Assembly: GCF_031769215.1 (NCBI RefSeq) | Contig: NW_026782687.1 | Span: 124,001-188,000 of the forward strand | Reading direction: 5' to 3' | Length of the DNA: 64,000 nt | Origin: Ylistrum balloti | Lineage: Eukaryota | Shown here: in pieces, positions 1-64,000 of the stretch | Layout: every line of letters starts with the position of its first letter | Numbering within the stretch: the stretch's first letter is position 1 | The notes under the pieces: generated by a model | The model's database searches: none | The model's input: the letters and a program-made list of their open reading frames with translations, nothing else | Told to the model about the DNA's origin: nothing | Made by a program: the position numbers and the translations under genes

Positions 1-620
1 CGTTATTCTGCTGCAGGAAAGTTCTGGCTCGCCTTATGTGCGCTGGCGCATTATTATGCTGTAAAATATCGCCGATTCCATGACGTTTTGAGAATAGTTG
101 AACCACATCTTGTCTTGTACGATTCTTCCAACAAATACCGCAAAACATCTCCGTTCCGCGACGAAGCAGTTCACGAAATGCTCTCTTTGTTGCATCCACT
201 GTTCGTCCTCCGTCATTGTTTGGTGGAGACAAAATCGGGACTAATATGAAAACATTACAGTATCTCATTGTCGCAAAGCCCAATAACAGTGATAGTTTCA
301 GTGGTGTCACAACAAAAGGGGTGCAGAATAGTGACGCCGTGCTTTTAATTGGTAGACATTAAACTGATGAAGGACTGTGTAGGCGGTTACACGACTCCCA
401 AACAATGCACTGATCTCTACTGAATTGATTTCACATGCGTATTTATCGTATACGACAGTCATCCCTAGCCGTTGTTTTTGGCCTAGTTTGATTCGAACAA
501 CTTATAAAATATATATAAATATATATATTGCCTTAACGCTTGCAACCAATACGCTGTGCCGATCGACGCCGAGAGCCCCAGTCTTGATCATTATATAACA
601 TTTTCCTTAGTATTTGTGAC
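1..620 (-). mobile_element. Degraded Tc1/mariner transposase remnant in intron 5 of SDR A
   Basis: The minus strand, read across frameshifts, gives KTTARDDCRIR, SRFCL..., REHFVNCFVAER and QHNNAPAHIRRARTFLQQNN. These resemble the Tc1 segments TTxRxDRxI, DESRF, ERFxxCxVxER and QxDNAPxH...FLQQNN. Confidence 0.72.
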
Positions 621-876
621 ATTCGCGGCATATAAAGTTGATAATGGCTGGAACAGGTCTTAGTTCGATTTATTAATAAAATTCTAGCGGTGAGACCAAA
701 TAGTCATAGAAAACCTCGTGGCGCCGTTCCGTTATTACGCTTGCATGAATGTAAAATATTGCCGTTTTGTTATAATGAAAAAAATTTAATCATTTCATTC
801 TCAATAGATTTCAGGTGTTTGTTAGGAAAAACATGTTAACGTTTCCTTTTTGATGTTTTCTACGTGTACGACTTAC

Positions 877-3800
877 CTGATATAACTTTGACCTATTGTA
901 GAAGGTCAATCCATCAAATGTGTTCTCGGTGAATTGCTTGCCTTGGATCTCGTCATACTGGAAGGATGTCATTCTATGGGCTATGCTAGATACTAAGATT
1001 ACACGGCAGTCTGGGCCTGATGTCTTCATAATCGGTAAGAGATGGGCAGTCAGCAGGAAGTGGCTCAAATAATTCACCTGTTGGGATTAAAACATGAATA
1101 GCAATACTACAAATAACAGAATTACGAATAAATTGGTTTTATTTTCACTTGTCTTTCCAAGTCACTCGGACCATGCGAAGGCAATAGATTAACTTAACGC
1201 GTGTTGCCCTATCCCATGCTCCAGTGAAACTGATTGAAATGAACAATGCGACACGAATATCATCACATGACTACTGATTGCCGAAAGATAGTTTAACTAC
1301 ATTTGCCAATATTTGAGAAAAAAAAACTAATGTAAACATAAAGAAATGCAACTTTTAAGTGATTGATCAGCAACACTCCTGTCATCTTACTGCAAGATGC
1401 TTGTGAATGGATAAGTGTGATCGTTGATTAATATTGTGAGTCTTCTTTCACTGTCTGTTAACTGAAAGGAGACTGTCAACGACTTGTCAAAGCAACAGAA
1501 CAGCTCAAGTTGTTGCTGTTTCTAAGACTGTTACTCCTTGTAACTGTAAGACTGTTGTTACTCATTGAGAAAAAATATGTCGTTCTGTCGATGGTGGATG
1601 AAAGGTTGTATTATCACATTGCTATACAAAGAATTCATTCTTTGAACCGACCGTGCGTCACTGTCCTCATTTTGAGTTAGCAGCGTTGCTTGTTTCGTAA
1701 ATTTCTTTCAGAAGCATTGTTGTGCAACTTTCACCAAACTGGAAGTCCTACATGGAAATTAATCTACCGAATTTAATTTCAATATATAATTATTCTTTGG
1801 TAATTAGTATCTAGCTTACAATACATTATCTAAAAAAGTAACTAAATACAATGATGTGTGAAATGCTATCTTAGTGCAATGTGTAAGAGAATTTACCTGA
1901 AACAGGAATTCGTTTCCATCTTCGGTGTATTCTGTAATAAAAAAGTAAATTATGAAAGAAATATTTGTAAAGTATATTTCAAATGCATTCCAATGAAATT
2001 AACATATAAACATTTTTTTTATGCTATGCAATGATATATGCTTAAGTTATCTTCCTTACAAATACTTCTGTTGCCACGTTCTCAACGGTTAACACACGGA
2101 ATTCGACGCTAAATGATGTTATTTTGTCTACAATTGCCTAGTATATGGTGGACCTCTAACCCTGTACAAATGTTCAAGGCCCTAGTAGCTTTTGTGAGCT
2201 CCATTGTAGCAATCAAAACAGCACACCTCCTCAATGTGTCCACAAATATGTTAATGAATACCCGGAGAAAATTTTCCCACTCTGCTTGTATCGAAGGTAC
2301 TGACCAATTCTGAATAGGATTCCATTTGCACACAAGAAGTTTGCGATATCCTTGCGGTATGTGGACGTGCGTTAGTTATATTGCAACTCAAACCCCTTGA
2401 CAAGGAGAAAAGGAATCATAAGTGGCCTGAGCGTTTGATCAATGTAACATCATGTTGTTAGTCCATGTCCAGGGCCATCACCACGGAAGATAAGGAATAC
2501 AGGCTGAATGTCATAAGCAATGCCACCAAAAATGAAAGCTGAGACACAGTTCCATCTCTCTGGTGCTTTTTATTTCCGGTTATGTTTGGCTATCTCAACA
2601 CCACGGAAACAGTACTGAATATTATAGTCCAATCATCCTAATTGCGTGTTTTCCACATAAAAAAGTGACACTTTACTTCAACAATAAGATGGTCATGGAG
2701 CGATTTTAAGAGAAAAATATAACATATTTATATATATAGAAACCGTTATGACAGAACGCACATATTTTCATAAGGGTGTGTGAACTGTTGGTAATTGAAA
2801 TCGTTCATCAGATTCCTGGCAGACCTCGTCTTGATATCACAAAACCGTATCAAAGACTTTGACAGGACTCTCTGCGTAACGTGGCCAGACAGCAAGAATC
2901 TCGTAGAATGAGACTAGCGTCTTTGAACATTCCGTTTGAAACCAGTTGATGCCGGAAATTGGTGCAATAACGTAAACGACTGTAACGCAATGCTAACATT
3001 GGTCCACAATACAGCCGTCCTGCCCTCGCTTCTGCTCTACGTTCACGACGTCAGATGGTGTCAGACCTGATCCTTGGGTTGGGAATTCGAGTGGTTTCCA
3101 TTGCTATTACTGTGATAGTACGGAAGTTGCTGCGTATGTTTTCTTACTCGCTGACCACAAGGTTTAGATTGTACTACAAACGGTTGCCGCCATTGTACAC
3201 GTGTAATTTTGGTGCTAGCATGCTTTATGAGTTGAATGTAACCCAGCGAGCGACCGTGCGATAGGGAGGTGAGTTCATGTGTAAAGAACAAAATTCATAA
3301 TTACAACCGAACTATAAAGCTGATACCCATTTGAGGTTGAGAAACACAAGATATATACATTACATTTTTGTGACTACATGCCATTATTATGAATTAAGCG
3401 CATGAATAAGCAACCAACGCTAAAATCAATACAGTTTATATAAATTACTTTACTGGTAATTATCAGAACACAGTTCTTACCTTGTTTGTGAACCCCTATA
3501 CCTGCGTTACATATAAGGGTATGCAGTTTGAGTCCACTGGCTTTGAACTCCTCAACAAACGTCATCACAGACTTTATGGACGCGTTGTCTAGCTTCATGA
3601 AGGACACATTCAACTCTTCCAGGTCACACACTCCTTCTGTTACATTCTTTTTCTCTTCAAGGAACTCTGTGTTCATTTGTTTGATAGCCTGATGGAATAC
3701 ATAGTTATATTAAATCAGTGTAGTGAGATAAAAAAACAATTAAAGTGTTTCCGAGACCTCTTCCTAAGATAACAATATCATCTTGTTATCGTAATATATT

Positions 3801-5347
3801 TTTATCTCATAATGGATTCTTTTCAACTTGTGTTTTCAGCTTTTAGATCGGTACAGATTAACATAATCAGATAAGGAAATAGAATATATTCATAAACATG
3901 TCTTCAGATGTTATAGAAATATATTGCAGTTGTCGTTTATATCATAATAGTATGAAACAAATAACATGCAAAAGGTTTTGTTTTAAACAATCACAGAGAA
4001 TCTCAAACAACAAATCCAGTGCTCTTCTCTGATTTAATGAACATCACGGTGCCTCAAACATTGACAGAACCTCGTGCGCTGTCAGTAGGATTCAAACCAA
4101 GGCCCATGAGTCCAGAGATATACCAACTGCATCATATAGTCCCATAGGCATGCTATCACATGTATTTCAATAGAAAACTCATTGTTACCTTTGTTGCCTT
4201 CTCATCTGACCGACAGGCTATTATGACTTTGGCTCCCATCATGGCGATCCATTTTGCCGTGTGATAACCGATACCTACAGGACATGAATAACTTAATTGA
4301 CATGTATATCCTATATACTGACAGATTTAAGAAAAAGTCACAATTATACCGTGAAAAGATAGCAAACTCGACGAAGGCAAAATATATCGTAGACCCTCAC
4401 AAACTATCAAGTTATCCATAATGATGAACACTTCCGGTATCACACATGACATCTACCATAAGATCCCGTTCATTATTTGGGGGAGAAATCACAGTATAGC
4501 AATCTGCAACGATTGTGTTTATAACTGTTGTTTTGTTGGTTGTTTGACAGCATTTAAACATCGAAGTCAAATTAAGACGATGTGAGGTTAGACATTACCG
4601 AAAAATGGGTTGATAGGCCTAACTTATCAATATTGCTTTCATAAATATCTCCTATGCATAAGACGACAGAATATCAGCCACACCTACCGGGGCCTGCATT
4701 AGAACCTCAAGAGGATTATGGTAGGAACTGAAAGCATCAATGATTGTACAATTGATATACGGGAAAAGCATCGTACCATAAACTTTGATACAATAGAGCC
4801 AAATTATGCTCTCATTTAGGAATGTGATATTACTTATTTGAATCAGCATCAGTAATTTATTTTAATGATTAAATATCTTTTGAAGATCGTATTTAAGAAA
4901 TTAATATTCCACCTGATATATTTTAATAAAATTTATCTATCTATCTATTTCATGATTAAACATCGTCAAACCTGTAATCTTGTATACAGACGTAAACACT
5001 GTGTGTATGTATACACACCTTGTAAACATCAATATAGCTTTTGTAGGACGATATCAGTTAAAGATAAGCCAAAAATAAAACGTGTCTGTACCTATCAGGA
5101 ATACATTAGAATGATGTTTTAACTACTACATGTCCAACGGAAGAAAATTGATTGATTTAATATCTATCCAAGAAAGGTATCACGTTAATGTACATATATA
5201 ACCTGTACATGTATAACCTCTCTCTTGAACAAGGAAGTAAGTGCCTTTCATTAACACATGTGAATACCTACCTTGATTTCCACCTGTGATTATCACCACT
5301 CTATCTCTCGGTAGAGAAACTCGCGGAAAGGAATGTTTACCTCCCAT
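877..5347 (-). CDS. SDR paralogue A (retinol dehydrogenase/WWOX-like), exons 1-5; exons 6-8 lie beyond the left edge
   Basis: Exons 5347-5272, 4274-4189, 3688-3481, 1931-1897 and 1077-877, all GT-AG with compatible phases. Translation: MGGKHSFPRVSLPRDRVVIITGGNQGIGYHTAKW...ACRS...CNAGIG...VNYLSHF...VSS...YNRSK. It shows the TGxxxGxG, NAG and YxxxK SDR motifs and no lesion in the visible part. Confidence 0.93.
2810..3270 (+). mobile_element. Possible second Tc1-like transposase remnant in intron 3 of SDR A
   Basis: The plus strand reads PGRPRL...RKRL*RNANIGPQYSRP and ...SDG.R, weakly resembling the Tc1 GRPR linker and DNA-binding region. There are many stops. Confidence 0.4.
4081..4143 (-). 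mobile_element. tRNA-derived SINE head or pseudo-tRNA
   Basis: The minus strand has an A-box-like TGATGCAGTTGG and a B-box-like GGTTTGAATCC (4088-4098) at tRNA-like spacing, with no clean cloverleaf. Confidence 0.45.
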
Positions 5348-6069
5348 TTTAAGAATTAGGTGAACGCTTTCCTGTCAATAAATGCGTCTTTAAACATTAC
5401 TAATGTTGTAGTATAGTTCAGTTTCAGTACATACACAAACGATGACCAGCCACGCGTGACCTGTATACATGTGTATCCTCAGTAGACCATGTTGTGTATG
5501 ATTGTCTTCCTTCCAATGACGTCATTAGTTGGTCATCATGATGCAGCCTGATGTGCCTATAACCCGGACATCACCTTATACAATATCTCCGTGTTGGGTC
5601 CAAACACAAAACACGGGGTATGTGCTCATGCTGTGTCGCCTTACCCGGATATACAAGTGTTTATTCACCGTGACTAGTTTACAATGTACGGTTTGTGGGA
5701 ACATGTGTGCGATGTGTATACACATGTGCTAGATCTATTGTTGATAATTTGGAGAGTAAATGGCGCGTTCATGTCATGATAAGGACTTTTCATATTTTAA
5801 ACTTGTGAATAATGGACAAAGTGTTTTAACGTTCAGTTCATTTCACTGCCTTCTCTGTTCTTAATTTTCTTCGTTATTTAATTTATCATTTGGTGCTACA
5901 GTATCCGATTGTAACTCGTACGGGAAGTTGCTGTGAATTGGTGTGTTTACATAAACAACGTTTTATTGCTAGCTCGTCTGGTTGTCTATCAAAACATTTC
6001 TTCAAACATTTTACTACCACTCTTTGTACTATCTAATCATATTTATAGTTTTCTTGTGATGTTGTTTAC

Positions 6070-6300
6070 TCAAGAGGAGTTGGATTATTTAAAATTTCCT
6101 ATTGTTATTTTTTTTTCAATTTTCGATTTATTTTAGGACTTGTTCCCAGTCTCCCAATTTTGCCGGCAACTGGCAGACAAACTCAGGGTTTCGAGAGATA
6201 CAGGTTGGGGAAGGTTTAGGAGAAGTTTTACTGTCGTCATAATAATCTCATCCAGAGATATTTCTGTCCGGTTTCTGATTTCCCTATTCCATAACTGTTA
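6070..6300 (+). mobile_element. Penelope-like RT C-terminal fragment
   Basis: Reads NFPIV...TQGFERYRL...KFYCRHNNLIQRY. It matches other copies in the window (10240, 46060, 63290). Confidence 0.6.
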
Positions 6301-7820
6301 CGTTATGATTCCGTTCTATGGATTTCGGACACAGTTAGTAGCGATCGATACGTATTACGTGGTTTCTTTGTATGTATTATGTTGTATGCTGGTATCTTTA
6401 AGAGCTCCGGTGGCAAGAGCTTCCAACAGTCTTATGTAATACCTAGGAGATCAAATTAAGTCCCTCTTTTGGTCTATTAGCCTTTCTGTAGGCTGTTGTA
6501 TAAAACGGGTTACAAAGACATTTTTGGAATATTTTAGTACAGGTTAGTAATGTCAATAGAATAGATGTTCTTATAACACAACCGGTAGAAGATTAGAGTG
6601 TGACATTACGATAACGGTCACCTTCATCTGACAAATGACCATTGTGGACCTTGCCAATTCATCCCATGCATGAAGATTTTTTATTTTTTTTATTTTGGAT
6701 AGATAAAAATACATCCGCTCATCCACATGCAAATGTTTTATTTAAACCATATCCGAATTAAAGATACAAAACAATAATTATTTGGCTCACAATACATAAC
6801 CAAGATGTTTTCGATGTCAAAATGCTAAATTTATCTACAGACAGACTAACATTTACAATTTACAGGAAAAATTATATGTACTGAAAGATGACAATTACTT
6901 CAACTGAAATCACAATTTCTTACAACGCCGCCTAAAATGTGAATGCTAATTATGTAAGGATATCTCCTTTCGTCAACCATCTTTCATATACTCAGACTCG
7001 ACTCGCACACAAATGATTTTGAAACAACCAAATCAAAAAAAGCTGGGCCATGTAAACATCATTCATAGACTCCCAGTAGTCATTGACTTTCCCATCCAGC
7101 TAGGCATCGCGACTTATACGTACAAAAACACTCTACAAGAAAAAAATGGAGCAATCCACTATCACGAGACAACGACAGGGCCACAGTTAATAAAAAAAAA
7201 GGACATATATATTATCACTTGTTATAAAATTCCATTTAAGCACATAGAAACGCACATGTCCTCACACTCACTCACCTTCGCACATGCATGATTATAAAAA
7301 TTGCCGGTCATTCCAGCCCTCAGTCCAAATGTAGGTAACACTGACTGGCACCTCTCCCAATCTCATGGTATTCATCAGTAGAATGTTCGAGACTCAAACA
7401 AAGCAAAACGTATTATAACTGGAATATTTGTAGGCTGGAACATATGTCACAATTACTACTGAAATTATAGAACTGCAGCACGGTACAATGACAAAACGTG
7501 CACAGTAATATACACAATATATTGATAAAAAATATTAACTCTTCATCAATATTGTTTACGCGCGTTAGAAAGCAGCCTACCCTACTTGTCTTGATAACGA
7601 AATGAGCGAAATGACAGGTAGGATTGCTAGGTATGGTCAAGACGGCTTAATGCAATCATTTGCCGCTCGATAAGACCACTCGCAGGACAAAGCATATTGT
7701 TTTGTGAAATGCTCTGTTGTGCTACAATGTTTTCATCATATGTAAGCTATCATGGTGTTTGTCGCCATGTGAACCTTAGTGTTGTTTGTTTGTTTAGTTT
7801 CCTTGGAGAGACCATGGTGT

Positions 7821-10800
7821 CTACGGCGACCATCGTACAGAACCACGCTTTAGGTTGCTCTTGACGTTGCCGTTCAGCTCACTTTTGACGTCATCCGTAA
7901 GGTAACAATCCAGACTATCAAGAGTGTACTGCCATAGCGATTCTTGGTACGCAACGTTTCTAAAAACGAAAGGTCATCATAATTAATATTAATTTGCTGT
8001 TTCTTACGAGTAATATTTAAATTAATCGTTTTTTCATTATCAAAATTTTAATAATGCTTAAAAGAAATGTTTAAATTTCATGAACCCGTAGCTGATGAAA
8101 AACACGTTACAATGTAAGAACCAAAGCAGATAGCATTCATTTTACTGTTAATTTTAACATGGAATTTAACACAAATGTACCTTGCAGCTTCTGCCGGACA
8201 CTCGCCTCTACATTTAACAAAATACACATCCCTCACTCCGGCTAAGTCAGGATTTATAGCAGCATTAAGGGTTGTCTGAGCTCCTTCAAATGGATCTACG
8301 GAGTAACCTTTTACAACAGAAATGGTATATAAAAATCAGCGTCCACTACCAACGTATTCAGCCTTATCGTTAATTGAATCAAAAGTTTATATTTTACCAT
8401 TTCTGTAATACTGTTCACTTTTATCAAAATACTCTATCCGTATTGTTAACGCCACTGAAAAGTTTAACGTTTTTCTAGCAAAAACATATCTCAGTCGGAT
8501 TAACAGACACAAATGCGCTGTAATGATATCACTGATTGGTTAAAAAGTCTTACACCTTAAGATGAGCGATATAGTGATTCAATCCTCGAAATTTCAACGT
8601 TATAACCTACATGTTTAGTTTTTCTCTGCTTATTCTTCCCGCGTTAGGATTTCTGTAAAAATGATTTTTGCAGCTGTTTATTCTGTGTATGATTAATAAG
8701 GTTAGGTTTAAGCTTCAGTTATTCAGGGATTTTTTTCTCAAGGAAAACGCCATCCTATGCTTTTTTTCATGGATAATAACAATACGTGACCAACCAAAAT
8801 AACAGAAACGATCCAGCAATGTAGATGGCAAAATCCTCACCAATCAGCTTTGCCATAAACATGCCCACTCTCATAGTTGGGAAGTCTTTGAAATTTCTTT
8901 CTAGTTCTGTTCGTACCACCCCTGGATGTAATGACGTAACAGTAACGTTTGAACTTCGGAGTCGACGATTCATGCTGTACATCTGCATAATCTAAAACAA
9001 ATTTAATGGTATTGTTTAAGTATAAGAAATCAGTTAATACATCAGGTTTATGAGAGCAAGGTGAGTAAATCTATGACTTGTTATCTTGAATCTAAAAATA
9101 ACTACTAATTATTTCACTACTTATTCTTTTGTTTGTGTAAGTGACGAGTGGTTTCCAACCTGATTTATAAAATATTACGCAATCGTCAAATATCAGCTGT
9201 TTGGCTATCTTGTTACTCCGTTTGGTATTATAAATAACTATTAATCGAATTTTAAACTATTTCAAAATTTAACTTCTATATCATCAACACTTATAAATCA
9301 TTAAAGCTCAAATAAGAAGATACATCAACTTATGTGAATATGATACGCAAAATGTCCGCGATAAAAAGAACAAGGGGAATTTGAATAGATGGATTAGTAA
9401 AAAAGGGATTAGTAAAAAAGGGATTTTATTCCAACCATTTCTTAGGAATTCTAGAGTTTCCTGAATAACGTCGACACAGGCAGAACAATGTTTTACAATT
9501 GATACAATTCTGCAAAAATGATTAATGACTTGATTATAAAAATGCACACTGTCTTACCTGGTATAGTTTTGAACGGCCGTAATACTGTAGTCTATCGAAA
9601 GTTCGTGCTGAACACTGTTTGCCATGTATAGTTGACAGTTCAAACTTAGCAAGGCTGTGTAGCATGCTGGATACAAGTACAATACGGCAATCATCTCCTG
9701 ATCGCTTCATAAGGGGAAGTAGATGTGCCGCAATCAAAAAATGGCTAAGGTAGTTCACCTAAGGATTGGAAAATTTGAGAATGCAGTTTTGCCAAGGAAA
9801 CATTATCTATTTGATTGTATTGAAATAAATGATAAGTACTAGTAAGGACAGCAAGATAAATGGATTCTGAGAATTCACTTAGAAGTGTTAAATTCTTTTC
9901 CTTTATCTTTAAAATCGTTAGAAATAAGTTCTTTTTTGAAAAATACATTGGGCTTACCTGAAAATGGATTTCGTTGTCGTCTTCGGTAAAAGCTGTAAGA
10001 AAATTATTGAGTGAATTGAGTGGATGTTTAATTTTTAAAAGCAGGAAGAAGTTGTTAATGTTCAAATCTGTAACACAAACGGTATTATCAAATGTCCCTA
10101 ATAGGAATATATGCTTATACTTTGGATATTCGAGAAAAAGGGTTTCAGCTTTTGTCATTGCAATCGGTATCCTTCTTTTCAGTTGGCAGACGATAACAGT
10201 TTATTTTTGAAAATGTCCATTAAAATGCCTTTCTTTCAAGGAATTCCGCGTCTTAGCAACAGTCAGGGTCGTATATCTACAGTATATTTCTGGATAGCAA
10301 TATTCCTACATCCCCAATCTAAGTTGTTTAAATGTCGCACTTGACTCGATATTCAAGGGCTGTTCCCATTATCATGATTTTTGTGGGAGAAGTCAACTGA
10401 CGGACAAACTTGTGACACATGGCCTAAAAAGGGAAGTTTACGGACGTTAAAGTGATGTTATTGAGAAATATTGCTTCTTTGTACGATATGAAGCTGGACG
10501 TGTTTGATGCTAGTAAGGTTTCCTGATGGTTATATTGTCGTATGTCATTTTAGAATGAGACTTTTCTTATGTTTACAGGGCGGGTGTCGTCCGTGAGGCA
10601 GATACGCTTATTCTTCCGAATCACCTGGGCCCGTATTCACGAAACCGTTCTCATGCTCAAGGATGAATTTTGTGCTCAAGCCGTATGTCTTGTTCAAGTT
10701 AAAAATCGACAGATAAGACTGATTTTGCCAAAGATTTCTAAAAAATGTTGAAAAGACTCCAGGTCAAAGTTATATTCAATGTTTATATTTGACATTTGTA

Positions 10801-13800
10801 ATATTTTATACGGTTTAGGAGAATTATAAAAAAAGTTTGCTTGAGCACAATACCTATGCTTGAGCATGAGAATGGTTTCATGAATACGGGTCCTGATCTT
10901 ATACTTGTTTTTTTAATAGTATGCGTGTAATCATTCTTTTGTTTATATTTTGCCCTCGTTTTAATGAATTGGAGATTGGATTATGATTATATTGACATGT
11001 TGGTATTGTCTTGTTGTTTTATTGAATCAGCCTTGACCTAATTTCTAGTTATTATTCAGTAATAACCGTGACATAGTGACGTAACATCTTCCCGTTATCA
11101 TCATGCAAGCTTACCTTGTTTATGCATTCCGACACCAGCATTACATATCAAGACATGGAGGGCAAGACCGGTTTTCTTGAATTCGTCAATAAACTCCATT
11201 GTTGATTTGAGAGAACTACAGTCCAACTTCATGAAGAAGACTTTAAGCTGCATTGCGCCTTCGAGACCTCCAAGTGACCCCTTGGTCTTTTCATGTTCAT
11301 ACTCTTTCTTCATCCGGAAAATCGCCTGTAGAACATTCAATAACACAAATCGTGACGCTTCAATGAATTTACCCCATGTATTCAATAATGTGTAATACGT
11401 CTCTCTTTTATTTAGTGTATGTTGGTGTTGGTGGTGATTTATGTTTGTGTGTGTGTTTGTATGCGTGCGCGTGCGTGCGAGCGTTCGAGCGTGCGTGTGT
11501 GTGTGTGTGTATGTGTGTGAGAACATCAGATTTAGCCTATGACAAAGTCATTTAGTTAATTGTAACCGACTTGTTGGAGAAAGGGAAGTCAATAGGGATG
11601 CGCAAGAAGACCAATCAAAGTACAACTTTATAAAAAAGTTTCATCCAAATAATATCATACTCTCAAAATGAATATCTTGGATGAATGGTACTAAATGCTG
11701 GAAACAGAAAGTATATAAAGGTGAATTACAGTTAAATTTTATTAACTCTCATGGTCCTGAAGTTGGCGTAATCTGAACTTTTATGGTTTATTTCATTTGA
11801 ATAATGACAAGAAAGATATGTACTTGAAGTTTTTAAAACCATCTGATATCTGAAAATACTTAATTTTCTTCTTATTTGTCGGGCGCATCAGCCTTCCTCT
11901 CTAGATTTTTCATAGCTCTTTTGATCAATTGAATTTCTTCAGCGTTACTGCTGTTTATACTCATAGTATCTCCGACAGGTCATAATTAGACGGAACAATT
12001 AGATAATGCGACGTTATTCACTATTTGGTTCTTCTGTGAATAATTCTAAATCAAAACTAAAAGAAGAATTTCTCTTGTACAATCCGTTATGTCAATGCGG
12101 CAATATGTAGCTGCTTCTGATAGTATTGTTATCTAATGATATGTGATGTTCAGGTAAATGAACATATTATTAAGTTTTAGACCGGCATTAATAGATATTC
12201 GCATTTGTTTCCTTGTTGCATTGCAAGCTGTCCAGCGAAGCTTTGTATGTTATAGGCGATGCTGCAGTTTAATTAGGCATCAACACGCAACTGATGTGCT
12301 AATGACTTTATGTGTAGGAAGATTAACTATACAATGACGCAGTACTTAATATGATTCAGTTATTACATGGATTTTCTATTTATTTCCGCTTGTATCTCAC
12401 ATCATTTACTGTAACCTTGTCATTCAGTACACAGTTGTTCAGTTGACACCATTTTCCATCTTTGTTACTTGAATAGGGCTGAGTGTTTCCTACCGAATCT
12501 TGTCGGTATCGAATCAGTCTATGCTGACGCAAAATATCCCATCAAACATGAATCTATTTCTATAAATAGGAATAATAGCTTATTTGCGTACCTCTTCTGC
12601 TCTGGTCTTCGATCTGCATGCCATTATCACAGTTCCCCCTAACATTGCTATCCATTTTGCTGTTTCGTATCCGATGCCTGCAAAATAACAACATATGTTA
12701 TCGTCATAAAGTTTGTTTTTAGATGGTCTTATGTAATCCAAAAATTACAAAGAAACAGAACTGCTGATGGGAGTTTATGTTTGAACTTTACAGTTTAGTC
12801 TGACTGAATGCCTTACCTGACGCCCATGTGAGATTTAATATTGATTTGATCATATTTATCTTTAAAACGAATGTGTTATCTTACATTCTAGCAGATCTCA
12901 TGAAATCATAGTTATGGAAAAAAAAAAATTTCAGAAGGGCATCTTGTACTTATAGCGACTTTATCATTCATGCACACAGTACCGGTAACATTTGGGGCAA
13001 TGTTAATTAGGAACATGATGATATTGAGCGAAAAATCCCAGCTTTTACGATAGAGTAAATAAAGTAATGGGAACTGCAGATACATACAATGGCCTACAAG
13101 AGCATTGTGACGTCACAATATAGGAGGAACAGTTGCAATTATAGTCTCGTAATTGCCGCCGGCGCTCAGAGTCACCTCTTGTATCGTTAAACCGGACATA
13201 ATACTTACACTGAGTCTTGTGCAACTCATCTCTTAAAAACTTTATAGAGAGATCAAGAGAATGGGTGACTCATATCAGAGTTACCTCACTTATATAAACG
13301 TGCCACTTTTTTTTATAAAGTTTATGATATATTAGATAATTCACGCTCAAACTAAGTATTTACATAAATTTGAAATTAAATATAACTGTGCCAATGTTCT
13401 GGTACCTAGGAGAGCAATTTTGTGTGTAACTTCACAGATAAATACCAACATGTGAACGCAGTCGTAATCCAACTTCAAATTAAAGAAAAATAGGGCAATA
13501 AAAGATTTGAATGGAGACTCATGCGAAGACCAAGGACAATAAGACCGAGTGATCCATCCAAGTAAGAGGTCGCAATGGAGAACAAGGTATACAACAACGG
13601 AACCAAGAGATAAACTTATTTGTACCGCCGTTCACCTTTCTTGGAAAAGAAAACTGCCATAAAAAGGAAAATGAAGATGATTTTTTGTTAAGAATGGAGT
13701 ATGGTGGTGTACAAAGTGGAAAACCGAATGTTCTACTAGAAGAAATGTTTTAAAAACAGGATGTTTAGGACTGGTCAGAAGCTCTTTAGAATTCTTAAAA

Positions 13801-15410
13801 GTTTGCTATTAACTCCACTTCTTGAGTAAACAGTATCACAATAAGAATGGTAGTACGTAGTTTTGACAAAGGATTGGTTGAACAGCTAGAGGAGACAGCA
13901 ATAAAACATTGTTTATATGGATTCTTGTGAAGTAAGGAATCTAATATACACCGAGGAGGTTCATTTATTTATCCTTGAAAGAAAATCTAACAGATTGTTA
14001 TACTGAAACATCAGTAGCCCATGTTTCTCCTTTGGATAAATTGCATAATGTACAGGTGGGGTTTCCTTCGTCATCAAGTAAGCCTAGCACTTTTTCTATA
14101 CAGGAGATGTAACAATGTCTGCAGGCAAGGATCTATGTATTTGACGCCTAATCTGCAGGCACAGTAACATACCTGTCATCACGGAAGCAACAGCAATGTA
14201 AACGAAATACGGCGATAGATCAACCTAATCTATTCTAACATCAAGTTAAGATTTGTATCAACGCGACATGACTCCTACTCTTTCGTTCACAAAGGTAATT
14301 ATAAAAGCTTATCTATGCCTTATATTCCTCTGCTTCAGTAATTACAGAGGTATGCTCTTTTCAGGGTTTGCACCAAGAGTTACAGATTCAGATACGATTC
14401 AAACTTCAATGTCAATTTCATAGAAAAAAAGTTTTACAAAAACTGCATTTAACTTAAGTTTCATTTTACACAATTCTGAAAGCTCGATAAAGACTGAAGT
14501 AAAAATACCAGCTTGGTGAACACCAAAATAAGATAAAGGCTAAAATAGGATACATTTTATCATGTGAAAATGTGAAAGATATGCGCAATGATATATTGAA
14601 TACTAATAAGATTAATGCTATCATATGCCAAAATTTGAAAGATAAACGCCATAATATGATGGACACTATAAAAAGACAAATTCTATTAGATAAATATTTT
14701 TATAAGACATAATTACGAAAAACTCTATAACAAGAAGAACGTCTTATTCGAGAGATAAGACAAATGTTAAAACAAGGCAAATGCTTTGATAAGACAAAGG
14801 CTATTATAAGACATAGGTTATGACGAGACAACATTAAAATAAGATGGACGCCAAAATAAACGGTAAAATGAAATTACTGTATTATGAGAAAAGTTAAGAT
14901 TAGTAAAGTAAGTAAGTGATTAGCTTTACAAAATGTTGAATAGATATGTCTAAATCAGTAAGTTTTAGACTTTGTCCAAATAACTTCCATTACATGCATA
15001 TTCTCTATCAGCATAAGCCATATTTTTAAAGTCTGTATCAAAATTATTTAAACATATGGACTATGCTTTTTACTGATGTAATGTGAAAAAGACTGCATTT
15101 GTGCCTTACAGTCTTAAATACATACTGTTGCATTGTGTCATATTTCAAACTTTTTTTTCTTCAAAATATCCATCGCTGTCGATAAATTTAATTTTGAATA
15201 TCTGAATGAAATGTAAATAGTTAAGTCTTTTCGATTGGTTGAAGTTCTTCACCAGTCTGGAAAAACACGTGCATGTCCTCGTGCATATCCTCCTGTTTGG
15301 ATTTACCCCAATATAGTTACACGCATATACATACCTGTGTTGGATCCTGTTATAATATGTACCCGGCTTGCAGGAATGGTTACCCGAGGAAACGAAATTT
15401 GTCCTCCCAT
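7821..15410 (-). CDS. SDR paralogue B, complete 8-exon gene, 341 aa
   Basis: Exons 15410-15335, 12677-12592, 11325-11115, 9992-9958, 9758-9558, 8991-8841, 8307-8181 and 7959-7821 (TAG). Total 1026 nt, in frame, GT-AG throughout. Motifs: MGGQIS, TGSNTGIG, ACRS, NAG, VSS, YGRSK, HPGVV. Confidence 0.93.
10240..11010 (+). mobile_element. Penelope-like retroelement 3' fragment (end of RT plus shared 3' tail) in intron 3 of SDR B
   Basis: Reads FLDSNIPTSP...SHLTRYSRA..SHYHDF...TDKLVTHG...FYGR across stops and frameshifts. It is followed by the blocks ATGAAGCTGGACGTGTTTGATGCT and GGATTATGATTAT, which recur elsewhere in the window. Confidence 0.7.
11440..11520. repeat. (GT)n/(GCGT)n compound microsatellite
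   Basis: Alternating purine-pyrimidine tract visible directly, about 115 nt from the exon 3 acceptor of SDR B. Confidence 0.9.
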
Positions 15411-15939
15411 CTTGTATGTCTGTTAATGTTCACTAGCGTGTTCACAATAATTTCATATGTGTTTATAGCAACTAATACCTGCGTGATTCTATGAGACTAC
15501 TGGATGGAGACTGATTGAACAGAGACCATACTGAGCGTAGAAGTATCAATAACGCACGTTCCTCTGTAATAACCTGGCAGGAGGCCTTCTGGGTGATTTT
15601 CTTGGTCGGTTATTTTAGTAATCATATAGCTGTTAAATGTATCAAAAGGTCTATTTTTATTATATGAAACCTATAACAATGACACGGAAAATAGAATTTT
15701 ATGCTCATCACAGAAAAAGAATTAGTGTTTTCTCCGATTCATTTCCCCACAGGGAAATAACGTCTTCCCTGTAATTTGTAATTAATGACCTTATGATCCT
15801 TAGATCGATAGTAATATATACCTGACAATCTGTCACATGTCGTTAAAATGTCGCAAGAATAGTGACATTACACGGTAAGACAATACAGTTTGCTTGGTCT
15901 CAGACACCGTTACTTTAAACAGTCAGACATTAGATATTT

Positions 15940-16255
15940 AGGGCTTTTCACCCAAAGGTGAAAAGACCTATTGTTTTTGTTAAGTTTCTTATTCTTCTTT
16001 TTCTTCTTCCGTATTTTGTGGAGTCCCTATCTTCAGATGAGTGAAAGAAAGGTTGGTGGTTTTGTGAGTATTTTTTTAATGAAGGTCTGAAGGTGTTACA
16101 GGAACTTTTTCAAATAGGTCAAACATTTAATATGGCCGCCATGACGTCATAAACTAAAAACATTAAAACTGCTGTAACTTAAAAACCATTCATTGTGGAA
16201 AGTTTGAGCAATTATATTATTTGTAGAGAATTTCCTTATCTAATTTTTTTTTCTT
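15940..16255 (+). mobile_element. Probable non-autonomous Helentron/HINE-like fragment
   Basis: Starts with the hairpin CTTTTCACC-caaa-GGTGAAAAG followed by a CTT/TTC-rich tract, and interrupts a minisatellite. The family assignment is by architecture only. Confidence 0.4.
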
Positions 16256-16257
16256 TT

Positions 16258-16840
16258 TTTTTGTCCTGCACAGTTACTTTATACGGTCATATAATACAAT
16301 ATCTGCTTTGTCCTGGGCACCGTTACCTCATACGATCATACAATATTATAATTGCTTTGTCTCAGGTGTAGTTACTCTTAACGGTCAGACATTAGAATGT
16401 TTGTTTTTTTTCTCATGCGAAATTTCTTTATACGATTATACAATACAACATCTGCTTTGTCTTAGGTGTACCTACTTTAAACGGCCATACAATACAATAC
16501 ATGATTTGTCTCGGGCACAGTTACTTTATACGGTCAGACAATTACAGGTTTATATTGTCTTGGGCTCAGTTCCCTCGTTATAAAACCAGACAATACAATA
16601 TGCTTGCTTCGTCTCAGGTGCATTTACTTTACACAGTCAGATAATGCTTTATTTACTTTGTTCCAGTGGCTTTTTAAGTTAAGACACTGCTACATTTACT
16701 TTGTCTCGGGCGCTTTTACTTTTTCGGTCAGACAATACAATGATTATTATTGTTTTAGGTGCAGTTATTATTCACGGTCAGAAGACAAATAGTTGATATA
16801 TCTCAGTCACAGTTACTTTTCACAGTAAGACAATACACTA
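16258..16840. repeat. Degenerate ~49-bp minisatellite, about 12 units, with a further 1-2 units at ~15865-15935
   Basis: Recurring core ttgtctc.ggc.cagttacttt..acggtcagacaatacaa. Confidence 0.8.
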
Positions 16841-17670
16841 ATTGTTTTTTAAATATTGTATAAAGAGCAACACACGCAAATGTTAGCAGTCATAGTAACT
16901 GATATTATTTATGATTGGTACACAAATCCATTTAGATTTTGTAACAATATTACATAAAGTTCTTGGATGAGGGATCAGCAATGCAGTAGTATGGAAAAAC
17001 CCTACCAATCACTCGCTTAAGTCGTATCCAATGAAGAAGACTAATTCCAGAAAGATTACCATTCAATACCAGGTATACAAAAATTAAAACAAAAATATAT
17101 ACGATTGATAAAGACATGCAAATAAGAATTATATTTTGAGGAAGGCAATGTGTTATTGCTAAAATATTTTACTGACGATACATGGAATAACGACTTTCAG
17201 CAAATTTGGCTCAATATTCTAATCAGGTTCTTATTATTTTCAACGGGAAAATCTGCTTAAAATTTCATTACATATTCAATAATTGTCAGTAGTTGAGACA
17301 TCGAGTTAAATAGCGAGGTAAAAAAATCCAATGCTTAGAATTTAATGATGTTTTTATTATCGATTCCACGAAAACACCATGTTTGGAATGGAATCACTAT
17401 CATTTGATGTTTGGTATCATGGTTAAAAATGAATATATCATTGACATGATTGTTTAGTATAAAAACCATTTTGACATAACGTGAGAAAAGTATATAGCCT
17501 GGGTTAACTATTACAGAATCGTCAACCGACCATGAGGAGGAAATTCAGCTGTTGCCTTGACATCAACTTCACGTTCCAGTACCAGCTTTTGTAAATATAC
17601 AAAAGAAAAATAATGTTTACACGTGTCTTGAAACTAACAACATTCTAAATTCAAGTCAGAATTTAACAGT

Positions 17671-20600
17671 TTATTCTCCTTCCAAACATTTGTTAATTTC
17701 ATCTGGGAGAAAATTTGCTTCCTTCAGAAAGTCTTTAGTGTAAGCCCATAGAGATTCCTGTTTTCGTGAATTCCTAGTGAAAAGAAAACAAATTTCAGCA
17801 ATATTACATGGAGATCTTTAATCAAACTATCAAATGATGAGTGACATGATATGGTGTTTGCTGATGAAGATTGCTGTTATATTCCTGTAAGGTATGCCTT
17901 GTCATTCATTTTGTATTATATAAATAAAGACACTGTTATCTTCTTTCAGTAAGTAGGATGTCATGTCTACCATACATTTTCGTGCCGGTTTTATCTGATC
18001 TGACATTGAAAAACTCAATTTGAGTGACTCATTCGCTTAAACAGATTAATATATCAACTATCCTCTTAACCTAGTTTTTATCGACGGACGTACTTATTAG
18101 CATCTAGATAGGTTGGATACGGAGTACGACACAATATTATCAAATACAGCAGGACTGAATCCTAATATTTAGTTATTTATTTCATCAATGGATAAAAAAG
18201 ATAAACACGATAGAAAAGATGGAAAATAGGAAAATAAGTAAGACAGAGCAAAAATCCTTATTGTGAAACGATAGCCATCATACAACAATCATATTAACAA
18301 TAATACAACAGCTCTATATTTACTTTGTTATGAAATTTCGAACAAATTGTGCAATGCGTGTGCCTTTAATGAAGCTCTGGCATTGCTGTTAATATGAGAT
18401 AATGAAACTGAAATGATCAATGGTAAATATGACTTCTTTTTAGCCTCGAAATCAACCCCATTTTTCTGAAAATTTCATTTGTTTAACGATTTTAAAGTTT
18501 GTTAAATATAAAGTAATTCAATAGTCAACATTTATTGAGAATTTTTAGAAGACGATAATAACTGACTATTAATTACATGTCCTCTTTTCCAGACACATCT
18601 GCGTTATCATAATATCTAAAATAACATTTTCAAAAGAGCTGAAAATGATAACCATTGCGATTTTGTACATAATTTACAATTATCACTGTAATTTATTTTG
18701 CCACACAGCGTTTTATGTTTGGAAATAAATTATTTCTTACCTTTTTCACATTGTTTGTTTTGAGCAAGGTCGTTAAACATGCTTTAATTGTAGATTGCAG
18801 TAATTTGCGATCAAAGCATACGTAATTGTGCTAGGTAATGTAAAATATAATATTTGAATATGATTTACCCTGGTTAACCGCTGACGGTAGCAGGATTGAA
18901 GTCACCATAATACACATCATGAACACCTTTTAGGGACGGATTTACAGCAGCATTGATGCTGGATTCAGCTCCTTCAAACGGGGTCTTTAATTGTCCTTAT
19001 AAAAAGAAAGGATAAGAGATACCAAATGAGCAACGTAACGACCGGTGATATGTTCCACGGAAGTCCAAATTTCAAATAAGAATTTTTCAAAATATCAAAA
19101 TACAACTCGGAGGACAAAATGGTGTATTCAGAAAGTGTAATGGTTTCTAAATATCAAGGGTATGTATCTGTAACGAAAGATATTTTCTTTGTGAAAGTCG
19201 AATGAAAGGCCATTACAGTGTATGACACCATCATAATTGATAGAATAGTTATATACATGCTTGTAATGAATTGATTAAGAATGGAAAAGAAACCATGCAT
19301 TACATGTGATAACTTTAGGAAACAGTCAACTGTTAGTTCACACTCACCAACAAACTTCAATACACTAATACAAAAAAAATAACTTCATATCCTTTGAATT
19401 CCTTGTCACTTCAGTATCCACATAGCCCTGATGAATGCTTAAAAAGATGACATTTGAGTTTTGAAGTGGTCGGTTCATACTGAACATCTGCATTATCTGG
19501 AAGGAAACATCAATTTTGGGTATTCTGATCTTTAAGATATTTGCCTGTGAAATGTACACATTTGCAAAGTAAGTTGTCTTAGAACACTGGAAAGCTGGTA
19601 TCGTGTTTCGACCCAAATTGTTGTTGCTAATTTAACTTTTGCAATTGGTACTATACCTTTGAATACATGCTAGGCTCAAACTTGTATTTATTATTCAATT
19701 TTAAATATCCTTTTCCATGGATGGTCTTCAGTGTTCATAACATTAAATGATTAACAACAAACATCCCGAAAAAAACACTTAAAGTTCCAAAAATTATCTT
19801 CATATTTCTGCTGAACGGAACAATTGAAACTTGCTCCACAAATCAATAATTCAAATGCCAATGCCGATTGTTGATTACATTACTAGGTCTCTTCTAGCGA
19901 TATGCCCTTTAACTTTCAATATTAACTAAACACTGGCGGTAGTAACCTCCGACTCAAGACCGTCTCGATTATCTGATCAACCGCAAAATACCTCGTGCAG
20001 AACTATGACTTATTTGAATGGTGTCACTATGATATCTGTAAGCATTATCAGTAGGAAAAAGCGGGTGAAAGAGTAATTATAACACTTAAAATGACACACT
20101 GTGACCAAATTATGTAACATGCACACTTGTGATATGACAACCAATCCTCAAAGTATCAGGGCAGTTTCTTTTGATATAAAGGCAGTTAAATTCAAATATA
20201 ACCGTACATGATGCTGACAACTGATTTTACTTCGAATGAACGTTAGAGACAGAAAAAAAGACGTTCACGGAAGGAAAACCGCATCAAACATATCTAGATA
20301 AGTTTTATGTGAAATGCTTATCCATGTAATTGTAAAACATGTCGTTAGCTATGACTATTCAGTCTTACATGTACGACCTAAAGCATTACAAAACATGTTT
20401 ATAAGATTGATGAAAAATCAGAATTCCTCAAAAATGACGATAACACAATTGCTAACAGGCGATATTGTTTGAAGTGATGAATTTTTTATTGTAAGCACAA
20501 GTATAAATTGCATAACACGATACAACTGAAAAGATTTTGACAAAGTCAATGAAGCTCGCTTGACGATATAAATGTATGATTATCATTAATATAATCTAAA

Positions 20601-22246
20601 AATAAATATATATTCACCTGGAACATCAGCTCGTATCCCTCTGTTGTGTACTCTGTGGACGAAAAGACTAACAATACATCAATCTGCCCCTGAAATATCA
20701 GTTGTAATAAGTTTGATTAATATTAAACACCGTAAAAAATTCAAGTAAAATATTTATGGGTTTTCATGAAACGTGTGAAATAAGAGCATACATGAAAAAA
20801 TATATATTTATTCACTGTTCTCTTTTGTTTATGATTTTTTTTATACATCTGTAAGTAAATTTCAGTTGCAGAACTCTCTTGCCCTGTCTTCCGACCGACA
20901 GGCAAGTATCACTGTGGCTCCCATTATTGATATCCATTTGGCTGTTTCGTATCCAATACCTGTACACACCAATGTAATAATTCAAATTCAGAGGTCAAAT
21001 TCAGAGTGCACATGGATGTGTAACCTTAGTCTACAATTAACCGTCATTGCATAAACCACCAAAAGAAAAATAAGTCGATGTTTTGATGTAAAAAAGAGGC
21101 ATCAATCCAACATACATCATCTGAGCTTTAAATGAAAGACACTATACAGTGCAACCTTTAATAACCAATCCACTACACCCTTGGCTAACAAGTACACCGT
21201 ATGATGACCAAGCTTTGGGATACTTATGCTATTGTAATATATCTATGGTTAAGATAACATGATATCGATTCCTACGTCCCTTTCCTATATCTGTTGGAAA
21301 TGACATCCTTAATTCAAATAGAGAGTGTGATATTTACAATTGTTCAAAACACGGGGAAATATAGATATGAATTCTTGGAAAGCTTGGTAGTTGTGTGGGG
21401 TTACAGTTTACATAATAGTTTTGGGAATGAAATAACATCGCAGCGAAATGTAGACTCCTAAGATTAAAGATGAAATCAGCAGAGAAAACAATATATCATT
21501 GTATGGCTTCTTTTCCTACACGGAAAATTCAACGTTATCATTTCTAGTAAATGATGGCCTTGTTTCAAAATTACTGATAATGAAATGAAAAAAATACTTT
21601 ACAATAATGTATATTGTGAAAATAAAAAAAATGAATATATTGAATCGTGTCTCGATCATTCTGGAAACATTCCATTTGTTTTAATAACATTTGAGTTATG
21701 TCCCTTGTGTTGATTTGTGTCGTGTTAGGTCAGTATGTGGTGACCTACATTGAAATAAGACTCTGTTTGATCGATAAGGAACATTGCATGTTGTTTTGAC
21801 TGTGTGATGAATAGAGATCAATGAGAAACAAAAATCTGTTTAACGATTTGTTGATGGCGAAGAAACGTCTGGAACGCCACAGGACTCCTCCAATTGACAG
21901 GCGAAAATGCTAAAGTGTCACGACCAATCTGATGGCACGTTTACAATAAATAATACAAAAATATCTCGTTGTATAACATTGAAATAAAATCGAAAAGAAG
22001 GTACTACATATGAAATTGTTATGCATTTACATACGGGATGATAAATACAAGTATTCCAAAGTTCAAGACATTTAACTTTTTATCTAAAGACATTACCAAG
22101 GAAAGCAGTTGATTAATTGTATTGTCAATGAAAAGAATTAATTTCAATAAGGAAACATCAAGTACACTCACCTGTTTTGACACCAGTTACTATGACAACC
22201 CTCTCCTTTGGCAGGGTTATCCTGGGAAAAGACTGGTGGCCACCCA
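17671..22246 (-). pseudogene. SDR paralogue C pseudogene (D-like)
   Basis: Exon 1 (22246-22172) is 75 nt instead of 76, a frameshift with an early TAA. Exon 2 (20959-20874) lacks a GT donor at the expected position. Exon 3 is absent. Exon 4 is at 20652-20618. Exon 5 is not recognisable. Exon 6 (19496-19348) is 149 nt instead of 151, has HPG changed to HQG and a stop at 19365-19367. Exon 7 (18995-18869) has an in-frame TAA at 18874-18876. Exon 8 is at 17773-17671. Confidence 0.9.
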
Positions 22247-23119
22247 TAATTTCTCGTGCTATAAGATGGGCCTACAGGCTAGCTATTTACAAATCATTAT
22301 TTTAGTGAGTATAATGTCGGTTACGATGCGGTATCTGGAATTAATTAACTTTCTTGTCATTTGTCAATAAAGATATCGGCTTCTGGATAAATGTTAGGTT
22401 GTGTCCCCCCCCCCTACGTTTATTTCAATTCAACGTTGTTGTAGATTTAAGCGGAACAACTTCTGTAAATAGTTCAGTATATAGGACAGAAAAATGGATT
22501 GACCAAACTGCATTATTTCTGCTTTGTAAGCAGAACACAACAATACAGTTAGATCAGACCACTCTAAGACTAAAACTAACGAAATGCTATATATCATATT
22601 ATCTTAATGAAAACAAACTAGTGGACTGTAATCATATATAGCTACTACACTTGACTAACGATAACGTAGCTGAGAACGTTCTATATATTGTACTAATTCG
22701 TACCTTTTTGAAGGAACGCGTGCAAATTGCATGCGAACTTTGAGAACCTAGAGATATTTCACAGTGTCCTTTATCAAACTACTAGATAATTTCATTCTTA
22801 TCTAAAGTGACGGACGAACATATTATCATATATTTTTAGATATCAATTACTATATATAGCAAGTCAAATCGCTGAAATTTTAATTTCAACATGATTGATC
22901 ATATAACTAGTCTGTTTGAGTATATCTTATCCATAATATATTTTTTTATTTCATCCACACATGATATGACCTAGTGGTGGTATTATTTGCTGAATGCTTA
23001 ATTGATTTCATGATATAAGCTCTTGAAAGATGGATCGTCAAAAAATAACATTTGTTCAGCATGTATGGCAGGTTGATGGGAACAGGATAAGAAAAAATGA
23101 TAGCAGTTGATAATGTTTT

Positions 23120-24060
23120 TCCTTTACACTAACAAAAACACCAAGAAAATACTAAACATGTCAACATAATCATAATCCAAACTCAAATTCCATACAACTA
23201 GGGGATAACATGAACAAAAGAAAAAATTACATGGAGACTCCTGAAAAGTACAAGGAGAATAAAACCAGGTGTTCCGGAAGAGTAAACGTCTTCTGCTTCA
23301 TCGACGACATCCGTCAAGTAAACATAGACGTCATATAACGTTCTCAAATCAGAACAAGGCATACAACAACGGAACCAATTGGCAAAATAACACAATAGAA
23401 TATTTATTAATTATATCATTATGGCGACAATAAAACTTCCTTATGTTATTTGACCTGCATTTTTTTTAACCCTTGTGTTACGAGGTTGTCTGTCAGTTGA
23501 CGACTTCATGCAAGACAATGGTGATTATTCGAACAGGCCATTAAAAACCACAGGTAGGAAATGCAGGCGTATTGCTCTTCAGCAGTGGAAGAAACACAAT
23601 AGGGAAATTGAAATCATCACGGTTTTCATATAGCTTTGTTGAAAGCTGTCCATGTTGGTTTCGTTGTAAGAATATAACGAAATAAGCAGCTGATGTAGAA
23701 GAGTCTGTCGTGTCTTTGATTTCCAGGTCAGGTGGACAATGGACTTGGTCAATAAATTTCTGTTATTTAAAGACAATACGTCATCGATATGTCTGTAAGG
23801 GAAATTTATCGACCTTGTCTTTGTGACCTGTTTTGATAAGCTCTTCAGTAAATTCAGCCTCGTATGAAAACAAAAGCAAGTCATGGCACAAATTACCTCA
23901 CAGCGCCAAACCATTCTGTGGTACCTTTTTGAAGCAATAGTGTGTGAGAACATTCTGGAAAGCAAAATAGAACCCAGTTCAGGTTCCTGCTGTAATAATG
24001 ATAAACAGTGATTTACTTTGTTGTCACTTCCGTTGGTTTTCCTTTGATAGGTTCGCGTCT
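23120..24060 (-). mobile_element. Penelope-like reverse transcriptase fragment with 3' tail
   Basis: Track ORF 23579..24124 contains YRHIDDVLSLNN, a YIDD-type RT motif. After a frameshift it reads LEIKDTTDS...TKLYENRDDFNFPIV...SN. The tail block GATGAAGCAGAAGACGTTTACTCTTCCGGAACACCTGG follows at ~23265-23305. Confidence 0.8.
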
Positions 24061-25826
24061 GTCTTGGTCGCGAATACATTTGAAACATGAAATAAATTCC
24101 GAGTCCGTGTACTGTCAAAATCATCCATATATATATATACTAATTTTATGAATTAGTTAAAGGTATATACTGAAATATTTTACTATGCCAAATCCACAGA
24201 CAGTATGTTTAGATAGGAAAACGGTAATAAACTACGTGTAGACATGTAAAAGCTGTTCGCGTCGAAATTCATGTATCTGGCATCACAATGAATGAGGACA
24301 TATTATAATGGTTTAATTTTTTTTTCTTAAACGATGTTAGACGTTTCTTAAACCCGGTAAGTCTACGTTAATGCGTATTGATGTGTCCAAAGTAAAGTAT
24401 ATATAAAGCAATAATTGAAAAGGATTTATATAAATGGAAAAGGATTTATATAAGTTGTTTAACTTGTTTCCAATTCCAATACCTCTGTATACTTTGCTAT
24501 GTATCATTCGCATGTTGTTATGGAATAAAATAAAGTATATATAAAGCAATAAGTTTAATTAGATAGGAACAATCACAGCTTTGGAATTTTATATCATTAT
24601 TACATATTGATAAGGTGTGTAGTTACATGGATATAACTGATTCCCTTCTACTAGTCATTTAGGTGTGAAGCAGTATTCTTAATATTCACGTCCTGCAAAG
24701 ACGTGTTTCCTTTACATATGTCGAAAAGGTAATTCAATATCATTGCATTATAAAGACGTTTCGCTCTTTCAGGACTCGTTAGTGATATCAAGAAACAAAT
24801 TAAATCATATTTGCGCATAGAAGGCATAATGAGGAAAATCAATCTAGACGCGGAGGTGCACTGATCCCAAACTTCAATAAATCTCATGTTCTTCATTGAA
24901 AGATTTCAAGATAATGTTAAATGCAAGTGTATATTCTGAATTGTGCCACTATCTAAAAATATATTTTTGGCAAAAATTGAGAATCAACAGTGTCTACCAC
25001 CTGCAATCTCGAACGTTGTACAAAAGACACACAATTGAATAGTACATATCTTGCAGTAAGACTATGGATGATGATGATGGTACTCTGAGCAGTTTATTTG
25101 CCTCCTCTCAGAAAAAATGGTTCTCTAAAGAAAACCATTGATTTTAGAATAAAACACAGACAGGACTATGGTAAATGTCATTCTTGTTAATGTGATAATA
25201 CACATACATGTATATTCTCTTTTCAGCTCAAATGTAAGTGAAGCATCAGCACAACCTTTTGCATCATGTATAAATTAATGTGATTCATGTCATTAGTACG
25301 ATTGTGAAAGCTTCTGAGCTGGTAGGATAATAACTTTCACGGACATGTAGATCTAGGTGTTGATGAGTATGCCATGACAGTATGGGATTATAACTGTTGT
25401 AATCAGTTTCAATGTTTTAGTATATGATGCTAAGACTGATGCTATTTAAATATTTTTCTGTTGTATAAATTCAAATTTCAGAATGAGACAATACGCAATT
25501 TTGGTACCCTCCCTGCCTGTATATTGATAGATGAAACTTAACAAACTTCAAAAATCAAGAGTTTCGAGAAAGGTCTGTCCTCGTACCTAATACTTTATAC
25601 TATGCATCCAAAGTTTTTACCAAAGTCTGTCGATGTTTGAACTGATATTATCTTGCTGTTGTTATAACCGAATTCCATCTTAGAGATTCCAGTACCTACG
25701 TTTAATTTCCAAATGATTCTATCCCGTTATAAGATCATGCAAATTCTAGGATCTTATAAACACAAAGACAGCTATCGCAATATAAACATGTAAGTACATC
25801 GACAATACAAGGCATTGAGGTATTGT

Positions 25827-28800
25827 TCATTCTCCTTCCAAACATTTGACTATGTCATCAGGAAGAAAAGCCCCTTTCTTTAGACAATCCTGAGTGTATG
25901 CCCATAAAGATTCTTGACTTTGCGTGTTCCTGGAAAAAGAAAAGTTGTCCATCAATACAATGATACATGACAGAGTTTAATCTAGAATTGCATGCAAGTG
26001 CCATCTGCTAGTCATTGCTTTTGGTCATTGTATTCCTATATTGCACGCGATGTTAAGTAATTTCATCATCTTACAATCCGAAGAGACACTTGTAACCATA
26101 CCGATGCGTGATATCTTAATGCGACATTGAAGACCTGACCTGACATTCACGAGGAACTTAAATTTCCAGTTATCCTCTTAGTCTGCTATTTAACTATTGG
26201 TTGATAGGTATGTTCTCTCAACTGTTTGCCACTAATGAACCTTTCCTTGTTGGTTTGAATCTTAGTTGACAGATAAATTATAACAACAAGATAGACGAAA
26301 TTATTATATGTTAACTGTCAGTTTTTACCTATTTATTTTTAGGTTAATGACCATAGCGAACAACCGCTGATATGAATACAGGCGTGGCTAATTTAGATGA
26401 TTTGATCACACAGTGACATTGTATCATATCATATCCCAAATCAAATCATTATTCATCATATTTGTTGATGCTATCGCATATGCGCGTTTGAAAAAAAATC
26501 AATATCGGAAAGCTTCTAAACGTCTCGGAAGATTTACTATCAAAGATCATGTACGATAAAGTAAAAAGTCGATATATTCACAGTGCCTTAGCTGTATAGC
26601 TGCATGCTTCACTTCATGAAATAACCAGGAACTTAACTACCAGTTTTTTCCTTATGTAACAAACTTTAGACCGGATCATATAAAGAGTAACCGCTTATGT
26701 ACTGTGGAACAAATAGTGGATAAAGTTACAGTGCGATAGTTTTGAAACGTGCCACGTCTCTCTTAAAGACGTAGAATCTAAAACTAAAAGCAAATAATTG
26801 TTTAGAATAAATTACATTGTCTAAATAGGTCTATCCTGCTATCTTCTTACCTTATCATAGAATAAGACAGACAATGTTTTTCAGTTTCAGACAGTACCTA
26901 GATACATAACGTACCTTGCTAAACTGTTGACATTTGAAGGTTTACAATCAACATAATACACGTCACGGACACCTTTCAAGTCCGAATTCACCGCCGCGTT
27001 GATGCTTGTTTCAGCTCCTTCAAATGGATTTTTTGCCTTACCTGTCGGATAGAAAAGAAATGAAAATAGGTCTGCCATCCATTACACAAATGCTCAACAA
27101 GCATGAAGAAAAACAATTTACGGAAGAAAACTTTACGAAAACATGCTTTATCTTGTGCGATGTATTGAACAGAGAGGTGAGAAAACATATTAGCATACCA
27201 AACACCATCGCCATTTTTTCTTCAGAATCTTGAATCGATCATTCTACTTCATTAAAGTTCGTGATAGTCATGAATAGAACATGTTTATTACTATACAGAG
27301 AAGTGATGTAACCTTAAGAGGGACTTCCGAAACAACAACCTTCATGTATGTGCACCTGACTATTGGTTTTGAGTAAATCACAGCCATTATCAAACATTAA
27401 CAGCACCATGTATACTCCGCGCTGACAAATATACCACTCAAATGAATATAGGCCAGGTGTAACTTAAAACATAGAAAGTCCAAAGTATATGCTCACCAAA
27501 GAATTTTGATACACTCAGTAAGAGACTCATCGACGTCATATCCTTAAAATTTCTTGTTACTTCCGTTTCCACAATGCCTGGATGTAAGCTTACCACTGTG
27601 ACATTTGAGTTTAGAAGTCGTCGGTTCATACTGTACATCTGCATTATCTTCATGAAAACAACAAACGCGACAATTAAGGAAGGATATCAAATGTGAGCAG
27701 GATTTAATCTTTTCATTGCATTTTCGTTGTTAAATTTCATCAAAATATAATTTTTGCTAAAATGATCACTTAATTCTGGATGTTATTATTTAATTCATAT
27801 AATAATTTTGAAACTAGAAATTGCATCATTTCACACATGAATGAAAATCACATCATCAATATTTCTTTCATGAAGCAACGAAAATTGATATTTTCAATTA
27901 AAAAAATGGTACGAATGTTACAAGATAACGGTCATATATTGCAAAGCATTTACTGGTCCATTGATTGGTTTAACGAAGCTGTTTACTACACGTGTAACCC
28001 TATAAGAGAGAACAATACTTGGAATAGTTTAGAGTTCCCGTAGAATAGCATTCTACCAAAGGATTGTTCATTGAATTGCTTTCCTTGTATTCTGTCCAAA
28101 TTGAATTCGGATAAACGGTGAGCCTCACTAGAAACAAGTACTATTCGACAATCTTCTCCGGAAGTCTTCATGATCGGCAAAAGGTGCGCAGCTAGTAAAT
28201 ATTGACTAAGATAATTGACCTAGAAAATCAATTAGATGATTTTCAGATTTATATCAATGTAATTACAAAAGGTAATTTCATATAAAAACCGAAAATAAAG
28301 TAAATAAAAAAGAAAGTAAGTTAATTAAATGAGTCATTCAATGTACAAAGTGGTTAATCAGTTACATACGACTGTACATCATTTGATCTGACTAATGTAG
28401 TATTAAAACGTTTTACCTGAAACATAAGTTCATATCCTTCCGCTGTGTATGCTGCGAATGAAGAAAACAGCATGATGTCATGGTAAATGTTCTGAAACAA
28501 TTGATGCAGAATTATTGCTGATCTTTTTAACGAGTATAACTAATGTATATCAGTTTGCTTTACTTTAATACAGTGAATGAGATATAAAAAGATAATCATT
28601 GGATGTAGACACTCTTTTTGTAATCATTTATTTGATGTTTCATTCAGTTGTGTGTATATTGTCTCGATAAAACTTTACCTTGTTTGTGAAGGGCTATTCC
28701 AGCGTTACACACCAAAACATGTAACTGTCGACCAGACTCTTTGAATTTCTTTATAAAATCCATCACTGACTGTAGACTGGCACAGTCTAATTTCATAAAC

Positions 28801-30750
28801 TCTATACTGAGTTCTGAGTAATCAACCACGCCTTCTGTTTTTCTGTCTTTCTCCGCCTCGAATTCCGCATTCATTCTCGTCATTGCCTAAAGAAAGCAAA
28901 TGAGACATCATAAGAGCAACTTTCAGTTTATCAAACACAAATCATTCGATAACATTGTGTTTTGTTTCTCTAATTTGAATGTCTTTGTTTACCCTTAACG
29001 TATTTAGTGTAATTTAAGTATCTGACCTCTTTTGCCCTTTCTTCGGACCGACATGCCAATATGACCGTGGCTCCCATCATTGCTATCCATTTGGCTGTTT
29101 CGTATCCTATACCTGTAAAAATAACACATACTTATTGAGTTTAATTGCTTTCTAGTTTCTTATTGTAATGAGCTTGTAAATAAGCTTCAATTGATCCCCT
29201 GGTGGATTGTTTTGCTCTTATCGGCCAGTAGAAGGGCGATCTCAAGCAAAACTGAAGATGTCTAAGAGGAAGCTATGACCATGCTTTTTAACAAGGATAT
29301 TCTTTTAGCATACAAAACATTCTGAAATCTGAAATAAACATTTTATTGTGGAATATTTGATAACAGGTTAAGGTTCTGATATGCATTATATATTATAAAT
29401 CACTTTTTTACTCGGGTTTTACACAGAAACGAGAACTTAAGACGGGTCTCTATCGTACTATACTGATCTAGTAATCCATTCGCTGTTTTATCTGTAAGAA
29501 TGGATCAGCTTTGAAATAGCATTGTTCACTTAATCATGTAACCTGGCTTGTCGGATGTTCAACTAGATTAATTGATAATAATGGTACTTAAAATATAAGG
29601 TTATTAAACACTGATAACAACGTACTCTATTAGATACACCCATTACTTGTCAGTTAAACATATAGGATTAGACATGTGTAAATATAAGACAATCACGAAT
29701 ATGAAATGCACGAAAATCTTTACTGCAAGCATTTAAAGAGCTCAGTCCTATTGATACCGTTTGAGAGATCATTGATATGCATTTTTACACATTTATACAA
29801 CTTCGTTATTTTGTTTACAAGTATCATATGCCCTTAAGAATCTATAGCACTTTTTCATAGGCTTAATAATACCGATATACCCTAATTTCAGGAATGGAAA
29901 TAAAATATCACAATATTATTGTTAGATCTCAAATAGTTGGAAATCTCATATAAATAAAATACTGGTTTTATCCTGTTTACCTGTATGTTACCAAATATAT
30001 AGATATAATGATTCTATTGGTTGAAATTTTGGAAAATGTTAACTCGCCAATAAGGATATTTTCGATATACGACAGTAACTATATTTAACTAAAATAAAGA
30101 TTACGTTGCTCTTATCAGCACACCTCCGGTAAACACAGAGCAACCCATACGTGATATAGCAAAAACGAGCAAAAACATACAATGTGTACACTGTTCTATG
30201 TTAGGACCTTTCTGCGACGTAAACAGCTTACAGGGATTATGAAAACGTAATCATGTATATAAACCTGTAACCTTTGTATGTTACACTAACGCTTTGTTGC
30301 ATTTTATATAAAATGATACATATTGATATAACAAAAGTTAAACAGATCAATTATCCATCTTGATAAACTTTCTTTACACATAAAAGGCGACTATTTTATT
30401 ACAAATTTACCTGTAGGGTTGATTTGATGTACAATGTGTTCGTATCTGAGACTTGAAAGAGTTTGACACTAATTCAGGTTAATCAATTTACATATCAACA
30501 ACATGCCCAACACCCTATTAGGCTTCAACTCGTTCATTGCAAATTTACCTCCCATAAATCCCTTATATCAATATTTGCAGTAATATAAAAATAACGCTGT
30601 AATCAGTTGGTATGATATCTACAGAAAAAACAATGATATCAAAAAATTTGAAATAAAGCGTTGATATCGCCTACCTGTGTTAGCACCTGTTACTATAACA
30701 ATTCTCTCCTTTGGCAGGGTAGCCCTGGGGAAAGAAAGGTGGCCACCCAT
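25827..30750 (-). CDS. SDR paralogue D, complete 8-exon gene, 328 aa
   Basis: Exons 30750-30675, 29112-29027, 28886-28679, 28451-28417, 28219-28019, 27647-27497, 27041-26915 and 25929-25827 (TGA). Total 987 nt, in frame, GT-AG throughout. Motifs: MGGHLS, TGANTGIG, ACRS, NAG, VSS, YGNSK, HPGIV. Confidence 0.95.
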
Positions 30751-33017
30751 AATCGACTGCACTAGTGTATTACCACACGTGACTGGTAATCTACATTGTG
30801 ACCTCGGGTACCTGCTATCGTAATTGTACCCCATATATACACAGTAGTAGATTATAGTAAATGTTTGGTTAGTCGTCTTATTGTGATTTCGTACACTTCG
30901 TAAGTAAACTTAAGAATCAACAGCTTTGCTCTATTTTAAGTAAACATCTGACCACTGATTACTGAAATAAACATCAAAACAGTAAATAGTTTCTATTTTG
31001 TTAAATGAACTTGTCAGAATAGGAAAAAAATGTTCGAGATCCGTGGTTATGCAAAAATAGGCAAACGGAATCATTCTTTCGCATTTGATAGAATGACTGA
31101 AATCGCGATGAAAGGGAAGATGTAAACACGCATATATAACCAGACACTAAATATAGTGATAACAATTAGACTCAATGATGCTGTGAGAAACACTATATAA
31201 TTTTATCTATTTTTGTATATATAATAGTAATCAGTCATAGGTATAAATACCTAACAGAACAAGGTAAGGAGTGTAAAATCAATCGATCTGTATTGAAAAA
31301 ATATTATTAACTGCAGCAAATATTTATTGATTATAACCTCCTTGATTTTCAGTCCCCAATATTTACCTAACCATGCATGCCATGTTTTATTCAATTGAAA
31401 AGAGACATGATTCAGAATATTTACATGCACTAGACGTCCTCATGAAATGATCAGTATATGGAAATCACGAAATCTATGGAATTATAGGGCTAGTGCCCCA
31501 ATCTAAATTTTGACATTTTCCACAGTCGCGTCCTAGGTTTCAAAATTTAATCTCATCGTCACTGAAGTGTGCAAGGGCAAACAGCTTTATAATGCAAATT
31601 GATTCACTATTTGGTTCTGCTGTATCTAATTCTAATTCTGTGTGTATTTTGTGCATTTTGTATCTTTGAGGACCTGAAATTACCTGAAGTAGATTATAAT
31701 TTTCTTTGAGAAGGTCACTGATCGATGAAGCAGAAGACACATACCTTTCCGGAAAGCTGAAACTTTAGTCCAAAATTAGACTATAACCGGTTTCGGTTTC
31801 GTGGCTCAAGTTTTTATTAATTATTTTTTCGTTCATTTTACACCCTCTTTTCATTTTTCCGAGATAGAAAGACGGTTTTTATGTCATTATGATCGTATTG
31901 TTATCTGATCGGACATGATTTAAATGTTATTTTCAATTGAGCATATAGCACATTAACCAAATACCTGTAACTTCCTTTCAGAATTTTACTGCATATGTCT
32001 TACTGGATAGGTAAACAGTTAATGCCTTATTTTGTACCATGATATACTACAAATTAACATCTTATAGATACACAATAGATAAAACATAGATAAAACGTCC
32101 ATAAAAATCCTTTTGTTGTTTGAATGTTATAGCTTGAACATTTGTCTGAGGTTTTTACAGTGTCAGCTGTGAAGTAGAAAAGTATGGACAATCCATCCTG
32201 TCAACTAGCAGTCAACCTTTCACTATTTCCACAGTTCATTGCATTGTGAAAGAATTTTTTTATAATAATGGTACTTTGATAAAAAATCAGCATATGAAAC
32301 ATTTCACCAATCATCTTAGTATTTGAACACAGTATTTCGATAAACATCGTTTGAGATCTCGACCGTTTCTATTATTTTACTGGATAAATAATAGCATGAT
32401 TCAATCGCTGGCTTTGCTAGAATAACCCTTGTATTATTCGGACATGAAGGCATTTCCAGCATGGTCAGTTCGTTAGACTCTACTTTCAATAGATGAATCA
32501 TATTTATATGACATCTTGTCTGTATTTTAGGTCATTGATAATTAAATGACCGCCAAGTTACGAAGTTATGATTAAAAAAAAAAAAAAAAAGGTCATGAAA
32601 CGATGTCCGGCTTAGCCAGAATGTTTATATAATGTCATTAACTTGTGCATGGACAAGTCTTGATAATTTTGACAATAACTACGGAAGTAAGTTTTGTTGA
32701 ATTATTATGTAGTTACACAGTAGTCTCCCCTTCTACCAGAATAATCCACCCATAAATTAATACTAAAAAAAAAAATAGTGTGAAGTATTATTTTTTTCTG
32801 CATGATTGCGTACAAAAGATCAACACACCACGTTTACAAGGTTTCCAGCTCACTTGCATGGACTAACACTGAAGTATATTCATTGGTGTCATTCACACCA
32901 GTATTTGTTGCGATTCCACTGTGTACACTTGATAAACCAATTCGCGAAGTACCTTCCTTGCTCCTATAGATGATATCATCCCGTTAATACAATAATATAT
33001 AGTCCAGTAGCAACTCT

Positions 33018-36000
33018 TCATTTCCCGTCCAAACACTTGATGATATCAGGAAGAGAACCTCCTTCCTTAAGACAATTCTGAGTGTATGTCCATAACGTTT
33101 CCTGGTTCTGCTTATTTGTAAGTAAAATAAAACATAGTTTCAACAAGGTAAAGTATTAACAGTATCACAAACAATAATTACATATACTGTTCACTCGATA
33201 TATACTATTTTAATCTGGCACATGGTCATAGTATCCGATGTTAAAGAGAACACAGATCTTCGTTAAAAGTGGGGCACTAGAATTGAAATTTTGATGCATG
33301 CCACCTTATTTGACATTTGGCCTGATTGAGTTCAGATAAATATCCTACTTTTCATAGGTCTAACGATTAATAAAAAGTACAAGCAAATACAAATGTGATA
33401 TTTTGAAGAGCGATTGTCAGATATCATTACTCATTTATTGCTATATTTTCGATTGGTGATTTTAAACATTTTCATTGAATTTTTCATCCCTGTTACATAA
33501 GGAATTTCTTTCTGAAGCTTCGAAAATTGTATACAGTAACTAAAGATATAGTGTACGTTACCTTACTATGGCTTAGTGTACAGTACCATTAGTATAACAT
33601 GGTTCGCATATCTGAATATATAAAAACATTCATCTTCGTATTTTGATAATTTTACCTAGTTCTACTGTCTGGGGTGTTGGGTTTACAGTCACTATAATAC
33701 ACATCACGGACGTCTTGAAGTGCCGGGTTCACGGCGGCATTGATCGTGGTCTCAGCTCCTTCATATGGAGTTTTTGACGGGCCTATAAAAAAAAAATGAA
33801 ATTAATCAGAAACAAATGTGGTAATTTGTAATGTTTTGCCTTACCGTTCACATTTCTACAATTACATCTTGTTGATTTGAAGTAAACAAAATTCGCGTCA
33901 ATAACATTCACCTTCATTTAAAAATTGAAATATTATTAGAATGATGTAATTGATTTTGACTGAAGTGGTAAAATCCATATAAGATGCTAACAACCGAAGG
34001 TTTTTTTTTAAAAATAAAAATACATTAGTGTCAATTACACGAATAAAAAAGTTTCTCTTATCTGTGATTGTATATAGGTATATTTAGTCAATGATGTTTT
34101 CCATTACAGTAGAACGAGACTGTTTTTGCTTTATGTACAAATTATGAATTACAAATACTAAGTTCCATTGTCATGAAAACTGAGGAAAACCATTTTATTT
34201 TGTATGTAAAGCTTGTAAATCATCAAAATGAAATTTTAAATTGAATCCACGGAACATCTCTCTAGAGTCATTTTAAAACACACAGTTTATCAATTCATAC
34301 TCTCCAATGAATTTCCCTAAACCGAACAGCAACGCCTAAGGTCCCATATCACTGAAGTTTCTTGTTATTTCTGTCTGCACAACACCCGGATGTAAATTAG
34401 ATACTGTGACGTTTGAATTTTGAAGTCGTCGGTTTATACTAAACATCTTCATGACCTTCAAAAACAAAGCAAAATATTTTTGATCATTTTTTTTGCCTTA
34501 CAAATGATAATTTGAATTATTTTATAATTTTCATGCTTTGTTTTGTCTTTGTTTTTAATTAAACAATAGTTACATTAAAAATAACAGTATGTAGTTATCA
34601 TAACACCTAAATAAAAGGACAGCCAACGTGATCATTGTCAATTATTTCTATAAACAATATTCCATAAGATACCTGGAATGCTTTCGAATTTCCTTAGAAG
34701 AATGTTCGTCGAAAATTACGTTCATTATACTGTCTTCTTCATTGCTCTAATTCATGCAAAAATATTTTAAATAAATACACTGCACGTGATAAACGTATTG
34801 TTTATAGATGCATTAAGACAAAAAACGGTGCTCAAGTGTGACTTAATTAGTAATTAGGGCACTTAATTACTGTGACCTACTTTTCAACAATGGCATATTT
34901 TTTGGACATTTTTTCTAATGAAGGTTTTGAAATATATCATCAAATGACATTTAAGAGAAAAAAACTAAAAAAAAAATATTTTAGTTTGATAATTATAGCA
35001 ATAATTATGAATTTGCCCCCCCACTCGTCCCCCCTATTTGAGCTGAGACTAATGTCATGTCATTACCGTCTGACCTTAAGTTTTTAATAGATAAAAAAAT
35101 AAAAAATATTCGTCATGGCCACCAGAAGGCCCAAACTGGCACTCCTCCTTTATTTGTAACACTTAAATTTTATATCAAATAGATTGGTTAACGAATCATT
35201 CTTATGACGTTTTAACACAAACAAGATATTAGTAAATATAAGTTATAATATTCTGTAGTTACAGTCTTAAAAATACTCAAAGCATATCATCTTAACTAAG
35301 TAGGGTTGAAAAGATTCCACTTCTAAAAACACTTTCAGTAAGTCTTCCCCACTAACATTGTAATTTCATTTTATTTGTAGACAGTTGACCAATATATACT
35401 TTGCAATGAATAAGGATAAATGAGAAAATAGTATCAAGGCTTACCTCCCTTGCCTTCTCTTCCAACCGACAGCCCGATATGACTGTGGCTCCCAACATGA
35501 CTATCCATTTGGCTGTTTCGTATCCTGTTTGATTTGATTTTAGTTTTATTTAACAAATTACTGATGAATGTTCAACCGATACGTAGATAGATATCAGATC
35601 TAAAATGTTGATTTTATTCGATATAACATTTAATCAATCAATGTAAATTTTTCCCCGTTTTACCGATGAATTGCAAAATATTGCAATGACTTTCGGAAAT
35701 CACGGATTAAGTGGAAACTTATATGAGATTTTGTTATCAAATGATTGATTATTCAGATAAATATTGTAAAAACAAACCCAACAAGCAAAAAACAACACAT
35801 TTCTACGTCATACTTAAAGGCTTTTTGCTCTATATCTATCATTTCCGTTGTAAAGTCACTGTGTGACGTCAATGTACAAATGTACTTGTAAACCTGACGT
35901 CACAGTAGGGTTCACGCATTATACAGTAACATCCGTAAATTGATGACTGATGATGTAGAAGAACTATATTAATATCTATAGGATTTATACATGGCATGTA

Positions 36001-36797
36001 GGCAAAGAATTTACACTTAAAATGCAGTCAGAAATATATGAATAGATAAGCAGAGGATATTTGGTTGTTAATAACATGAACCTCTTCTTCTTGAGACCAA
36101 CTACTTATGCTTTTCCCCTCATAGGCTACTTGCACGTTATAGATGTTTCAAAATACACTAAGATATATGATGTATGAGAAAAATAGTTCTGATGTTGATT
36201 TTGGAACAGATTTTGTTATACGTGTATGTTGGTTTGCAGTTCTCAATGGTTGCAGTCATTATAACAATATTCAAATACAAAATAAGTAGAAGTGCGAAAA
36301 CGTTGTAAGGAGCCTATGGTACATTCAGGTTTGTATCATACAGGAAGTAAAATCTACCAAAGGGTTTATACACAACAATTAACGATAGATATTGTATACA
36401 AATACGTCATACAAAAACCAAGAAAATATCAACATAACAACATAATCATAATCCAAACTCAAAGTCAATAAAACTACTTCAAACTATGCACAAAAGAAAG
36501 ATTTGCATGGAGATTCCTGTAAAACGTACCCAGAGAACAAAACCAGGTGTTGCGGAAGAGTGAGCGTCTTCATCGACGACAAATGTCATGAAAATCTTAT
36601 CCATCTTCATGTCTTCATTTTTAATGGCCATGTTGACATGCAGATATCGAAATCTCTTGATACTTTACTTCAATCGCTGCTTATAGAAGTGTATCTTATA
36701 TTATGTGTGTCTTGGACCTACCTGTGTTAGCAACGGTAACGATGACAATTTATTCCTTTGTCATGGTAACCCTGGGGAAAGACAGGTGAGAACCCAT
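33018..36797 (-). pseudogene. SDR paralogue E pseudogene (D-like)
   Basis: Exon 1 (36797-36722) has TAA at 36750-36752 and TG changed to TV in the Rossmann motif. Exon 2 (~35524-35445) has lost its first bases. Exons 3, 4 and the 5' half of exon 5 are not found. The exon 5 remnant (~34765-34672) has Y changed to TAA. Exon 6 (34455-34305) has TAG at 34336-34338 and a GA donor. Exon 7 (33782-33656) is intact. Exon 8 (33117-33018) has an AC acceptor instead of AG. Confidence 0.92.
36410..36640 (-). mobile_element. 3' tail of the same Penelope-like family, in intron 1 of pseudogene E
   Basis: Shares CAACATAATCATAATCCAAACTCAAA and AAACCAGGTGTT.CGGAAGAGT.A.CGTCTTC with 23160-23300. Confidence 0.7.
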
Positions 36798-36975
36798 ATT
36801 CGGTTGTGTTAATGTGTTGGTAGACAGATTATATTTACTTTGAATGGTGACCCTGGGTAGCTGATATCATTCTATTTAGATATACCAGAGCTGGTCTGTA
36901 AATAAAGTACAGTGTTAGATAAGCCTGAATGATGACTGATAATGTCTGTGTTGATACAGTGGAGAAGTGCTCTTT

Positions 36976-37736
36976 GTTGGTATGCCTGATGGTTTAATTT
37001 TTTGTTTCCCTTGTGCTACACACAACAGGATCAACCTAACAACAGGAACAACCCAACAACAGGAACAACCCAACAACACGAATAGTCCAACAGGAATACC
37101 TTTTAGGTAGGGTTTATTACACCCGTACCGATGCTTTGTGTATATGTTAATAGAAATCATCAAATAAATTGCAACCCATGTCACAAGTCACACTAAGCAA
37201 CATAACGACCAACCATCTTCTTCTTTTCCCGTTAACTTAAAACTGATGAAAACAGTCATCGTAGAAGCAAATCAGATAGATAAGTCAATAGATAAGTAAA
37301 TATTGTAATGTAAAGCTCCATGATTGTTTTATCATAAAATTTACATTATTCTCTGTAAAACTGATGAAACGAAAAATGATTCACCTCAAAATTATTTTAA
37401 TAATGACCTCAATTTGTTTAATGTGTTGTTTTCTATTATTTTGAAAGTAGGATTGGTGTACATACTTTTTCAAACAGCTAAATGAGAGAAAATTCCAAAA
37501 TCACATGTTCATGTAGATTTTATGTCAAATTCTGCACGTAAATAAATGTTGACTTTCTATAAGTAACTTCGAAAATACCAATATGCAAACAGCATTTAAT
37601 TCGTACTCCAACTCCGGATGAGTGAGCGTCTTCTGCTTCATTGGCTTGTCATGTCAATCTTGCAATCCAAGTAAATAATGTCACGTTCCCAATAAAGAAC
37701 AAGGGAAACAAAAATTAAACCATCAGGCATACCAAC
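36976..37736. repeat. 38/39-bp near-perfect inverted repeat pair (36976-37014 and 37699-37736) enclosing a 17-bp x3 tandem repeat
   Basis: GTTGGTATGCCTGATGGTTTAATTTTT(T)GTTTCCCTTGT and its reverse complement differ by one T in a homopolymer. AACAACAGGAACAACCC repeats at ~37021-37077. Confidence 0.8.
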
Positions 37737-38564
37737 GATCATCAACAAAGTCTAATTCCATAGCGCTCAAAAGAAATACAGAAATGTCTAAATGAAATGA
37801 TTATGACAACCGTGAAGCTTCCGCACCATTTTCAATAACCTATGTAATATACATAACAAATCCGGATTTTAAGAAATCTTTGTTATACATTGCCGAATTA
37901 AGCTGACGGTAACTCCAAAGTAACACATCACAATATATATTTGTTCCCGCGCAAGCACAGGTTTCATCTATACGTAAACATTTGTTTACTAAAATATAAT
38001 TCTTAGTTCTGTTTAAAATGGTATCGTTGTTCCGATATATACAAATATGCAATTATCGCTAGATCGTAGTTGTCAGAGCAGTGTTTTCAGCATGCTGTTT
38101 ACAGCTCTCGAAATTCAGACGCTTCGTTGCCTCAGTTTTCAGTTTCACAATGTCAATCTTACCCGTGAACAGAAAAAGGAACACATCAAACTTAAGGAAA
38201 TATTTGGGCATGGATCCCCTGCCATCTAACGAGTCTTCTTTGACAAACTGACTTTCACAATAACGCTGTACGTAAGTAAACATATATTATACACTGTACA
38301 ATTTCTACATCCAGATGATCTTCTATGTATATTTCATCAGAGGGTAATAGTTTTTGAGATACTTTACATTTAACTTATATTTGTCTTCTTTTTCCTTTTT
38401 CTCATTATTTATCTAGAAACAAAAAATTGTATTATTAAACGTAAATAAGGTATATTTGATTACAAATTACGGTTAAAGTCAATTGTATTTTGTGTACAAT
38501 TAGCAGGTCGGTATGACTGGTGCATAGTATTAAGTTACTGTGGTGTCTGTCACTCCACAGACGG

Positions 38565-38640
38565 GTTATGCTTCTTTGTCTGCGGTGATGGACATTGAAT
38601 ATCACGTTGGGGACCTGGGTTCGATTTCTGTCGGGGCTCT
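38565..38640 (+). mobile_element. tRNA(Asp)-like SINE head or pseudo-tRNA
   Basis: TATCACGTTGGGGACCTGGGTTCGATTTCTGTCGGGG resembles the 3' half of eukaryotic tRNA-Asp. B-box GGTTCGATT lies at 38618-38626. The acceptor stem is not intact. Confidence 0.55.
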
Positions 38641-40559
38641 CGGCAGGAGTGTTTTTCTCTGCTCTGATACATTGATCACACGTGCTATTGGTAACAGAAA
38701 ATGCATTTACATTGTGTAGTTTTTTTTTAATTTTGACAAGGAAAACGTATTTCGGCAAAGTGTTTTATTTCTTCTGTATAAGAAATACAATTCATACATA
38801 CTGAATGCAACATACTTAACGCAATTTATTTTAAGTTAAAAACACATCACAGACCTTTTGATTGGATAAAAAAAGTTAATGGTACGCATGGCATGTTTAC
38901 AATTCTGTACAATATATAATGTTATGACTGTATTAAGTTTGATTGTATCAATGTATCATACTTTACAATCATCATGGTACATGACACAAGATGTTATACC
39001 AAGTATTGTATTTAATCTGGCTAAGAGTATTTATGACACACTAAATATGCACAAGGACCAACATTTATATATAATGTCTTTTTGTTATTCTAAACAAGAC
39101 GATTTTTCAAACTGATTAAATTTCCTTTTTTACATGTCCTTTGACACAGCTGTTGTGTTTATGCATGAATCAAGGACATTTATTAGAGTAGTCAAAAATG
39201 AAGATCCGTTGCATAATCAATCGTATTGGAAAATCTGCGTTTTTTTCCCAGTAAGTTGTGGAAATTAAACTCATTTCAGTTAATAAACAATGTTTAATAG
39301 ATTTTTAGATAGAGCAATTTTACCGAACATCAATATTAAATAATTGACAAACGAATGTCATATTAAACGAAATACAGTTAGGATTGAAGAAACGGGAGAA
39401 TTCAATCGGTTATTTATAATAACTGTAAGGATAAAGATCGAGAAGTATTATATATGTATTGTGTGACGAAATACTGATCATAGATGTTTAGGCACTTTTA
39501 TTACTTTCCATTATTAAAAAAAGTCAATTTTTTTTTCATGTTAGATAACGTATTTAATGTATGCCAAATAGATTTAAAATATAAATTGATATTTGATCAG
39601 ATGAAATCAAAATAGAAAGAACTTAAGATTCATACAACGCGTTTCATGAATTAGAGTTTGATGTAAAGTGTCTTTGTCGAATTCAATAAAAGAAAAACCC
39701 TTGACCAACCTACAATTGCCAATGAATATGAAACATTTAAAGAACCGAAAGGAAGCGCTCACATACCTGATTTGTATGACAAACTCTAGACAATTTCAAA
39801 AATAAGATAAATATTTCACACAATGACTTATTAAGAAGTAAGGAAGTTTCATTGCATCATTATTGTATTGAGTACATCGGTAGTAGTTAGGAAGGGTAAG
39901 AGGGATGGAGGAATCCCATAGTACCTATATCTAGATAGTATTGACATGATGACATCAGTTACACTATTCCTATGGTGCTTTCGTGTTAGAGAGAGTAAGT
40001 GGAAGAACGACAAGAACAAATCTATGAATAAAAATAAATTATGGTAATGGTTGCAATCTTTATGGTTAGAATTTTCGCGGATTTGCTAAAGGCTTGAAAA
40101 AGCACTGGCATACTTTTACTGGGGTCATGAAACAGATAGATATATGGTTTTCTTTACAAATCATATTTTCAAGATTTCTCTTTTAAGCAATTTTATTAAA
40201 TCGTCGAAAACAGTAAAAACACATCCTCTTGAAATAAAAACACTTATCAGGAAAGCTTTTTCAATCACTGGTCACCAGAATTGCTGTCCTTTACAGGATA
40301 CGGCATAAAATTCGGAGATGGATTGTCCTTTTTATATCCATGTAGACCTATTATGCATATGTTTATTAACAAACTCGGAGGAAAACGTGACAGATATGAG
40401 TTTAAATATCATACTTAACATTATTATTGGTATTTACGTATGATGTGATTCTGGATTAAAAAGCAAAAATAACTTTTATCTCTTGTTATATCATAGGTTG
40501 TTGCCTATAATATAATGTTGGTGATGTCATTCATTAACTTTGGAGAATGATCACAGAAT

Positions 40560-43500
40560 TCAGTGATGGGATGAAGATGATTTTGTGTTCGTCTTTTTCA
40601 CCGTCCGGAGCGCCTCCTGGATGAAATCTTCAGGTAGTAGATCTCTTAGGTTGTCAATTGTGCATTGAAGGAGATAGTCCTGCAGCTCTCTGTCTCTGTA
40701 AATAAACCAGAAAGTCAAATTTAATTTCATAAAAAGACACCAAGTCGAAAAAACACGTATTCAGTATGAATATCCGATAAAATGGAGAGAGAAAAAAGTA
40801 TACAGAAATCAATTTCACCGACACTATTTGAGAATATGTTCATTATCAGACATACGTAATTGTACAATGTACAATACTATAAAGCATTAATGTATTCGTT
40901 TTATGTTTCTGATATGGTGAAATCTTAATCCTAGAACTTGGTTGTTTACTACTGCGTGCTTATAAGCCTGTATAACACCGCGAACTTTCGTTCAACTTTA
41001 AAGCATTATCATTCAAGAGTCTGAAAAATCAGCGGGGTTCTTTCTTTTAAAGTGCATTTAAATAGATTAAAAAAAGATTGGGTGTCAGGTTCCTGTTTAA
41101 TCAGAATTACATGAACGAATATCATAAGGCAGTGTTGGGTTTAGTTAGAGTTTGTTACAACTATAAGGAGATAACACACGCACCTGGCGGTCTGACTAGG
41201 AAACTCAGCGGCGTCTCGAGAGTGCGTGAAGTAAGCCCGACTCAAGCCCTTTAGTTCGGGACTTACAGCCGCATATATGGTCGTAGCCGACCCTTTTCTG
41301 GGAGTCTTTATCATACCTACAAAGAAATTATTTTAATGAAAGTAAATGGAACCCTTATCATCTGATTATTCTAATTTGCATTCTAATACAAATCTGTACA
41401 GAAGGCAATAAAAAAAAATTCCAATGGAAGGGAGATCACTCTTAAACACTTAGCTACTCAGTAAAGTTTGTTACTAAAAGGAATTAGTTATGGAATTAAT
41501 AATCAGCAATGACGAATAGTTGTAACTTAAAGAATGAACTCTATAACTTTGTTTGGATTTCATTACTAGTTCATTTGTTTGTTAAAAGACGAAAATAATT
41601 CATCTTTTGTTTTGTTGGGGGTGGTCTTTTTTTCTTACTATCAGGTCACTTGTAGTACATTTTATGTAAAAATAAAAAAATATTAACTTGATACTTACAT
41701 AAACATTTCAAACAACACCTGAAGCAGTTGAACTTTTTTCCGAAGTGTCGATTTCGTCGGTAGAGATCCTTGGTAACGTATCCCGGATGAACACTATATA
41801 ACTCTACGTGTGTTTTCTCCAACATCCGGTCTATGCTGTACATCTGCATTATCTGTAAATCACACACAAGCTTTTTAAAGCATTGAACGATATTGCTGTA
41901 CATATATGTATGATCTTTTTTTGAGAAAAAATATATTTCCGTTATATTGAACAGCAAGTAAGATCAGACCATTTCGTTTCCATTATCTCAATAATACTGA
42001 CGTCACATATTTTTTGCATAATGTTTGATATCTTTGATCATTTTTTTCTGCTCAATTTAAAAAGTGGCATAGCCATGCAAATGTAAATTTATGTGAGCAA
42101 ATGACGCGGAGATCTAAAGCACTACATGGTGAATATGTCAATTTTAATACAGAGATTGATCCTGCATCATAGCGCCACTGCCATCAAACCTATGAGGAAA
42201 TATAGTTGATAAAATTCGTATATATAAACTTGTATCTTGCCGTCTACTAATGACTACACATAATCATTAAGTGCTTATTTAGGTTTTATTTCAACATGCA
42301 TTTTTCACATTTATTGTCACAAAAAACTAATGAAGAATTATAGACTCAAATATATGTATAAATTCTTACCAAATTAAGTAGCAAAGTATGAATAAGAAAC
42401 CATTGATGGTAATTGTATAATAAATGTTTTGGAGTAACTTGTATTTGTTAACACGTCATACCGAAGATAAATTAAAGTGATGTATTTATGTTACAAGGAC
42501 GGCACATTAAGTCAGAAGTTCAAAGAATGTAATATACTTACCTGATAAAGCTTTGTGTTGCTGTAACATTGGAGAGGATCATGCTTCGCCATCCGCACAC
42601 CCGCTGCGTAGTTAGCATCATAGTGACAATGTTTGTGCGCCGCACTTGATACCAAAACGATTCTTACGTCATTTCCAGATTTTTTCATAATCGGCAGGAA
42701 ATGTGCCATTATAAGAAACTGACTGAGGTAATTGACCTTTAATAATGAGAAAAAGCGGATAATGAAATAAATGCACTTTAAGTTCATTGTGAAAATTTCA
42801 ATCTTTTACATTTATGAAACAAGATCTATTCGATATAAGCTAAGGTAGAAAGTCCTATTAGGGTAACTCCAGTCATGCTTATTTTTAAACTTCAATCTAA
42901 ATGTAACAAACATGATTTATGGTTTTAGTCATGTAAAGAACGAAACCGATGGGGTTCACTGCAGTCTCTCGAAGGAAAGGAAAAACAATCAAGATTCATT
43001 TTAATAATATGTATAAAATTCAAATAAGGTTATAATTTGGAATTAATAATGTGTCTGGAGTCGAGTTTTCTCCTATATTCGTTGTTCGAGTCATTAAAAA
43101 GACAATTAACACTAGTCACATGAACACAGTAACATGAAAGAATGTCCTACTGATCAATACTTTACCAGTGTCATCATATCACCTCACAGTCATGTATAAT
43201 CAATACTTATATCGATACTGAATTACGTGTCAGCGATAACTAGAGCGTAAGGTTTTTATAACCTTAGCCTTTTTTATTATGATTAAATAATTTATTATGG
43301 TCTGAGTATAATTAATAAAGCTGCTGTAGAAAGTCTTACCTGATATGTCAGCTCATAATTATCATCTGTCACAACTGAAAACAAAAATAGAAAAAAAAAA
43401 TGAATAGATGGTAGAACATAGTATAAGTACATATGATACATGTTTGCGAATGTCAATAGCGTCTAAACCTGACCGATCACAAATATACCTTTTTATGGAT

Positions 43501-46500
43501 GGAAAGTTGACTTTAGACTACATGATGTGTTTTTCCAATGTCACTTTAGACGTGTTTGCGTTATCATATGGTGCCCAAACAACACTCAGATAATGCAATA
43601 TTCATGATGTAGTCTTAACCTTACAGTTAATACTGCTGGTGTCGCATAACGCTTGTGAATTATTTAGTTTAACAAAAGAAAACGTCTAGGACATGCGGTG
43701 CCAATTTCTGTCTGCGCTGTTCGATATATTGCAATGCAACGCAATTTTGCTACTATGCACTATTTACAGACAATATCGATGACAACACAATCCGAAAACA
43801 ACTCATCACCATGTAATGTAGAACAGTTATAAAATGGTTGCTGTATTTGAAAGGGAAAATGCTTTTGTCACTGATACAGGTGTCCCACATGTTTACATAA
43901 AAGACGAGTCATTATTTATGTATGATGTCGCTATTCACTTGACAACAATATATTTGGGGTTGACTAATATTCTTTCACATCATAGAATATTTACCGTTGT
44001 ATCAGATGGCTATATTGTGTCAGGTATGTAGTAATGATAAGTTTTCTACTGATGATAACTAGTGGTATGGAAATATACAAGGTCATACATGTCTGACTAA
44101 TGTGAAGGAATATTTTTTCAATGCTTAGATGATAGTTCAACACATTAGGTCATTTACATATTCATAAATCCATTTTGGCTATTTACGTGATCAATAATAA
44201 AGCCAATCACGAGTTAATTAATCTTGTATTTTTTGTTTTGTTTATATAATCGTTATGTCATCTACTTGATACATACTCTCCTCAGACATCATTACACCAG
44301 CGTTGCAGATAAGGACGTGAAGTTTTCTTCCGGACGCCTTAAAGTTCTCCACAAACTCCATAGTAGATTTCAGGCTGGCCAGGTCCAGTTTCCCAAACTC
44401 TAGGCTAAGTCTATCATCGCTGATGATATTTTGTGTTAAATTTGCTTTCTCCTCTTGGAATTCCTCGTTCATCTGTTCTATTGCCTGCACAAAATTTCAT
44501 TGTCGAAAATAAGAATTCATATTAAACTCATCAACGACACCAAATATTGGTAGGTCTTGCTTAAGTGAATACATGTTGGCACCTACCATCAGTGACGAGT
44601 CTTAAAAGGACAAAACAGCTATATAATCATGTATAATAGGATATTCAGCTATATTGTATATAATTCGAAATTTGTAATGAAACATGATGTTATACACTTT
44701 TGTGACTTTATTCATTTGATTAAATGTACAACTTGTGTGAGATGTGTATTAAAAAACGTATGTGACATCCACTTACAATACGGAACTAATGAAAAATATC
44801 AATTTTACGCACTTGGTGTGAAGATGATTTCACTTGAACAAGTGTTAGTTTTGACAATTTACTAATGTTTTTTCAAACACACTGGCAGTTTTTTCTTTTA
44901 TCTTTAAATGAAACAGGAAACATCCTTATAAGATGTTAAGTATTTTAAAAAAGTCTATAATGTTTGTCATTCAACTTACGGTATGTTAATATAGATTAAC
45001 ACATGCAATATTTCGACTTATTATATACAATATATGTAAATGAGTTCACCGGATAAATCTTAAAAATATTGTATACATACATTTTAATCTGATTAAATAG
45101 GTTGATTACGTAATCTAGATAAGAATAAGTAACTCGCTTACATGTAAAAAAAAGTGTGTGTAGATTGAATATCACATCTCCGTTTAAATATTCATTGCCA
45201 CAATGACTGTGCATCGAGTTTCATTGGTTTGGTAGTCATTTAATCCTAAATCAGACGTATAAAACTAGGAGAATTGTAAATTTTACGTTATAGCTTCAAG
45301 AATAGATCAAAGAAATTACAGATATATAGATTTAATATTTGTTTGATTCTTTGACACTTGAATCGACATCAAAATCAGTTTTTTGATATCATGTATGAGT
45401 AAATTGGTATCCTTAAAGGAACTTTGTTATTATTATTATTGTAATTATTATTACTATTCATTTGTTTCAGAGACACTAGTATGATTCATACTGAATCGAG
45501 TCTATTGTCTTGAAAATCCGGATTCAAAATGATTTCCAGGTATTCTTGCTGAATTTCCAATTTATCTTTCTCAAAATCTAGCCCTGGAATCATCCCATTC
45601 ATTTATGTACAATGAACTGCGTATGCGTTGTGCAATTGATGACATTATCGACATATCTTAACATATGTGATCACGCGTAGCGGAACATAAAACAAACGAT
45701 GAAATCCTTAATTGTTTTCCTGTGATTTAATGCTAATGGTCTTATACAAACTGTATATATGACGACTAAAATCTAAGTGTAGTTTATACATTATAAAATA
45801 ACCAAAGGATTGGAAATGTCTGTAAAATGTTAGATGTAAGTAAAAAAATTACCCTTTCAGCTTTTTCCTTTGAACGGCATGCGATTATGACAGTGGGTCC
45901 CATCATGGATATAAACTTGGCGGTTTCATATCCGATACCTGGCAGATAACACAAGCAAAACAATGAAATCACAATTTGTTACACCTCTTCATATTGTACG
46001 TACGAATCACTTGTTATCTATCGTTCTATGATCAAACCAACTATAACCTATGTTATTTCCGAGAGATGCAGGTTGATACACGTTATGGGGAGGTTTTACG
46101 GGCATATTAGTGACCAGTAAGAAATATTCTATTTCTTTGTGCAATATGAAGCTCGACGTGTTTGACGCTCGTTAGTTTGCCTGTTGGTTAAGTTGTTGTA
46201 TACCTCGTTCTCATTTGAGAACGTCACATTTTTTTATTTAACCAAAATTTACATGGCGGATGTCGAAGGAGCTGAAGGCGCTTACTGTTCCGTCACACCT
46301 GGTCGTATTCTCTTATTCTCCTAGTACTTTTTTCAGGATTTTCCATGTATTTTTGTTTTGTTTTGGGTTTTGATTACATTTTGGTATATTCCTGTTGTTA
46401 TTGACAGAAATCCCTGTACTATTCGTTCCTTTTCCCATTCTTCCAAATCAAACCCAAAGTTTCATTTTGTCTTTTACTGTCATATCAAATCCCAACACTG

Positions 46501-49500
46501 AAACAAACTGTAAATATATACACAATACACACTAACTTAATATTAAGAAGGTCATTTATCTATGAAACATATTTGAAATACAATATTCTCATTTTTGTCT
46601 CCCACATATACCGCAAATAAAGTTACGTCGACCGTTAGTTATTGATTGAAAACATTAAACATTGACAAATCTAAAAAGGCATTCTAGAGTTTATGAAGAA
46701 CTGGATCATTCATCATCGTGTATCCGCTCAATGAGTTCAGTATATCAAAACACATTCAAAACAATATGGTAAACGCATGTTGATAGAATTAGCTTGTTTC
46801 CCGAAATCGATACTGCTATTTTAATGGTTTTATGTTGAACCGCACGTTTAACTAGCAATCGATCGCTTTCGTATACCAGTGGTCTAGTAAATTGTGATAG
46901 CAGCCAGAATATTAATTTGTAAATGGTTGTAATGCATATGTAATGTTTGTCGTTATTAGTGATATGTTTTTTGAATTGGATATGAAAAGTTATATTACGA
47001 ATCTGATATGATAGAGTTAGGAGTGATATCGACATTATGGTTTCAGTAGAAAAAAATTCCATACCGGATATAAAGTATACCAAAACGGCATCGTACAAGG
47101 ATAAGAATGAGCAAAGGACAATAGGATGATATATATACTCTAAAGTGTATAAAGGCATCAAAATACACATATGGACAAATTATAGCTTAAAATACAAGTA
47201 CATCACAGCATAATCTACTCCACCCAAAGGCTTCCTCGCTAAAATACAAGTACATCACAGCATCAACTACTCTACCCAAAGGACTTCTCACTAAAATACA
47301 AGTACATCACAGCATCAACTACTCTACCCAAAGGACTTCTCACTAAAATACAAGTACATCACAGCATCAACTACCCAGCCTAAAGGAATTCCTCACTAAA
47401 ATACAAGTACATCACAGCATTAACTACTCTACCAAAAGGACTTCTCATTAAAATACAAGTACATCACAGCATCAATTACTCTACCCAAAGGACTTCCTCA
47501 CTAAAATACAAGTACATCACAGCATCAACTACTCTACCCAAAGGACTTCTCACTAAAATTCAAGTTCATCTCAGCATCAACTACCCAGCCCAAAGGACTT
47601 CCTCACTAAAATACAAGTATATCACAGCATCAACTACCTAGCCCAAAGGCTTCCTCACTAAAATCCTAGTATATCACAGCATCAATTACTCTACCCAAAG
47701 GACTTCCTCACTAAAATACAAGTATATCACAGCATCAACTACTCTACCCAAAGGACTTCCTCACTAAAATACAAGTACATTACAGAATTCATCAATAAAG
47801 AAAGACATAGCCTAATTCATGGATGTCTCATTTTTACTTCAAACGTTTGTTAAACCGCGCACAGATTTGATCTGAGGACCATCTTTACAGTATGTTGCTC
47901 ATGAGATACGCTTAAAAATGGTAGAAAAACAAAAAATCGTCTCGTTAGTACATATAGTAAGGGGACGATCGTTAACATTTTGTTCGTACGAAGTGTGCTC
48001 TAGTCAACACATTGACACTGGTCCATTTAAATGTTTGACTTAACAATATACACCGAGGTATACCGTATTGTTTACTTGTGTTTCCTTGTAATGCAGAGAC
48101 CACTGAACAGTCGTTATTAGGGGTCATTTATTTTTAGCTCTTCATTGTTCATTGGTAACACGGTGCTCATGTATGATTATCTTAAACCTGGATTTGTCCG
48201 TTACGGATCACTGACTAATAATATGGAAATAAGGCATTTGGAATCACACTATTATGAGCTTATACTCATAACAGTGTAATTCCATTCATTTTTCCAAAAG
48301 AAACTTGTTTTGGTTTGATTTCAACCTATTATTTCTTCTATCTTTAGAGATATGAAAATTGATAAGAAGACAATTTGTTGTCGTCATACAAACATTTTTT
48401 ATTTGCTCTTTGAAATATTCTTAAAAGAAAATGTAAATATCTTGTTAAGTGGAATATGCGTTGGACACTTTGGTTTCTATTTAAAACAATTTGCATACTG
48501 AACAACGGTCTTATAAAGTATTGTTAGCTTGAATTATTGTTCGAATATAGTCTGATATAAGAGAAAGAAAGTATTGACATCGCTTTGAAAGTTGATGCCT
48601 TTGCTTTAAATAAGCGTGCTTTAGAAGAATTGTAAATTAATTTTAATCTGCAAATCATATATATGTACAAGTGATATATAATTTTGATAATGTACAGATG
48701 TACTAGTAATGATACTGATATGTATAATCAAGAGTAATATGTCACTTAAACACGCGAAAATCTACTGGAGTCAAGTAATGCCATTAACGGTATAGTCTAT
48801 GGATTAAGTTCGCATCTTATTCATTCTCCTTTTAAATGAAACTTAGCTATGACACATGGGCATCAATTCGGCTCCTACACATACTCACAGCCAACGAAAT
48901 CGACCAGTTTAATATTACTAAACATAGGTCTATGTAAGTGTAGGCAAAACAGTACTAATGACATATCATATAAAAACCGAAATGAATGGAATATCTATTC
49001 AGTATCGCAAATCACAATAAAAATATCCCATTCCACATTCCTTTTGTATTCTGAATTGAACAATGTATAATACAGTAAATGTGTATGAAACCTCAAATAA
49101 TGGGTGAAAGGATAAGCAATTTCTTTTAGAAGAAGAATGAAATGTATTTTTGAATCAAAATGCAAAACAATTAGTTGTCAAATTTGGGAAGGATATTTTT
49201 CATCAAAACCAAGTTGTTGTTTTTTTTCCTTCTTTTTTTTCTTTTTAAATTTTACTCATAAATCTTGTTTTTGACGAAAAATGACAACTTTAATGCAAAT
49301 TTATCATGAAATCAAATTGGATATTACAATACAAAAGTGGTGTTTGGATGTTCAGAATATTTCATCCTATTTCATAGTATACTTAACATGTATATAACGG
49401 ATCGATTTAAAACTTTCAATTCCTCTTTCTTTGTCGTTCGCTAAGGCCAATCTGTATTCTTCTATTGTTTAGTCATTATTTGTTGTCTTTTCACCTAATA

Positions 49501-50812
49501 TCACTAGATAATTTACGGAGGATATACGAAAGATCGGTATATAAAATTCTATCAATCATTCGAATTGCTATCAAATTGTCTGTTAATCAAGCAATCAGTT
49601 ACAGTAAAAAAACTAACAAGGATGAATTGAATATTTTTTTCCCTAATATTTCTTTTTAAAGTTCAGGTATATTACATTTGTATTGACGGAAGTATCAAAA
49701 GAGTCCTTCAGACATTACAGAAGTATTCTGCCGTATTTCTGAGCAATTTGAGTACCGGCTCTTGCTTTGAGAATATGCTATTATCTCGCTTTGACTTTGG
49801 TTCATATGACGGTTGATGCGTGATATTGTTTTCCTCTTGCTTATACTGATATTTACAAGTAAAGCTTATTTACTGCATTTAAATTATAACTTTGTTTTTC
49901 AATTTCAGCGAAGTAAATAGATATTAATCAATTAAGATTTAGCTTTCAAAATAGTAATTGATATTTATATTATAGTAATACTATCTGTGTGCTGATTCGT
50001 GCCATTTAGAATAAAAAAATGTTGTTAAATATGTATCGTTATTATACCTTATATTTAAGATGCATGTCTTATTAATTTCGTAATGTCATATACGTCACTT
50101 AAATAAACCATTTGAGTGGAAGAAATGTGATAACACTTGTCAAAATTGAAGAGGGCACATATTGTTCCTCAGATATAGGGAGTAGTGTACACCGTTCATT
50201 GTTATCAGGAACGCTAAGAACATGAACTCTATAGTATAACGGGTTCTTTTATATTAAAGAAATGTCCCAAGTATGTTACTATGATTATTAACATGACCTA
50301 CATATTCATTAGTTTATATGGCATGGCATACTTATACAGAAACATTTATTTCCTTACTATAGCAAAAAACAAATGAAAAGAAACAATTTATGTATACAGA
50401 CCATGCGGGTTAGGTCTGCTACAACACCTTAAGTTGAAGCACGTACTTAGGTATTGAAATATTTACGGGTAGGTGGGTTCTACCAATTAAAAAATCACAA
50501 GCTTGACTAGACGTGTCAAGAAGGTGGTAAACTGGTATCTCAGTTCTAACGTTACATATTCTTCCCTTCAACTTTAAAAAAGAGAAATATCTATAGAACG
50601 TTTAATGACAGTATTAGACATCTCTAACTGTAAATACTGCTTTCATGTAAAACCGATTAAAGTCATTGGTGTAGTGTTATGTATAAGTCTGTGGTCGGAT
50701 ATAACAGTATATACATTAGCAGGTAAACAGACTCACCTGTGTCACCCCCTGTCACGATCACCACAAAGTCCCTGGGGAGGACCACTAATGGGATACTGGC
50801 CCGGGCCCCCAT
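40560..50812 (-). CDS. SDR paralogue F, complete 8-exon gene, 340 aa, the most divergent copy
   Basis: Exons 50812-50737, 45938-45853, 44484-44277, 43374-43340, 42736-42542, 41852-41699, 41316-41184 and 40695-40560 (TGA). Total 1023 nt, in frame, GT-AG throughout. Motifs: MGARAS, TGGDTGIG, ACRS, NAG, VSS, YSNTK, HPGYV. Confidence 0.92.
46060..46400 (+). mobile_element. 3' fragment of the Penelope-like family, in intron 1 of SDR F
   Basis: Contains GAGAGATGCAGG...TTTTACGGGCAT, ATGAAGCTCGACGTGTTTGACGCTCGTTAG and GGCGGATGTCG...GCTTAC..TTCCG.CACACCTGG, shared with the other copies. Confidence 0.7.
47189..47785. repeat. 52-53-bp minisatellite, about 11 copies, in intron 1 of SDR F
   Basis: Unit AAAATACAAGTACATCACAGCATCAACTACTCTACCCAAAGGACTT(C)CTCACT, head-to-tail with no spacers. 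Confidence 0.95.
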
Positions 50813-53800
50813 GGTGTTTCTTATTAGCTACCTTGTATGTCCCGTTGTCACCTGAGTTCCATCCTCTCTCACCTGGTATTTTATAAGTCCCAACACACAC
50901 CTGGGATACCGACTGTAAACACACAGAGCTTTATACGCAAGCAATACACTATTCATCGATGGGTGTAATACGCCGATCACAAATGTGTTCACTCAACTGG
51001 TATAACGGATTATTAAGAAGGGATCTCATTGGAGGTTTGACCAACACCACTGAGCAGTCAATCTTGTAATACCACTTGGAGTCGTGGTCTTGTAGCTCTA
51101 GGTCAATGCATAGTTTATAGTCTCAATAATTAGAGACCACTCCAGGTATTGACCGATGAGATGCTTCGATAGCATTACACGTAAGCTCCATTGCTAATAA
51201 TAAAAACCAGCTTGACGATTTAACATTGCGGTATCGAACAGTCTTGGAATATGTTCGTTTGTCCATTATCACACTTCAGTCTGGCAGTAAGATATACCTG
51301 ATTTCTCGCAACGTGTCAGGTCGATACAAGCCATTGAAAATAGCCGTCACAGTGACCACATGCAGGGATGGGTATTCGGGAAATTAAGAATATTGTGATG
51401 CTGTTAAAAGTGTAGTGTATGATATATTTTCCTTTTTCATTGCACGCATGTGGAAATATCTTTTTGTCACATTGTCCTGCGGAGTTTTGCTATATTCTAA
51501 ACATTTCATAAACTGTCGTGTGTTATATGCGTGCTACATTGTTTATCTCTAAAATATTTAATATGAAAGTCCAAGTCGTTTCCCCAATTTTTATAGTATT
51601 TTCAGGAGAGAGTGAAAATGAAAGATGAAAGTCTGTTATAAACTGTTGTATTGTAATACTTTAGTTTTTAAATACTCGATGTGTTTACCATTTGTATGTC
51701 CTGCCTTTAACATATTTGAAGTCGTTATTTCAGGAGAAATTTAATTCAAATAGTCCTGTCAGATTCAATCTGCCTCGAAAGCAATCATTATCATTAGGTA
51801 TTCTAAAAGAATTGACTCATGCAGTCTGAAATCTCTTACTGTACTACCATCAGTCCAACTCTAAATAACACTGACAAATCGAGTCTCTCTTCGACTGCTA
51901 AAGGTATTTGTTAGAGCCGACAAGGCTGACATATCAAATAGAGATAATCATTGGGAATATGATTCAGCTTATGAGCATGTCGTTATTATGTTCATATTTC
52001 CATACCATATCCTTCACGGAAACATTATAAATGCCATATCTGCCTGACACTAAAAGACATTCAATTCCTCTACATAAAATATTAAAATGTAATCTTGTGG
52101 TTCATGGTCCGAGACGAACCATTCAGTAGTTTGATTAGTTCCTGGTTGGCCATTGTTGTTGTTTACACTGGGAGGAACTCTTTGTGTTTCATATTACAGA
52201 AAAAGTATTATAAAGGTGTTTGTAAATATTACATATCTTTGTAAAACAACTTATTGTAATCGAACCACCCGTTTTTTTTCTTGAATGAGTTTCATTTTAG
52301 AATTACATTTCGATGAATACTATCATGACCATATGGCATTAACTATACCGGTATATTTTCACGATTTTAGACGTCCAAAAAATAATAAATTCTCATGTTG
52401 TTGCAGTATCATTCATGTAACAAATATCAAATCCATCGTTGCTTTTATCCGGGACCAACGTTAAGACACATATATCAGGGTAATTTTTGATGGCTTAATT
52501 GATTTTTTATTTTTTATGTTGTTTACATTAATACAATAGGATCTACATTGATATGTTGTAAATTATCCTCTCTGCATTAGATGCTAATTCACGATTATTG
52601 GTCCTTTCTTCCAGTTGTCCTTATCATTCAGAGTCAGTGGAACGAGTTTTTTCCAATTATTTATTTCTGTCCAGAACGTCATTTTGTATTTAATATTTCA
52701 CGTTTTCCAGTTATGTGACCTAGAGTCTCAGTGTTGTTTTAATAATTCATATTCAATAAGATGTAAAAGCGTCACATTATTTATGGAATATCACAAACTC
52801 TTTGATGTTCATATCTGCTCTGGACACAAGACGTTAATCTGTATCCATCGATAACTGTTGTTCTAATGTTCTCCAAAAATGTATCAGTAATACCTTGAAC
52901 ATTGAAACGGGAAGGGGGGGGAATCGAACCAATCAATATCATATGCCTAAGTGATTGGTTTGAAAACATATCTTGCTATACGTATATCTCGTAAAAATGG
53001 ATTAATCAAAGAATGTGACATTTCCAGGAATGAGGTTATGGAAATATGTAATTGGCAACAAACAATATTTTTTTACTGCGGCTGGATCCCGGGCTGATAT
53101 CAATTATTTAGACATTCATTACTTCTAATTATGTCTTGTTAATTTACTTTTACAACATTATCCTTACAAAGTACAACATTGTAGGAAAATAGGCCTTCTA
53201 AGTGATCAATATCGTGCATACAAATTGATGCGGATTGGGAAAAAATAGCGCCGTCATAACCATGAGAATCCTAAATTATCAAGCATTGTTATCTTAAATT
53301 CGTATTTCATGCCCACTGTTGTGCTTGCTTTCAGTGCGCCATGAATAAATGTTTCCACTTTTATCAACGTTCTATATCTGACGGTAATTAAAGGAAGGGT
53401 TGGTTGACCAATTAGTTGTTACATATATGTATAAACGATTGTACTATTTCATGAATGTAAACTGTTGATACTTTAAAGATCGATGTCTTTATAACATAAC
53501 ATCTAAGGACATTGGCATGTAATGCATTCCTCTGTTAATGTTTAGATGAAAACACTTCGACCGGATTCATGTCATGTTAAAAGAGCTCTTCTGAGCGGGA
53601 CAATTTTTTAACTTTGTTGATACTTAGGGTTTACAATGATCAATAAAGCAAAAGAATGATCGATGTTGTATTTGAAGTAGGTTAAATGCAGTTATATTTT
53701 CAGATTTTATTTTCTATGTTAATGTTTTAAACATATATATAAAGAATTATCTTGAAAGAATAATAACTTCATTTATTACAGAAATTTAATCCAAATACAC

Positions 53801-54338
53801 TATTCCATTTACATTGCACTTATATTTGTAATATAATTAAAAAAAGATATGATTAAGTCTGCTCTCCACTCTCGTACTTAGTTTATAAGCTAGCACCAAA
53901 CTTACGACTCGATCCGTAAAACAATAAGAAAAACTGTATTTCGTATTTAGAATCATCAAGCTAAATAGAAATACAGGAAATTAGTTTGAGATTAATTTTG
54001 TCGATAAAAAGAGCCACCCAACGTAAACATTCATTGGCCTTCAGCCATTTACATAATTAAAACGCTTTATTAACCACCAAGAAGAAGATAAGCGACCCTG
54101 AAGTTAACAGACAAATATGGCGGAGATCGACTTCCTGTCTACCGGATGTATTGAATGTAAATGATCTACACTGCACAGTCTTCATACCGGGATACTTATA
54201 GGTGTATGAAAGAAATATGTTCATGCTGTTCATTGATAGTTACTGCAAATGTTAACTGAAGAGTAATATGTCATAAAGGTTATAAATTTGTTCATTTTTT
54301 TTCACGACGTAGGTGATAAACAAAGCATATTTCCATTT

Positions 54339-57300
54339 TTACATATAAACAATCGTTGCTGTCTGGTCGTCTCCGGTTTTTCCGACATTCTGTTCTTTCA
54401 ATGGTTCACCTAAAAAAAGTTCAAAACATCAGTGACACACAAAAGAATACAAATTGATTGGCATGTGTAAAGTAATCAAAGACATAATGAGTTGTACAGA
54501 TTGGCACCAATATTGTTTTATGTTAGATCGTTTTACATACAATACATGAAATTATCACGTGCGATACCGAAAGGTATTTAAAATTACGAATGCAATATAT
54601 AATGTATTTTTCAACAATGTCCTTTGTGTTTCTTTCTATTTCAGTATACCTTCCATGTAAACGTTTGATGATTCTTTGAAATGACACACCTTCGTATGAA
54701 CGACAGAAATATCCTTCGCTAAATCTATACCTAAAAGAGGACCATGTTGATTATCTGTGATAATATTAGCATGAAAATGATCAGAAAAACACACTATTAT
54801 GTTTAAATATTGTCTCTATGTTCAGGAAAATTTTATTCTTCGTACTAAATTGAGAATTTAAAATTATTTTTTATTTAATAACTATTAAAATTAAAATTTT
54901 AAGTTTTATTTTTATAAACTAAAATAGTTTCAGCGACGGGATGCCCCATTTTGAGTTATAAACAAAAATAGTTTTAGCTATGGGATGCCCCTTTAAGACA
55001 TAAATATATTAAGCTGTATATATAAACCACTGCTTACTAATCACGATTTCTTTTATCCGATTTTAGCGACTACCCGTCCACACATCCGTTCAATGTGTGT
55101 ATTCCGACAAAATCTGATATCAATAAATCAAGCCAATAGACGGGACATTTAAACGTTTCCGTACAAAAGACGCGTATTGGAAAGGTGAGATCACGGCGGA
55201 ACAACTGAAATGTTTTACCAATAATAAATGTCCATCGTCGAAATCTAATTAAGCATATCACGGAATTTTGTATGAGATTTCATGTGATCTTACACATCTC
55301 ACGAATTGTGAGGACTTCTTACAGGTCAAAGCTTAAAATCGTTTGACCGGTTTCAAGAAGGTCATATTTCTTACGTTCTGGCGTCGTATACTGACATCAA
55401 GTATTTATATTTACACTTTGCTCCAGTCATGGCCAGTGTTAAGGAACTTGCACAAACATTTTTTTTCAAATGTCAGAATATTCATTACCAGTAGGTTTAA
55501 ATGGAACAATTTGTTTCATGCTCCGTCGTAGCAACGAAGATAAAATCTAATTAACCTATCCCCTATATAACAAATCTACAACCTGTTGTTTATAAAACAC
55601 CTTTGGCGAATTAGCAATTCATCGTATCATACACACGTTTCTTACTCCTCATTTACAATTTAATTTGAAATTTGTCATCGAATAGTCAGTATTTATCTGC
55701 TGTTCTTTAGACTCAAACATATGTCTTTGCCATTCTCTACTTACATTTGTCTGTTTGAAATATTATAGATATAATTGAGTAGTATTATGAAATACTTGTA
55801 TTTGGCTTGCATTAAAACTAAGTCATTGTTGCGTAACAATATGGCCGTTTACTGCCACGCGTTAAATTAATGCATATATACACCTGTGGTATGTCAATAA
55901 ATTTACCTTTGTTTTCTGATTTTCTTCTGTGATGAGTTAATGCAGTTGTAGATTTTTTGAACATTTCAGAAAATGAATTCTGCCTCTTTTTAGATGGTAT
56001 CGATGTGGAAGACGGGGATGAAGATGACGGGCGGTCAAAAGACAGTGGTCTAGTTAGTATCACACGTCGGGGCTGGTCGTGAAAATCACTTTCAGATCCA
56101 TATTCTCGGCAGGGATTGGAGAGTCTGGTTCTTGTGACGTCTTCTGAGCACTGTCGCCGTACAGGACGATGTAGCTTTCCACCATCTGTAGGAGACATGG
56201 ACTGAGAATGGCCGATGCGGCGTAAGCCATTTCTGTTTCTTTTTGTGAGTATTTCATGTGGGTTGCAGTCATATTCTCGTGATACCTGTGCAACGATCTG
56301 ATCAACTAACGAATAATTGTCAAAACTATCACTGACTGTTTCGTCACCTTCCTCATTCTCACTGTTATAATTGATGCTGATTTGATGTAAAGCGTCTGTG
56401 TTTAGGTCGATTTCAGTGATTTCCTTTTCTGGTTTCGTTTCAGCCTCTAGGTTATTGTTTTCTTCCTTTGTCTCGATTAGGTTCGTTTCTGAAGAAACCG
56501 GTTCATGAGTGATGACAGTGATTTTCCTTTCATACATGACTTCATTACATACACTGTCATCTTTCTCACATTCTTCTGTCGACGAATCTCGTAAAGTCAC
56601 GTTGTACTCCGACACTCTCCGAGATGATGAATCCTCGTAGTCATTCTGTTGATCTGACATCCCTTGCTTCCGCTTGTTGTGACCATTTTCGCACTCAACC
56701 TTTCCATCAACTGTTACATAAGATGCTTCACGAATTAAAATATTTCTAAAACATGATACTCTAGATAATGCTATATCTCCTTTTTTCTGATTGGACACTC
56801 ATAATCTGTTCCACAGATTAACTAACTTATGATACGAGAGCATTTTTTCTTCTTCATTATGGTAGTATAATCCCCGGCATGTACATTGTATGCTGCCTCG
56901 TATTAATTTACCTTCTACCTGTTGATATATATGTTTTTTAGAATTAGTAAAAGAATACCTGATTTCCTATGTGTATTGAAGTACAAATTAAATATAGTAA
57001 TACTGACACTCTGACAAGATATAAACGTAATCGGAACAAAGCTTGTCAATTTTGTCACAAAAGCGATAATGTTTGACGAGGGGAAATTCGAAGTTAAGTA
57101 GCCGGTAGAAATCTTCTGCTGAATAAAATTCATTATTACATTTCTTTTGTTTGTCACACTTTTCAGATCTTCAATGGATATAATATTCAACCTTCGTAGC
57201 TCGAAGTTGTTTAACACATTTCTTTGTGAGAATGAAAAGAATGTAGTTCACGAAATGGAGGTTAGCGGGTGCACGACTATGGGTTTACATTTCACAAGAA

Positions 57301-60300
57301 GATTATCTAGTACGTATCAACTTGAATCGGAGACATCTTGGATGTTGAATTTTATTTCCACTCTATCTACACATAATGTAACATTCAATAAATTATTAAT
57401 TATAACCAAGTTTAAATCATAAATATGTGGATAAAACAAAATACTATTGATACAAAATTCCATTGAGAGAACTTTACCAAATATTAAGCATAACGTTTAA
57501 TAACAAGGACCATTCACTAGCTATTTAGATGGATCCTTTCAATAAAATTATGTATTTGAACAAATTCTTAATCAAAATTTGTGACAAAAACAAGTGTCAT
57601 CTTATGGCAGTTAACACTTATGGCAAGACACGTTTCAATACATTTACTATACATATAATAAAAGACATGCAGTTGCATTTCCTTCACTCTAAAGCATAAA
57701 CAATACAGTTGTATGGACTTTTGAATCATTTTTAACAAGTGCGAATTGTAACATACATTGACACATTTTCACAATATTTGTGCACATTTGTTAGTATTGT
57801 ACATCAGTATGTTCACTGTGTCCGTGGACTGGTGACTGATGTGCAAAGAATTAGTCCATAACCACAAAATGGCGGATATAACTTGTATCCCGGTGAGGAT
57901 GACGACACTTCACAACACAAGGGTTAGTCAACATATAGCTACAACCGTTTTCTCCCAGAACAACTCTTCAGATGTTCGCCCGACAATAGACACGTGAGTA
58001 CCATTGCTCACACGTGTTTTCTAAAGCAACAGACGATACGTCATGTCCACGGCAACATGCCAGGCAGGAAGGATTAGTCAACAACAAAAGCCAGCACCAT
58101 CAACAATATCCCGTATCCATGGGCGATCAAGCCGCCGTCTGTACTGGAGGTGGAGAGCACAAAGACTCACCGGAAGACAGAGATGAAAGAGAGACAACAT
58201 CTAAATTTTCCTCTGCAAGGCCAAGTTCAATGGTAAAATCTTCCTCAAAAATACCTGAAACATCAACATGGCTAAATTGAACAGACATTCAATTAAAGTA
58301 GCAGCTTCTACTATGGCCCAAGATATAGAAAGTCTCAGTGTTTTTCTGTTCTATATATGATTATTGACGGACAGGTATACAATATTCATTAAGATTTTTC
58401 AGATTGTTAATTTACAAATGAACACATATCAGTTCTTTACCTCAGGTCAAAATCTGTATTATTTACGTCATTTATTCTTTAACATGGGTTCTGGAGAAGC
58501 TCGAATAACCTAGTCACATTTGTTTTGCATTTTGTGTATATATACACATTTCGTATATATATTCAAAACTTTAGTTACCTACCATTTGTCCAATAGATAA
58601 TATGTAATGATTTTGAAGTTTTACTATGGATGAACCACAGTTGGTAAGTCATGTATATTGCCTTACCGAAGACTTGATTATTTATGAAATGTCGACACAT
58701 GCGCCAATTTATCATGTATTTCTTGAAAGACATGTCTAAATATACACTCAATTGTACATCCAAGAAAGATAGGGCTTTAAAGATCGTTTAAAGTTGCAAA
58801 CTTATCAGAGATATAATTCACACCTCTTTTGTAACACATAGAATGCTCTACTCGGATATAACAATCCTGCTTGACGTACCGTACTGGTATCTTATACCTT
58901 ATATAAAGCGGTGCGTCCCAGTTCATCAAATACTTGCTGACACAAAGAAATACATCTAGTGGTAGCTGACGCAAAATTCAAAACACAAAAGCGCTACCTT
59001 GGAACGGACTTTATAAAATTTGATAGACTGCTTAACAGGAGTATCTTGAAGTAATGTTATTGGGTACAGTCTTCTATAAATAAGATCACATTGGGTACAG
59101 CCTTCTGTTAATAAAAACACAATGGAAACAGCCTTCTATAAATAAGATCACACTGGGTACAGCTTCTGTTGATAGGAACAACTTGGGTATCGCCTTCTAT
59201 AAATAAGAACACATTGAGTACAACCTTCTGTTGATGAAAATACATAGGATACAGCATTCTGTTGATATAAATACATAGGATACAGCCTTCTATAAATCAG
59301 ATCAAGAGCGTGTTCATCATTTTAAAAAGCAGCATAATGGTATGTTTACTACAATAGTAGTCGAAAACAAATACAAGCCAACACAAGACTCGGGTATATA
59401 AATTAGGTATAGACTGTGCCATATAACTATCTACAGAAGTGATAGTTTTGTAGTATTGTTTTGCTGAATTCGCAAGTGCATTGATTTAAAACAACTTGCA
59501 CAATGATGTAATACAGAAAGAAGGCAAAATTATTCTACAGTATTCAAAGCCTGTAGAATATTTACCATGATCGTTTATGTTTTCAGGTTGAAAGAGGCTC
59601 AAAACACGGAGCTACATATGGTACGTGTACAACCTGAATATAGTTACTGCGATACCTTGTGCCAGTAAAACGTGTTTCAATCAAACTGAACAAATCTCCT
59701 ATTTTTTCATTAATGAGACTTTGGAAACCGAATATTGATCCGATTGATCTGATCTGGTTGATCTGATCTGTAAACTCACTATACATATGCTCTCGTCTTC
59801 CTAGTGACCTTCGCCGAATGGTAATGTTCGACTAGGCATTGTTTATATTATGATTCCTAGTGACATTTTGACGATTTAAATGCTGCGGAAAATAGCTTAA
59901 CTGACATGTTTACAACCAAAAAGCTACAAGTAAATAAGAGTTGTCTCCCTCTCGTACACAACTATCATTTTCGTAAATCTAAAATGTTATTACATGTAAT
60001 CTAAAATGTGTTTTTAATCTTTAGATAAGGTTTTATATAATTTTGCAAGTGTTACATGCCTTGAGTCACATAAAAAGGCTGACTAAGGTGAAATTTGAGA
60101 TTTTTAGATTTATGTATTTCTGTTTTAAGCTGGTGTATTATGGTGATGGCGCGTGTATAATCTATCATTTATACAACAGTTGTTTTAGCTGTGTTTACAA
60201 ATTGGTAGTTTCATCTTCATCTATTTGAATCCTTCTACGAGACAAATCATATAATTTTTTTTTTCAGTTCTTGAAACTTTAAATTGCACACCAATAGTGC

Positions 60301-62836
60301 AACACTACGGTTTGTTTATTCAACGATAAAACGTAATTTGAATGAGGCTCGTACAGATACACGTTTTTAATATGAATGTAATCATTTCAATAAGTTAAAG
60401 ACTGTATCTAATTCATGAGACATCTTTTAATATATCGTATACGTAACTGACTTTAAAAAATTGTATTATCTGTCACTCTAGCATTACATAAAATGTCTTG
60501 TATATAAATTCATATGAAATAGTACGTTACCACCTCTACAAATGTATTAAAGTGCATATTGCTACAGTTTGTTCAAGATAGAATCTAATTAAGCTGACAG
60601 TTTGTTTAAGATAAAACGTAACTAAGCTGACATGTCGTAAAAGATAAAACGTAACTAACCTGACATTTGGTATAAGATAAAACGTAACTAGTTGACATTT
60701 TGTATAAGATAAAACGTAACTAGCTGACATTTTGTATAAGATAAAACGTAACTAAGCTGACATTTGGTATAAGATAAAACGTAACTAGCTGACATTTTGT
60801 ATAAGATAAAACGTGACTAAGCTGACATTTTGTATAAGATAAAACGTAACAAAGCTGACATTTTGTATAAGATAAAACGTAACAAAGCTGACATTTTGTA
60901 TAAGATAAAACGTAACAAAGCTGACATTTTGTATAAGATAAAACGTAACTAGTTGACATTTTGTATAAGATAAAACGTAACTAGCTGACATTTTGTATAA
61001 GATAAAACGTAACAAATTTGACATTTTGTATAAGATAAAACGTGACTAAGCTGACATTTTGTATAAGGTAGTACTATAAAGTGTGTATCGTTTTTTTGTA
61101 GGTAAAAAATGTACACACAAAACACAAAAGTGAAAAGCACCATTTAATGCATCATATGAATTTTTACTGCACCAAACAGGTGTTTTCTTTCTTCAAGGAC
61201 TCGTCAGTGATGCTAAAGGCCGAAATTTTGAAATTTAAGAGGTGATTTAGGTGATTGAGTAAAAACAAAATACAGAAAAGAAATGTCAAATTTTGACGGG
61301 GAGTTATACTTACTCAAAAATTAAATAAATTTGTATTTTTCTTTTTCGATATCTGATATTTGTTTTACTGGTATTATGATATGAGAAATGTTAAATGCCA
61401 TTAGTGTCATACTTACTTCTTCGTTTTTCTTTATTGGTGTTCTCTACAGGCACTGGCATAGGTGTAACTAGATTCGATTTTTTCTTGTCCATTTTCTTTT
61501 TCTTCTTCTTCTCCTTTTGTTGCTCATTGTCACTCAAAGACTTACTGAGAGGTCGCCGAGATGTCTTGTTGTCGATGGAATTCACGACGCCAAAACCTGG
61601 TTCCACGGAGCTGACAGAACGCTCGAGAGTCCCACGTCCAGTGTCGGAGCTGATACTACTCACGTTGAGACCCGACGACATCGACACGGTTGACGTCATG
61701 CCGACATCACTCACTGTACTATTTTGTTTGGAAATCTTTTTCTTAGGTTTCTTTTTCTTGTCCTTTTTTACAGATATCACTTCAACTTCGATTGACTCGT
61801 CAAAATCATGTTCTGTTGATTTATTTGCTTTCCTTTTATCTTCAGATTTCTTCGATTTTTTATTCGCCTTTGATTTAGTGCCGGAATCTTTTGATCCGCC
61901 ATCAGATCTACTGACTTGTACGATGTCACTAGAACTCTCAACACCACTGTCGTCCTTCCCTGGCGTTGTTGATGTTTCTTTCCGCGGAGTTGATGGCGGT
62001 GTATCTGTTTCCTCGACTACATCCCCACAAGGGTTCGTATTTGTGTCTGTTTGACTATTTGTCAACGATTCTTTAACCTCTTTTAGTGCAGTACTAGACA
62101 CTTCATTATCCTGTAGATTTAGTACCATTTTATCCACACCTTCGTTAGCAGTGATACTACTGACATTGTCCGTCACGTGTAGTCCATTGGCTACTTCTAA
62201 TAACGTTTTAACAGCAGCAGGTCTTTGTTCGGTGTCTGATTGTAGAATATCTACAGAACAAAAAGGATGGCGTTACGTTTATGCTCACCTGACCGCGGTC
62301 TATGCATACATAATCTGACATAAAACACTGAAGTACAATAATGGAATGTAATACAGTTATTGATATACTTCCAACGACGCAAATTGCTGATCTTGTGATA
62401 ACGTTTTAAAGAGACTCTCTTTACCACCATTATCCAAATGGGAATCCATTAAACATCTTAACAGCGGGGAAAATTTTGATTGGTTTCTGTTGAAAATATC
62501 GTTTAGAAAATGAAACTCTTTTATCATACTTTTGAACAAGAATGCAAAATTTCTCACAGTCAAGATATTGTTTGTAACTTCTACTTATCATCAAATCAAG
62601 TACGTAATATGTAAAGGATGCAATTTAGACTAAAAACAATTCATACCTATCTTTCCTAAATTTTCATTGACACCATGGATACCGGAGAGTTCTGTTGATT
62701 CGTCATGTGATAATCTGTCTCCATGATGGCCGTTGCTAGAATATGAATCATGATTCCCTGTCTTCGTCGACGATCGCTTGGAGGGTTCTTGAATAATAGG
62801 TACGGAATTAATGACAGTAAACAAAATACGGCTCAT
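54339..62836 (-). CDS. Uncharacterised low-complexity, probably disordered Ser/Lys/Glu-rich protein, about 687 aa; the 5' end may lie outside the window
   Basis: Exons 62836 (ATG) or 62787 (acceptor) to 62647, then 62250-61417, 58254-58171, 56710-55907, 54730-54650 and 54409-54339 (TAA). All junctions are GT-AG and phase 1, and they join into one open frame. The two large exons correspond to track ORFs 61391..62176 and 55818..56798. The small exons rest on splice signals and phase agreement only. Confidence 0.7.
59061..59305. repeat. 31-bp minisatellite, about 8 copies
   Basis: Unit of the form TGGGTACAGCCTTCT(ATAAAT or GTTGAT)AAGATCACAT. Confidence 0.85.
60576..61068. repeat. 32-33-bp minisatellite, about 15 copies
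   Basis: Unit GATAAAACGTAACT(A)AGCTGACATTTTGTATAA. It accounts for the repetitive track ORFs between 60536 and 61143. Confidence 0.95.
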
Positions 62837-63289
62837 ATATTTCAGGTTTAGATCATTACGTCACAACAGTCACGGATTCGTTCGAAGTAGTTTTTATTAA
62901 TTTGGGATTCTGTGCCTGTCAATGGACATGTTCAAGTTGTGAAACAATTGGTGAAAGGACATTTGATTTACTTATCAAGATGATATCACACGTTAAATCT
63001 ATTGCTCTTCACGGTTCATGGGCTCAAATTGTGAACAGTTTTACTGATTAGAAAGCGGAGCAACCCAGAATTATATGAAACAGTTCATCAACATGAGCGA
63101 TGGTAGCACACAGCGGAGTGATGCTAATGCTTCAGTGGAGGAATGACATGCCGATAGTAATTGTGATGGTATTTTGAACCTTGTTTAAACATATTGACTC
63201 ATACTAATCGTGTAACTCAATTCAATATTCAAGAACTTGTTCAAAATATCAAGATGTCCATACAAGAGGTGTTCAACTGATAGCCGAGC

Positions 63290-63540
63290 TCATAACTTAG
63301 GGTTTCAAGAGATGCAGGATGGTGAAAATTTTCGGGAAGTTTTGCGGTCGTCATAGTGCGATTTGAAGCTGGACATGTTTGATGCTCGTTAGTTTACCTG
63401 TTAGCTATTGTACACACTGTTTTAATTTTTCCAAGAGTCATTATGTCAGTCTTTCTTTCGTTCATATTTTGTCCTAATTCAATTGAATTTGAGTTTGGAT
63501 TATGATTATATTTATATGTTGGTATATGCTTTCAAATATG
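63290..63540 (+). mobile_element. 3' fragment of the Penelope-like family
   Basis: Contains AGGGTTTCAAGAGATGCAGG...GAAGTTTTGCGGTCGTCAT, TGAAGCTGGACATGTTTGATGCTCGTTAG and GAGTTTGGATTATGATTAT, as in the 6180, 10490 and 46140 copies. Confidence 0.7.
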
Positions 63541-64000
63541 GAAGACTGAAGAGGGACAGAATCTTCAATATTGTCCATGAACGGATCTATTCTACAACCA
63601 TATACACTATTTCCCTCTAAGGGCCGTTAGAATCTAGGTTGTGATAATTTCTGGTCTATGTCTGATCCTGCTATCGATGACTTGAATAAACAAATCCGTC
63701 ATTTTATCGGATATTTGTATATTTATGTTTAATGACTCGAAACTGTGATAAACACAGGGTGATCAACACCACAGCTGAAACATTATAAGATTTGTTAGCT
63801 TAACAGAATAGACAAATAATACTTTAAAAAGATAATATCCCTTTCAAAAATAATTTTTACTTAATTTGCAGTTATATCCGCTTGTAATTACTTAATTTAC
63901 ATTCCTAATCATAGGACAGTTTTGATAGAGTTGACAGATTTTCGGCAATGTTTAATTGGAAACTTCACATTCAGTTGTCTTTGGGATAGTAAAGCTTGCA

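Follow-up and report, generated by a model that had tools for sequence, protein, structure and literature searches.

The window analyzed here, a 64,000-nucleotide stretch of Ylistrum balloti DNA, carries a tandem array of six SDR paralogues, four of them intact (A, B, D, and F) and two of them pseudogenes (C and E). All six begin with MGxxxS and, judged from database relatives, this start is no local accident but marks a separate clade of metazoan SDRs in which it has been conserved since early in animal evolution. We consider it likely that the array belongs to an old clade of SDRs that are N-myristoylated at Gly2, tethered to membranes, dependent on NADP(H), and active on lipophilic substrates. 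We infer the acylation, the membrane location, the cofactor preference, and the substrate class from sequence.

A six-frame scan of the window returned exactly six minus-strand SDR first exons with the MGxxxS start (Table 1), which bears out the preliminary description, where this start was said to be shared by the array copies. Three other MGxxxS matches in the window are all in unrelated short ORFs. As also described earlier, Gly2 and Ser6 are constant and positions 3 to 5 vary, and the codons differ among the six copies: Gly2 is encoded by GGA, GGT, or GGG, and Ser6 by both of its codon families (TCN and AGT). Because Gly2 and Ser6 have been kept despite synonymous codon changes, the motif is more than chance. 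All six copies match PROSITE PS00008 anchored at Gly2, a low-specificity pattern used here as G-{EDRKHPFYW}-x(2)-[STAGCN]-{P}. The earlier statement that one base had to be restored in C was wrong; its start reads ATG GGT GGC CAC CAG TCT with no frameshift. We agree that the likeness of MGARAS in F to HIV Gag is a coincidence. The idea of a six-copy SDR array stands insofar as there are six paralogues with the motif, but C and E are pseudogenes. A family assignment was also sought for the ORFs at 51 to 64 kb, and none was obtained.

Table 1. Positions in the window of the SDR genes, their exons, and associated features
Feature	Position	Strand	Remarks
MGxxxS start of A	5330-5347	-	MGGKHS
MGxxxS start of B	15393-15410	-	MGGQIS
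MGxxxS start of C	22230-22247	-	MGGHQS
MGxxxS start of D	30733-30750	-	Codons 1-6, MGGHLS; predicted NMT recognition core
MGxxxS start of E	36780-36797	-	MGSHLS
MGxxxS start of F	50795-50812	-	MGARAS
Gene A, first five exons	877..5347	-	5347-5272, 4274-4189, 3688-3481, 1931-1897, 1077-about 877
Gene B, intact	7821..15410	-	8 exons, 341 aa; spliced model without stops
Exons of B	15410-15335, 12677-12592, 11325-11115, 9992-9958, 9758-9558, 8991-8841, 8307-8181, 7959-7821	-	
Pseudogene C	17674..22247	-	Exons 1 and 2, mini-exon, exons 5 and 6, and last exon retained
Gene D, intact	25827..30750	-	8 exons, 328 aa; RefSeq match
Exons of D	30750-30675, 29112-29027, 28886-28679, 28451-28417, 28219-28019, 27647-27497, 27041-26915, 25929-25827	-	
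Upstream in-frame ATG of D	30832..30834	-	28 codons before the start, no intervening stop
Pseudogene E	33021..36797	-	TAA at codon 16 (36752-36750)
Gene F, intact	40560..50812	-	8 exons, 340 aa; RefSeq match
Exons of F	50812-50737, 45938-45853, 44484-44277, 43374-43340, 42736-42542, 41852-41699, 41316-41184, 40695-40560	-	
Cys-rich stretch of F	41699..41729	-	NCFRCCLKCL, substrate-lid region; final Cys completed at 41316-41315

Searches were run with D exons singly (exon 3; five exons) or with the proteins P0169, P0176, and P0339. The spliced model of D is identical to RefSeq P0169 (RDH12-like, Ylistrum balloti) at 328 of 328 residues, and that of F agrees with RefSeq P0339 (DHRSX-like, Ylistrum balloti, same contig) when the exon 5 donor is set at 41699. 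Gene A is intact as far as seen, with the exons after the fifth lying beyond the start of the window, and its spliced model equals RefSeq P0176 (DHRSX-like, Ylistrum balloti, 330 aa) across all window-encoded residues. The joined model of B, which has no identical database reference and was compared locally only, shares 315 of 341 residues with the Mizuhopecten orthologue P0190, to which B is sister in both trees.

Neither C nor E has the exons for the catalytic set. Exons 3 and 4 of C, which would carry the NAG motif and the catalytic Ser, Tyr, and Lys, were not found by tblastn with D exons and homologues or by windowed scans, and the exon phases are such that the frame cannot continue once exon 3 is lost. 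The reading of C as a gene for a short isoform was rejected because the catalytic exons are absent and the frame is lost. E has neither exon 3 nor the mini-exon, its exon 4 is a fragment with a stop, and exon 5 contains further stops. An intact close paralogue of E, P0170 (which starts MGSHLSFPRV), is present on another contig.

By sequence and by model, the array proteins are classical SDRs (PF00106), with the motifs, the catalytic Asn-Ser-Tyr-Lys, and a Rossmann fold all present. The cofactor motif TG(A/G/S)N(T/Q)GIG begins at residue 21 in A, B, and D and takes the form TGGDTGIG in F; YxxxK is at 193-196 in all four intact copies. Across 16 diverse members there is no variation at T21, G22, G26, G28, R47, N115-A116-G117, N137, S166, Y195, or K199. 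Database relatives carry PF00106 (adh_short) and PF13561. Pfam scans of single exons gave adh_short matches, all of them below threshold, and the NCBIfam matches, also below cut-off, were limited to generic SDR subfamilies of prokaryotes; among them PRK06197 was matched with E values of 1e-44 to 1e-47. The AF2 model of D has a mean pLDDT of 90.9, and its best Foldseek matches are all SDRs. A search of the ESM Atlas yielded generic RDH clusters and no structure. The Arg of the ACRS motif had been read as a mark of the NADP(H) type, and this reading is supported: R47, just after strand beta-2, does not vary, strand beta-2 does not end in an acidic residue, and ACRS lines up with the ACR(D) of the NADPH-dependent light-dependent protochlorophyllide oxidoreductase (LPOR). 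This residue points to a preference for NADP(H).

The N-terminal motif is conserved far beyond the array. The core set consisted of 82 nonredundant relatives, less than 80% identical, with the Gly-rich TG motif at residue 21. Gly2 and Ser/Thr6 are each present in 80 of the 82; position 3 is limited to G, S, A, T, N, or C, and positions 4 and 5 are free. F7 (64/82) and P8 (79/82) are also common, and V10, L/I12, and P13 are likewise strongly conserved. The N-terminus of the clade is M-G-[GSA]-x-x-S-[FY]-P, with TGxxxGIG following 20 residues in. Under a wider clade definition, PS00008 anchored at Gly2 was matched by 106 of 126 nonredundant members; of the outgroup SDRs, 2 of 40 matched. The majority of the nonmatching members are truncated or overextended gene models. 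Clade members come from Porifera, Placozoa, Cnidaria (corals), Echinodermata, Hemichordata, Annelida, and Mollusca; none of the named clade matches is from a chordate or an ecdysozoan. There are exceptions within the clade. For example, position 6 is occupied by E or D in members from sea stars, and Gly2 has been lost in a pair of pectinid paralogues (starting MECKQS and MASQHS) that look intact and keep SFPxV.

The near-invariance of F7 and P8 goes beyond what NMT requires, and the peptide may have another or an additional role. Pro8 is tolerated by NMT in c-Src (MGSNKSKP).

In the AF2 model, the N-terminus is exposed and disordered, without a signal peptide or an anchor, which suits an NMT substrate. 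Residues 1 to 16 are coil; pLDDT is below 50 at residues 1 to 3 and moderate at residues 4 to 16, with means of 65 for the first ten residues and 96 for the next ten. The preliminary description had placed the Rossmann strand about 15 residues after the motif with no hydrophobic segment between them. This is correct: TG falls at residue 21 throughout the array and beta-1 spans residues 17 to 21 in the AF2 model. The 16 residues before beta-1 are nonhydrophobic and do not form an anchor of the RDH11/12 type. No transmembrane segment was found in these proteins by Kyte-Doolittle analysis with a 19-residue window, in which the highest mean was 1.1 to 1.5, versus 2.4 to 2.9 in membrane-anchored relatives. 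The genome has a gene for NMT, in which PF02799 (NMT_C) matches above cut-off over three exons (G000:C85:1253922-1254948). Thus, the lipid-anchored interpretation is supported in that all of the sequence-level predictions examined came out as expected, and the family probably binds membranes through its predicted lipid tail.

In the proposed mechanism, Met1 would be removed by methionine aminopeptidase and Gly2 would be acylated co-translationally by N-myristoyltransferase, whose pockets are predicted to accommodate Ser6 and a small side chain at position 3. A single myristate gives weak membrane binding. Myristate and a second weak signal together could hold this Rossmann enzyme of soluble type at a membrane or lipid droplet, on the cytosolic side. 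Candidates for the second signal are Phe7, the basic residues at 9, 14, and 16, and a hydrophobic, low-confidence lid at about residues 231 to 260. In F-type copies, the Cys-rich lid is a candidate S-palmitoylation cluster that might provide this second signal; comparable Cys-rich lids are found in P0063 (a relative in the F clade) and in chiton and oyster members. The tethered enzyme would carry out the NADP(H)-dependent reduction or oxidation of a lipophilic carbonyl or alcohol.

It is possible, though unlikely, that Gly2 and Ser6, with the Met as the true start, have been kept for a reason other than myristate. The peptide MGxxSFPxVxLP could be a structural cap or interface, or it could function in organelle targeting, N-terminal acetylation, or Gly-degron control. 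The conservation of F7, P8, V10, L/I12, and P13 exceeds the needs of NMT, the moderate confidence of residues 4 to 16 in the AF2 model suggests that some of the peptide may lie packed against the domain, and the paralogue pair without Gly2 still has SFPxV. However, the constraint takes the form expected for NMT, with Gly2 and Ser6 fixed, position 3 small and uncharged, and positions 4 and 5 free. Furthermore, a structural role leaves unexplained why a Gly immediately after Met is obligatory in sponges and molluscs alike.

Myristoylation at Gly2 presupposes that these ATGs are the starts of translation. RefSeq models of A, D, and F begin at the same Met, and an ORF from a sponge transcriptome, called complete, begins at the equivalent Met. 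It is very improbable that the ATGs are internal, with unannotated upstream coding exons spliced on so that Gly2 is never N-terminal. Every copy does have AG dinucleotides in the interval from the upstream stop to the ATG, the upstream frame of D is open and contains an ATG, and two transcript-derived ORFs from other species reach 10 and 25 residues further upstream. However, there are in-frame stops 5 to 10 codons 5' of the ATG in A, B, C, and F, and the similarity among C, D, and E collapses immediately 5' of their shared ATG. Independent gene models and transcript ORFs from at least seven phyla have this Met as their first residue and TG at residue 21. The upstream ATG, a caveat confined to D, is not conserved in the upstream regions of C and E. 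The sole public sequencing run, checked over 26800-32700, consists of genomic contigs from another individual, with introns evenly covered and no splice joints; because it is DNA, it is uninformative on transcript starts.

The clade formed one group even when the alignment was stripped of the N-terminal peptide (SH-aLRT 98, branch 0.55), and 63 of the 70 ingroup rows in this tree have the motif. For outgroups, the tree drew on relatives from protists, bacteria, rotifers, and insects in place of human RDH11-14, DHRS12/13/X, and WWOX. A, B, D, and F are in different old subclades, that of F also including a mussel member. The expansion is old, not recent, because each of these four copies has 1:1 orthologues in other scallops. 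The earlier proposal of an expanded subfamily holds in that the scallop has at least 11 annotated members on several contigs, with the qualification that the expansion is old and two of the array copies are dead. We give almost no credence to the view that the shared MGxxxS is mere inheritance among recent duplicates and functionally meaningless: although the six copies are paralogues of one array, not independent, and C, D, and E are mutually close, A, B, D, and F are in separate old subclades with scallop orthologues, Gly2 and Ser6, unlike positions 3 to 5, have stayed the same through synonymous substitutions and a switch between TCN and AGT, and the motif reaches back to sponges, a cross-phylum conservation that already contradicts this view.

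Lipid-acting SDRs are usually described as being held at membranes by N- or C-terminal hydrophobic helices. RDH11, RDH12, and RDH14 share with the scallop proteins the classical SDR fold, TGxxxGIG, ACR after beta-2, NAG, N-S-Y-K, and a length of about 320 to 340 aa, and lipophilic carbonyls or alcohols are the presumed substrates of both groups. However, RDH11/12/14-type enzymes have an N-terminal hydrophobic anchor, whereas the scallop proteins begin with MGxxxS 20 residues before TG. No vertebrate sequence was among the named matches, which makes 1:1 orthology with vertebrate RDHs unlikely. The SDR core of WWOX has similar GIG[YF]ETAK and LHVL(I/V)CNAG motifs. WWOX has two N-terminal WW domains, whereas the scallop proteins, at 328 to 341 aa, have none, and their precomputed Pfam assignments are SDR families only. 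With just 16 residues ahead of the Rossmann fold, there is no room for WW domains. DHRSX/polyprenol dehydrogenase also has SDR core motifs in common with the scallop proteins. Human DHRSX has an FP..P.R motif just before beta-1 that would resemble the scallop SFPxVxLPxxR, and its N-terminus is a hydrophobic signal or anchor, in contrast to the myristoylation consensus of the scallop proteins. RefSeq names within the clade include RDH11, 12, 14, WWOX, DHRSX, polyprenol dehydrogenase, and TIC32 (-like). The inconsistency of these automatic names suggests roughly the same distance between the clade and each of RDH, WWOX, DHRSX, and TIC32.

The nearest solved structures, by both sequence and fold matches in the PDB, are LPOR and the Mycobacterium SDR 3rd5 (phmmer E, 1e-17 to 8e-18; Foldseek E, 2e-22; TM, 0.78-0.80), with LPOR being NADPH-bound. 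They differ from the scallop proteins in that identity is 23 to 24%, the organisms and the substrate are other ones, and the N-termini are not myristoylated. The predicted anchoring logic is that of proteins with other folds. NADH-cytochrome b5 reductase (MGAQLS) and c-Src are N-myristoylated and combine Gly2, a small position 3, and Ser6 with an otherwise soluble fold. FSP1/AIFM2 is reported to reach lipid droplets by way of N-myristoylation. All three resemble the scallop proteins in anchoring logic, but their folds are unrelated (flavoproteins and a kinase).

No N-myristoylated SDR was described in the literature searched (myristoylation with SDR, RDH, WWOX, or DHRSX). A paper on chicken NADB-LER genes was rejected as a precedent because it concerns internal PROSITE sites only. 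On balance, we lean slightly toward the broader view that this is a pan-metazoan SDR clade, present from sponges through to echinoderms and molluscs but apparently not in chordates or ecdysozoans, that is myristoylated in place of having a transmembrane helix or WW domains, with some lineages, including that of F, adding a Cys-rich and probably palmitoylated lid. It would then be the first lipid-anchored class of SDRs. The clade may have been overlooked because it is missing from the usual model animals; should its apparent absence from chordates and ecdysozoans be borne out, this would account for the lack of study. If the broader view is true, these enzymes would represent a different and potentially reversible way of localizing SDRs, and the signature MG[GSA]xxS[FY]P with TG at residue 21 would separate the clade from the RDH, WWOX, and DHRSX labels. 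The clade would also provide a testable enzyme family for lipid, retinoid, or polyprenol metabolism in marine invertebrates.

A six-frame scan of the window located MGxxxS at six minus-strand sites, each followed by Rossmann beta-1 and the Gly-rich motif, as the preliminary description had reported. Stop-to-stop segment self-comparison and tblastn with the exons of D revealed six head-to-tail repeats of one eight-exon gene on the minus strand. The spliced D model agreed at 328 of 328 residues with RefSeq P0169, a Ylistrum balloti protein named "retinol dehydrogenase 12-like", which identifies the source as this scallop, and the in-window portion of A, which extends past the window edge, matched P0176 ("DHRSX-like", same contig). 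The F model equals P0339 (340 aa, same contig) with the exon 5 donor set at 41699, and B encodes an uninterrupted 341-aa protein, 315 residues of which are identical to its Mizuhopecten orthologue, P0190. In C, the two exons that encode NAG and the catalytic Ser/Tyr/Lys (3 and 4) are missing, and the absence of exon 3, given the exon phases, destroys the reading frame. In E, codon 16 is TAA, exons 4 and 5 contain further stops, and both exon 3 and the mini-exon are missing; P0170, an intact close relative of E, lies on another contig. The count of six copies stands, but only four are intact genes and two (C and E) are pseudogenes. The start of C did not need a restored base, because it reads ATG GGT GGC CAC CAG TCT unedited. 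The window contains no runs of N.

Positions of the SDR starts and other features in the window
Feature	Position	Strand	Description
A start	5347	minus	MGGKHS
B start	15410	minus	MGGQIS
C start	22247	minus	MGGHQS
D start	30750	minus	MGGHLS
E start	36797	minus	MGSHLS
F start	50812	minus	MGARAS
D upstream ATG	30832-30834	minus	reads MGYNYD; overlaps TATATA stretch
Cys-rich run NCFRCCLKCLC	41699-41729 + 41315-41316		gene F, exon 5 end and exon 6 start
Tandem repeat, 49/149 bp	16255-16542		between B and C
Related segments	near 20779-21051 and 23156-23335	plus
Tandem repeat, 52 bp	47188-47785		11.4 copies, 90% matches; long intron 1 of F
Tandem array, 31-bp unit	59059-59304		8 copies; upstream of SDR array
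Tandem array, 33-bp unit	60564-61067		15.4 copies, 91% matches; upstream of SDR array
Uninterrupted frame, 326 codons	55818-56798	minus	Ser/Glu/Asn-rich
47-bp deletion in X1	30029-30077		intron 1 of D

The repeat between B and C and its related segments are probably a dispersed repeat. The 326-codon frame had no match in Pfam; it may belong, as an exon, to a neighbouring gene that is not annotated, or it may have arisen by chance. The only public sequencing run with window DNA, X1, consists of genomic contigs of another individual; aligned to 26800-32700, it differs from the window by densely spaced single-base changes throughout gene D, introns included. The listed differences all lie outside exon 1 of D, and 33 more exist beyond these.

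A phmmer search with exon 3 of D against 1.84 billion representatives recovered full-length relatives that nearly all start with MG, and the set was enlarged by searching a word index twice and a profile once. In 82 non-redundant relatives (<80% identical, with the cofactor motif TGxxxGIG at residue 21), Gly2 and Ser/Thr6 were each present in 80, Phe7 in 64, and Pro8 in 79; position 3 was restricted to Gly (47), Ser (18), Ala (9), Thr, Asn, or Cys, and positions 4 and 5 were unconstrained. When the clade was defined more broadly, by score, the PROSITE myristoylation pattern PS00008 matched at Gly2 in 106 of 126 non-redundant members versus 2 of 40 outgroup SDRs, and the exceptions in the clade were mostly models visibly truncated or over-extended. 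Echinoderm members (P0078, P0112, P0108, P0147, P0355, P0356, and P0366) include sea-star proteins with Glu or Asp in place of Ser6 and sea-star, brittle-star, and sea-cucumber proteins with long C-terminal extensions (421-722 aa total).

This pattern, anchored to the initiator Met, with Gly2 fixed, position 3 small, positions 4 and 5 free, and Ser6 fixed, is the expectation for a substrate of N-myristoyltransferase (NMT); the peptide that carries it is exposed, and the fold is otherwise of the soluble type. An AF2 model from 16 diverse members (mean pLDDT, 90.9) shows residues 1-16 without secondary structure, with pLDDT below 50 at residues 1-3, and places beta-1 at residues 17-21; confidence is also low in the substrate lid (ca. 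231-260). Kyte-Doolittle values in 19-residue windows were ≤1.5, versus 2.4-2.9 in anchored relatives, which agrees with the earlier observation that no hydrophobic segment precedes the Rossmann strand. Phe7, Pro8, and an LP(K/R)(D/E)R stretch are conserved as well, so that NMT recognition would not account for the whole peptide; these residues may aid membrane insertion or cap the domain. The same residues favor the main rival reading, that the peptide is conserved for another role, such as a domain cap, which we consider unlikely beside a pattern at residues 2-6 that is the one expected of an NMT substrate.

It is very improbable, and poorly supported, that upstream coding exons join these ATGs. 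In-frame stops lie 10 (A), 5 (B), 9 (C), 24 (E), and 6 (F) codons upstream; D has 54 open codons there. Among C, D, and E, the high similarity of exon 1 is lost abruptly directly upstream of the ATG. In D, codon -28 is an ATG in the same frame, with no intervening stop; this ATG is not conserved, falling opposite a gap in the aligned C and E regions. The RefSeq models of A, D, and F begin at the MGxxxS Met, and gene models and transcript-derived open reading frames from many species, including a sponge transcriptome frame flagged complete, begin at the equivalent Met with the TGxxxGIG motif at residue 21.

In a maximum-likelihood tree of 79 rows, with mollusc homologues as the preliminary description had proposed, with protist, bacterial, rotifer, and insect relatives as outgroups, and with all residues N-terminal of the TGxxxGIG motif removed, the 70 ingroup rows formed one group (SH-aLRT, 98; branch, 0.55) with sponges basal. 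The full motif was present in 63 of the 70, MG only in 4, and neither in 3. This was the second of two trees; Holothuria_2 and OUT_TM_274, whose branches were very long in the first, were omitted from it. That MGxxxS is mere inheritance is poorly supported and the least credible reading of all; across the array, Gly2 is encoded by GGA, GGT, and GGG and Ser6 by TCC, TCG, TCT, and AGT, and residues 3-5 vary from copy to copy. Gly2 has clearly been lost in two pectinid paralogues that branch as sister to the group of gene A, P0197 (Pecten maximus, MECKQS) and P0184 (Argopecten irradians, MASQHS). Both retain SFPxVSLP, and the enzyme is apparently intact, a natural G2 mutant usable as a comparison.

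The named members are from sponges (Corticium, Oscarella, and Dysidea), a placozoan (Trichoplax), corals (Montipora), four echinoderm classes, hemichordates, an annelid (Owenia), and many molluscs. Among the named hits, no clade member was from a chordate, arthropod, or nematode, which is only suggestive of the clade's absence from those groups. The next-nearest proteins outside the clade are anchored insect SDRs and rotifer, protist, and bacterial proteins. Each of the four intact genes (A, B, D, and F) pairs with scallop orthologues (Mizuhopecten, Pecten, or Argopecten), and the wider F group includes a Mytilus protein, indicating that the array is old, with no recent burst. The subfamily is expanded, as had been proposed, with at least 11 annotated Y. 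balloti members and, besides the array in the window (G000:C830:124001-188000), clusters on further contigs (C34, C1081, C1212, and C645). An intronless 317-aa open frame at G000:C242:1634432-1635205 (+), 35% identical to D residues 14-296, may represent a distant SDR or a retrocopy, or may derive from contamination.

T21, G22, G26, G28, R47, N115-A116-G117, N137, S166, Y195, and K199 are invariant in the 16 diverse members. The top PDB matches by structure and sequence were NADPH-bound protochlorophyllide reductases and the mycobacterial SDR 3rd5, whose ACR or AVR aligns with ACRS of the scallop proteins, consistent with the probable NADP(H) use previously predicted from its Arg. RefSeq names for the clade are automatic and inconsistent (RDH11-, 12-, and 14-like, WWOX-like, DHRSX-like, polyprenol dehydrogenase-like, and TIC32). 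The scallop proteins lack the hydrophobic N-terminal anchor that defines RDH11/12 and the WW domains that define WWOX. In full-text literature searches, no paper connected myristoylation with these SDRs or with any others.

F and its clade have a Cys-rich lid, with five Cys in eleven residues, and comparable lids are seen in mussel-clade relatives of F as well as in members from chiton and oyster. The F lid is a plausible palmitoylation site that could act with the predicted myristate. The genes, already annotated in RefSeq, appear to represent a clade of classical SDRs in which a predicted N-myristoyl anchor is conserved. Y. balloti encodes NMT, which would acylate Gly2 co-translationally, and it is probable that myristoylation holds an SDR that uses NADP(H) at a membrane, on the cytosolic side.
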